Source: Vicugna vicugna (taxonomy: Eukaryota). From it: 64,000 bases of DNA. The notes under the pieces are model-generated. The model was not told the DNA's origin and did not search any database. It worked only from the letters and a program-made list of their open reading frames with translations. The translations under genes were made by a program, and so were the position numbers. Each line of letters begins with the position of its first letter. Positions within the stretch are counted from its first letter, which is position 1. This document shows positions 1 through 64,000 of this stretch, in pieces. The stretch is from assembly GCA_013265495.1 (NCBI GenBank), contig MU057658.1, forward strand, positions 10,949 through 74,948, read 5' to 3'.

Positions 1-1099
1 AGGCTGAGGAGATTCCCACCTGTGTTTATCGTGCTTTGGTAGCCAAGAATGAGGAGAGAGTTGAATGGCTCACCATGAATATTTTAACAACTTAAGAGGG
101 TTCCATGTCTCACTGCATTTAAGTATCACCTGGAGGAATTCAGGCAGTGTTTAGACCCAGGGGAAGCTAACGGCCTCTCGGTTCTTCATCAACCTGCAAA
201 CCCACCAGCCCTCTATGGCCAGACCTTGGCAAGTGCCTTCCCTTGTTATAATAAAACCCTTCGCACGCACGCCTGTGGTAAGATTTTTTTATTAATGGGA
301 ATGAGGATACCTTACATCCTCCTCAGAACTTCCTTATGGCTTCTCGCCTTAGACCCCGGCAAGGGGACCCGCTGCCCTGGGTCCTGCACTGCAGAGGGTC
401 CCCCTGGCCCTGACACTTCATCTGGCCACGCCCTCCATCAGGTGGGGCCAGCAGGGCCAAGGGGACATGGTCATTGGCTCCATCCCGTACTCCAGAATCC
501 CAGGACCCCGAATACCCTGCCTCAGCAGCCCCTGATCCATTTCTAGTGCCTGCACCGTCTCTCCCCGGAGTTCAGATTCCCAGGACTCACAGAGAGGCCA
601 AAAGGCAGCTGTTTGCATGGAGGGTATGCGCAGAACCAGGACGTGAAATCTGAGTGTCCCCCTGTGCACATCCAAGGCCCCTTGTGGCAAGGGATGGACC
701 CAGCATTGGGAAGAAAAGGGTCAGGCTATTGATCAGAGACTGAGAATCACCTCTCCCAGCACACTCACTTTCTTTGCAGGACTCCCCTGAGTCTGGGAAT
801 TCTAATTTTGAACCTGGCCTTCCCCCTTAAAATGAATGTATATTTGTAAAGGCAGGACCTTAGAACCACCTGCAATTAAAATGTTCAGATATATAGGATG
901 TGGGCTCCCAGGTATGCTCTGGAACTGCACTTCCAAAGGTCCAGAGCAGTTATGTTGGCTCTGCTGAGACTGTAAGTGGCAAAGACCGTCTCCAGAGAGG
1001 AGGGGCTCCTGCTTCACGCTCCGAAGTCAGGTTCTTCTGAGTGGATAAAACGATGGACACTGAGGCCCTCAATTGTAAATTGATTTAGAATAACGCCAA

Positions 1100-1365
1100 A
1101 GGTGTGTATGACGTGTTTGTGCGCACATATGCAACTGAAGAATTGTGTGGTACATGACTGTGAGTGTGTGTGTGGCTGTGCGCACGTGCGCCTGGGGATG
1201 TTTGTGGTTGTGAGTATGCTATGTTTGTGTGTGCGCCTGAGGACGTGTGTGTTTGTGTGTATGGTATGTGTGTGTGTGGTACATGAGTCTATGTACGTGT
1301 GTGTGTAGGGAAGTATGTGGAGCAGAGTCAGTTTGTCTGCACGTGTGTGTGTATGTGCATGCATT
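1100..1365. repeat. Degenerate (TG)n-rich simple repeat
   Basis: Interrupted tgtgtg tracts; these explain the His/Thr and Val/Cys-rich ORFs. Confidence 0.85.
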
Positions 1366-3555
1366 AGTTTTAACAGTAGAATCTGTCCTTTAGAATTCTG
1401 AAGTAGTAAAATTTGTATGATGTCTTTCGCTGTATAATTCAAAATTAAAAAAATCTTCAGTCACCAGAAGTTTATTCCTCCCCCGATTCTGATTTTTTTC
1501 CATATTGGTATGTTTTCATTTTACTGATGAGGAAAATTAGCTTAGAGATGCTAACTGACTCAACCAAGGGCATGGAGCTCGCGTGCCCAGGGCCAGGATG
1601 CAGTCCAAGCCATGCTGCTTCAGAGGCCTGAAGCCCTACTCACAATCACGCGTGGCCTCTTGGCGGGGGAACAGATTCTGATGGGCTGTGGCCAGCGTGC
1701 AGACTGCCCAAGCCGGAGACTCGGGAAGCCGGGCACAGAGTACCAGATAGCAGACAAGAGTGAAGACCTGCTTAGAAATCAGATAGGTTCCTAGGTCTTG
1801 GATGAGTAAGGAGGCTTGCTGCTCATCCTTGATCCCTTTGCTGGTGGCCAAAAAGGACCAAGGCCCATGAGAGCACTTTTGGGAGCTGCCTGCCAAAACC
1901 TGGGAAAGGACTGCTCAGGACTGGCTCTGCAGTAGGAGCAGAGGAAGGAAATGTCGCCTCTTTGTGAATATTCTTGGTGATGGCAGTAGGAGGCCTCGCA
2001 GCCTTGGTATGGGGGTGGCAGGACAGGGTCCTAGCGGATGATCGTTTTCACCTCTCTTATAAATCATTGCTTCATATATTATATCCATTTAGTGGTTTAT
2101 TTTAGGATGGTAAATATGGTCTCTGTTACTCCATATTAGCTGGATTGACTAATTATTTTATTGTTAATTTTCTCTTCAATGATTTGGAAGCTATATTGCA
2201 TTTTAATGAAAATTCTCTCTAAATTGTTATAAATCATCTCTAAGTTCATAACTTTATATGTAATTGGACCAGTATTCCTATACCAATATCAAAATTGAAA
2301 TAATCTAATAGATCCTGTTCCTCAGTAATGATAAATTAAGCATATTTTACTCTCTGCTGTTCCAGATTGTGTGTGTGTGCATTTGTGTGTGTGTGTATGT
2401 GTCCTCCAGTTACTACTTTTTAGACAGTTGCTTTCAGTTTGTTATATTAACAATGAAAATATAGGTATAAACTTCTTGGATTTCATTGCTCACTACCACT
2501 ATTTAATACCATGTTTTTCCCACTTTTGAGTTATTTACTTATTGGGATTTTCAAATCAACTGGACACATGATTGGCTAAGTTTTATCGAGCAGTGGAGTT
2601 GGAACACTTTCATGTCTATATGCAGCTTTATGTTCTCCTTCTCAACAATTCTCAGCGTGTTGTTGATGGCCCAAACCTTGTTTTAAAGTATGGCATTGCT
2701 TTTATCACCAAAAAAACAAAAAAGGTTTCTTGATTTAAAGTGCTGTCTTTTTATGACTGGCTAGTCTTGTCTTGTGGATAGAGATTTCCTTAACCTTCCT
2801 CCTTCTTTTCGCCATAACTCGGATTCATTGAGATGCATCTTTTTACCATTTCTCAGATGGGATTCCGCTTTGACTTCCGCTTTAATACATCACCCCACTC
2901 TTTTTCTCCATGCTTATTCCTGAAAAAGTGAGCTCTCTATTGGATTAAAGATGGTTCCCTTCAGAGATGTGTGGCTCCCTGTCCAAAGGTCCAAATGAAG
3001 AGAAAAGGAAAGATTCCTGTTTCTGGTGGTTACATTTTGTCAGCTTAGAGATCTAGTTATCCGTGTGGCTGCGGTGGAATCTGCAATAACTTGGCTCAGA
3101 GTTTCCATTTTCTGGCTTACTAGGGTAGCCGCATGAGCTGGGGTCACGGCGCTGTGGCCGTTGTCAGGATCCCGGGACTGAGGCAGCCCCTCTCCCCCCT
3201 TGTTATTTTGATCTTGCAAACTGTGTCCCAGCTATGTGAACCCTGCACCTTGTGGCCAGGATTGCCCCCCATGTGACGTGTCTCCAGTTCCTCGGCGTCC
3301 CTCACTGCCATCAGCTAGCTCCAGTAAGGGTGAGAGCTGGCTTCCACTGCGGTCCTTCCTCCTTCCTCTCCAGGCAGGCCCTCCTTTCCCACTAGTTGTC
3401 CCTATACCTTCTCTCCTGCGCTACATAAGCTGAAGGAATTCCTCAGCGTTTCCTGCAGGTAGATGGCGCTGTTCTACGTTTGGACCCCTTCAGTGCTTGC
3501 AGTGGAAATTTAGGAGGTGGAAAGGAAGAGCTTGGGGTTTCTCCGTAACTAGGGG

Positions 3556-3998
3556 CTCCCTATCCAGCAGATTCAACTAACTGTGGTTTGAAAATATTCT
3601 TGAAAAAACAGAAAGTTTCAAAAAGCAACACTTGAATTTGCCATACACTTACAATTACTTACAGAGCATTCATGTTGTATTAGATACCGTGAGTAATCTA
3701 GAGATGATTTAAAGTACACAGGAGATCACAGCAAAAGAGAATGTGACAATGAATGTACGTGTATATTCATGTATAACTGAAAAATTGTGCTCTAAGCTGG
3801 AATTTGATGCAACATTTTAAAATGACTATAACTCAATAAAAAATTTTTGTGTATATATATATATAAAGTATATGGGAGTGTGCACATATGTTCCATGCAA
3901 GTCCTATGCCATTTTATACAAGAAGCGTCAGCATCCATGGATGCTGACGTCGGGGGAGAGTCCTGGAACCAGTGCCCCATGGTTACCAAGGGATGCCT
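3556..3998 (-). mobile_element. MER2-type TcMar-Tigger MITE split by an L1 insertion
   Basis: MER2-like strings gtaatctagagatgatttaaagta and gtcctggaaccagtgccccatggttaccaaggga flank the insert. Confidence 0.7.
3725..3864 (+). mobile_element. Short 5'-truncated L1 3' end with a 14-bp TSD
   Basis: L1 tail ...gactataactcaataaaaaa, flanked by aaagtacacaggag (3711-3724) and aaagtatatgggag (3865-3878). Confidence 0.75.
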
Positions 3999-4217
3999 GG
4001 AACCCCAGGCTCCTTATCCCAGCCTGCCATGTCCCCACGTGGTCTGAATCCTACCTGTACCACACTTCCCTTGTCACTCTCCTCCAGCCATGGCAGACTG
4101 CCCTCTGATTCTTGAACAGGCCACACTCAATGCGCTTCATGTCTGGCCCCTAGAAATATCCATTTCTTTCTGAGCTTGGCTCTGCTTTCACAAAACGGGC
4201 TTCATTGTCACTAGAGA

Positions 4218-4855
4218 AGACAGTGTGGAATTTCCTTTAAAAACTGAGAACAGACTTAACTCATGATCCAGCCTTCCCACTCCCAGGCATATGTCAGAAG
4301 AAAACTCTAATTCAAAAAGCCACATGCACCTCAATGCTCACGGCAGCACTATATATAATAGCCAGGACATGGCAACAACCCAAGTGTCCATCGACAGTTG
4401 ACTGGATAAAGATGTAGTAGTATATTTGTGCAAAGGAATACTACTCAGCCATTAAAAAGAACAAAATAATGCCATTTGCAGCAACATGGATGGATGTAGA
4501 GATAGTCATTCTAAGTAAAGTAAGCCAGAAAAAGAGAAAAATGTCATATGATATCACTTATATTTAGAATCAGGAAAAGAAACAAATGAACTTAAATACA
4601 AAAGAGAAACCGACCCACAGACATAGAGAAACAAACTTACGGTTACCAGGGAGAGAAGGGGATGGGAAGGGATAAATATGGGAATTGGAAATGTGTCCCT
4701 CTTGGGGAGTTATGGAAATGTTAGCTATCATGATTGTGGTGATGGTTTTCTGGGTGTAGACATCTATCAAATTCATCAAATAGTACATGTAAAATATGCG
4801 TAATTTACTATATAGGAATCATAACACAATAAAGGTGACAGTTAAAAAAAAAACA
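4218..4855 (+). mobile_element. L1 ORF2 C-terminus/3'UTR fragment joined to an older L1M 3' end
   Basis: gccatttgcagcaacatggatgga and caagtgtccatcgacag motifs. From ~4700 an L1M-type tail (gattgtggtgatggtt...aataaag) and an A-run. Confidence 0.75.
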
Positions 4856-6952
4856 AAGATTGGCGGCATTGTGTCCTACGATTTTATTTGTCTTTAGTGA
4901 GTGTGTCTTCACGTTTCTGGTCTGCCATATTTTCTGAACCAGAAGGGCCCTCCTTCCCTTTTCTTTGATAAACTGTCAGTGGGTGGCATTTATTCCCGTG
5001 GCTTCAACTTCTCTCTGTCCACTGATTAACTGTCAAATCTTTTCCAGCAAGGACATTTCATTTCAGTCCCAGAAATATACTTATAATTGACAATTAGACA
5101 TTCCCACTTCATTAGCCCATTACACTCGCACTAGGTTTACTTCTTCAAACAATGGCATCACTATCCCATCTGTTTTCAGTGATATACATCCGGGAGTTTT
5201 CCTTTACTTTTCTACCCCCTCACCCCCGTCAGTACTACACTACAATNNNNNNNNNNNNNNNNNNNNNNNNNNNNNNNNNNNNNNNNNNNNNNNNNNNNNN
5301 NNNNNNNNNNNNNNNNNNNNNNNNNNNNNNNNNNNNNNNNNNNNNNNNNNNNNNNNNNNNNNNNNNNNNNNNNNNNNNNNNNNNNNNNNNNNNNNNNNNN
5401 NNNNNNNNNNNNNNNNNNNNNNNNNNNNNNNCTGCGTGTGTAGTCCACGCTCCCTGATTTAACGTCACACCTTCTCATCACCTCGTTGCTGCTTTTCCTC
5501 AGCCTCAGCTTCCGTTAGTTCCCCACAGCCTCTAGCCTCACTGACCTTCCTTTCCTTAGTGCAAAGTGCTCTTACACATGGCCAGACCTCTGCACGAGAC
5601 ACACAAGCTGCGGAGAATCCCGTCCCCACCACGCACTCTCCTGGTCTAGAGATTTGCTGGAATCCTTCAGATGTCAGTGCAGAAAGCATTTCCTCTCTGA
5701 CACCTTCCCTACCTTCTAGAACCCAGCCCCAGGCAGTGCAAGAGCCCCTCTGAACATACAATATATATGAAGCCATGTGAGTCTTACCACATTGTTTTGA
5801 AAACCTATTTAAATTTGTCTCTTCCACGACACACTGTGATCTCCTTGAGGGATGGGGGGCTGTGTGGTATTTGTCTAGACAGCTAATGTCTGGCACAGAC
5901 CCCGGGCCATCTGAAGCAGTCTGCTGACTCATCAAAAAGAATTGTTGTCTTTGCGACGTAAGAAAGACTACATGCTCTCTGATCTTACACCATCCGGCAA
6001 GGGTCAAAATAATTTCACATAGAACTACACAGGCAAAATATGTGTATTCTTTTCCTCTTTGTGAGCCCTAGATCATAGGCATCCTGGGAAGTAGGTGTCA
6101 CTCTAAGCTGTCTGTCCCCTAGGCTGTCACGTCCAACTTCAACATATTTTTTAGAAGTTGTAGGCATACGTGGATATCACCCCGTCTTAGAGCAAAAGGC
6201 GCTTCAGCCTGACCCAGTTTAATGTCCATAAGAAAATCAGAAATCTTCCAAACTGAAGCCTGAGGAAACATTTCCCGTCTCTCCTTCCAGTCTGTCTGCC
6301 ATCTGCATCCCACATACACACTGCTCACCTGCATCAGACCACCTTCCATCTAGAAACATTTTCGGTGGGACACTTGGATGAGAACTAATTACAGCAGTCA
6401 TGAGGATGGTCCCATGAACTTAGGCTCTACACAACAAGGATGCTTTGACCCGAGGCCTCAGCCGTGGCCTGCAGGATCTGTTCACGTGTTCTGCCTGGCT
6501 TCAATGCAGACGTTGTGCAGAAAATCAAGCCTGCATTTAAAGTCATTGAAGGCCCAAGAAATCCAGAAAAATAGAGTGAGAGTCATCTCCTTGGGAATAT
6601 TTTTGTAAACCATCCACTAATAGAAAGAAAAGCTTTAAGAGGTTTGTTTCAGAGCAGATGATGTCCAACTGCATGTGGGTCAGTTTTGTCATTGTTGCTC
6701 GCTAGTTGGCTTTCTGCTGCTTCTAACACGCCGCTGTTTAGAGAAGTGGCCTGAGTCGGCCCTCAGAGCAGAAAGGTGAGCTGGGCCTGGCGACAGCCAA
6801 GCTCCTCTGCTGTGCAGTAACCCGCTGAGAAGGAAGGGATGGCCCAGGGCTTCCTCTGACTCTCTCCCTCAGTGATAAACTCTGAAGGGAAAATGGAGTA
6901 AAAAATTCTTAATTCAGTATGGTATTGTCAAAGTATAAATATAGTTGTCTTT

Positions 6953-7075
6953 GGAGGGGAGGGTATAGTTCAAGGGGTAGTATACGTGCTGGGTTCAATT
7001 CCCAGAACCTCAACGTAAAAAAATAATAAGAAAAAATTCTTTTTTAAAAAAAGAAAAATACAAAGAAGAAAAGAG
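6953..7075 (+). mobile_element. tRNA-derived SINE (camelid Vic-1-like), internally deleted
   Basis: ggagggtatagttcaag...ctgggttcaattcccag followed by an A-rich tail. Confidence 0.7.
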
Positions 7076-7329
7076 ATCTCAAACAATCCAACTTTAAAAG
7101 GAAAAAACGATTTTATACATAGTAATCAGCTCAGTCTTTTGCTAGATTAGGAGTTTGGGATTAACAGGTACACACTACTATGAATAAAATAACCAACTCC
7201 CAGGTCCTTAATAACCTAGTTCAACCTGAATCCTTTCTCTTTTTTCCACTAAGCAACCCGTGGAAACCTCTGAAATTCTCAACTTATAAAAGAATTCATT
7301 TAAAGGTGGTTTGAAAGTTACTGCTTAAA

Positions 7330-8140
7330 ACATTTACTTGTGATTCCATGAATATAGGTCTAGTAAGAAAGATAGACAATAAACCAATAAGCAAATAAAT
7401 ATATTATGTACTACCAAGTACTACTAATTGCCACAAAGAAACATAAAACATTTTAGGAGAGAAAATGATTGAAAAGGAAATATGTGTGTGCTATTTTAAA
7501 TAATGTGGTCAGATAAGTCCTCTCTGAGGGTAAAATAATTTGAACAAAGTCCTGAGTGAAGCAAAAGAATAAGCCACGTAGGTAACAGACAAGAAAAGCC
7601 TCCCAGGCCGGGAGAAGTGTAAGTACGAGACTTGGAGTTACAAACACAGCTGTCCTGGAGGGGACCGTCTGGGCGGTGAAGATGGGCTGGAGTAGAACGG
7701 TGAGACCTGAGGCTGCAGAGATGGGTGAGGGCCCGGATCACACAGGGCCTTGGTAGGGACTCTGGATATCCTTCTGAATACAATGGAAAATCACGAGAGT
7801 ATTTTGCAAAGCGGAACGACTTGATCTGATTCATACTTTAATAAGACCGCTGTGGGTAACATATGGGGAATAAGCAATGGAAGCAGGGCAAGGTAAGCTG
7901 ATGGAAAGCCAGTGGGAAGAATGCTGCTGACCTGGAGAGAGACACCGAGGTTGGGCTGGGATGATGGCGGGAGACGGGCTGAAAGGGGGACACGATTTGA
8001 CAGTAACGGTCACGGGCCTTAATGCTCGAGTTGGACACAGACACAGAGTGGTTCAGGGTGATGGGTATTTGACATTTGGGGCTGAGCCGCACTTTTTGTG
8101 CAGAGACCTGACAGGAGAATAAAGTGGGGACGTTGATGTC
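7330..8140 (-). mobile_element. L2 fragment
   Basis: Typical L2 strings such as gggccggatcacacagggccttg-like and gacttgatctgattcatactttaataagaccgctgtgggt. Confidence 0.6.
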
Positions 8141-10189
8141 GGTAAGAAGTGTTGGTGGGTGTTGAATTCCCCCTAGAGCCGCGTCTCTGTTTCTCTGTAG
8201 ATGAACTCAGCAGAGCAGGGATGGGTGTTCCTATTTCTGCAGAGAATTGCGTGTCCTCCTCATCGACTAATTCGAGAGGCCGTCCTGCCCATCCAATTGC
8301 AACATCTTGAATCTGCTTCTTTCTATCCAGGAGGAGATTTCCATCTAAGATGCCAATCAAAAATTCCCGTGTCCAGAATTAGAGATGTGTGCCTTTGGGA
8401 TGACCTCAGAGATGCCTCCACAGAGGCTCGGTGTGCTCTCTCTCCCTCAGAGCACACAGTTCCCTTCAGTCCGCTGGGTCTCAGCAGAAAAGATTTCACA
8501 ATTAGCCCCTCTCAGGCCCTGGGGACCAACCTCCCGCTTGGCCGAGCTCTGAAAATGAGCACGAGTTCCGGGCAAAAGGCCTTCTCCAGGGCGCCATCTG
8601 GCAGGAAACATAAGGACAGTGTACAAAAGAGTGGGAGGGTTGATTGTATAAATGGATTTTAATTTTTGCTCTGAATCTGATCCTGTCCTTCCGTTTTGTT
8701 AAGGAAGTGTTCTTAGGCCAGACGTGATTCTCCTTTTTTTCTTTCTATTTGATCATCCAAGGGGTTTAGATAGGGTATTTGTTTTAGGGTAAGAATCTTT
8801 AAAAAAAAACCAAAAACTTGCAATTAGCGTCTTGTTAGGCATTTGGACAAGACAACCATTAAATTCTCCCAGCAGTATTGAACCCCCTTGTTCCTCCAGG
8901 GGGCCTCCAAAGGTATACATTTTCCAATTCTGACACAAAATCAATGAGACTTTCCTTGTTTTTAATCACTTCACCGTGGATAAAAGATATCACTAAAGAA
9001 GGTGAGAAAAGAGAAGGTCCCCATCATCCAGGGTCCCTCCCAAAGAGCCCACAGAAGTAAAGAGGAGATGAACGAGAGAAACGGTTTATTTATACACACG
9101 CAGGAGCCAACCAGAAAAGTAACTACCAAGTTAAATGGTGAAAGTTAAAGGCTTTGTTATCAAACTAACATAATAGGGCAAAGGGAGAGGAGAGAATTGG
9201 CTTCCATGACAGGTTTTCTTCTACATCTATTGAATCTCAGGTATCTTCAGCTAAAGTGCTTTTGTATTAACCGTGGGTTCCAACTGACTTTCCGTTCCTC
9301 GAACTTTGTTCTTTTTTTCAAGATTCACTCATGTATTCTGAGACCCTGGATTTTCCACGTGAATTTTAGATTGATTCTCAATTCCTGCAAAACACCACCT
9401 GGGATTTCGGTAGGCATACTTTGAATCCTTAGATCTATTTGTGGACTACTGTCATCTTAGTAGAATGAAGCCTTCTGCTCCATGAATATGGGATTATTCT
9501 CTATGAATGCAGGTCTTAATTTCTCTTGACAGAATCTCTCATCTATTGTAGTCCTCAGTGTCCAAGTCGGGTACTTCTTCCTCACCTCTATGGGATGCTG
9601 ATTCAGAAGAGACATGACCTCCTGGAGAACCTGTGCTGCCTGAGCTGACATGGAACTGAGTCCTGAGAAGGCTTCAAATTCTTTTAAAAATAGGATTAAT
9701 GTACTTTAATTACTCCATAGATGAGTAATGAATGGGTCACATTAACATAGGATTTTAATCCTTTCAGAATTAATAGAGTAATACAGACACAGTACAAAAA
9801 ATTGAAATATTGCCTAAAAGAGAAGAGATTTATAATTTCCACCCTCAGAAGTGACTGTCATGGATGATTTGGTACTTATGTCTCAATCTCTGTGTCTCTC
9901 AGTATGTCTCTCTCCATCTCTTTCTCTCACACATTCACAATTAGATCAATTTCCATTTATGTTGATTTCACACATATGTGGTCGTGCAGATGGGACTCTG
10001 GGTGCAGACAGTGGGTCTGCATACTTCCACCCTGAGGCCTCCCTTGACGTTGGGTTGAGACGGGGCACCCACTTTTCCAACTGCACAGCATTCATTCATC
10101 CACATGAACCAGAATGAGTGGACCCCATCCCCTCTCCATCAACATTAGTTTTGCTTTAATTATGACTGTTTCAAACAGTGCTGTGATGA

Positions 10190-11185
10190 ACACCCTTGAA
10201 AAGACATCTTTGAATAGATGTGTAAGGGTTTTAGTGGGATGAACTGTACGGATCAGAATATCTGGGGAAGAGATGCATCTGTGGCCCTTTGATGCGTCCT
10301 GCACACTGTTCTCTTGAAGAGGAGCGTCCCTTCACTCTTCCCTCCAGGGGATCTGCTGGAGCCTCTGCCTGCTTACATTGTCACCAGGGCTGGTTGTCAC
10401 CTGACTAAAGACCTGCCAGTGTGATGGTGACCGGTGCTGTCTCTGCAGTGTTTCCCTCTGCCTGTGTTGTCACCTGAGAGGTCAAGCATCTCTAACACAC
10501 ACAAAAAAACACCTGCATTTCATTGGAACTGCCCATGTCTGTTCTGTTTCTGTTTAGAACATTGGGTTTGGAAACATTTTTGGAATACAGGTATGGGAAA
10601 CCTTTCTCCAACCTTGAGTTATGAGGAATGCATTTTCCAGGTTGTGGTTTGTCCTTCAAGCAGTTTTTCTGGGCTTTTTCTAATTTTTTTGATGTGTTTG
10701 GTTTTGTTTTTGCCACAGGAAGAGCTAAGCATCTCCCTTCTGTCTTCTGGCTGAAATGTCCCAGGGGGAACAGCAGTGTCTACCATGAGATTATGCACAG
10801 AGTTACTAAAAGGGCTTCATTTTGTACATCACATCTTTAGTCCCTCTGGATATCCCCTGAAAATAATAAAAATGCTGTTTCAAGTGAAAACAAAAAAATC
10901 ACCAGCCCCAGGTGAAAACAAGTGGGCAGGCCCAAAAAGCCAACTTTCATAAAGTTTCATTGAAAGGGAACACCCACGGGAGGTAAAGACACGCAGACAG
11001 AAAGAGGACTTGGGGTTGTCAGGGGCTGGGTGAGGAGGGAGGGGAGTGAGCTCTCTGGATCCATGGTTTCACTTTGAGGGAAAAATAGTGTGAAACTAGA
11101 TGGTAGTGATGGTCGCACAACATTGTGAATGCCCCTAATTCTCCTGAATTGCACAATTTAAAAGGGGAAAAGTCTATATTTTATT
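10190..11185 (+). repeat. Local direct duplication, copy 1 (decayed ancient L1M-derived sequence)
   Basis: Collinear with 13690-14665; shared strings include tcaccagggctggttgtcac, gaagagctaagcatctcccttctg and aattgcacaatttaaaa. Confidence 0.85.
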
Positions 11186-13689
11186 ACATGAAACTCTAAA
11201 AAGAAAAATAAAGGAAGCCATAAATGATGTGAAACAAACAAAGGAAACTAAAGAAAACCAAACAAAAACATCTCCAGCGGAAGGGACGTCAAGTTTGGGG
11301 ATCTCCAGCGGACGTCAAGTTTGGGGGGGGGTACTGACAGTGGAATTTTGGAGAACATTTTGGAGAAGAAGGTGTGGGTGGGTGCAGAGGGGGCTCTTCC
11401 CCAGGTGGTGATGATGCCTGAAGTGGTTCTCCGTTGCCCAGCAGTCCAGGTGCAGAAGCAGTTTCAGGAGGAGCTGCAGGTGCGGCAAGAGGGAGCTCGG
11501 GGTCTCCTGCTGGATCCAGATCGTCCTTTTTTTGGCCTCTGACATCTTCCCCTGCCCCTGCCTCCTCTGTAACTATTGGATGTGGAGAGAGTTTTAAGTC
11601 TTGTGGAAAAGTTTATGCTGTGAGAGAGGAAATATTTATAAACCAGCCTCCTTTTCCATGTGTCTCTTGAAAGACAGAAACCTTCCCAGACCTTTCCAGA
11701 CAGCTCCCACCCAGAAAGTACCCACAGGATGTGTTCTGTGACTGAATTTTTCCAGACAGGTGGTCTGAGGCCATTCTTTTCTCTGGTCCCAACAGTAGCC
11801 TCCCTGAGTGGCCCAGCCCTCACCCCTCCCTCACCTACACACAGGCATCAGTCCTGACTTTCTGACCTTCGGGATCAGCTTCAGGGGCTCCTGGTCCTCC
11901 ACCTGACTTGCAGCGAGGTGGGCACGGTGCTCTAGCTCAGAGCCGGGTGTGCTGAGCTACCCGTCAGCCCCGGGTAGGTCCCTGGGAGAGTCCTGGGTGA
12001 TGTCTGGGTCGGAGGCCTGCCCAACTGATTTCTGGGCCTTGGTGGTGGGGACCCCTCATTATCCAGACCCACCTGGAGCCTGCGCTGGCCCTCAGGAGAG
12101 TAGTACACCAGCCCTTCACTTGGGGAGGGGGCGTTGGTGTTCGTATTCATCAGATTCCTTTCAGTATGTGGTATCTGGCTATGCAATGACAGTGACCAGC
12201 TGCTGACCCAGCCTAGAAATCTCAGAGCCCTTCTCGGCCAGGAACACTCCTGATTCTATCCACTCGACCCTCTGCTGCCAGATCAGACTGGGACCTTTTT
12301 CAGCTCAGACACCCGGGAGGGAATAGACATACCCAGAGAGCATGGGCTCCACCTCGGGCAGCAGGACGCTTCCCCGGCCCTCCACATCCCAGCCAGCCAG
12401 CTTTGACCTGGGCTGTGGTTGTTACCGGGCCCCCAGGCCACTGACATGCTCTTGCTTGAGGCAGAAACCCATCCCCAACATGACTGCACCACCTCCGCCA
12501 GACAGGACAGGGCTGTGGGGCTACCTGGGTGGGATCTGAGTGGTGGCCCATCCTGTGCTGGCCTGCCCTGGGCCTCCCTGTGTTACCTTTGGGTCTCTCT
12601 GGCCAAAAGGCCAGAGGCACCTTACCTTNNNNNNNNNNNNNNNNNNNNNNNNNNNNNNNNNNNNNNNNNNNNNNNNNNNNNNNNNNNNNNNNNNNNNNNN
12701 NNNNNNNNNNNNNNNNNNNNNNNNNNNNNNNNNNNNNNNNNNNNNNNNNNNNNNNNNNNNNNNNNNNNNNNNNNNNNNNNNNNNNNNNNNNNNNNNNNNN
12801 NNNNNNNNNNNNNNNCCATAGCCCTGGGGAGGCCTGGATGCAGCCAGTGCCGCAGCTCTGAGGACACAGCTGGGTTCAGACCTGGCTCTCCCCACTCAGC
12901 AGTGCTATCACCCTGGACAAGCCACGTGCCTCTCATGGTCTCCCCAATCCCCCATCGGCACAGTGGGGATCGTTCTGGCCCCTGCTTCCTAGAGAAGACA
13001 TCCTCTCTCTAGACCTAGAAACACCTACTGCATCTGCCACCCCCACGGGCTGGCATCACAGGGAGCTCATGCACAAACTCAGCAAAGGAATGACCCCACA
13101 GAGGGATGGCGGAGTGCAGAGCACATGCCACACGAGCCGGGGTCTGCCCTGGGGTCTGGAGAAAGTCACTTTCCGTGCTACTTGATTCCCAGCTCCCAGT
13201 CATGAGACTGAAATTAAATACAACTCTGACATCATCCGCTCTGGCATACAACCTCCTAGGTCATTCTGTCATGTTGACATACAGGCCCAGTGTCTCATCC
13301 CGGCCTCTGTGGTGGGCTGCCCCACAATGGCTTCCTAGTTTTTGCCTTCTGTTCCCACGCCATTGTGTGATCCCCACACTCTCCCCTGGAAGTTGGATGG
13401 ACTTTGGGACCAGGTTCTGACATGTAGACTGACTTGTGAAAATGTGCGTGAGTTCCACTCATTACCAGCTCCAGTGTTCCTTCTCTCTGTCTTGTCTCTC
13501 TCTCTGTTTCTCTGTCTCCCCCTGCTTTTCTGTGTATCAGTCTGTCTGTCTCTTTTCCTGTATATATGTGTATATGTATGTATATATTTATGTGCATATG
13601 TGTGTATTTATGTGTGTGTATTTTTCGGGCCCACGGCAGGTCACTTCTGAAAATCCCTTGTTGACATATTGATTATTTTGAATTCATGT

Positions 13690-14665
13690 TACTGAAGAAA
13701 AATTGTGTTTGAAAATTGTGCAAGAACGTTGGTGGGATCTCCTCTAAGGCTCAGCACTGCTAGGGAAGGGATGCACCTGTCGCAATTTGATGTATCCTGC
13801 ACCTTGTTCTGCCGGAGAGGAGCGTCCATTTGCTCTTCCCTCCAGGGGACCTCCTGGGGCCTCTGCCTGCTCACGTTGTCACCAGGGCTGGTTGTCACCG
13901 GGCTAAAGACCTACCAGTGTGATGGTGGCCAATGCTGTCTCTGCAGTCTGTCTGTCTGCCTGTGTCCTCACCTGAGAGGTCGAGCATCTCTAGCACACAC
14001 CGGCCACCAGCACTGCCTCTCGTTGGAACTGCCTGTGTGTGTTTAGTTTCTTTTCAGATCACTGGGCTTCAAGAGGTTTTTGGACCACAGGGATGTGAAG
14101 CTTTTCTCCGCCCTTGGGTCATGAGGAAAGTTGTTCCAGGCTGTGGTTTGTCTTTCCAGCTGTCTTTCTTGGCCTTTGTTTTCTGTTTTTGTTTGCTTTT
14201 ATTTTGCCACAAGAAGAGCTAAGCATCTCCCTTCTGGCTCTGGTTTCACACTTAGAACAGCAGTGCCTACCCCGAGATTATGCCAGAGTTACTAAAAGGG
14301 TACGTCTCATCTTTAATCCAGCTGGTTTTCCTCTCAAAATACAAAAATGCTAATTCACATGAAAAACAAACAAAATTTCACCCGTCCCTACTTAAGATAT
14401 GTGGGCAGACAAAAAAAAAACACCTTTTATATGATTTCTTTGATAAGGAACCTCCAGGATAGGTAAAGATATATAGAGAGAAAGGGGATTAGGGCTTGTC
14501 ATGGGCTGGGGGAGGTAGGATGTGAGGTTTGCTTTGTATACAAGCTTTTACTTTGAGGAAGGAAATAGTCTGAAACCAGTGGTGTTGGTCTCACAGCATT
14601 GTGAATGCACTTAATGCTCCTGAAAATTGCACAATTTAAAATGGGAGAAGGCTAAACTTTATTCT
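13690..14665 (+). repeat. Local direct duplication, copy 2
   Basis: Same order of shared motifs as 10190-11185, offset about 3.5 kb. Confidence 0.85.
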
Positions 14666-14694
14666 TATTATCTTAAAACAAAAATAGAATATAC

Positions 14695-15393
14695 TATAAT
14701 AGAAAAGAAAAAATACGACTCCATAGAAGATCTGTCCTTTTGGCTTTAACCGTGTGCCCTCTTTTCTAGGTTTAGTCTTACTAGCTCTGCACATTTTGTA
14801 AAACAATGTTGCCTTTAGCCTGAAATATACAGGAGAGCCTTTTTTCAAGGCTCTGATCTTTAAGGATATTAACAATTTTGCACTTATATAAAGACAACAA
14901 GTTGCAGAATAGGAAATAACTTTTGCTTTTGTTAGAGATTTTACAGAGGCACTATGACCTGGTCTACGTAGACAGCTGTAGACCAAGATTATGGCAGACT
15001 TGGAGAACCATCTTACCCGTCAGACTTCACGCTCCTTTACTAAAAAGGGGAGGGGCTGTGGTTGGTTGTTGCAAACTTCTTATTGTAGGATTTCTTTGTT
15101 CATGGAATCTTTGCAGCTATCCACGTGTGTCAGATCATGGTTTCCCTGTAAAACCTGCAACAAAACAAACTTTTTCTATTCTGCAACTTGTTATCTTTAT
15201 AGAAGTGCAGAAGTGTTAATATTCTTAAAGTTCAGAGCCCTGAGAATAGGCTCTCCTGTTTATTTCAGGCTAAAGGCAACATTGTTTTACAAAAGGAGCA
15301 GAGCAAGCAAGACTAAGCCTAGAAAACACGGCAGAAGGTTAAAGGAAAATGAACATATCCAATATGGAGTCAGATTTGTTCTTCTCTATTACA
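14695..15393. mobile_element. Two partial ERV-type LTR copies fused tail-to-tail (inverted repeat)
   Basis: 14695-14980 (+) matches the reverse complement of ~15110-15393. Both start T(G/A)TAATAGA(G/A)AAGAA.AAAT..GACTCCATA. The ORF track gives near-identical peptides on opposite strands (GSPVYFRLKATLFYK). Confidence 0.75.
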
Positions 15394-16499
15394 GTGACTT
15401 TTGGTGAGAGCTAAGAGGATGATTCCTGGGTGGGTCCTCCACTGTCCCAGGCTGGAGTTCAGGCAGGATCCCTTCCAGATTCCCCATGAGTTTGGACCTG
15501 ATCTCCCGCAGATAGAGTGACAATTATTGGATTAAAATTACCTGTGAAAATCCCTTCAATTGCCTGAAAACTATATCACAGTAGGGGATGTCTCATTCAC
15601 CAGTCAACTGCCAGTCTCCCCTGATGCAAGGGACCAGCGTAGCGGCGGGATCCATGGTGGCCTGGACAGTGCACCTTCCTATTTTGCTCTCCAGTCTTGG
15701 CTTCCTAACTTTGATGCTTTGAAAGCCCCGTCCCTCTTCCCTCTGGCCTGGTGTGAATGAACAAGATTCCTGCACCCACCTGGGCTGAGCCCAGGCCACG
15801 CACACAGCCGCATGCACACAGCCCACCATCTGCTGTCTATCCCTGGGCTCAAGTGGACCCTCTGAACTACCTCACCCCAAAGGTCCGCGTGCCCAGTGCC
15901 TCCGCCCTAGGGGTCCAGATCACCATGAGGACCATCAACCACCCAAGGCCCACAGGCCATTGGCTGGCAGCCTGGGATCACCCTGACCCATCGGGTCAGA
16001 TGAGACACAGGGTGCAGGGATCAGGGTGCCAGGGTGGGAATTGGAACCGCCTTCAGCCCAGCCTGCCTCGCCCTGTAGCCTCAGACATTAACTATGAAGG
16101 TGCACACTAGGCTGGGTCCCCCACTGGTGGCAGTAGTCATCATTACTGGAGCCCGGATTTCCCCACCCCAACCACAGAATCAGGGGTGAGGGAATGAGCT
16201 CAGAGTAGGGGTGCACTCAGAGTGAGGGGGATCCCATGGTGAGGGGGTGTAGGTTGAGGAGTGTGGGGCCCACTCAGAGTGGAACTGACCTGGCTCAGAG
16301 GTGAGGGGGACAGTTTCAGGAAGTTGGGAGTCCTGTGGTGAGGCATGAGGGTGTAGGGGCCATAGGTTAAGATCTAGCAGGACGGAGTGTCAGGGCACGG
16401 ACCTCGGTGTGAGGAGAAGAAGCCCTGTCTTCAAGGTCTGGTGGGAAACTGGGCCTGGCCAGGGGTGGGAGGGTAGTAACAGGGAGGGATAGGTGAGCA

Positions 16500-17450
16500 G
16501 GGGAAGTGGGGCTGGCGGGGTGGGGCCTGGCCCAGGACAGTCGCGGTTCTAGTTCAGTGCCAGGACTCAGTCTGTGGCGGGGTGAGGGCTCTGGGGATGG
16601 AGACCCGGCGGGACGAGCAGGAGGGGCCCCACCTGGCTCCTCCCGGCCCCAGTGGCCAGGGCCAGTAAAGCAGGAGACCCACCCGAGCAGTTTGCTCTGC
16701 AGGCGGGAGAAGGAGGGGCGCGCACGCGCAGACGCACAGACGCGCGGACGCCGGAAGCCGCCCAGAACGCGTGGAAGCTGGCGGCAGCCGGTTGCTCCTG
16801 GACCAGCTCCTGGAAGAGGAACACGACCTGGGGTCTGGACCGCCGCTTGCCCTCGGCTTGGCTGCCGCTGCCGGGCAGTTCAGGGGGCGCTGGTGGGGGC
16901 GCGCTGCTCGGGGATCCGGCGGGTGACGCCTGGGCTGTGCAGCTGAGGATGAGCACAGGGAGGGATGCGGAGGTGAGGTCCTGGCCACGCGTCCCGTTAG
17001 GACCCTGCGGCGGGTCCCAGCCGCCGCTGTGGTTCGTGGTAACCCCGCTATTAGTAGTTCCTGAACCCCGCGTTTGTGCCGCCGCTTAAACCCGGGTTTA
17101 GGAGAGCAGGTACAGCCCAGGGAGGTGGGAGGGCGCCGGACGGCTCCGGAGCATCTCCGATTGTCCCTCAGACCACGGCCTGCTCCTGGGAGGTGGGTGC
17201 GGTGCGGTCGCGGGGCCTCGGATGGAATGGGGGCTGCCCCATGAGAGCCCCTGGATTTACTCCCATCTTCCCCATGGCCTGACCTTGGGGGCGGCCTCTA
17301 AAGCCCAAGGTTCGTGGGACTCAGATTACAGGTCAGTCTGCTCCTGGGAGGTGGGCGCGGTGCGATCAGTGTGCTGGGATGGCTGCAGCAGCAGCGGGAT
17401 ATGGTCGCAACCCCCGCGCTCTCACAGGGCAGCCCCAATCCCGCCATCGC
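16500..17450. promoter_or_regulatory. CpG island / candidate promoter with an NRF1-type motif
   Basis: High GC with dense CpG against a CpG-depleted background. CGCGCACGCGCA at 16719-16730 fits YGCGCAYGCGCR. Candidate + strand donor GAG|gtgagg at 16972/16973. Confidence 0.55.
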
Positions 17451-18010
17451 AGCTGCCACCTTTCCCTGACAGCACAGCACCCACCTTCCAGGAGCAGGCT
17501 GACCTGTAACCTGAGTTCCACGAACCTGGAGCAGCAGAGGCCAAGCTCAGGCCATGCGCTGGGGAGTTTGAAGCAAATCCACGGGCTCCCAAGGGCAGAC
17601 CCCATAACCCGCCACTGCCTTCGACCACACAGCGCCCTCCTCCCGGGAGCAGGCTGACCTGCGGACCGTGCCTGGAGCAGCAGAGGCCAAGCCCTTGACA
17701 GGCCGTGGGGGAGATGGGGGCAAGTCCACCAGCTTGCCAGTTCCCTGCCTATCACCCTGCCGCTGCCCCAGGTTCGTGGATCACTTGTTTTCAAGTCAGT
17801 GGGTTCCTGAGGGGCAGGCGCGGTGCAGTCAGGTGACGGGGGCTGCGGGGAGGGGTGCTGCCCCAAGGGGAGCAGGTGGACTTGCTCCCATCTACCCTAG
17901 GGCCATACCTGGGGACGGCATCCGCTGCCCCAAGTTTGCAGGACGCATGTCATGTCAGCCTGTCCCTGGGAGGAAGGCTCAGTGTACTCGGGGCAGCCTA
18001 AGTGGCTGAC
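17170..18010. repeat. Array of six ~158-bp GC-rich units in mixed orientation
   Basis: Core ctgctcctgggaggtggg(t/c)gcggtgcg at 17180 and 17338, reverse-complement copies near 17473-17546 and 17628-17731, and more diverged forward copies from ~17768 and ~17929. Confidence 0.75.
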
Positions 18011-18084
18011 AAGGGTTTTAGAAGTGGGCTCTAGCCCAGCATAACTAACTCTCCTTTCTTCTCTTGTTTCCTCAGTTGGTGGCT

Positions 18085-19228
18085 GTATCGGCTTTCTCAT
18101 TATAGGTTATTGCTGGATAATGAACATAGGTTTCTGTGCTATACAGAAGAAATTTTATTTAAAATCTCTTTTTATATATAGTGGCTAACATTTGTAAATC
18201 TTGAACTCCCAAATTTGTCCCTTCCCATCCCCTTTCCCTGGTAACCTTAAGATTGTTTACTAAGTATGCAAGTCTGTTTCTGTTTTGTAGATGAGTTCAC
18301 AGTGTCTTTTTCTCTCTTTTTTTAGATTGCACATATGAGTGGTATCATTTGTTATTTTTTTGTTTCTGGCTGCTTTCACTAAGAATGACGATCTCTAGCT
18401 CCATCCATGTTGCTTCAAATGGTTTTATTTTGTCCTATTCATGGTGGAGGAATATTCCAGTGCATAAATATGCCACAACTTCTTTATCCAGTCATCTGTT
18501 ATGATATTTAGCTTGCCTCCATTTCTCGGCTATTTTATACAGTGGTGCTATGAATACTGGTGTGCAGGTATCTTTTCACATTGGAGTTCTTTCCAGTTAT
18601 ATACCCAGATGTGGGATTGCTGGGTCATAGGGTAAGTCTACTTTTAGTTTTATCAGGGATTTCCATGCTTTCCATAATGACTACACCAAACTGGATTCCC
18701 ACCAGCAGCGTAAGAGGGTACCCTTCCCTCTACAGCCTCTCTAGCATTTATCATTCATGAACTTCTGAGTGATGGCCATTCTAACTGGTGTCAGCTGATG
18801 CTTCATTGCAGTTTTGATTTCAATTTCTCTGTTTATTAGTGATACTGAGCATTTTTTTATGTGCCTATTGGCCATTTGTGTCTTCATTGGAGAAATGCTT
18901 GTTTAGGTCTTCTGCCTATTTTTGGATTGGGTTGTTTGTTTTTTTGTTATTAAGTTGTATGAGCTGTATATATATTCTGAAAATTAAGCCTTTGTTAGTC
19001 GTATCATTTGCAAATATTTTCTCCCATTCGTAGGTTGTTGTTTCCTTTTGTTTTATTTATGGTTGCCTTTGCTGTGAAGAAATTTATGAGTTTAATTACG
19101 TCCCTTTTGTTTATTTTTTTCTCTTATTTCCATTGCCTGGGTAGATTGCCCTAGGAGAACGTTGCTAAGATTTATGTCAGAAAATGTTTTGCCTATGTTT
19201 TCTTTAGGAGGTTTATCATGTCTTGTCC
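18085..19228 (-). mobile_element. 5'-truncated lineage-specific L1 (~1.1 kb) at the block A/B boundary
   Basis: L1 3'UTR/ORF2 end on the minus strand (tctagctccatccatgttgc, gatactgagcatttttttatgtgcctattggccatt); similar to 37300-38150. Confidence 0.88.
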
Positions 19229-22200
19229 ATCTGCATCTTAAGCCTGTACTCTAGATCTGTGCTTCAGACTTGAATATTGAGCTTCTTAGGGAACTCCTAC
19301 TCTTAGCTCATATGTCAGATTCATCATGTCTAAAGCTGATTTCCTAATCTTTTTTCTTGCAGCGTCTTCACTTATTCAGTGGGATAATCATTCTTCCGGT
19401 CTTGAATACCCAAAGGCTTGGAATGGTTTTGATTTATATTTCTCTCACCACCCTCCACATATTGTCGGCTTCTGGAACTGTATGTTTTTGGTTTCAAGTG
19501 TCTCTTCAGATTGCTGATACTCTGATGAAGAGCTTTCATCCCTGATACATTAATTTTTCCTTCTGCTGAATTCTTGGATATTCTCTCCCCCCTTTTTCAG
19601 TCAACCTACAGTTTTGACACTCCAACATCTAGAGTCAAGTCAAAGACTTACGACAACCAGACCTGAGCCAGGTAGTCTTGACCTTTCATCATTTTGGACT
19701 TACCTTATATTTTCCAATAATTATGTAACTTAGCCTCCTAGGGTAACCTGTGCCTTATTAAAAACCAGGATTCACCAGCCTTTTCCTATCCAGTCCTCAG
19801 TTAAAACAGCTTAGAATTGCCCTGAGAACTAGTTGGAGCCCCATCCCCTTCATAGAGTCTTCCCTTTTTACTCCAAATACTTCTAGCTCCTCTTTGTATT
19901 CCTGCACTGTTTATGATAGGTAGCCTGTAATCTTGGCTTTGAGTACTGACTTGGTACCATTCCCAGGTGGTTTCCAATGTGTCTCCTCACTTACCTCGTA
20001 ACTGGAGAAGACTCCCTTGTTCAGCCTCCTTTATACCCCTCACCCTGCATAGCATCGGGCAATAGCAGGCATCCAGGCAGTGCTTATCTACTTTATTTAT
20101 TCGCAGGGGTGGTGGTGTGGATTATAGCCAATAACTGTTAATTCAGTGTTGCAATTAAAAATGAAAGCCAAGAAAAGCCATAAAACTTTATCTCCATGTT
20201 CATTTTAGCACTTTACCTCAACAGTTTTCTTAAGTTTGTGTTTACATTCACATAGCGTTCAGTGCTTGTACAGTTCCCTGAGGCAAGCAGGTGAAATGTC
20301 ATTATGTTTGACTTTCACCTTACAATTCATATTGGATATATTTGTGCAATGACAAAACCTTCTTTTATAAGTAAACAGCCGGAAGCCCAGAGAGACTAAG
20401 AGCCTAACCCAGGGTCACCTGGTTAGTGTTTGGCACAGGCCAGGACCGCAGTTCACATCTTCCAGCTGATCCTCTTCCAGTGCCTTTTCATTCCACTGCT
20501 GGGAAATGTAGCCCCATCGGCCAAATGGCCAAGTCACATTCCTGCCCCTTTACCTGCCATTGATGGCAGTGCTACAAAAAGTGGCAAAGGAAAGGTCAGA
20601 AATAGGAGTGATAAAAGACATGGAAGTGCTGGAAATGGATCCTCAACCTCCTCCTCCCTATTTGAGCGCCTCATAAGTGTCCCAATGTGACAATGCTTTT
20701 CATTGTTTATAACATAGTCTTTAAAATCAGACTGATCTTTTATATGACCTGTTTTTGTCCTGGTCCCTTTCCAGGTAGTAGTCACCATCATGGGCAGAAA
20801 ATGCCTGACTTTTTCTTTTTGTGAAGTAGGTGGGAGGGAAAGTGGGAGAGGGAGCGTGTTGAAATGAAGCCGAGCTTTTTACAGCTCTGTTGTTCTAGGA
20901 CCAGAGCAGTTCCACTCTTGCTTTCATCACCTCTCCACCTCCGAGTCCCAGCCACTCACTCTTGCCTGCTTCCCCACATGCCACGTCCTGGGGGAGGACA
21001 GAGTGGTGGCCAATGCCCCCTCCGCCCTCCGCTCTGGGAGGTGCAGGAGTCTGTTTAACTTTTGAGCTGTTTTGGTACTTGGGCTTTTCCAGCTTTTCTA
21101 GACATCTCCTTTCCAGCTCTGAGCAATTGGAGATGTAACTTAACCATACATGGGCTATACTAATGTATTCAGTGGCATTAATGTGATGTTGTCTTTCAGG
21201 TGTTCTGTGACTGGATAGGAGGTTTTTGACTCACAGGATGCTTCACATCCAATTCTAAAGGCCTACAGGATGCAGGTGTAATTCAAGTTCTTACATGTCT
21301 GTAAGGCAAACATGAACAATATTTGATAATATGACCATACGTTCATAGATTACGGTTAGTCCGCCGGCTCTGTATCTAGTAAAAGTTTAAATTCCAAATG
21401 CTTGAAGGAAATTTGCGGACCATGTCTTTTTGCCTGTAACTATTGCAAAAACTGAAATCACAACTCTACCACAAGCCACAGTGTTTCCCAATAGAGAAAG
21501 CCCTCTACATTTACAACCTCTAAGTAATGCGGTGTTTCTTTGGGTGAGATGAGGGATGCCAGAGTATTTTGTTGGGAAACTAGAGTGGCATGACAAGTAT
21601 TCTGGGACTGGTTACACTTGAATCTCTACTTCCTATATCCTGGACTGGTTACAGAGGCAATGTCACAACCGGTAACCAGCTTGTGAATGCAAGTGTAGCT
21701 AGGAAGACAACAGAGAAAATAGAAGGGATATAAAGTAATTGAGGGGCTTCATAGCAGTTCAAATGGTGACTTTGACACCACCAGATTCTCACGTGAACTT
21801 GGCAAGAATTTGTGAGAAGTGGTGGGTGTCATTGCAAGCAGGAGAGTCCTGCAGCTTTTGGGGTGAACAGGCAAAGGGGAGAGCAGATATGGTGGCTACC
21901 CAGGGGCTATTTATGTCCTGAATGTGAAAATGTCTGGTCCACTGTTCAATTTTGCAGCCACAACTTCACGTGACTCAGGGCATTATTTCTACCATAAAAT
22001 CATAAACAACCTCTGTTTCCCAAAGTGTTTGTTCTCAATCTGAGATGATTGTCCTGTGGTGGGAGGTAAGTGGGTGATGGGACCTATTACATCACCCCCT
22101 TTCACTAAAAGTCTATCTCGCTGCTTTTCACCCTACTCCTAGAGGTACTGTCATTCTGTTACACCTAGGCCTGTAAGACGGGCTTGCCTGAATCCTCACG

Positions 22201-23939
22201 TGATGAGGGACGGCTGTGTGCAATTTTAAAAAATTGCTTGGGTCATGAGGTCCTTTGTTCCCTCCATTGGAAATCACTATTCCAGAGCAAATAGTATGCA
22301 TCTATACAAACTATATTGTTTGTAAGGTGTCTTCAGAAGTTTTGTAGTAGGTTTAAATATTTGCTTGGTGATGACATCTTGATTGTTTGAAGGAGGCAAC
22401 CCTCACTAGGGACATTGAGTTCTTCCTGTCTGAGATTTCCTTTACTGGCAGTAGAGTGTTTGTAGGCAGATTTAGAAAGTTACCTGGTCTGAGAAGCCGA
22501 ATTTGCCCGCAGCTGGGAATTGGCAGAAGAGTCAGTTCTGGAAGGAAGGCTTTAGGATTATCTGGTAGCAGAGTTCTGGGATCCAAACCCTGGGAAACCT
22601 CAGCTGTTGTAGAATATGTTCTGTAACAATAGGCTATTGGATAATTTTAACACTTGTTATGGGATGTAGAGTTGGGGAAAGACTTAAAAGTGAAAGAGCC
22701 TTCAAAGAGAATCTCCAAATATTTTAAAGAAGGCAGTTCTCAGAATGAGAGCTTTTCTGGAAAAGAATAGTTCTCCACTTCACAGGGGAAGCAGGGAGCA
22801 GCTGTAACTGCACTTACAGTAACTTAAAAGGTAAACCTTACCCTCCCACTTAGCTGTTTCCTGGTGCACGTTCATCTCCCACATCTGTAGTTTTACACAT
22901 GATGTGTCATTTTCTGGTACTCCATTCTGCTTCTGAGTGAGAGACTGACACAAAGTCACATAGCAATTGAAAAATTGCGCAAAGGAATTTATTGTTAAAA
23001 ATGTAGACCTGTGGCAGGGTGCTGCATTTGCAAGTGACTTTCAGTACAGAGAACACTTAAAAGAATGCAGTGTTATTTCTTTTTTTATTCCCTTAAGCCT
23101 TTGAATAGTAGGTTTTCTTTGCAGAGTTTCTGGAGTACACCAGAACAAGCAGGAACTAAAAATAGCTTTAAGAAAGCACCAGTATAGACGTTGCTTATAC
23201 TATGGTATCTGTATTGAAGTTAATTCTTTAAAGCAGGAAGTTGTAACTCTCAATTTCTTAAGGAACTATAAACATTCTTGACTCTTATTGACATCTTTGT
23301 GGGGTGAAGCTGCTTTTGCTTCCATTCTGAGCATTGAAAGGCCTTCTAGGATACTTCTACCAGTCCTCAGTATTTTATTTTCCCTCTGTTGTGAACTTGT
23401 TATTAAACTTGAAGCAGATTTAAATATCATTAACTTGCTACATATGTAGATATTCAGTGTTACATAGTCAGAAAGTTTGTGTACATCACACGTATCTACA
23501 TAATTCCCCCCTTTCCAACTGTGTTCCTGATGAAAGGATGGTGGAAAATGGCAGTATGGGGATATGTCTTGCAGTACACAGTTTTTCCCATGTTCCCTCT
23601 ACCTGATCTGGATGTTCTTTCATCTTTCAGCTTCTAGACTCACTAGCTCTTTTTCTTAAGCCAGGTGTATCTCATCCCCCTGCGCACACACACATACGTA
23701 CACACACACACACACACATACATTCTGCCGTAGGGAGTAGCGTGCACCATCCCATTCTCCCACTCCAGCTCTGGCCCCACCCACTGGAGGCAGTGTCATG
23801 CACGAATTCATTTGTAAGTTCCTTTTTAAAACTCGAGTGGTTGGGAAATAGGACTGATATCCACACCTTTTAGGCAGGCCCTCAAGGACAACTTCTATGG
23901 TTAATGCCAGGTTATCTTAATATTTAAGTACTTGGGTTT

Positions 23940-24950
23940 CATGTCTTCCTCTACCACCTGTGTGACCCATGATTCCCACATTTCTGTCTCCCGCTAGACT
24001 TTTACTCTCCAACTCTGGACTCTTACAATCTTCTGCTGATTTGACATCTTCACTTGAACCTCTGATATCTTAAAACCAACATGTGTAAAAACTGAGCTCT
24101 TGGTCCTCCTATCCCCCAAACTGGTTCTTCCTGCAGCCTCCCCCATTCAGTTAGTGGAAACTTAATCCTTCCAGCTGCTTGGGTCATAAAACTTTGAGTT
24201 ATTCTGACTTTCACTGACATACCACATGAATTCTGTCAATAGATCTTGTTTAACACTGCCTTTAAAATATATCCAAAACCCAGCCACTTCTTACCATGGC
24301 TCCTGCCTCCACTGCTGCTTCCCTGCCCTGAGCCACTGCCCTCTCCTCCTGCACAGCCCTTCTCAGAGGCTTCCCACCTTTCATCTCTGATCCGTTTCGA
24401 CTATTCTCGCCCGGCAGTCAAGTGATCCTCGAAAACCTAAGTTAGATTCTGTCGTCCTTCTGCAGTGCCTCCCGATTTCACTCCGGGTAAAAGCCACAGT
24501 CCTTACGTCCTCCAAGGCCTTACAGGATCTGCACTGACCCTTCTCTGCAGCTCCAGCCATGCACCCATTCTGGAACATGCGAGGTGCAGGCTGACCTTGG
24601 TGATGGTTATTCCGCTCACCTGGGACTTCTCACCTCCTAGTATTTGTTCTAACCTCAGTCCTCAGTGTGGCCTACTCTGGTATTTAATACAACATCACCC
24701 ACATCCCATACCCTCAACTCTCTTTACCTTGCCCTTTTTTTCATTTTTCCATGGTTCCTCTTTCCTAACATGCCACCTCCTCTGCTGCTCTGTTGTGTGT
24801 ATTGTCATCTCCACCCCCCATCCCAGCTAGACTCCAATCAAGCTCCGTGAGGACAGGACTTTTGTTTTGTTTATTGATCTATTCCAAGTGCCTAGACTAG
24901 TCATGGGTACATAGTAGGCAGTCAAAAATTATTTGCTGAACAAATTAAAA
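23940..24950 (+). mobile_element. L2a fragment including 3' end
   Basis: Ends in an L2 tail: aagctccgtgaggacaggacttttg...gcctagactagtcatgggtacatagtaggcagtcaaaaattatttgctgaa. Confidence 0.75.
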
Positions 24951-25399
24951 GACTTTTTAAACTGAATCATTCTTTCAGGAACAGGTGAGGAAAGGAAGCT
25001 GCATGAAGGAAAATGGTACAGTAAATAATGATCTTTGCCTGTTGTTCTTTGTGTGATATATATATATGTTTTAGTCTTAATTTGGTATCCCAGTTTCTTA
25101 ATTTAATAGCTGAATTAAGGTGTAATTTACAGACCATAAAATTTACACATTATAATTGTACAAGTCAACCATTTTAGCTATTTCTTGAGTTGTGCATCTT
25201 TGTCCTCATAAAGTCCCCTTGTGTCCATCCATATGCAGTTCGCCCTCCCCTCAGTGGCACCATGATATTATCTTTTTTCTTTTTTGGCAATCACATCTCA
25301 AAAGGATAATTTACACAGCAGTAGTAATATAGCTTTGCACTTTTAGAAATGACACACTTAAATATGAAATTAGCGGTCATTGCTGAATGTAGGTAGCAG

Positions 25400-25620
25400 T
25401 ATCAGACATTGGTGAGAAGAATGGACCTGAGTGTCAGACTGGCTGCAGTCTTACCCAGCTCCACCAGTTACCAAGTTACCCAAATTATTTTCTGCCTCAA
25501 GCTCTTTATCTGTTATATGGGGGTAATAATAGCAGCTTACAGAGTTGTTGTGAGGATTAAGCAAACAGGGAAACAAAATTTAGTATAGTGGCCTGCTTAT
25601 GTTATTACCTAAGAAATAGC
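25400..25620 (+). mobile_element. MIR
   Basis: Core tctgcctcaagctctttatctgttatatgggggtaataatag...gttgttgtgaggattaa. Confidence 0.65.
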
Positions 25621-26005
25621 CTTGCAGGTAGAGAGCAAAATTCAAATCAGTTTCTAAAGTATATGTAAAATATGATTCAGTTCCTGCCTGGTTTGTAAAC
25701 ACTTATGCCTACTGCAGAATGAAAAGCAGGCTAATTTCCAACAGAAAAGATCATTTCTCAGCATTTCTTTCAAAGATAGCTGCAAAATCATTTTTACTAA
25801 ATTTTCTATGCCCAACTCTGACAAAAATTTGACACCAAGGACGTAATTATCTACATTTTTGTTAAATTGATGCTGACCATCAGGAAGTGTTCTCAATTAT
25901 ATTTTAGCCTTTATGTTGGGAAGTACTGTCAGACATCTTCTAAATTAATGGGGGGGCATTCATTGTAGCTCCTGTTGCCTGATAAGCCTGCACTAAATTA
26001 TCTTT

Positions 26006-26165
26006 TTTTAACTTTTAATTAAAGTAATAAATTAATTTTTTGCTGGGGGGTGGTAATTAGGTTTTTATTTATTTATTTTATTTTTAGAAGAAGTACTGGG
26101 GATTGAACCCAGGCCCTTGTGCATGCTAAGAACATGATCTTTCACTTGAGCTATACCCTCCCCCT
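26006..26165 (-). mobile_element. tRNA-derived SINE (Vic-1-like) with a 12-bp TSD
   Basis: gtactggggattgaacccagg...gagctataccctcccc; TSD taaattatcttt at 25994-26005 and 26166-26177. Confidence 0.88.
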
Positions 26166-26221
26166 TAAATTATCTTTAATAAGGTCTTTTTCTCTGTTTT
26201 GTTATTTTCTATTATGTACGG

Positions 26222-26347
26222 ATGCAGAAAGCAGGGTCATCAGAAGCCTCTCAATCCCAAAGATGATTATAGTGAAAAACATTGCACAGTGACAGTCAAT
26301 CCTTGGCATATGAAGAAAGATTGTAAAGTCCTGAATGAATTAAGAAG
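26222..26347 (+). pseudogene. KLHL2: Isolated KLHL2 (Mayven) exon-2 copy, 126 bp, acceptor AG>GG
   Basis: Translates CRKQGHQKPLNPKDDYSEKHCTVTVNPWHMKKDCKVLNELR|gtattg; recalled KLHL2 N-terminus is CTKQGHQKPLDSKDDNTEKHCPVTVNPWHMKKAFKVMNELR. Preceded by a pyrimidine tract ending tacgg. No further KLHL2 exon (BTB, CDVTIV...) seen. Confidence 0.9.
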
Positions 26348-26529
26348 GTATTGTTACATTAACATACATGTAAGCATGGCTCTCTTACCGTTATTTTTAC
26401 TTTATAATGAAGATACTCCCCACCCGTCAAGGTTGCTTTGTTTGATAGAGGGAATATCTAAAGCCTTTTCTGCAAGTTTTTTAAATAAGTAAGAGCAGGT
26501 AATTTATCAGATGTGTGAATTGTGTAATC

Positions 26530-26681
26530 TGCTCTATCTAGTATGGTAGCCACACCAGCCACATTATTGTGAATTGAGATGTTCTATAAGTGGAAAATAT
26601 ATAATAGATTTTCAAGACTTCGTACAACAAAAATAATGTAATATATTATTAATAAGTTTTAAAAGTGTTAATCAAATCACA
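26530..26681. mobile_element. hAT-Charlie (MER33-like) fragment running into a gap
   Basis: atggtagccac...tgaattgagatgttctataagtggaaaatat...gattttcaagact. Confidence 0.5.
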
Positions 26682-27592
26682 NNNNNNNNNNNNNNNNNNN
26701 NNNNNNNNNNNNNNNNNNNNNNNNNNNNNNNNNNNNNNNNNNNNNNNNNNNNNNNNNNNNNNNNNNNNNNNNNNNNNNNNNNNNNNNNNNNNNNNNNNNN
26801 NNNNNNNNNNNNNNNNNNNNNNNNNNNNNNNNNNNNNNNGTTTCAGGTGTACAGAGGCTCAACATTTTTATAAATTATATTCCATTTAAAGTCACCATAA
26901 AATAATGGTTATATTTCCCTGTGCTGTATGATACAGCCCTGTAACCTATCCATTTTATACGATACGNNNNNNNNNNNNNNNNNNNNNNNNNNNNNNNNNN
27001 NNNNNNNNNNNNNNNNNNNNNNNNNNNNNNNNNNNNNNNNNNNNNNNNNNNNNNNNNNNNNNNNNNNNNNNNNNNNNNNNNNNNNNNNNNNNNNNNNNNN
27101 NNNNNNNNNNNNNNNNNNNNNNNNNNNNNNNNNNNNNNNNNNNNNNNNNNNNNNNNNNNNNNNNNNNNNNNNNNNNNNNNNNNNNNNNNNNNNNNNNNNN
27201 NNNNNNNNNNNNNNNNNNNNNNNNNNNNNNNNNNNNNNNNNNNNNNNNNNNNNNNNNNNNNNNNNNNNNNNNNNNNNNNNNNNNNNNNNNNNNNNNNNNN
27301 NNNNNNNNNNNNNNNNNNNNNNNNNNNNNNNNNNNNNNNNNNNNNNNNNNNNNNNNNNNNNNNNNNNNNNNNNNNNNNNNNNNNNNNNNNNNNNNNNNNN
27401 NNNNNNNNNNNNNNNNNNNNNNNNNNNNNNNNNNNNNNNNNNNNNNNNNNNNNNNNNNNNNNNNNNNNNNNNNNNNNNNNNNNNNNNNNNNNNNNNNNNN
27501 NNNNNNNNNNNNNNNNNNNNNNNNNNNNNNNNNNNNNNNNNNNNNNNNNNNNNNNNNNNNNNNNNNNNNNNNNNNNNNNNNNNNNNNNNNNN
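26682..27592. other. Two assembly gaps (26682-26839, 26967-27592) around a 127-bp L1-like island. Other gaps: 5247-5431, 12629-12815, 30212-31147, 45743-45829, 46312-46755
   Basis: Runs of N in the sequence. Confidence 0.99.
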
Positions 27593-28295
27593 ATTTACAT
27601 ACTTTCCTTACAGTTTAGGACACAATTTGGCATAACCAGATAGAATTTAATAAGAGTAAATACAGTATTTTTTTAATGTCTATGCATTATGGATAGATAT
27701 GTAATTGATGAGTTTGTTCCCTATTTTTGTAGATGCAGAAGTTTTTATACCTTCACAGACATTTCAGTCTTGCAGAGAGAAAAATTTCTTTGCATTTTGC
27801 TGAACTTGTGCGGGTGTCTTTATCGGATTTGGTCCAGGCCTGCACAGGTGAATACACATCCAAACCTGAAACATTTGAATGTCTGCAAGATTTTAAGAGT
27901 CTAGAATGTCAGATCTGGACTGTGACTCTGGTAAATGACTTCAGTGACTGGACTCAAGAAAACTCCATTTGAGGGCAAAACCTTTCATAAGCCAAAAAGG
28001 CTTTGAAATTGTGGCAAAGCAAGAGACTTTTGTGCACCACTTATGGCCACAAGCCCATGAGGACAACCACAGGCCTTCTGGAGTGCCAAGGGACTTCCAT
28101 GTGAGGAGTCCAGCACTCACAGGAATCCAACAAGTCCCTGCCAGCCAGAGCACCTTCATTGCTACTGTGCTCTTTTGAGTAAATGTCTTTTCATCAGGTT
28201 CAAATTGGTTTGTTTTTATTTTTTTGCATGAAAAATAACAACTCCTTGTTCCCTGGTGAAAGTAAAAGCCTAACATTTTCTGATTTTTTTGACAG

Positions 28296-28360
28296 AGGAA
28301 ACATGAGCCTGTGAATCTAACCTCATCTGTGATGGTCTCCAGCTGGGAGCAACCAGATCA
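28296..28360 (+). pseudogene. ANO6: ANO6 pseudo-exon 4 (65 bp, 1-bp deletion)
   Basis: gacag|AGGAAA...GAATCTAACCTCATCTGTGATGGTCTCCAGCTGGGAGCAACCAGATCA|gt translates RK..ESNLICDGLQLGATRS; recalled ANO6 is RKRQAYESNLICHGLQLEATRS. Confidence 0.88.
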
Positions 28361-29235
28361 GTGTCAGTCCCCTTGCAGCCATTGGCTGGGAGCCTGCATG
28401 TTTCCTGGAATGATATTTGAAACATGTCACACTAGCCTTGCCTTCGCTGTGGGCTGGGAGGCGAGTCAGTCAGAATCTGCATTATGGAATGTATGTTTCA
28501 GATCCACAGCTAGGAGATCTTTTTTAATAGCCAGAGAATATAGTCATAAATATATCTATTAATGTATTTATGCAAGAAACTTTTTAAAGATTTTTTATTA
28601 TAAAAATTTACCCCCCAAAAATTGAAAATGAAAGAACAGTGGAATTAAAAATCATCTGTACCTTAAATATACATAAAGAATCTTAAAATCTTCTAAACTT
28701 TTTTTTGTTCAAATGAAGATATTTTTCCCTTCCAAAAAGGAAAATTATATTTCACATTTTTATGCTTTCTCCTTTTATTATATATTCCATATCAATAAAT
28801 ATAATTCTTTTAAATCCCTTTTAATGGCTGTTTAACAATATATTGAACAGATATGTAAATAGTCCTAGGTTTCATAAATTTATAAAATTGTCATTACAAT
28901 ACCACTGCAAAGAATATTTTGGTGTTTCTATTTTTAGTTACTAATTTGGACTAAAAATTAACAAGTTTGCTTTTCTTCATTTAAAACATTGGTTATTTTA
29001 TGAATGAACTGTAAGGATTTTAAATAACTTTTCAGTAATTTGAACAAAGAAATTATCTTTAAGGCAAAAATGTATGATGGTTTGCATATCTATTTTTATT
29101 ATACCTTCACTTTTACCAGTGTCATATGTGTGTGTGTTTACACAGGTGCTTTAACTACCAGCAAAGTAAGAAAAATCTGTGTACTAAAAATGTGAAAATA
29201 GTTTCCTGGTTTGTGTTTTCATTCTCCCAATATAG

Positions 29236-29522
29236 GTTTTGGATGACAAGCTTGTATTTGCAAAAGTACACACCCTATGGGAGGTGCTCTGTACATACGC
29301 TGAGATACTGCACATAATATTGCCTCTGAAGCCCAATGATCTGAACACCCGGTCCTCAGCCTTTGATAACTTCAGCTGTTTGATGGAAGTCCTCCAAGTG
29401 GATGAAAGTATCAACAACCGGAACAAGAGTTTTTCATTGCCCTATTTGCGAAGAGCTCCGTCAATGACTTTTATATTCAGGATAGAGATACATTCTTCAA
29501 TCCAGCCACCAGAAGCCACATT
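29236..29522 (+). pseudogene. ANO6: ANO6 pseudo-exon 5 (287 bp, 1-bp deletion at ~29413-29417)
   Basis: tatag|VLDDKLVFAKVHTLWEVLCTYAEILHIILPLKPNDLNTRSSAF...VDESI, then in the shifted frame PEQEFFIALFAKSSVNDFYIQDRDTFFNPATRSHI|gtaag. Confidence 0.95.
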
Positions 29523-29746
29523 GTAAGACTTAACTGAGTTTAGCTGCTGTCTTGGGGGTGATTTAGAACCTGCTGTTGAATTGTCAGTGATTTGGTTTGG
29601 TTGGTTTGGTTTGGTTTTAAAAAGCTGCCCATAAGTAGGAAAAAAGAGAAAGAAAAGAAATATGCCTACAGATTCCTGTTAGGATAGTAAACAGTGGCTG
29701 GTTAGTTACCTTGTATAAACCACACGCTCTCTTAGAACCTTTTTAG

Positions 29747-29862
29747 GTTTACTTCATCTTTTCTCAGATCAAGTATCAAGTAAGGGACAGTGTTAAAAAA
29801 AATTTGGGATTGACAGGTTTGTGAGCTCCAGGATCTGCAAGGCAGCTTTCCCTCCCCATGGT
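29747..29862 (+). pseudogene. ANO6: ANO6 pseudo-exon 6 (116 bp, +2 in an A8 run)
   Basis: tttag|VYFIFSQIKYQVRDSVKK/FGIDRFVSSRICKAAFPPHG|gtaagt; recalled ANO6 is VYFILSRVKYQV...FGINRLVNSGIYKAAFPLHD. Confidence 0.92.
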
Positions 29863-30141
29863 GTAAGTCAAATGGCAGAAATGAAATAAAGCACCTCATG
29901 TATCCTCCGGTGTTAACAGGAAAAGGCTAATCTTCTTGACCTTCTTTCTTCCTGGGTAAAATGTAGATAATATGTGAGGAAGCGACAAGCACATTTAAGG
30001 CAGGAAGCATGTTGTCTTGTTCACTGCTGAATCCCAGGCACCGTGAAGGCTGAGTTTAACGAGTGAATGAATAAACTGTAGTTCCCTCAGAGTTACCATG
30101 TGGGACAGTGAGGATTAGCAGCTAAGAGCATAGACTCGAGA

Positions 30142-30211
30142 GGGGAGGGTACAGCTCAAGTGATGTTGTGCATGCTTAGCAAGGATAAGGTCCTGGGTTC
30201 AGCCCCCAACA
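30142..30211 (+). mobile_element. tRNA-derived SINE 5' part (truncated by a gap)
   Basis: ggggagggtacagctcaagtg...gcatgcttagc...ggtcctgggttca. Confidence 0.8.
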
Positions 30212-32067
30212 NNNNNNNNNNNNNNNNNNNNNNNNNNNNNNNNNNNNNNNNNNNNNNNNNNNNNNNNNNNNNNNNNNNNNNNNNNNNNNNNNNNNNNNNN
30301 NNNNNNNNNNNNNNNNNNNNNNNNNNNNNNNNNNNNNNNNNNNNNNNNNNNNNNNNNNNNNNNNNNNNNNNNNNNNNNNNNNNNNNNNNNNNNNNNNNNN
30401 NNNNNNNNNNNNNNNNNNNNNNNNNNNNNNNNNNNNNNNNNNNNNNNNNNNNNNNNNNNNNNNNNNNNNNNNNNNNNNNNNNNNNNNNNNNNNNNNNNNN
30501 NNNNNNNNNNNNNNNNNNNNNNNNNNNNNNNNNNNNNNNNNNNNNNNNNNNNNNNNNNNNNNNNNNNNNNNNNNNNNNNNNNNNNNNNNNNNNNNNNNNN
30601 NNNNNNNNNNNNNNNNNNNNNNNNNNNNNNNNNNNNNNNNNNNNNNNNNNNNNNNNNNNNNNNNNNNNNNNNNNNNNNNNNNNNNNNNNNNNNNNNNNNN
30701 NNNNNNNNNNNNNNNNNNNNNNNNNNNNNNNNNNNNNNNNNNNNNNNNNNNNNNNNNNNNNNNNNNNNNNNNNNNNNNNNNNNNNNNNNNNNNNNNNNNN
30801 NNNNNNNNNNNNNNNNNNNNNNNNNNNNNNNNNNNNNNNNNNNNNNNNNNNNNNNNNNNNNNNNNNNNNNNNNNNNNNNNNNNNNNNNNNNNNNNNNNNN
30901 NNNNNNNNNNNNNNNNNNNNNNNNNNNNNNNNNNNNNNNNNNNNNNNNNNNNNNNNNNNNNNNNNNNNNNNNNNNNNNNNNNNNNNNNNNNNNNNNNNNN
31001 NNNNNNNNNNNNNNNNNNNNNNNNNNNNNNNNNNNNNNNNNNNNNNNNNNNNNNNNNNNNNNNNNNNNNNNNNNNNNNNNNNNNNNNNNNNNNNNNNNNN
31101 NNNNNNNNNNNNNNNNNNNNNNNNNNNNNNNNNNNNNNNNNNNNNNNTGAGCTTCCTGGATCAGAGACCCAGCATAGCAGTCCAGCCCAGCAGTCCACAA
31201 GTTTTATATTTATGTCCCAGCAAAATTAGCAGTGAGAGTCTTAAATGAACTTTGGGGTCACTTGCAAACAGCTGTCATGATTACTAATGTGGGGCACCAG
31301 GATTCTACAGTGTTATTTGACATCAGCGCACAATCAGTTCTTTTCCACTAAAGCCTGTTGTAATTGCTGGTCACACATCCAGGCTGAGGAATCATCTCAT
31401 GTGGTGTTTGGGAGGGAGATAAGTGGAGTCAGGACCCATGTTAAGGCTGGGTGGGTAATAATCTGGTGCTAGTACAGGAGAAAGGAAAGTAGGTCAGGTG
31501 GGAAGGAGAATGACTGGATTTAAATTTTGGTTCTTGAGTAAGCTAATTATATAACATCATGTCAAGTTTCTTTGTTGTTTATATTCCATGCGCTGTCACC
31601 GAATAACTACTGAATTGTGGGGACAAAAAGCCTGGGTTTTAGAATTGACCCTGCCCCCAACCTGCCAGAGTCCAGGTTCCTCTGGGTGTCCAAGGAGGGG
31701 GCTGAACCATCAGGTGTCCCTCCACTGCAGCAGTTTGGGCACTTGGTTGGCCTAAATTTTTTGCTGTGGAAGACTGGCTCGGTTGTAGGACATTAAGCAT
31801 CTGCAAGGCTCTCACCAGGTACCCACGGTGGTCCTAGGACTGTGACATCCAAGCATTCCTTTCCACCCACGTTTACAAATGACCCTCAAGGGGTTAGTAT
31901 TAATCCTGGGTGAGAATTATGAAAAATTATATGGTACCTCCATCCCTTCTGGCAAGTGAGGGCCCCTTATTTACAAATGACCACGAAGTGTTAGCACCAC
32001 ATTTTATCAACAGAACACGTGAACACGTGGTGACAGTGATGCTCACCTGTTTGCTTCTGCTTCCCAG

Positions 32068-32182
32068 TGCAACTTCAGCCTCCTTCAGAGGACCTCAGCT
32101 GCCCCAGCGAACAGGGCCTTCGGCACAGGGAATGGGCTCTTCCTCGAAGCATAGACAAGAAGCAGCCCTTAGGTCTCATCAG
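32068..32182 (+). pseudogene. ANO6: ANO6 pseudo-exon 7 (115 bp, 1-bp deletion)
   Basis: cccag|CNFSL/SEDLSCPSEQGLRHREWALPRSIDKKQPLGLIR|gt; recalled ANO6 is SEDPSCPNERYLLYREWAHPRSIYKKQPLDLIR. Confidence 0.9.
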
Positions 32183-32239
32183 GTGGGCTGTTGTGGAGAG
32201 CACTCCAGTGGGAAGGGATCAGGCTTGTCCTCATGGCAT

Positions 32240-32655
32240 TTGAGTGTGACAGTCCTCCTAGAGTGTTACCAACCAGGAAGCTCACAGGAGCTGTGAGCTT
32301 CATTGCCCCAAGTTTTTACTGCAGGCTTTATTACAAAGACATGATTTTTTGGGTCACTACCGACATGGCTAACCCAAACCCTAACTGTAAGTCAAACCTT
32401 TCCTTAGCCCTAAGTTGAGCCCCTTCCTCTCCTGGTGGTCACTCACTTCTCACAAAGCTCAAAGCCCCACTCCTCTAATCACATGGTTGGTGTCTCTGGC
32501 TGTCCAGTCCCCATCCTGAGTCATCTCATGAACACAAGCCATCCAAGGTTCCACCATGAATAGCAAAGACACTCCTATCTTGGGAAATTTCAAGGTTTTA
32601 GTGGTTGCTGTCTAGGAACTGGGAACAAAGAACTACCAAATTCTTCACTAAACAG
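32240..32655. mobile_element. ERV1 LTR fragment (MER21-like)
   Basis: accaaccaggaagctc...gtttttactgcaggctttattac...ctctaatcacatggttggt. Confidence 0.55.
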
Positions 32656-34404
32656 GAGTAAATGTTAGATTTCACTTAAATTATAAAATAAGAGAGAAAT
32701 TCTCACTGCTTTGCTGTATCTGCTGTTCGACACCGTTTCACTACACCACGTGACTGTACTGTCCTGCTCAGCATGTGTCTTCTCAGAGCAGCAGTGCCAG
32801 CTGCTCCCGGGAGCTTATGCTGTTTGGGCAAGGCTGCTGGGGGTAGGGAGGCCAAGGACAACCGAGAAAACAAAAATAATCGTGCAAATAAGGAAACAAT
32901 GTCAGATTGAAATGAAGAAATAACACAGTGTTGAGATGGGAGACTTGGGGGGAAGTGAGTTAAGAAAGCTATCTTTGAGTAGGTTACATGTGAGCTGAGA
33001 TGGCGATAAGGAGGCTGGACTTTGAGGATCTGGGAAAAGTCACCCATGGAATAGAGGCAGCTTGTCCATTGGCCTAGAGGCACAAATGTGCTCAGCAGGT
33101 TTGAGGAGATACTGGAGCCAATGCTGCTGAGAGTGATGAGACGCGATGTTTAGAAGGGCATCAGGAGCACGGAAAGGAGTGTAGACTCTAAGTGCAGTGA
33201 GAAGCAGTCATGATAGTTTAAGCACTAAAGTAATTTTCTCTCACTCACATTTTGCAAAGATAATGTGGAGAATGAATTGCAGGGACCCAGGAAGCAGGGA
33301 GGCTGGGTAGGAGGCTCTTGGAGTGGGCCAGATGAGAGATGGTGGGAGCCAGGGGGGAATGCTTTTGGGGAGTGGAGCTGACAGGATTCAGTAATGGGCT
33401 GGCTGTGGATGGTGAGAAGAAGAGGAGGTTCTAGGTAACCCCAGGTCGGCCTGGAGCCAGGTGACTGTTCTTTCTCATCACAGTGCCCCATGCAGGTGCC
33501 CACCTACTTGGGCAAACCTCTTAACCTTCAAAGTGGGGGTTTTAAAACACTGAAGTCTTTTTGTTGTTTCACATTTTATGGAAAGATTCAAACATGTACA
33601 GAATTAGAGAGAACAGTACAGCCAGCCTGCCTGTATCAGTCACCCAGCTCCAGAATTATAAACTCAGAGTCACTGTTGTTGCATCTTTTATCTCCACCTC
33701 CTACCCTCCCCCACTACAGGGTTATTTTGAAGACAATCCTTCATAGCTTAACCTTTGATTAGTGAAATGACAAAGTCTCTATCAAATAAACTTGGGATAC
33801 TCCTTTTTTTTTAGGGTTACAAAAGAATTCCCTGATTGTCAAAGAAATACACTTTTAAGTATATTTGGGGTTGAAATCAAGATCCAGACAAGGTTCAGAA
33901 ATTGCAGCTAGCATATCTCTCAAGTGCATTCTAATCTATAATTTTCCTCTTTCTCATTTTCCTTGAAACTGCTGAGGGGTTTCTCTATTTCCTGTTTGGC
34001 TGATTTCATTCTCCCCTGTGGTGTTAGACTTGTTTCTCCATCCTATGTATTTGCTTTAGCTAAGTGATTTGATCGTCCCCTAAAAGCTTGATCTGATTGA
34101 GGTTCAACTTTGTGCAAAAATACTTGTTAAATACTTGTTAAGTTTTGTACTCCTGTCATAAGGTACATAATGTACAGTTGACTCTCTTTTTTGTGATGAC
34201 AGCAGCCAATAATGATTGTCACCTGGGACCATTATTTCATAAGGGATTTTATTTCATGTGGTCAAACTCTAATTTCCTCCCTCAAATATCAGCAGGATCA
34301 CAGTCATGAAGAGGCACTTTCTCATTAACCTGGGTTATCCTGTGGAACACAGTTTTAAAAGAAGATATTTGTAAATATGTAAATATTTAAAATTGATAAA
34401 TTTT

Positions 34405-34507
34405 TTTTTCTTTTTAATTTTTTATTCTAATGGAGGTACTGAAGTTTGAATCTAGGACCTTATGCCTACTGAGCACACACTCTGCCACTGAGTGTACCCC
34501 ATTCCCC
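34405..34507 (-). mobile_element. tRNA-derived SINE
   Basis: T-rich tail, then atggaggtactgaagtttgaatctaggacc...ccactgagtgtacccc. Confidence 0.75.
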
Positions 34508-36929
34508 TTGAGATTCATATTTATATGATATTTTCCTTCTGTTATTTTTGTTTTATGTTATACAGAATTTGAAGGCAGGGCAATGGGTTTGACCGCTCTT
34601 TAATCATTCTTTATGGGCTTTTGGGGTTTGTGTGTGTGTGTGTTTGTAAAGAAAACAATTTTCCCACTATTTTTAGTATGTCTTGCTAAGGCAATTATGT
34701 TGATCTTTTCCCTGCTCCTGGTCCATGTATTCCCTTGTTACTTCCCACTAGTGGCCCCTTGAGCTCTGTGACAAGACTAGCATGTCGTTAATCCATGTGG
34801 AAGGAGATCTGAAGAGATTTATTCAAGGAGATGAAATTTGTAGACAATGTATTGGAAAGTATTGTGAAAGTTGTTCGTTAAGAGAAGGTCTGAGGTTGAA
34901 TTGTTAAGTGCACAGAAATCTAAGCTATGAACCACCAAGACAATTATTAACTCCAGGAAAACAAAGTAGGGAAGAAAAAAGTAAGACTAGCACAACTTGC
35001 TACAGCTTTGAACAGTCTGTGCAGAGTAGTAATAATGTAAATCAAGGATACTGAGCTGATGAAAATTATAATGTAATTGCATCAAAAGGTTGGAAGAATG
35101 AAGGTTTGGGTGTGTAGATGAGATGGGGTTTGAAAGAGAGCTTAATCCTCATTTTCCAAAATAGAATGTTAAATAGGTGATACATAAAGCTGATAAAGTC
35201 AGTAGGCTGTGTTACAAGAATATTAGTCAGAGATAGGGAGTAATTATTCCAGGAGTCAGCAGTAGGAGCTGAACATGGTTGCTTCTGGCCACGAAATGGG
35301 GCAGTTGTTGGGAACTGCTCATTTTTACAATCGGTGTTTGAGAACTGTTTGACTCTTTATTGAATGTATGATATAACTTTGATAAAAAGAAATCAAAGCT
35401 GAATTTTGAAAAACTGATGTTAAGAATTGGGTTTTTTTGACAGAGAGAGATAACAATCAGACAAAACTACATTTGAAGGGATCCTCATAATTCCTAGCCT
35501 TTCAGCAAGGACTAGGAGGCAGACATCTGTTTAAGGTTCAAAAATTCTTTCTGACCTTCTTGCCGACTTGTAACCTTTGGAAGTAATGAACTCCCCGTCA
35601 CTGTAAATATCCAGGCAGAGGCTGCCTGACCAGCTCTCTAACTGTAGCAGGGTGTGTTTGGCATTGGGCAGTTGGAGCAGGCAACTTCTAACATTCATTG
35701 AATTTGGTCAGGACGGATAGTTGATAAGAATGTATTACAAAAAGCTTAACAAGAAAGAGTCCAAGACATCTCAAACCCATTGCCAGGGTTTTCTCTGCCG
35801 GAAACCATCCTGAGCCTGCCATCCGTGAGCTAGGCTACATAGCCCAGTCACATGAGAATGAACACACTTTGTCCCTCCTATCTGATTTGGCATCGGGCTC
35901 AGCCCTTTTCCCCATGGAATGGTCCACGCCCAGGTCTCTGACGATGGAGCTGGTCTCACAGCAGCCCTGTGAACGCTGGTCCAGCCCAAGGGGGTTCCTG
36001 TGTGAAGTTTCCCAGGACTGCAGGCTGTTCTCATAGCTGAGTCCCTCCTAGGCTAAGCCCACGGAACTCATCTCAGCTCTAGACTGAGCCGGAAGCCTCA
36101 GAGAGAACTCAGAGCTGAGAAAATCCACAGGTTTTACCCAGCACTGCCGTGTCAGCAGTGAGCCAGTTGAGGGAAGGATCAGCAGCAGCACAGCACAACT
36201 GAGCCGCTGTCTCATTGCTCTGCCTCATCCCTAAACTCTCTGTGTCTGCCTGTCTGTGTCTGTCCCACTTTTAGGACCATCCTGGCACTGCTTCATGCCC
36301 TGCCTCCTTTCTTCTAATCTTGCCTCCTTGGCCTGTTCCATCTACTCCAGGTTAACTGAGAAATACTGAAGAGGTTTTAAAATCTAGGAACAACAGACGT
36401 GCTAGATACCAAGAATACAGGGCAGTGCCTTCCTCAGTCACATCTCTCCTGCCCTCTCCCATTCCCACTATGAGTTTTATAAATATTTTTTCAGAGAGAC
36501 ATTGCACTCCCAGTTGTTATCATTATCAGCCATTTCCTATTATCTGTGGTTTACGATGCATTTGCTCCCGGGATGTTCCCGAGATAAGGCAGGAGCAGAT
36601 GACTGAGCCAGTTGATGTCCACTTGTGTCAAGCCTGTTAAGAATGATTTTTGGGGGGATATGTTGAATGTGCCAGACTGTCCAGTGAGTGGTGATGATCC
36701 CCTGCATCTGCTCCATAGTCGGCCTCGTCCCCTCCTTTGCTCTGTTCTCATTTATCTCTCTTCAGCAGGTGAACCAGTGATCTGTACTTCTATGATACGC
36801 AAAATACTTCTTATTTCACGGTAGAATTTGGGGGCTGCTATGAAAACGCATATGTTTTAAGAGTGAATTGTGTCAAAAGAGTGAATTGTGTTAAAGCCCC
36901 CTTGATTTAGAATCAGAAATTAATATGAT

Positions 36930-37060
36930 GGACGGAGGGTATAACTCAGTGGTAGAGTGCATGTCTAGCATGCATGAGGTCCTGGGTTCAATCCCCAATG
37001 CCTCCATTTAAAAAACAAATAAATAAACCTAATTATGACCCCCCAAAAAACAAAGAAAAA
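36930..37060 (+). mobile_element. tRNA-derived SINE (Vic-1-like) with TSD
   Basis: gagggtataactcagtggtagagtgcatg...ggtcctgggttcaatcccc; TSD agaaattaa(t/c)atga at 36915 and 37061. Confidence 0.9.
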
Positions 37061-37133
37061 AGAAATTAACATGAGGATGAAGCTACAGAGTGATTATATG
37101 TGTCTTCTGAAACTTCCTTCTGTCTTTCTGCAG

Positions 37134-37266
37134 GAAATTCTACAGGAAGAAGGTCTGAATCTTCTTTGCTTGGCTGGGCTATTACACTCAGATGCTCCTC
37201 CTGGCAGCAGTCGTGGGGGAGACTTGCTTTCTGTGTGGATATTTTAATCAAAATAACTACCTGGGG
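37134..37266 (+). pseudogene. ANO6: ANO6 pseudo-exon 8 (TM1; TGA at 37156-37158 and a 2-bp deletion)
   Basis: tgcag|KFYRKKV*IFFAWLGYYTQMLLLAAVVGETCFLCGYFNQNN/TW|gtaac. Confidence 0.93.
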
Positions 37267-37294
37267 GTAACTTCTCTTTATTCCTTGTTACTGT

Positions 37295-40200
37295 GCTTAC
37301 TTAACTTAGAATGACATTCTCCAGGAGCAACCATGTTGTTGCAAATGGCCCTATATTGTCAGTGTTTATGGCCGAGGAATATTCCATTGTATAAATATAC
37401 CACTTCTTTAGCCAGTCATCAGTTGATGGACATTTAGGCTGTCTCCATGACTTGGCTACTGTAAATAGTGCTGCTATGAACATTGGGGTGCAGGTGTCAT
37501 TCTGATGTAGGGTCCCTTCAGGATATATGCCCAGGAGCAGTATTCCTGGGTCATATGGTAAGTCTATTCCTAGATATTTGAGGGAACTCAATACTGTTTT
37601 CCACAGTGGCAGCACCAAACAGCATTCCCACCAGAAGTGTAGGAGTTTCCCCTTTCTCCACAGCCTCTCTAGCATTTGTCATTTGTGGATTTTTGAATGA
37701 TGGCCATTCTGACTGGTGTGAGGTGATACCTCATTGTAGTTTTGATTTGCATTTCTCTGATAATTAGTGACATTGAGCATTTTTTCATGTGCCCATTGAT
37801 CATTTGTATGTCTTTCTTGGAGAATTGCTGGTTTAGGTCTTCTGCCCATGTTTGGATTGGGCTATTTGATTGTTTCTTATTAAGTCATTTGAGCTGCTTA
37901 TATATCCTGGAGATCAAGCCTTTGTCAGTTTCATTTGCAAAAATGTTCTCCCATTCTGAAGGTTGTCTTTTTTTTTACTTATGGTGTCCTTTGCTGTGCA
38001 GAAACTTGTAAGTTTCATTAGGTCCCATTTGTTTATTCTTGCTTTTATTTCTTCTGCTTGGGTAGACTGCCCTAGGGGAACATTTCTGAGATGTATGTCA
38101 GATATTTTGCCTGTATTTTCTTCTAGATGGTTTATTTTATCTTGTCTTATGTTTATCTTGCTGAAGAGACTGTCTTTATTCCATTGTATATTCTTGCCTC
38201 CTTTGTCGAAGATTAGTTGACCAAAAGTTTGCGGGTTCATTTCTGGGCTCTCTATTCTGTTCCATTGGTCTATATGTCTGTTTTTGTACCAATACCATGC
38301 TGTCTTGATGACTGTAACTCTATAGTATTGTCTGAAGTCTGGGAGAGTTATTCCTCCAGGCTCTTTCTTTTTTTCTTCAGTAATACCCTGGAAATTCTAT
38401 GTCTTTGATGGTTTCATATAAATTTTATTGTGATTTGTTCTAGTTCTATGAAATATGTCTGGGGTAATTTTACAGGGATTGCATTAAATCTGTAGACTGC
38501 CTTGGGCAGTGTGACCATTATAACAATATTGATTCTTACAATCCAAGAGCATGGGATACCTTTCCATTTTTTAAAGTCTTCTTTAATTTCCTTCACCAAT
38601 GGTTTATAGTTTTCTGTATATAATCCTTTCACCTCTGTGGTTAGATTTATTCCTAGATATTTTATTACTTTGGGTGCTATTTTAAAGTGGATTTTTTCTT
38701 TACTTTCTTTTTCTGTTGATTCATCATTAGTGTAAAGAAATGCAACTGATTTTTGAACATTAATCTTGTAACCTGCTACCTTGCTAAATTCTTCAATCAG
38801 CTCTAGTAGTTTTGGTGTGGACCTTTCAGGGTTTTCTATATATAGTGTCGTGACATCTGCATGTAGTGACACTTTTACCTCTTCTTTTCCGATTTAGAAC
38901 ACCTTTTACTTCTCTTACTTGCCTGATTGCTGTGGCCAGGATTTCCAAGTCTATGTTGAATAGGAGTGGTGATAGTGGGCATCCTTGTCTTGTCCCAGAA
39001 TTTAGTGAGAAGCTTTTGAGGTTTTCACCGTTGAGTGCTATGCTGGCTGTAGGTTTGTCATATATAGCTTTCATGATGTTGAGTTATGTTCCCTCAATAC
39101 CCACTTTGGTGAGAATATTTATCATAAATGGGTGTTGAATTGTATCAAAAGCTTTTCTGCATCTATTGAGATGATCATGTGATTTTAGTCCTTTCTCTTG
39201 TTGATGTGAAGTATTACATTGATTGATTTGCATATGTTGAACCACCTTTGTGTCCCTGAGATGAACCCCATTTGAGCATAATGTATAATCTTTTTTATGT
39301 GCTGTAGGATTCTATTTGCTAGTATTTTGGTAAGGACATTTTTGCATCTGTGTTCATCAGTGACATTGGTCTGTAATTCTCTTTTTTGGTGGTGTCTTTG
39401 CCTGGTTTTTGTATCAGGGTGATTGTGGCTTCATAGAATGAGTTTAGGAATATTCCTTCTTTTCAATCTTCTGGAAGAGTTTGAGAAGGAGTGGTATGAG
39501 TACTTCTTTGTATGTATGGTAGAATTCCCTGGTGAATCTGTCCAGTTCTGGACTTTTATTTGTAGGGAGTTTATTTTTTTATTGTTAATTCGATTTCATT
39601 CCTAGTGATCAGTTTGTTCAAGTGGTCAGTTTCTTCTTGATTCAGTCTTAGTGGACTGTATGTTTCCAGAAACTTGTCCATCTCCTAAAACGTGTCCATC
39701 TCCTCTAGGTTATCCCTTTTTTTATGTAGTTTTTCATGATATTCTATTCTCATATTCTATATTTCTATGTTATTTTTTGTAATTTCTCCATTTTCCTTTC
39801 TTATTTTGCAAATTTGTGCTCTCTCTTTTTTCTTCTTTGTGAGTTTGGCCAGAGGTTTCTCAATTTTATTTACTTTTTCAAAAAATTGCTTTTGGTTTGA
39901 TTGATTATTTTCTCTATTTCTTTTAATCTCTATTTTATTTATTTCCTCCCTGATCTTAATTATTTCCTTCCTTCTGCTGACTTTTGGGTGTTTTTGTTCT
40001 TCTGTTTCTAGTTCTTTTAACTGGTGGGTTAGATTGTTTATTTGATATTGTTCTTCTTTTGTGAGGAAGGCCTGTATCACCCTAATCTTTCCTCTTAGCA
40101 CTGCTTTTGCTTTGTCACATAAGTTTTGTGTGGTTGTTTTCATTTTCATTTGTCTTAAGGTATTCCTTAATTTCAACTTTGATTTCATCATTGACCCATT

Positions 40201-42925
40201 TTTTTTTTAATAGCATGTTGTTTAATCTCTAAGTTTCCTTTTTTTTCTCCTTTGTTTCTCTGAAGTTGATTTCTAGTTTCAATGACATTGTAGTCAGTAA
40301 GGATGCTTGAGATAATTTCTATCTTCTTGAAATTGTTGAGGCTTCTTTTGTGACCATGTACATGATGAATCCTAGAAAATGTTCCATGCACACTTGAAAA
40401 GAATGTATATCCTATTTTGGGGGGTTGTAATGCTCTGAAAATATCCACTAAATCTAATTTTTCTATTGTATCATTTAATTTCTCTGTTGCCTTATTTATA
40501 TTTTGTGTGTAACATCTGTCTAGTGATGTTAATGTGGTGTTAAAATTTCCGACAATGATTGTATTCCCATCAATTTCCCCCTTTTTCTCTGTTAGTAGTT
40601 GTTTAATGTACTTAGGTGCTCATGTTGGATGCATATATATTAATGATTGTAATATTCTCATCTTGTATTGCTCCTTTAATCATTATAAAATGTCTTTATT
40701 TATCTTTATGGCCCTTGTTTTAAAGTCTATTTTGTCTGAAATCAGAACTGATACACCAGCTTTTTTGGCATTTCCATTTGCATGGAATATCTTTTTCTGT
40801 CCATTCACTCTCAATCTATATGTGTCCTTCTCCCTAAAGTGTGTCTCTTGAATGCAGTTTATTGAAGTTTCTTGCTTTATTATCCAGTCTGCCACTCTGT
40901 CTTTTGACTGGAGCATTTAGTCCATTATCATTTAGAGTAATTAATGATAAATGAGTGTTTATTGCTATTTTGAACTTATATTTGCAGTTGATTTGGTATT
41001 TCTTCTTTGTTCCTTTCTTCTTCCTTTTGTGGTATGGTAATTTTCCTTTGTGTTATCTTGGATTGTATTTAGTTTTTGTTACTCACTTGTAAGTTTTTGG
41101 CTTGTGGTTACACTTTTTTGTAAGTCTGTTAACCAAATATTCTAACTGTGTGTACTAAAGAGATAGTAATTTAATCTCAATCCCATCCTACCGAGAACAA
41201 AAAATTTAAGAAAAAAGAAGAAAGAAAAAATACTCTATATTTTCTTGCTTCCCCTTCCCACTCAATGATTTAGATGTCTTCTTTTACAATTTCATGTTTA
41301 TTCTATTTGTAATTCATGGTAGTTATCACCATTCCAGTTATGAGTTCTCATTTCTGTAGCATCCTGCTTCTTTTCTATTTAGAGTAGACCTTTTAATATT
41401 TCTTTAGCATGGGTTTAGTGTTGCTAAAGTCTTTTAGTTTTTGCTTCTCTGTGAAATTCATTACCTCTCCTTCTATTCTAAAGGATAGCCTTGCTGTAGA
41501 AAGTATCCTAGGCTGCATCTGTTTTTTCATTCAGGACTTTTAATATATCTTCCACTCCCTTCTGGCCTGTAGTGTTTCTATAGAGAAATCAGCTGAGAGC
41601 CTTCTCTTTTAACTCATTCTTTGTTTTTCTCGTGCTGCCTTTAGGATCATTTCTTTATCCTTCAGTCTGGCCATCTTGATTATGATATGTCTTGGTGTGG
41701 ATCTCTTTAGGCTCTTCCTGTTTGGGAACCTCTGAGCCTCCTGTACTTGGGTGTCTGATTTCTTCTTTAGGTTTGGGAAGTTTTCAGTCATGATTACTTT
41801 AAATACCTTTTCCATCACTTTTGTTCTTTCTTCCCCTTCTGGAACCCTTATTATGCATAGATTGGCATGCTTTATATTATCCCATAGGTTCCATATATTG
41901 TTTTCATTGTTTTTTATTTTTTTCTCTCAGCTGTTCTGATTGTGTGCTTTCTGTTGTCCTGTCTTCTAGGTCACTGATTCATTCCTCTGCATTATCTAGC
42001 CTGCTTTGTACAGCCTTTAGGTGAGATCTCATTTCAGCCAATGAATTTACCAATTCTACTTGGCTCTTCTTTTTAGCTTCTATTTTGTTTTTGACATATT
42101 TTATGTCTCTAAACACTGTCTCTTTTAATTCCTTCAGTAATTAGATCACTTCTTTTTTGAAATCTTGATCTAATAGGCCATTAATATCTATTTCATTGAT
42201 CGTTCTTTCAGGGGATTTCTCTTTCTCTTTTAATTGGGAATACTTCCTCTACTTCTTCAACTGCTCATATCTCTCTGGCACTGTGGCTTAAGGAGTATCA
42301 GTTATCTATTGTGGTCCTTAAAGGGGTTTATTTCTTTATCTATCTAAAGCCTATGCTGGAATAAAACTTAAAAATGAGAGAGAGAGAATTCTAAAACAAT
42401 GAAGGAAAAGAAGATTTGAAAAGAGTGAATAATCAATAATAGAATAGCAAGTTGAAGCAGAATAGGAATCGAGTTGAGATGTCTTTTTAAAACCTTAATA
42501 AAAAGAAGAAAATCAAAACACAATATTTAAAACCTGTGAATAATCAATAACAGATCAAATCCAAGAGAATTAAAAATGAAATGAGAATTGTAAATGTATA
42601 GAACTGTTTGAAAAGTAAAGATTAAAAAGCTAATAGAAAATAAATCAGGTATAAAAAGATTTAAAAAACAAAGATGTGTTCTCCTAGAGACTGAACGCTC
42701 TTAATGGTTTTATTGAGAGGTCTTTGTGTCTTCGCCCTGTTTCATGAACTAGGCTTGCTCTGTTGGCCCCCTCGTCTGTGCTGCTCACAGTGTCCATTGG
42801 CAAGAACATTGCGCCCCTCCAACACTGGGTCAGGTGCTGCTCTCCTTCACGGTGGGTGGGTGGGTCACACCCCGTCCAGATGCCACAGTCAGTGCTGTGT
42901 CAGTTGCTCCATAGGTGGGCTCAGC
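37295..42925 (-). mobile_element. Near-full-length decayed lineage-specific L1 (part of 5'UTR, ORF1, ORF2), 3' terminus missing
   Basis: ORF1 piece ENFPNL...TPRHIIIKM (41609-41818); endonuclease CIQETH...KIFHANG...KAGV (40683-40916); [17 protein letters not shown] (38826-39074) with FADD decayed to HADV; C-terminal CTPMFIAALFT. Many stops and frameshifts. Confidence 0.95.
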
Positions 42926-42929
42926 TTCA

Positions 42930-45900
42930 AGAATAACAGGTTTATGGAGATATAATTCACATACCATAAAATGCAGCCTTTGAAAGTGTGCATTAGGGTT
43001 TCATGTACATTTCAGTGTTGTGTAGCCATCACCCCAAAAGGAACCGGTACCCTTTAGTAAGTCACTCCCTAATTTTCCTTTCCCTTAGCCCTCAGCAGCC
43101 ACCACTCTACTTTCTGCCTCTACGGATTTGCCTGTTCTAAGCATTTCATATAAGTAAAACCATACAGTATGCTGCCTTTTTTCATTGTCGTCTTTCATTT
43201 AGTGTGACATTGTCAAGGCTCATCCATCGTGTAGCATATATCAATACCCAAATTCCTTTTTTGTATTCAAATAATATGCCATAGTTAAAAATACACCACA
43301 TTGCTTATCCATCCATCAGTTGATGATGAATAATTCTGCTGTAAATGCTCATGGACAAGTTTCTGTGTGAACACATATTTTCAGTTCTCTTCAGGATTTA
43401 TCAAAAAATGGAATTGCTGGGATGTATTCTACTTTTAACATTTTGAGGAATTACTAATGTAGCTTTTAAAGTTACTGCAGCATTGTATATTTCCAGAAGT
43501 AATGTATGAGGAGTTAATTTTCTCCACATCCTCATCAACACTTTTTATTACTGGGTTTATAGATTGATATTTATATATCATATATCATATATATTTGTCT
43601 TCCTAGTTGGTATGAAGTGGCATGTAATTGTGATTTTGATTTCTGTTTCCCTAATGCCTTGAACATCTTTTTATGTGCTTAGTTCCCATTCGCATGTCTT
43701 CTTTGGAGAAACATCTATTCAAATTCTTTGCACATTTTAATTGTATTTGTCTTTGTATTGTCATGTTTTAAGTCTTCTTTGTCTATTCTGGATAAAAGTC
43801 CCATATCAGGGAAAATTTTGGAAATATTTTCATCCATCCTGTGGAGTGTCTTTGTACTTTCTTGATGAATTTCTTTGAAGCACAGAAGTTTTTAATTTTA
43901 CTGAAGTCCAGTTTACTTGATTTTTTTTTCTTTTGTTGTTTGTGATTTTGGTGTCATGTATTACAAGTATTTGTATTCCAAAGTCCTGAAGATTTTCTCA
44001 TTGTACATTTTCTAAAAGTTTTATACTTTCAGGTCTGTGATTTATTTTGTGTTAATTTTCATATAGGGTGTTAAGTTAAAAGTTCAGTTTTCTTTCTTTC
44101 CAGGTGTATGTGCAGGTGTCCCAGCATCATTTTTGTAAAGATTATTTTTTCCCCATTGGATAGTCATGGCACCTTTGTCAAAAATTAAATGGCTACATGT
44201 AAGACTTTGTTTATGTTCTCTCAGTTCTTTTCTCTCCATCTATTTTTCTGTCCTTTATGCAAGTACCACACTGTATGGATTACAGTTTTGTTAGTGAGTT
44301 TTGAATTTGGAAACTTCAAAATTTTGTTCTTTTTCAAGATTGTTTTGACTATTCTGGGTATCTTGCATTTCCATATTAGTTTTAGGATCAGCTTGTTCAT
44401 TTCTGCCAAAAAGCCAGAGCTGCATTGAATCTATAGTTCATTTTGAGGACAATGGCCATCCTAACAATAATAAGACTTCTGATCCATGAACACAGAAGAG
44501 CTTTCCATTTATTTTAGGTCATTTTTAACTTCTATCAGTAGTATTTTAGTTTTCAATATACAAGTTTCAGACATTTTTCTCAGTATTCCACATATTTTTC
44601 TTAATATTACTAATTATTTTATTTTTTTCTTGCTATTGTAAATGAAAACGTTTCCTTCATTTTATTTTTAGATTATTCACTGCTGTTGAATAGAAATATA
44701 ATTACTTTTTATATATTGATTTGTGTCTTACAATTTTGGTCAGACTGGGTTATTAATTCTAATAGGATTTTTTTCTTTTCTCTCTATTTTTCCTTTGTGG
44801 ATTCCTTGTGATTTCAATATATAATATCATGTCATCTGGAATCAAAACGGTTTCATTTCTTTCTTTCTAATTTAGAGGCTTTATTTTCTTTGTCTGTTTG
44901 CTTTGATTAAAACCTCTAGTACAATGTTGATTTTGGGAGGGAATAATTCAGTGCTTCTGCATTATGTATGATCTTTGCTTCAGGTTTTTCATAGATGTTC
45001 TCTGTCAAGTTGAGGAAGTTCTCTTCTATTCCTAGTTTGTATCCATTATTCTATTAATATGGTGTATTACATGAATTGACTTTTGTATGTTGTACTGCCT
45101 TTGCATACCTGGATACATCCCACTTAATGGTGGTCTATTTTATATGTTACTGTTTTGGATTTGCTCGTATTCTGTTGAGGATTTTTTGCATTTATATTCA
45201 TAAGAGATAGTCTTTAGTTTTCTTGTGATCCCTTTGTCTGGTTTTCGTATCAGTGTGATACTAGTCTCATTGAATGAATTGGGAAGTGTGCCCACCTTTT
45301 TATTTTCAGACGAATTTGTGAAGCATTTTTTGTTTGTTTTTGTTTTTGTTTTTGTTTTTTCTTTAAGTAGTTGATGGAATTCACCAACAAAGCCATACGG
45401 GCCTAGCATTTCTTTGTGTGAAAGTTTTGGATTGCTATTTCAGTTACTACTTACTGTAGGATTATTTGAGTTTTCTATTTCTCCTTGAATTAGCTTCAGT
45501 CATTTATGTCCTTCAAGGAATTTATCCATTTCATCTACATTATCTCATTTATTGGCTGTATAATTATTCATGGTATTCCCTTATATTCCTTGTTATTTTT
45601 GTAAGGGCAGTAGTGACATCCTTCCTTTCATTTCTCATTTTAGTAATTTGAATCTTCTCTTTTTTTTTCAGTACTTGCAAAAATTTGTCAATTTTATTGA
45701 TCTTTTCAAAGAACCAACTATTCCTTTTGTTGATTATTCTCTNNNNNNNNNNNNNNNNNNNNNNNNNNNNNNNNNNNNNNNNNNNNNNNNNNNNNNNNNN
45801 NNNNNNNNNNNNNNNNNNNNNNNNNNNNNTAATTTATCAAAGTTACATCTGCTACCTACTGTCTATATGTCTTTTTTTCCCATTCCTCTATTACTATACA

Positions 45901-48250
45901 TTTTTGTACAAAGTAGGCATTTTCAAGTGTGCCATTTTAATTTGTTTATTTTATCTTTTTCTTCTCCTCCTCCTCTTCTTCCTCCTCCTCCTTCTCCTCC
46001 ATTGCCCTAGAGATTATAATTAACATCTTGTTTTAAAGCAATCTAGTTCACATGCATACCAACTTAATTTCAATATTATACAAAAACTTTGCTTTGGTAT
46101 CAGTCTTTTCCCTCCCACTCCTCATACTGTCACTGTCATATAAATTACACCTTTATGCATTTATTAGCGCATCTTCACAGTTTCATAATTATTGTTTTAT
46201 GCAGTTGTCCTTCACATCAAATAGAACAAAACATTTACATGTAATACTCGATTTATACTGTTTTTTTTTTTTTTTTCTAAAGTTTTAGGATTGTTTTTTT
46301 TTGAGAGTGTCNNNNNNNNNNNNNNNNNNNNNNNNNNNNNNNNNNNNNNNNNNNNNNNNNNNNNNNNNNNNNNNNNNNNNNNNNNNNNNNNNNNNNNNNN
46401 NNNNNNNNNNNNNNNNNNNNNNNNNNNNNNNNNNNNNNNNNNNNNNNNNNNNNNNNNNNNNNNNNNNNNNNNNNNNNNNNNNNNNNNNNNNNNNNNNNNN
46501 NNNNNNNNNNNNNNNNNNNNNNNNNNNNNNNNNNNNNNNNNNNNNNNNNNNNNNNNNNNNNNNNNNNNNNNNNNNNNNNNNNNNNNNNNNNNNNNNNNNN
46601 NNNNNNNNNNNNNNNNNNNNNNNNNNNNNNNNNNNNNNNNNNNNNNNNNNNNNNNNNNNNNNNNNNNNNNNNNNNNNNNNNNNNNNNNNNNNNNNNNNNN
46701 NNNNNNNNNNNNNNNNNNNNNNNNNNNNNNNNNNNNNNNNNNNNNNNNNNNNNNNTTTCTTTATATATTCTTTCTGCCCCTTTTTTTCTCTCCTTCCTTC
46801 TGGCGCTCCCATTATGTGTTATTGGAATTGTTGATGGTGTCCCACCTATCTCTGACACAGTGTTCATATTTTTTCATTCCATTTTCTTTCTGTTCCACAG
46901 ACTGGATAATCTCAGTAGTTTTAAGTTAACTGACTTTTTCTTCAACAAGTTCATATCTACAGAGAAACCTCTTATTGAAGTTTTCATTTTAGTCATTATA
47001 TTTATATCTCTAGAATTTCTAGTTGGTTTTTATTATAAATTTTATTTATTGATACTCTCTGTACAATGAAATGTTCACATAATTTAACCCTTTAGGCATG
47101 GTTTCTGTTACTTTTTGAACATGTGTAATTGCTTATTTATGTCTTTGTCTAGTAAGTCCAGTGTCTGGGCTTACTCAGGGAGTTTCTATTGACTACTTTT
47201 TCCCCTCGGTTATGGCCAAACTTTTCTGTTTCTTTGTAGGTCTTGTAATTTTCTGTTGAAACCTGGACATTTAAAATATTACAATGTGGCAGATCTGAAA
47301 GCCAGATTTTCCTCATCTCCAGGGTTTTTCGTTGCTTCCATTGTCATTGCTGCTGCTGCTATTTATTTAGTTACTTTCCTGAACAAATTCTGTAAAGTCT
47401 GTATTCTTTATCATGCATGGCCATGAGATCAGTGTGTGTGCAGAAAGCCTAGTTGTCATTTCTGTAATAATGATTGGACAGTGATTTCTTTCAATGCCTG
47501 GAGCCAATCGTTTGAGCTGTTGCTAGGTGGCTGTGTGTCTGCGTGCTAAGGGATGCCTCAGCACCGGCAGGCACTCTGCAGCTCTTCCGTAGCCTTTAGT
47601 TCTTGCTTATGCAGAATCTCAAGTTCAGCCAGAGTTGAAGGCTTAAGGTTTTCTCAGATCTTTCCTTGCCATGTGCCACACATGTATATGGCCTTCTACA
47701 ATTCTCAGAATTTTTTGGAGTTTTTAACCCTACCTTCACCCCCAGAACGTCTCATTACTCAATTTTGCCTTCTAAGTTTCCTAGTCAGCATCTAGTTAGC
47801 CTCTACCGGTACCACTGCCTCAGGCAGTTGTAATGTTAAATATTCACTGCTGATTGTTTTCCACAAACACTCTGGGGACAGGCTGTTTGCACAGCATGAG
47901 TTTGTGATAGGTCAAATAGTGACAGCTCTCTGGGGGCGGATTTTTTGGGTAACTTTAAATCACTTCTGCCCCTACCAAATCACTTCTCCCCTACCTTGAT
48001 TGTGAGACTATTGCTTTTAAAGGCCACCATTTAGGTGAGGATAAGGGGATGGGGTAGATCAAGTTACAATGCCACAAAAGTCACTATCTTTATGGAGATT
48101 TAGCTGTTACCTTTTTCTCAAATAAACACTCCCCGGATTGCTGGAAGTCTTGGTTTAATTTCCAGAGTTCTACAGAGGTTAATTTTGACAAATTTTGACA
48201 TTGTCATTACTTCATAGAGGAGTAAGTTTTCCAAGATGTTTTCTCAGATA
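42930..48250 (-). mobile_element. Older L1M (L1MB/MC-type) element, fragmented
   Basis: 3' end tttatggagatataattcacataccataaaa; ORF2 remnants KLILKLIWKCK and GTLPNSFNETSITLIRKPDK; ORF1/5' remnants after 46756. Confidence 0.8.
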
Positions 48251-49629
48251 TTCTAGAAGTGTATCCCATTTGCATTTGTTTTTAGCTGAGTTACTTGCAA
48301 GACTAATTCTACAGCTCCAGCCCCATTCACATAAGAGTCCATCTGCATGGCTTCTCCTACAGGGAGCAGCGTGTAACCTGTTGTCACTTTGTTGTTTCTG
48401 TTATTAAAGTTTAGGGGTTTTTAAAAATATGCTGATGAATAGCCCTTTGTCATTTTTACACGTTACAAATCTTCCACTAGTCTGTGGCTATTTTTTTCAC
48501 TCTCTTTTCGTTGTTTTAATGAAGTTCTCACTTTTAAAGATTTTCAGTATAGCAATATGTGGATGCTGATCACACGGGTGAGGCATTTAACTACTGTCTA
48601 AACCTCAGTCTTTGCTGTGATTTACTGTCTAGAACATCTGAACACATCTACTGAACCCCGTATACCAAAGGATGCTGACAGCCCTAATTAAAAAAAATGC
48701 TTTTTAAGTAAAGCAAAAAATATTAACTTTGACACTGGAAAAGACAAATTTCAAATTTCCTAGCTGATCTTGCTTTCTGTGATCATTAACAACATCATGT
48801 TTATAGAGTCGACAGGCATATTGAGCTACTGATTTTATTTCATCGGATTTTAGAATGCAGAACACATTTCAGGCCCACTTATAGCACCATATGTGTATCT
48901 TTAAAGATATGTACTGATGATGATGACTTTATTATAAGTACCTTATTTTATTTTAAGTACCAACTGCTGTTAACCTCATTAAGGAAATTTTGGAACTGCA
49001 GAGCTGAAATTTTTCATACCACCATCATCCCGTAGCATCTCTTTTGCACTTAGATGTTGTGTGGCAGAGTATTTTTCTGCTCCCTAGAAATGATCAATGT
49101 TGAAGGGGAAAAAAAACCCTCCTCTAATAAATATATTCCAAATCACACACTTATCTGAACAATGGCCATCATTTTAGTCCACACCAATCCATCTACTCAT
49201 ACTGACTCAGAGTCCTCAACACAGACAATCCACCACTGAAGTCAGGGTCCTCAGCACACGTTGTATCCCCTCCCCATTCTTTGTTGTTTCTGACCTACTT
49301 TTGTCCAACGCGTCCTGCCAGTCTCTTCGCTGCCTGACTGCAGTTTTTAATTTTTACCTTTGAGTTCCGGGCTGCGCCTGTTAATTTCCAGAGAAACGCC
49401 AGACACCTGGCTCATCAGGAGGGGCAGGGAGGATTTCAGGAAGCGGTTACCCTAACTCACTTGCAGATCAGTGAGTGGTTGTTGTGAGCATTCCTTCTAG
49501 ATCTCTGCCATGCCGACTACATACACTCCAGCAAAATAACGTAGCTCCTCCACCCATTTCTGCCTCCATTCATCTGGGTTTCTGCTTTCAGTGGCACTCA
49601 CATGCTGCTGATGGGCATTATATATATAT

Positions 49630-49860
49630 ATATTTTAATTGAATTATAGTCAGTTACAATGTGTCAATTTCTGATGCACAGCACAATGTTCCAGTCATTC
49701 ATGTACACGTATATTTGGATGAATTCCTTTTCATATTCTTTTTATTAAAGTTTATTACAAGATATTAAATATTGTTCCCTGTGCTATACAGAAGAAATTT
49801 AGTTTTCTTAGCTATTTTTATATATATTAGTTCATATTTGCAAATCTCAGTATTTGATGG
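49630..49860 (-). mobile_element. Short L1 3' end
   Basis: ttttaattgaattatagtcagttacaatgtgtcaatttctg...ccctgtgctatacagaagaaa. Confidence 0.75.
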
Positions 49861-52158
49861 GTATTTTTTTTTTTCTGATGAGTATTTTTAAAGCCACATG
49901 GAACCCTTGCTGCAGAAGAGTCTGAGAAATTTATTTTCAACCTCATAGCCTTTTGGTTAGGAAGTTGGAATAAACGCTGAGCTGGCTCACCTAACTTGTC
50001 TGCCTTTGTGAGTAAAGAGGTCAGGAGTTTCAAGGCCCAATGAAATGTCCCAGCCCTTCAGTAGCAAACTTAAAGCAACCAAAATGCTCCCATCTGCCAG
50101 AGCATGACTTGTCTTTAGACACTGCTGAACATAACCACCAACGCTGTCTAAGGCATCGTCTTCATCTGGTGCACACTTTCTTTAGATGTGTAATATCCTG
50201 ATTAGCAGGACAAGCTGGTTTCGAATCCCAAGGTCACAGGCAGCCTTCTGCCTGACTTTGGTGTATGTATGTTCATTGAAGAGTCCTCTCTCAGATCAGC
50301 TAGAGCTGCCTGGTGTGTGGTTTGCCAGAGAATGTGGGTGCAGTGCTCCCCACCAGAGTCCTACCAGTTGTTTTATTGCAGGAAGAGAGAGAGCAAAAGA
50401 GACAGAACAGGAAGTTCTTGTCCAGCCTCAAACACAGTCACCCCCGCCCAGGGCCCTTGCTCTGGGACACACAGAAGTACAGATCAGCAGCGATGTGGCC
50501 CCGGTGTACTCCAAAACATGGTGTGGTTGTACTGGGCTATCTGTGTCTTTCATGGGCCCTGCAAAGTTCTCGGCTTTGTGAAATGGGGAACTAAGGAACT
50601 CCCACCCATGGCTGTAGCTCCCAGGGTTTGCACCCTTACGGGTTTTGAGGATTTGCTGGCAACTCATTCTTTTTCACCAGGTCATTTCTCGGTTACATGG
50701 CAGCCCTCTGACTTCCTAATCAGAACTGCTCCTTAAGTTCGGGATTTAGTGAAAGATGCCATTTTAGCCTGTAAGTTCATGTTCAGGGAGGAGGAGGAAG
50801 ACAGCACAGATCAGAATTGCTGTTTTGCTTTTTTTTTGTTGTTGTTTTCATAAACCGTCTCCTGTTGTTCAATAGACACTGAGCAAATGAATGACTGTTA
50901 CACTCCCATTTGAAGGATGAGGAAAATGACACTCAGGGAGAAGAGGCAAATTTCCTGAGATTCCAAAGACAAAAACGGATGAGCACAGAATAAGATCCCT
51001 GCAAATTTCTTGGCTGTCATCATCAGCCTTTAGGTCACTGACAGAGTGCCGTGTGTAGTAGTAAAGATTTAGTGTGCTTTTAGAAGGGTGCAGATGTTCT
51101 TTTTTTGTTGATACAATCACACTGTTTTGTCTGGGACTCTGAAAAAGAGAAATGAGTTAGAAAATGTTGGTTTCTCATCCTTGGTCCTTCCTCTCTCTCA
51201 CAGATATGGACCCTTCCATCTGTAGCAGGAATAAGACAGCCCCAGCCTTCCCATCTCATGAGATCAGTACTCATTCATTTCATCCCTGCCCACCTGTAGG
51301 TGATAAAGCACAGCATGATTTTCATGTCCTGCTTCACTGATTCTTGTGAAATTAGGTGTTTGAAGATAGAAACTCATGAAAGGAAGCTGCTTTTTTTATA
51401 TAAAGTGCAGTAATTTTCTTAGCAGAGAAGGAAATTGAGGATTTTCTTCATTTAAAATCAATAGAGATTTCAAGTGCATCTGTATTTCTGATGCATAGAT
51501 TAAAATGACAAAATCTATAGGGATTACAGAAACACAAGGAAGATACCAAAAGTGTCTTTAAAGAGCTTTTCTAAGACTGGGCTTTTAAAGAGACTGTTAA
51601 CAGAGACCCTCTTCTCACCCATAGTCCCTCTCCTTAGGTTGGAAAGGGACAGCGTTTCCCCTGTGTGCAGTCCTGGTGCTTCAAGTGAGTTGTAGGGTAG
51701 GGCTGTGCACATGGTGCTGCCTTCAGTTTGTTCATCCTAAGTAACCCCTGGCAGTCAAAGGACGAGTGTGTTGCAACGACATGAACCAGCTGCCACGCTC
51801 TCCGGGGTGTGTGCTCATCTCAGCTCATCCAGGCTCAGGTGATGGCAGAGCAGAGAGTGGTGGCAAGAGGTCAGCCATGAGTAGCAGGGAGCAACTGGGG
51901 TCAGCTTGGACCCAAGTGGCTAGGAGTTCCAGGTGGAATTCCCAGGACTTCCCCAAGCTCATTCATTCAGCTAATACTTCTCAAGCACCTGTGATGTGCT
52001 GGTGCTTCAGTTGTGAACAGAACCAATACCCTGTCCTCATGAAGGTGACGTTCTAGTGGACATGAGGAATGATACACGCAGAAGCAGATCCAGGTCAGGA
52101 CACATGGGTGCTGTCTATTTTGGAGTGCACAAGGTGAGATCCTTTGGGAAGGAATGTA

Positions 52159-52767
52159 TGATACAGGAAAATGTGGGGGAGAGGATGGCCGTATCCCAGG
52201 TCTTATTTGGGCCCCTGAGATGCACCTCGCCAAGTGTGGGTCTTTGTGTTGCACAGGAAAGAATCCTAGAGAGCCACAGTTCAGTAAATGTAGATTAATT
52301 CAGAGAGATATATACTCCACAGACAGAGTGGGCTGTTTCAGAAGGCAAGAGAAAGGCCATGAGGCGTGGGGGTTGGGTGCTCCAGTTTAAAGTAAAAGTA
52401 GACACACACTCCACAGACAGAGTGTAGGCCGTTTCCCTCAGCAGAGAGAGTAGCCACGAGGTGGGGGGTTGTTAGTTTTTATGCACTCAGTATCTTCATA
52501 TGCTAATAAGTGGGAGGAATATTCCAACCGCTTTGGGGAAGGTGTTGGGATTCCCAGAAATTCGGGCAACACTCACCCTCTGACCTTTTATGGTCAGCCT
52601 TGAACCTGTCCTGGCAACTGTGGGCTTGCCATTTGGAATCCTGCTGTATTTCGGAGAGTGTGTATTGAAGCTCAAGATCTACTGGGAGTTGACTTTTCCA
52701 CCGTCTTGGTGTTAATGGCTGTGCTATCCTTTTAATGGCTGTGCCAGTCCCCCTTGACCCTGTCTCA
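52159..52767 (-). mobile_element. Solo ERV1-type LTR (~610 bp) inserted in an L2
   Basis: TG...CA termini (tgatacagg...cctgtctca) with near-TSD tgta/tgaa, an internal actccacagacagagtg repeat, and L2-like flanks. Confidence 0.65.
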
Positions 52768-54739
52768 TGAAGGAGCTATGAACTGATTGTGCAATTGCAG
52801 AGCAGGGGACAGAGTGGAAAGAACTTCATAAGTAGAAGGTAGGAGGCAGTGTTGGCAGTAGAATTCTCAAGTCAATTATAAAGTAAGGGTCTTCTGTTTG
52901 CTGGGGGTAAATGGTGTCACATTAGGGAGCTGTGAGCCTTGGGGACATCAGTGAGTGGGTGGCTCACTGTGTATACTGTGTTGCTCCTTAGGCGGCCTGA
53001 GGACAGTTGGCTTATAGGTGACCCATTCACTCAGGCAGGAGTCTCTTTGGGGATTTTCTGCACTTGAGGCTAACATGGGTCACATGGGGAACAGGACCGG
53101 CCAGTCACAGCTTGGTCCACAGTCACCTAGTTCCCTCACGGCTTTCATCCCATGGATGCGTCACCTCCCCATCGATGGGGACAAGGGCACAAGTGGTGGG
53201 GCAGCTTCTCAGTGGTGGAGGCATTGCTCTCCAGACCCAACACTCAACAGCATGGACCCCTGGTGTTGGCCACAGTCTTGGCTAGATGAGTCTGTTGGGT
53301 AGCTGAGCTCATGAGACGTGGGTGCCATGCTTCAATTCTCACCAAGAGCTCTACTTTGGAAGGTTCTGGTCAGACAGCCACAAATACTCCCTAGCCCATA
53401 AACAAAGAACAGTCCCTTTCACTCGGGGAAGGGCACACAGAAGGAGAACGGATCATCCCGAGAGCAGGAGAGGCCAAATCAGTCCTGCCATCAGGGGTCT
53501 GACAGACGAGCCAGCTCAGTTCCTCTTACTAGTTGTTTACTTGGAGGATCTGGGGTATTTGGGTGACCTGCAAGTGTCAGGAAATAGTACACGAGGGCTT
53601 TGTAGATTTTCTGGTCCGGTGTTAACTCACCCCATTGTAGCTATCATGCAAGGAAACAAAACTTGGTGTACAACAGGCCATGGCCTCTCCTCCCTGGTGG
53701 AGCCAGGAGATTACAATGTTAAGTACGACTGCGGGGGCATCATTTCTATGTTGAGAGTCCAGATGGCCTTACATATCTCTCATGCTGGATGTCTAAGTTG
53801 CAGAAGGAAACTAGATTCCATACAGCTCTCCAGCCAAGGAGGAGACCAGAAGTGGCCTCCCCCACCACCTGTGAGCTCTTTGCCTCCACTGACAGCAGCA
53901 TCTATAGCAAAAATCTGGGCTGCCACCTGCATTTCTGTGTAAATATTCGAGTAGCCACAGCAATGGCCATGTGAGGGATGGTGTGCCCAAGGAAGCGCTG
54001 TGTGGGAGGAGGGAGGAGTGCCGGGGTCAGACACCGGGCCGGCAGGCAGGCAGTGAGGACATCTTTGCAGTGCAGGCGCCATGGAACTGAGCCAAAGGGA
54101 GGCGAGTTTTGGAGCAGGGAACCTGGGCAGTGCCGTGTTGTTCGTAAGAAGATCCTGGGCTCCGGATCCACGAAGTCATTGGCTTGATTCCTGACCCCAA
54201 CCCTCATCTTGGGCAAATGTTTGAAACTTTCTGTGCCTCTGTTTCTTGGTGTCCCAAATGGGGACAATAGTAGCAATTACCTCTGAGAGTCAGGAGGGCC
54301 TTTATAGATGTCATTTCATTACGCTCACAGCAGCCCACGAGCACGGTGCTAGGTCCCCCATTTTACATGTGGCAGACGGGTAACGTTTTAATCAGTAATC
54401 ACGCAGCTAAGAATGGTCAGAACCACCATTTGAATATGATCCCTGTGTCCAGATAACTTCTATTCTCACTCAGTATTACTGGAAAACTAGTAAGGTCAGA
54501 ACAAACACTGCTGGGAAGTGGGTGCTTGAAACATGTTTGTCATCTTCGCCATTGGAGAGTGTTGAGTTCACGTTCCTCACAGCCCGTCCGAGGCCCCCTG
54601 CGTCTCCGGCTGCCCCTGGTGGGGTCTGCAGGGCTCTGGGCAGCTTCTCCTTGTTCTCTACCCCCAAGGCTCTCTGCTCTCTGCAGGTTGATTCTCAACC
54701 CTGACTGCTTAGTAGAGCTAATGTCTAAAAACAAAAAAT

Positions 54740-54870
54740 GGTGTGACGGGTACGACTCAGTGGTAGAGCACGTGCTTAGCATGCAAGAGGTCCTGGGTTC
54801 AATTCCCAGTACTTCCATTAAAATAAATAAAGCTAACTACCCCCCACAAAAAGGAAAGAAGTATTTAAAA
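54740..54870 (+). mobile_element. tRNA-derived SINE inserted in a MER5-like element
   Basis: gactcagtggtagagcacgtgcttagcatgcaagaggtcctgggttcaattcccagtac plus A-rich tail. Confidence 0.85.
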
Positions 54871-56255
54871 AACAATAAACAGTACAAAGGCCCCACTCCA
54901 GGCTGGGACACACTATGTTTTAAAGGCTCCAAGATGCTTCCCATGTGCAGAAGGGTGAGAGCTAGAGCTCTTGAGCTCTTCTCATGAGCTTGTCCACTCA
55001 CACACATTAGCCTCTTGAAACAGGAAAATTACTTGGCTCAGCCCAGAACTTTCTCCCGATTTCTAGACTTTTATTTGCCTACTAGACATCTCTCCTGGAG
55101 CCCACAGGCACCCAGCCAGAACTGAATCAGTTGTCTCCTCTCATGACTTGCCCCTCTTCCTGCCCTTCTTTTTTTTTTAACATTTTTTATTCATTTATAA
55201 TCATTTTACAAGGTTGTGTCAAATTCCAAGCCAGAAAGCTGGCCGGCATCTTTGACCTCTTCCTGCCCTTCCATCACACCTGTGGCCAATCCGTCCACCT
55301 GCTGAAATGTTTTCTTCTCTCTCCTCCTGGCGGGGTTCAAGCAGGCCTTCACATGAACCTGCCAATAAGTCTCCCTGCCTCTATCTTGTCTCTTTCTAGA
55401 TCACTTTGCATGTCACCTCTACGTTGGAGGCACACAGAGTCCTTTGTGATGTGCACCTGTGACCTCTCCACCTGGTTGCCTCACCTGCCTCCCACACCCT
55501 GTGCTCACTTCTAGATTATTTGCAGTTCCTGGAAGTGACCTGGCTCTCTTTGGCCTCCCTCCTTTGCATGTGCAGCTCCCCAGGGAGAAATGGCCTTAAC
55601 ATTATACCTTCCCCTGATCACTTCTAGGGCATCTCAGAACTCACCACAGTGGTTCCCTCCTCTGGGAGAGCCTTGGCTACAGTTCCAGCTCTCTGCCCCG
55701 AGCACCCTCTGCTGACTGTTATCCAAGCCCTCTTAACACGCTTCCTCAGCCATCATTCCACGATGACTCCTGTGCACCTAGGAGCTCCCGGAAGCAGGGA
55801 CTGTGTCTTTTTTCTCTTTATTCTCAGAGCATGGTAGAGACTCAGGTATAATGGTGGAGGGAACAGTGGTTATTCTGATATTTCTCTGGAGTTGGGGCCT
55901 AGGGGTAACAGTGTGGTTGGAAGAAGGGCTTAGGGGATTTACCCTGAAGCCACATTTTCAATTAACATTTCATGTTTTTGTCTAAAATTTGAAGTTATGA
56001 GTCTTAAAACAGAATGGCGATTTCTAAAAATTAGTTTACCAAATATTGAGGAAAATGGCAGTTTTCCATATTTAAGAATATTATTTTAATTTTGTGTGAC
56101 TGGGGTGGTGGAAAATAGAAATGCAGTGGTTACTAAAGCATTCTAATCCCCTTCCCCACCCTCAGGTCCTTTGGACAGAAGAGACAGAGGGATGTGATGA
56201 GAAGGCTTGGAGGGTGGACCGTGCAGTGCTTTTAAATTGTGACAGTTACTTCTGC

Positions 56256-56359
56256 TTTTTTAACTTTCTTTTTTAATGGAGGTAATGGGGCTTGAACCCA
56301 GGACCTTGTACATGCTTAGCGTGTGCTCTAGCACTGAGCTATACCCACCCTTCCCCCCG
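56256..56359 (-). mobile_element. tRNA-derived SINE
   Basis: atggaggtaatggggcttgaacccaggacc...gcactgagctatacccaccc. Confidence 0.85.
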
Positions 56360-56685
56360 ATATTTGTGTTCTTAGTGGGCATAATGTGCTGGTAGCAGGT
56401 TCTTTAGCATCAGACACAGTCACCTGCCTCTGACCATCACGTTAATACCTTTCCCCTGAGCTAGAGAGCTAGTCTGTTTCCAAAAGTTCAATAAATTATC
56501 TACATTTTCTTTTTTCTTAAAAAAAGGCATTAACTCATGTTTCTCTTTAGTATCGCCTATAAATAAAATGTGATTTTATTAACCATTTAGTGTTAAGTGT
56601 TAAGGGTAATAAATATTAAGTACAGATTTCTGAAGCATCAGTCATCACTGAAGATGCACATTCTGCTGTTCTCTCTCTCTGTTAG

Positions 56686-56822
56686 TCACCTTACTTCTGG
56701 AGTTCTGGAAGCGGTGCCAGGCAGAACTTGAGTACAGATGGGACACGGTTGAGCAGGAAGAACAAGTCCGGCCAGAATAGGAGGCGCGGTGTCCCCACGT
56801 GGAGATAGATGAGATTACCCAG
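56686..56822 (+). pseudogene. ANO6: ANO6 pseudo-exon 11 (TAG at 56778-56780, 6-bp deletion, donor GT>GA)
   Basis: gttag|[44 protein letters not shown]|gaaaag. Confidence 0.93.
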
Positions 56823-56869
56823 GAAAAGCGGGCGCTGTTTAGATGCACTTTAGTCTGTTTACTTCTGGA

Positions 56870-57050
56870 CTTGTCAGCCTTGGCTGCATGTTGGAATCAC
56901 CAGGGGAACTTAAAAAATGTTGGTGCCTGGATTCCATCACTGCAAACTCTGATGGTACTTAGTGGCCTGGGGTGCATTCTGGCATAGGGAAGTTTATAAA
57001 GCTCCTCTAGTTATTCTAATGTACAGCCAAGGTGAAGCAGCACTGCCTGG
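56870..57050. mobile_element. MER5A-like hAT MITE
   Basis: ttggctgcatgttggaatcaccagggg...gttattctaatgtacagccaaggtgaag. Confidence 0.65.
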
Positions 57051-59076
57051 AATGTTGGACACAGAAGAGAATTGTGGTCCTTCCTTCATAATAACAGTAA
57101 AAAGGGGGAAAAGAAAAAGACTGGTATAAGTGTATAAGAGGCATTGATTTGTATCCTTTCATAACACCAATAAATAAATGCAAAATATAAATTAGCCGCT
57201 ATGACATGAATGTAGAAGGAAAGACACTTTGTTTTTTATAGTTGACTCCCATTTTTTCACATGCGGCCTCGTTTTCATCGTAGATTAATTGCCCCTTTGT
57301 CTTGAACTAAGTCCCGGTCACTGCTCCCCCTTCCTGTTGGGATGTGCACAAAGAAGCATGGCTCTCATCCTAAAGTCAGAGAAAGGGTAGAAGAAGCAGG
57401 GAAACATTTGTTGAGGTGCCGTCAGTGTTTGAGCAGTGTTTGAGCTAGTCATTTTTCATAATTGGAAATGTAAATTTATTGCTGCCACTCCTGCTGCAAA
57501 ATTAAAAAAATAAAACTACCTATCTTTGTATCAACATCCCAGAGGTATGAAAAGATGATTTTTTGAGTCATCTGTAATATTGCTTCTTTCCATCAGCTGA
57601 GATAATTTAGAGCTGATGGTACTTGCCGTCAGCAGCAGCAGGACAGTAGGTTGTGAGCATGAATAACTCTTGGAAAGAAAATGGTTTTATTAGGAACATC
57701 TGAAAATGTCTCCAATTATAGATTTAATAAATTGAATCACACATCTACAGAATGTTGGCACTGAAAATGTATGGAGGGAGAAGGTCAAACTCCTCTTATT
57801 ATAAATGGAAATAAATGAGGTTCAGCTACTTATAGAAAGTGACATTTGTCTTTTACAATGTAATAAGCTTCCAATAATCCCCATTATGAATATTTCCCAT
57901 TGTTTATAACTGAAGATGGGGGTAAAAGCATATGTTGGTGAAAGACTGTACATTCAGAGATGAAAGCTAAAACGTAGGCAAAATTAGATGTTCATAATGC
58001 TTTTGAGTCCTGAAAAAAAACTTATCATATTGGCAGTATACAAAAAATACTGAAGAAAAGATTTTTGGTCATTTAAAGTGCCAAGTTTAAATTTAAAATT
58101 GCCAGCTAATAAGTTTAAATTTTCATTGGAAATGCTTGTTGAAAAATTGAAGATGAAGACTCATTTCACTTGATCGTTTTTCCTTATTTAAAAAATTGCC
58201 TAATGTTTTTTTTTTAGTTTTTTAATTGAAGCATTTTACTTTACTTGCGAAATTATGCTCCATTGTTTAGAGAGGCCAGCGTTGTGGTAGTGAGAGCTTG
58301 GGAATGAAATTGCCTAAATTCATATTTGAACACAGCAGCTTGCTTCCTGAGTGATCTTGGACAACTTAACTTCTCTGTGCCATAGTTTCCTATAAAATAA
58401 GGATAAGAGAGTTGCTTCTTCATGACTGTGGTAAGGACGGGTTGAAGTAATGTACAGAATTTACCTGGAAGATTTCCTGGCACAGAGGAAGGGCCATGTA
58501 CTTAGTTACAGCTATTTTCATACTATATCTGGTTTTATAATCCAGATAAATCTTGAGTCTTACTGATTTCATCTCTTAAAAGAATTCTAAATATAAACTC
58601 TAAAATGGAAACTAAAACTTCATAGTTGTAGCTAATTAACACATAAAGCTCAACGAAGAAACACACAGTGGAGACCAGATAGCTGCAGACCCCTGTGATA
58701 CTTTCTGTCCTGCACAGACTCTTGGCTGTCACTTCCGTCACTTCTGTAATCATAGGTAAGCTAAGGAATAGAGCTTTAAAGCTTGGCCTCGTCAGGTGCT
58801 CAGACAATGGCAGGGAAACAGTTTATTGTTCACATGTGCATTTTCAAAAAATAGTATTAAAATGAAAACTGTACACATTTTGTTGTGTGTTTGACATCGT
58901 TAACAGAAAATAAAAGAAAAAAAAAAGGAAAAAAACCCATGCATTTAAAAATAAAGAGGCTATGGCTGAAAATTAGTATTTTTTTTAAATTATGTTTAGG
59001 ATTTAGTGACCAGTTAGGAGAAAAATCATTTCATTGGTGTAATCCCTTGATTGACTAAACTTGTTTTTTTAATTAG

Positions 59077-59152
59077 GAAGCAGAGCGTGTTCCGTTTACC
59101 ACCTGGGGAAAGTTTATACATATAACCCTTTGTGCAAGTGCACTTTTTCTGG
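59077..59152 (+). pseudogene. ANO6: ANO6 pseudo-exon 12 (76 bp, 2-bp deletion)
   Basis: attag|EAERVPFTTWGKFIHITLCASA/FFW|gtaaga; recalled ANO6 is EEERIPFTAWGKCIRITLCASAVFFW. Confidence 0.9.
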
Positions 59153-60739
59153 GTAAGAACCTGCCACAGACTTTTAAAATCTAATGTGAAATGCTGAATA
59201 AACTGAAAGTCAAGCTGGGAACTATGTAGTCTCATAGAGAAAACTTTTTCCAGAGAACATCTGAACCAATGCAGGGCGCCACTTGGAGGTTCCATAGATT
59301 CTTCTGCTCACAGCGCTTCCCCCAATTCTTTTCACCTCATGTGTTCAAATCAGATCAGTGTTTTAGGATTCTCCAGGGTCTGATTAAGAGACCAGATGGA
59401 GGCACTAAGATTTCTAAAATTTTCCAAGAGTAACAACCAAGGTAAAATATCTAAGAATAGCCTAACAAAAGGATAGTAGGAACTGTCAAAAAATAAAAGT
59501 AAAAACTACTGAAAGATAAGAAAGATGATTTAATCACACGATTCTAAAAGATCATATCTCCAAAATATCAGAAGTTATAAAATTCATTTGGGGTTTATTG
59601 TGAAAAAAATCATATTAGTAATATAATAATTAAAAAGATAATGAGAGTTTTACTAGTTCAAGAATAGCCAGGTTAGAAAATAGGGCAGGAAGTCCAGATA
59701 TGGACTCTGATATCAATAATAATTTAATATAAGAGATGGAAGGCACTACAAATCAGGGAGATAAATAAAGGTTATTCAGCGAATGGAACACTTGTTAGCT
59801 ACTTGGGGGGAAAAGAAAAGATTGAAATCATATAGTGAAACATATATTGTGATAAATTCCAGAAACATTTAAAAAGTAACACAATTAGAAAAAAACTAGA
59901 AATAAATATGGATGAGTATACAACCTCTAGATGAACAGTAAGTTTCAGAGGAAAGTATACAAAGATTTCCATGCATCAGAAGCATCCTAATTTAAAAAAA
60001 AACACCAGAGGATGTTGTTTGTTAACAAATCCAACAAGGGGCTAATTCCTTCAATATATAGAGAGTTCAGATCACTTCCAAGATAACATCAAAAAATCTC
60101 AGGAGCGTAGAAGGCAGAGAAGATGAACACACATTCACAAAGGAAAAAATAGATGTCACACTCCGATGGTAATTCTCTCAGTGCACATCAAAATGAAATA
60201 GTTTTCCACCTCTCAAGTGACACAGCTCTGTTTATGAGGATGAAATGCCAGTGATCACCAATCCCATGCCTAGGTTACTGGATATTTTTTGTGAAGTATG
60301 GTTGATTTACAATGCTGTGTTAATTTCTGGTGTACTCCTCAATCCTTCTTAGAAAGCAGTCTGGCAGTTGATATAAAGAGTCAAAAATATTCATATGCTT
60401 TAATCCACAAATTCTACTTTGAAAAACTTTTAATCAGGAATTATTTCAAAATGGCAGGAAAAGTCAGTATGGATGCAAGTCACAGACATAATTTTATATG
60501 TATATATATAAAATTTCAGCCAAAGTATTCTTCCAACCCTTCACAAAGTAGAATAATATGCAGCCATGAAAAAGTGTGTCCATGAAAATATTTTATGACA
60601 TGTCAAAGTGTTATGCTTAAGATAGGCTTGAGAATAAAATTAATATATAAAATGATTTGCAATATACAATGTACCCTTCTGAAGGAATTATGTCTATAGG
60701 TAGAAGAATTTTTCTTATTTTATTTTTTATTGATTTTCA

Positions 60740-61320
60740 GGGTTGGAGTCTTTTGATTTTAGGTGACAAAATCAATCTCCAATGTGTTTAAACAACAACC
60801 ATAAAATGGGGATGCATGGGATTTATTGGTTCTTGTAAATGAAAACCTCAGGTCTGAGGTCTGGCTTCAGTCAAGGAGAGATACTGTAGCCCAGATGATG
60901 TCAAGGGCTGCTTTTGTCCTGTCTTCATTCTGTGTCCAAAGATGTCTTAGCATACTGCTTCTAGGCATTCAGCATCCCAGATCATCCATCCAAACCAAGA
61001 GAGGTCTCTATTGGCAGCTTCCTCTCTTGATAGAAGAAGCTTATGATTCACATGGGAACCAGCACGTATCTCTTCACGTAATAGTGGCTCTTCTTGGGTT
61101 ATTTGCCAATTCTCCAATCATGTGTGAGGCCAATAAAATGAGGTATTATTATTTGTCTTAAACCAACTGAGATCTTCCTCTGGTGCTTCAGAAAGAGTGG
61201 GTCAATCAAGCTTAAATCACAGGACTAAAAACAAAAGGTAGGTTATTTATCTTAAAGCAAATTCTGGGTCCTCTTCTAAGTCTGGGGACAGATCCAGGAC
61301 AGCAGTTCTGTCCACTACTG
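60740..61320. mobile_element. MaLR LTR (MLT1-like) inside an old L1ME remnant (~59400-61390)
   Basis: gggatttattggttcttgtaaatgaaaa...ggtctggcttcag; ends tgtccactac. Confidence 0.45.
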
Positions 61321-63363
61321 AGTACGTTCAAATTTTCTTTAATGAGCAAATGTTAAATTTATGATCAGAAAAGATGATAAATAAGAAGGAACTTGAGGAA
61401 GGAGAATGGAAAACTTTCCTGTTTCTTAATAAATATTGAACCCATTAAGTGCTTAGAAGAAAAATGGAAATGTGTCAAGTTTGTAAACGTTCTGAAATGA
61501 ATTAGAATTGATTTCACAGACCATGTAGGAGACAGTGCTATACAGTTAGTGTGTCTTTGGGCTCTTTGAGTATTTCAGTACTTTCACTTAATAGTTGCTT
61601 CATTTGGGGCAAATTGCATCATCTCCACATGGCTCTATTTCCTCATCTGTAAAAGAGATATAATATTACCTTCCCCACAGGGTGATTGTGAGGATTTTGA
61701 AAAATAGATGTGTGCTGAAGCAATAGTAAGCATTTAAGGATTCTTAACTCTTATGATTACTTAATACATAATTAAAAAATTATTATGCAGTCTTTTTAAA
61801 AATGCATACTATTTAAATGGCCTATATGTGCTGTACAAGAGAGGAAGGCTTAATATACCTTTTATAAAATACATTTTTCCTTAACTAATTTTCACTTTTA
61901 ATCACACACACACCAAGAAGTTATTCCTTTCACAAGCATGAAGCCTTAATTGTGAAGAAAAGGATGATGAAAGAGAGTAGAGGAGGAAATAAAATGTTTT
62001 CTCTACAAACTGACGGCTTAAAAACTAAGAGAAACAACTTTTTAAGACTTTGGTCACCACATTCATAGCTAATACTTAGGTAGAGTTTTTCACATGCCTG
62101 TGGTTAATGTTCCAATTGTTTTCACAAACAGTAAATCATTGTCTCATCACAATAGTCCTATAAATTGCTATTATTATCCCCCCAATATATGGGTGAGGAG
62201 ATGGAAGCCCCTAGAGGTTAAGAAATTTGCACAAGGCCCCACAGCTAGCATCTGAGCTGGGATCAAGATGCAGGAGTGTGGCTCCAGGAGGGGCTTGTAA
62301 ACACTCCCACTGCTCTCCCCTGCAGGTGCAAGCCAGCCGCCCGCTGTTACTGTAAATAACATGATGTGGTTCACTTGGTCCTGAAATTCACATTCTTTGT
62401 AGCTTTCTCTCTGGGGCAGCCATCAGGAGCAGCCAGGGACACTGAGTATATGCTTCTGGACTATGAACAAGAAGGTAGATGGAAGGAAAACAGTTTAAAA
62501 ATGGGAGCTTTAATGTGCATTTTTCAGTGGCCAGAAAAAAACTGCCTAGTGAGGAACTGAAACAATATCAGCCACGTGCAAATTATGCTTCAGACACCCC
62601 CGCTGCCCTTGGGTCCACACAGTCAGAACTACAGTGGATCAGGGACATGAATCTTGTGCAAATGCAGGGAGTATGAATACCTGCCATTTTAAGATCTCAA
62701 GGAGTATGAAAAGCATGTGAAGCTTCCATCAGCAGAGACCTGCTGTCACTTCCACTATTTCCCTCAGAGCATGTCCACAGCCTCACTGGTCCTATTCAGA
62801 ATGAAGACGACAGCTAGCACTTGCTGACCCCTGAATCAGTGATAGGTTCTCCCTTGAAAGGAAGCGTATCCCCTTCATTGGTTACAACTAGTTCATAACC
62901 TAAGTAATTCTATAGATGTAGAAGGGATATTTTCATTAGTTCTTCTATCAAAGACTTGTCTCCAAAAGAACATGCCACCAGTTACTCCATTTTTACCCAT
63001 TTAAAGATATATTTAACAGGCTTCCTTCTTTAGTACAGTTTTAGGTTTACAGAAAAATTCACAGAAAGTGGAGTTCCCATATATTCCCTATGCCCTGCAC
63101 ACAGCTGCTCCTGCTGTCAGCATGTTACATTAGTGGATGCACTCATTCTTTTTGACATCTTTCATTCCTCCTCCCCTAAAGTTTAACATGCCTGGTATTC
63201 ACATCTCTTGTGGCATTTATGTGTGATTTACATCACTTCTCACGTTTATGTGAGTTTTACAGCACATGCATGTTGTCTGTGTAATCGTGGATAGGGGGCA
63301 AGTTTTCTGTGTAAAACTACGATCATTAGTCAGTCTCATGCTGCTGGGTTTTTGGGTTGTCAG

Positions 63364-63590
63364 GTCCTGATGATCATTGCTTCAGTTATTGGGATCACTG
63401 TCTACGGACTTTCAGTGTTCATTGTATTTTCTGCAAAACTTCCCAAGAACCTGAATGGAAGAGACCCAATCCAGAAGTACCTGACTGTGCAGGTGGGCCA
63501 CGCCCATCACTGCTTCCCTCATCAGTTTTATCATCATCGTGACCCTGAACGCCATATATGAGAAAGTGGCAATCATGATGACTGACTCTG
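63364..63590 (+). pseudogene. ANO6: ANO6 pseudo-exon 13 (227 bp, 1-bp insertion at ~63496)
   Basis: gtcag|VLMIIASVIGITVYGLSVFIVFSAKLPKNLNGRDPIQKYLTVQV/ATPITASLISFIIIVTLNAIYEKVAIMMTDS|gtaagc. Confidence 0.94.
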
Positions 63591-64000
63591 GTAAGCTCCT
63601 CCTGCAGCTGAGGTCATTTCTACACCAGTTTTAGAACCAAGTCACAACAGAGACTATCTTTTAGGCACTTCAATTCCAGTACATTACAGTCTTTAGAAAA
63701 CTTCAAGTGGAAACTTGTTTTCTCTAGCCTATTGGAGAAGTGGATTAGCTCCAGCTTTGCATTAGTAAAAGGGACAAAGGAAGCATTACAATGACCAAAC
63801 TTTGTGTAAATAGTTCAGCGCTTAATAATAATTTCAATTACATTAGATCATGTAGCCTATAGTTGAAAGTAAATAGTCTCTGTATTGCAAATAAGTGGAA
63901 GAGGGTTGTGGTTCCAGAGGCAGATTTTCTTGTGCATTATGGAGAGGACAAGTAATCACAGTTTTATGTGTCTTCCCCCCATGCTGTTCCTGTTAGTGTA

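What the first reader, a model, noticed from the sequence alone, without database searches (positions are those of the whole stretch)
19230..63590. KLHL2 exon 2 placed in cis, same strand, ~1.95 kb upstream of ANO6 exon 4: a chimeric segmental-duplication mosaic
Seen: a KLHL2 exon with intronic flanks (26222-26347) followed by ANO6 exon 4 at 28296; ANO6 exons 1-3 and KLHL2 exon 3 onward were not found. Known: the two genes are unlinked in human (chr4 and chr12). Inference: these are DNA-level duplicons from different loci joined together, as in pericentromeric, subtelomeric or Y-type duplication hubs. This could mark an undescribed camelid duplicon family.
Basis: partly seen in the sequence, partly recalled or inferred. 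Interest (0 to 1): 0.72.

Follow-up and report, generated by a model that had tools for sequence, protein, structure and literature searches.

The report
Ancient camelid KLHL2-ANO6 patchwork pseudogene
This is one decayed copy of an old patchwork of DNA, a promoter-like island, a piece of the KLHL2 gene and much of the ANO6 gene, that was stitched together once in an ancestor of camels and alpacas and then copied many times; it is real but most likely makes no working protein.

Summary
A KLHL2 exon 2 with intron flanks (26222-26347) lies on the same strand 1.95 kb before ANO6 exon 4, followed by exons 5-8 and 11-13. Both are dead here: the KLHL2 acceptor is GG, and all 8 ANO6 exons carry indels (7 frameshifts). 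The join is not a scaffolding artefact: 10 of 32 non-parent database gene models, from wild camel, dromedary and alpaca, link the same KLHL2 exon to ANO6 exons. They share six derived KLHL2 residues, and 17 ANO6 copies form one group apart from the parent (100/99). So the fusion arose once, before camels and alpacas split, and was amplified across many contigs. The unit starts further left than reported (at least 11.4 kb) and includes a CpG island (16551-17250) of unidentified source, used as first exon in the models, so copies may be transcribed as spliced chimeras. No reads were laid on this copy's gap, and transcription is not shown. The scan had already noted this ANO6 duplicate family on other DNA; the KLHL2 and CpG front end is the addition. 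Verdict: a real camelid mosaic segmental duplication of a known kind, not found in print by my searches.

The parts
11414..11524 (+). Upstream piece of the repeated unit, used as an exon in a wild-camel model (LOC116661546); source gene unidentified
   Evidence: 73% over 37 aa to P0093, E 8e-11; no Pfam family
15868..16180 (+). Further upstream pieces used as exons in wild-camel and dromedary models
   Evidence: 15868-16005 matches P0093; from 16094 matches P0179
16551..17250 (+). CpG island with NRF1-like (16720) and ETS-like (16751) motifs; supplies first exons of the chimeric models; GT donor after 16972; not recognisable as KLHL2 exon 1 or ANO6 exon 1
   Evidence: 200-bp windows with GC 0.67-0.73, CpG o/e 0.66-0.92 against about 0.2 in the KLHL2 and ANO6 blocks (motif names recalled); matches to P0093, P0008, P0099, P0179, P0102; donor
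17668..17790 (+). GC-rich piece joined to ANO6 exon 4 in an early-branching copy (P0012)
   Evidence: 68% over 41 aa, E 3e-11
24250..26221 (+). KLHL2 intron 1 (minimum extent shown; 19230-24250 not verified)
   Evidence: two anchors, scores 69 and 42, 0 of 200 shuffles each
26222..26347 (+). Decayed KLHL2 exon 2; acceptor AG changed to GG in this copy; second donor after 26369 is the one most models use
26348..26681 (+). Start of KLHL2 intron 2 (match to about 26519), then sequence up to the gap
   Evidence: P0103, P0109 read-through matches
26682..27592 (.). Two assembly gaps (158 and 626 N) around a 127-nt island; the junction most likely lies in or beside them
   Evidence: island has no match elsewhere in the window
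27733..27847 (+). Cryptic exon with AG acceptor and GT donor, placed between KLHL2 exon and ANO6 exon 4 in wild-camel LOC116661728 models
28296..28360 (+). ANO6 exon 4, 1-nt deletion; models extend it to a donor after 28490
29236..29522 (+). ANO6 exon 5, 1-nt deletion shared with dromedary LOC105104373 and a Bactrian model; 75 of 93 residues identical to parent
29747..29862 (+). ANO6 exon 6, +2 nt
32068..32182 (+). ANO6 exon 7, -1 nt
37134..37266 (+). ANO6 exon 8, stop codon and -2 nt
37285..41926 (-). Decayed antisense LINE-1 in the intron after exon 8 (minimum extent); exons 9-10 not found in the window
   Evidence: RVT_1 E 3e-5 (below cut-off) and L1 ORF1 domain E 8e-21
56686..56822 (+). 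ANO6 exon 11, -6 nt, stop codon, donor GT changed to GA
59077..59152 (+). ANO6 exon 12, -2 nt
63364..63590 (+). ANO6 exon 13, +1 nt; other copies continue with later ANO6 exons beyond the window

Best explanation
The window holds one decayed copy of an old camelid mosaic segmental duplication. Shown: an unprocessed internal piece of KLHL2 (intron 1, exon 2, start of intron 2) sits between a CpG island and an unprocessed ANO6 block that starts just before exon 4; the same order occurs at other loci in three camelid species; the copies descend from one ancestor that had already lost coding constraint. Inferred: the pieces were joined by DNA-level duplicative transposition in a stem camelid, the joined unit then spread as a block to many chromosomes in a burst before and after the camel-alpaca split, and the captured CpG island drives spliced, variable chimeric transcripts from some copies that are mostly non-coding or short-ORF noise. 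In this copy the KLHL2 acceptor is dead and every ANO6 exon is broken.
For: Same join in 10 of 32 non-parent models tabulated: Camelus ferus LOC116661728 and LOC116661546 on 29.3 and 27.7 Mb contigs, C. dromedarius LOC105104373, Vicugna pacos models on 9.6 and 78.5 Mb contigs. Six KLHL2 positions are changed in the window and in all 5 other copy types compared, in a peptide identical in 36 of 72 records. 17 of 17 ANO6 exon-5 copies form one side of a branch, 100/99, with a star-like group of 15 and a dromedary-alpaca subgroup at 95/94. Parent exon 5 is identical in three camelids (95 of 95) while copies are 76-86% to it. 8 of 8 exons have indels, 7 frameshifting, 2 stops, 1 dead donor. ANO6-like copies lie on 6 different dromedary contigs besides the parent's, at least 5 alpaca and 3 wild-camel contigs. 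Both sides of the gap share a derived state with the same dromedary locus (KLHL2 N16Y; exon-5 deletion).
Against: All cross-species evidence is from automatic protein models; I saw no DNA of any other copy and no RNA support behind the models. No reads or contigs were laid on this copy's gap. The camelid parent KLHL2 was not retrieved. The tree rests on 95 columns, its bootstrap had not settled, 16 of 22 inner branches are open, and fast-evolving copies can group by long branches. 22 of 32 models lack the KLHL2 peptide (they may start later, skip it or lack it). The source of the CpG island is unknown, so the order of joining is not known.
Confidence: 0.85

Rival explanations
1. Assembly artefact: the two halves were joined wrongly across the 26682-27592 gaps. 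Strong form: the fusion does not exist. Weak form: the fusion exists, but this scaffold joins halves of two different copies.
For: 784 N in the junction; short-read-style gaps; multi-copy families invite mis-joins; none of 20 public runs that hold the KLHL2 side holds half of its words, best 0.36; the window mixes residues typical of different subfamilies.
Against: The join is inside single gene models from three species. Left and right of the gap each share a derived state with the same dromedary locus.
Confidence: 0.05
2. A young, functional chimeric protein family: captured promoter, KLHL2 exon 2 in its own frame, a new frame through extended ANO6 exon 4, and ANO6 exon 5 in its own frame give a protein of about 300 residues that is kept by selection in some copies.
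For: Alpaca (341-353 aa) and dromedary (307 aa) models use the same two shifted donors and stay open from the KLHL2 exon into exon 5; the same three stretches are stop-free in the window; several near-identical alpaca models exist; they retain part of the Anoct_dimer domain.
Against: Annotation picks open frames, so openness is partly selected for; frames and exon paths differ among copies; the KLHL2 part lies before the BTB domain and the ANO6 part lacks most of the channel; copies diverge far faster than the parent; in this copy the acceptor is dead and exon 5 is frameshifted.
Confidence: 0.07
3. RNA-mediated origin: a chimeric or trans-spliced transcript, or an L1 transduction, was reverse-transcribed and inserted.
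For: L1 sequence lies within the unit; an earlier scan note reports an exon-L1 chimera in this genome (not tested).
Against: Introns with splice sites are kept on both genes over more than 39 kb, which reverse transcription of spliced RNA does not give.
Confidence: 0.03

Closest known systems
Primate mosaic segmental duplications built of duplicons, with core duplicons (PMC3530683; 8 passages read)
   Same: Block made of ancestral subunits from different loci, many interspersed copies, exons and introns kept, partial genes.
   Different: Here a camelid lineage; copies are old (76-86% protein identity to the parent) and lie on many contigs rather than mainly one chromosome; core status and expression not measured.
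HYDIN2 (PMC5345166; abstract read)
   Same: Incomplete duplication of internal exons of a large gene, placed behind an unrelated promoter, with varied splicing and altered frames under relaxed selection.
   Different: HYDIN2 is one young copy with transcripts proven by RACE and long reads; this is an old multi-copy family, heavily disabled, with an extra KLHL2 piece, and transcription rests on automatic models.
Pseudogene-rich repetitive blocks of alpaca chromosomes 11, 17, 36 (PMC13751797; abstract, section 14 and 12 passages read)
   Same: Dispersed multi-copy gene fragments in camelid repeat-rich DNA.
   Different: Those carry NEK10, ATF5, FMN2, ABHD17A-like pieces and are reported absent from camel assemblies; this family is in both Camelus and Vicugna; ANO6 and KLHL do not occur in that paper's text or its one readable supplement.
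Automatic RefSeq/GenBank loci LOC116661728, LOC116661546, LOC105104373 and alpaca XP_0728131-0728135 series
   Same: Paralogous copies of this very unit, with the same KLHL2-ANO6 join.
   Different: Listed as 'uncharacterized' or 'anoctamin-6-like' without recognising the KLHL2 part or the family; none is identical to the window copy.

Membership tests
Unprocessed (duplicated) pseudogene | Introns and splice sites of the parent retained | tested here: met
   8 ANO6 exons with AG acceptors, 7 with GT donors; KLHL2 intron anchors
Unprocessed (duplicated) pseudogene | Disabling lesions | tested here: met
   7 frameshifts, 2 stops, dead donor, dead KLHL2 acceptor
Unprocessed (duplicated) pseudogene | Intact parent elsewhere: ANO6 | tested here: met
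   P0029, P0056, P0057 identical over exon 5 in three camelids; these are database records, not necessarily this window's genome
Unprocessed (duplicated) pseudogene | Intact parent elsewhere: KLHL2 in camelids | tested here: inconclusive
   No camelid full-length KLHL2 among hits (clusters show one representative); KLHL2 appears in a dromedary EST gene list
Mosaic segmental duplication | Subunits from two or more unlinked loci | tested here: met
   ANO6 and KLHL2 on contigs of 117.6 and 156.3 Mb in right whale and 169.5 and 68.2 Mb in Reeves's muntjac; both on one 1.1 Gb contig in Indian muntjac
Mosaic segmental duplication | Several interspersed copies of the joined block | tested here: met
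   10 of 32 models carry the join; loci on different contigs in three species
Mosaic segmental duplication | At least 1 kb at 90% DNA identity or more between copies (recalled working definition) | not testable with these tools
   No DNA of other copies obtained; protein identity to the window 78-92% over exon 5
Mosaic segmental duplication | Pericentromeric or subtelomeric position | not testable with these tools
   No genome held; records give contig length only
Core duplicon (primate sense) | Most abundant subunit among a chromosome's duplication blocks | not testable with these tools
   Needs a whole-genome repeat graph
Core duplicon (primate sense) | Associated with an expressed new gene family | tested here: inconclusive
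   Spliced chimeric models in three species; no RNA laid; no conserved frame across all copies
HYDIN2-type fusion gene | Transcripts start at a promoter outside the duplicated gene and cross the breakpoint | tested here: inconclusive
   CpG island intact-looking and first exon in models; no 5' end or read evidence
HYDIN2-type fusion gene | Relaxed selection on the duplicated exons | tested here: met
   Parent 95 of 95 identical across camelids, copies 76-86%
Y-chromosome amplicon | Copies confined to the male-specific Y | tested here: not met
   Copies on many contigs of 27-121 Mb; alpaca Y paper reports no transposed sequences, with a stated validation limit. A Y copy among many is not excluded.

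The most novel reading that the evidence does not exclude
The CpG-island/KLHL2/ANO6 cassette is a camelid counterpart of a primate core duplicon: a transcribed chimeric unit that has seeded duplications for longer than the camel-alpaca split, and whose recently expanded alpaca subfamily (several near-identical 341-aa models) is a new, translated chimeric gene family.
Probability: 0.1. Interest if true: 0.7.

Novelty: new member of a known kind. Interest (0 to 1): 0.36.

Why it matters
If the best reading holds, camelids carry an old, interspersed, primate-like mosaic duplication family, whereas such architecture is usually discussed for apes (PMC3530683 passage: two- to threefold enrichment over non-primate mammals). 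It gives a datable non-primate case of promoter capture plus exon shuffling. Practically, it explains many 'anoctamin-6-like' and 'uncharacterized' camelid gene models and warns that read mapping, variant calls and expression values for ANO6 and KLHL2 in camels and alpacas can be confounded. It does not by itself reveal a new mechanism or a new working gene.

Tried and rejected
No whole genome is held for the window, so copy number and positions in this genome were not measured. Two scans of metagenome contigs for DNA of related loci found none (0 of 178 and 0 of 74 candidate stretches confirmed). Public runs: 20 of 24 rows hold part of 22000-26681; 14 DNA or unlabelled rows from three coded organisms at 0.27-0.36, and 6 RNA or guessed-RNA rows at 0.05-0.19; none was laid, so they are no evidence of expression or tissue, and this copy's gap stays unbridged. 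A rough comparison of word share (about 96-97% identity) with protein divergence was dropped because it compares different regions and unknown copies. Source of the CpG island and of 11414-11524: 51 open frames against Pfam gave 3 weak hits below cut-off; two Atlas searches gave hits under 0.9 or none; PDB sequence searches nothing relevant; KLHL2 exon 1, its 5' leader frames and exon 1b were not found (exon 1b 195 of 200 shuffles as good); ANO6 exon 1 not found. Rfam over 1-18000 and 19300-64000 gave only two tRNA-like hits. The 127-nt island in the gap looks like a LINE end from memory but matched nothing in the window. Literature: searches returned 0 papers; one returned 1 (read); one returned 18 listings, none on camelids by title; 53, 64, 73, 74 listings (top 5-20 seen of 222, 8, 346, 1264) showed no paper on this family; PMC6598621 (3 passages) and PMC2873428 (6 passages) do not describe it. 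Subscription papers, figures, and supplements not held as text were not seen and could mention it.
Full report
Observation. The window has seven N gaps, two of them (26682-26839, 26967-27592) between the two genes. The frame at 26223-26345 is KLHL2 exon 2: its best named relatives are primate KLHL2 records at 78%, and it differs at 9 of 41 positions from the peptide shared by 36 of 72 records. It is a genomic copy: read-through ORFs from other mammals keep matching into the downstream intron to about 26519, and pieces of KLHL2 models that come from intron 1 score best at about 24250-24421 and 25670-25730, with 0 of 200 shuffled peptides reaching either score. ANO6 exon 4 begins at 28296; exons 5-8 and 11-13 follow on the same strand to 63590. 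ANO6 exons 1-3 and 9-10, KLHL2 exon 1 and KLHL2 after exon 2 were not found. Exon numbering is recalled.

State of this copy. All 8 ANO6 exons differ in length from the parent (-1, -1, +2, -1, -2, -6, -2, +1; expected lengths from a whale record plus split-codon bases that I set by eye), two hold stops, the exon-11 donor is GA and the KLHL2 acceptor is GG. A decayed antisense L1 lies after exon 8. This copy cannot make ANO6 or KLHL2.

Is the join real? The exon-5 search returned camelid 'anoctamin-6-like' and 'uncharacterized' models ahead of all true ANO6 proteins; the KLHL2-exon search returned 3 of 3 hits from wild camel, two with an anoctamin domain. Of 32 non-parent models tabulated (31 named camelid, one unnamed), 10 carry the KLHL2 peptide followed by ANO6-derived sequence: wild camel LOC116661728 and LOC116661546 on contigs of 29.3 and 27.7 Mb, dromedary LOC105104373 and alpaca models under seven accessions on contigs including 9.6 and 78.5 Mb. 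A gene model is built along one scaffold, so these imply the same order and strand at other loci in other assemblies (inference from how annotation works). None equals the window (best 93% on the KLHL2 exon, 92% on exon 5). The two sides of this window's gap each share a derived state with the same dromedary locus: N16Y in KLHL2 and the 1-nt deletion in exon 5. No reads were laid on the gap, so a join between two sister copies is not excluded.

One origin, older than the genera. Six KLHL2 positions are changed in the window and in all five other copy types compared. In a tree of 29 exon-5 peptides (95 columns; isoforms and near-duplicates of one locus left out), the 17 copies form one side of a branch at 100/99; 15 of them form a star-like group, and a dromedary copy pairs with two alpaca copies at 95/94 (bootstrap not settled, 16 of 22 inner branches open). 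The parent is identical in three camelids while copies are 76-86% to it. Camels and South American camelids have been separate for more than 11 million years (PMC13751797 abstract); the stem plus tip lengths are roughly two to four times the half-path between the dromedary and alpaca sister copies, so the duplication is considerably older than that split (rough inference). No non-camelid record with the derived residues appeared among 90 and 81 hits, within the sensitivity of those searches. ANO6-like copies lie on six dromedary contigs besides the parent's, at least five alpaca and three wild-camel contigs; these are minimum counts from protein models only.

A third component. Most of these lie in or next to a CpG island at 16551-17250 whose CpG o/e stays at 0.66-0.92 while the KLHL2 and ANO6 blocks are near 0.2. 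It carries NRF1-like and ETS-like motifs (names recalled). It does not match KLHL2 or ANO6 first exons, and Pfam, Atlas and PDB searches did not identify it. I read it as a promoter captured from a third locus (inference); a much-diverged or non-coding KLHL2 first exon is not excluded.

Transcription. The models skip exons, read ANO6 exons out of frame and use cryptic exons (27733, 28043, 52770) and shifted donors (after 26369 and 28490) that recur in different species. Homology-driven prediction would not favour such paths, so RNA alignments probably lie behind them (inference, about 70%); I did not see that evidence. Alpaca and dromedary models keep an open frame from the KLHL2 exon into exon 5, and those three stretches are stop-free in the window too, but frames differ among other copies and annotation selects for open frames.

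Mechanism, steps marked. Shown: genomic pieces, common ancestry, loss of constraint, many loci, independent decay. Inferred: DNA-level duplicative transposition joined island, KLHL2 piece and ANO6 block; block duplication spread the unit; the island still drives chimeric RNA in some copies. Unknown: breakpoint sequence, order of joining (whether early-branching copies P0012, P0013, P0077 hold the KLHL2 piece), chromosomal positions.

Comparison. It works like primate mosaic segmental duplications (PMC3530683, passages) and, in layout, like HYDIN2 (PMC5345166, abstract). It meets the tests for an unprocessed pseudogene and for a multi-locus mosaic; the DNA-identity, position and core-duplicon criteria could not be tested. 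Alpaca pseudogene-rich blocks are in print (PMC13751797, section 14) but with other genes. Literature searches found no description of this family. Earlier notes of this scan report about 44 ANO6 duplicates in this genome and an ANO6-POFUT2 patchwork in more than fifty copies in another; I confirmed multi-copy status independently but not those counts or the POFUT2, TRAPPC9 and PADI3 parts.

Verdict. Real, old, multi-copy camelid mosaic duplication; this copy is dead. New member of a known kind; interest 0.36. Probability that a subfamily is a translated chimeric gene family on a core-duplicon-like unit: about 0.1.

Noticed in passing
window 10231-11210 and 13729-14686: Direct repeat of about 1 kb at 75% identity, an old local duplication bracketing the unidentified 11414-11524 piece; parts look like decayed LINE ends (recalled).
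   Followed up: no
window 14693-14978 and 15114-15395: Inverted repeat of 286 nt at 81% identity with a short spacer, just left of the CpG island; could mark a rearrangement edge.
   Followed up: no
window 17178-17654: GC-rich stretch that matches its own reverse complement at 69% over 500 nt, with further internal repeats to 17984.
   Followed up: no
window 11292-11850 (-): Proline- and arginine-rich open frames of 107 and 127 codons on the minus strand; no Pfam family.
   Followed up: partly
window 26087-26160 (-), 36935-37006 (+), 54748-54817: tRNA-Ala-like calls by ARAGORN and Rfam; they belong to a set of about six mutually similar short repeats, so are probably tRNA-derived SINEs, not tRNA genes.
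   Followed up: partly
window 1-10200: Left flank has higher CpG o/e (0.35) than the duplicated blocks (0.18-0.23); it may lie outside the unit and mark this copy's insertion site.
   Followed up: no
window 37267-56685: ANO6 exons 9-10 are missing where a large L1 and two gaps lie; deletion or gap not told apart.
   Followed up: partly
window 26270, 28311, 29317, 29413 region: The window shares some derived residues with a dromedary/Bactrian subfamily and others with an alpaca subfamily, a hint of gene conversion or recurrent mutation among copies.
   Followed up: partly
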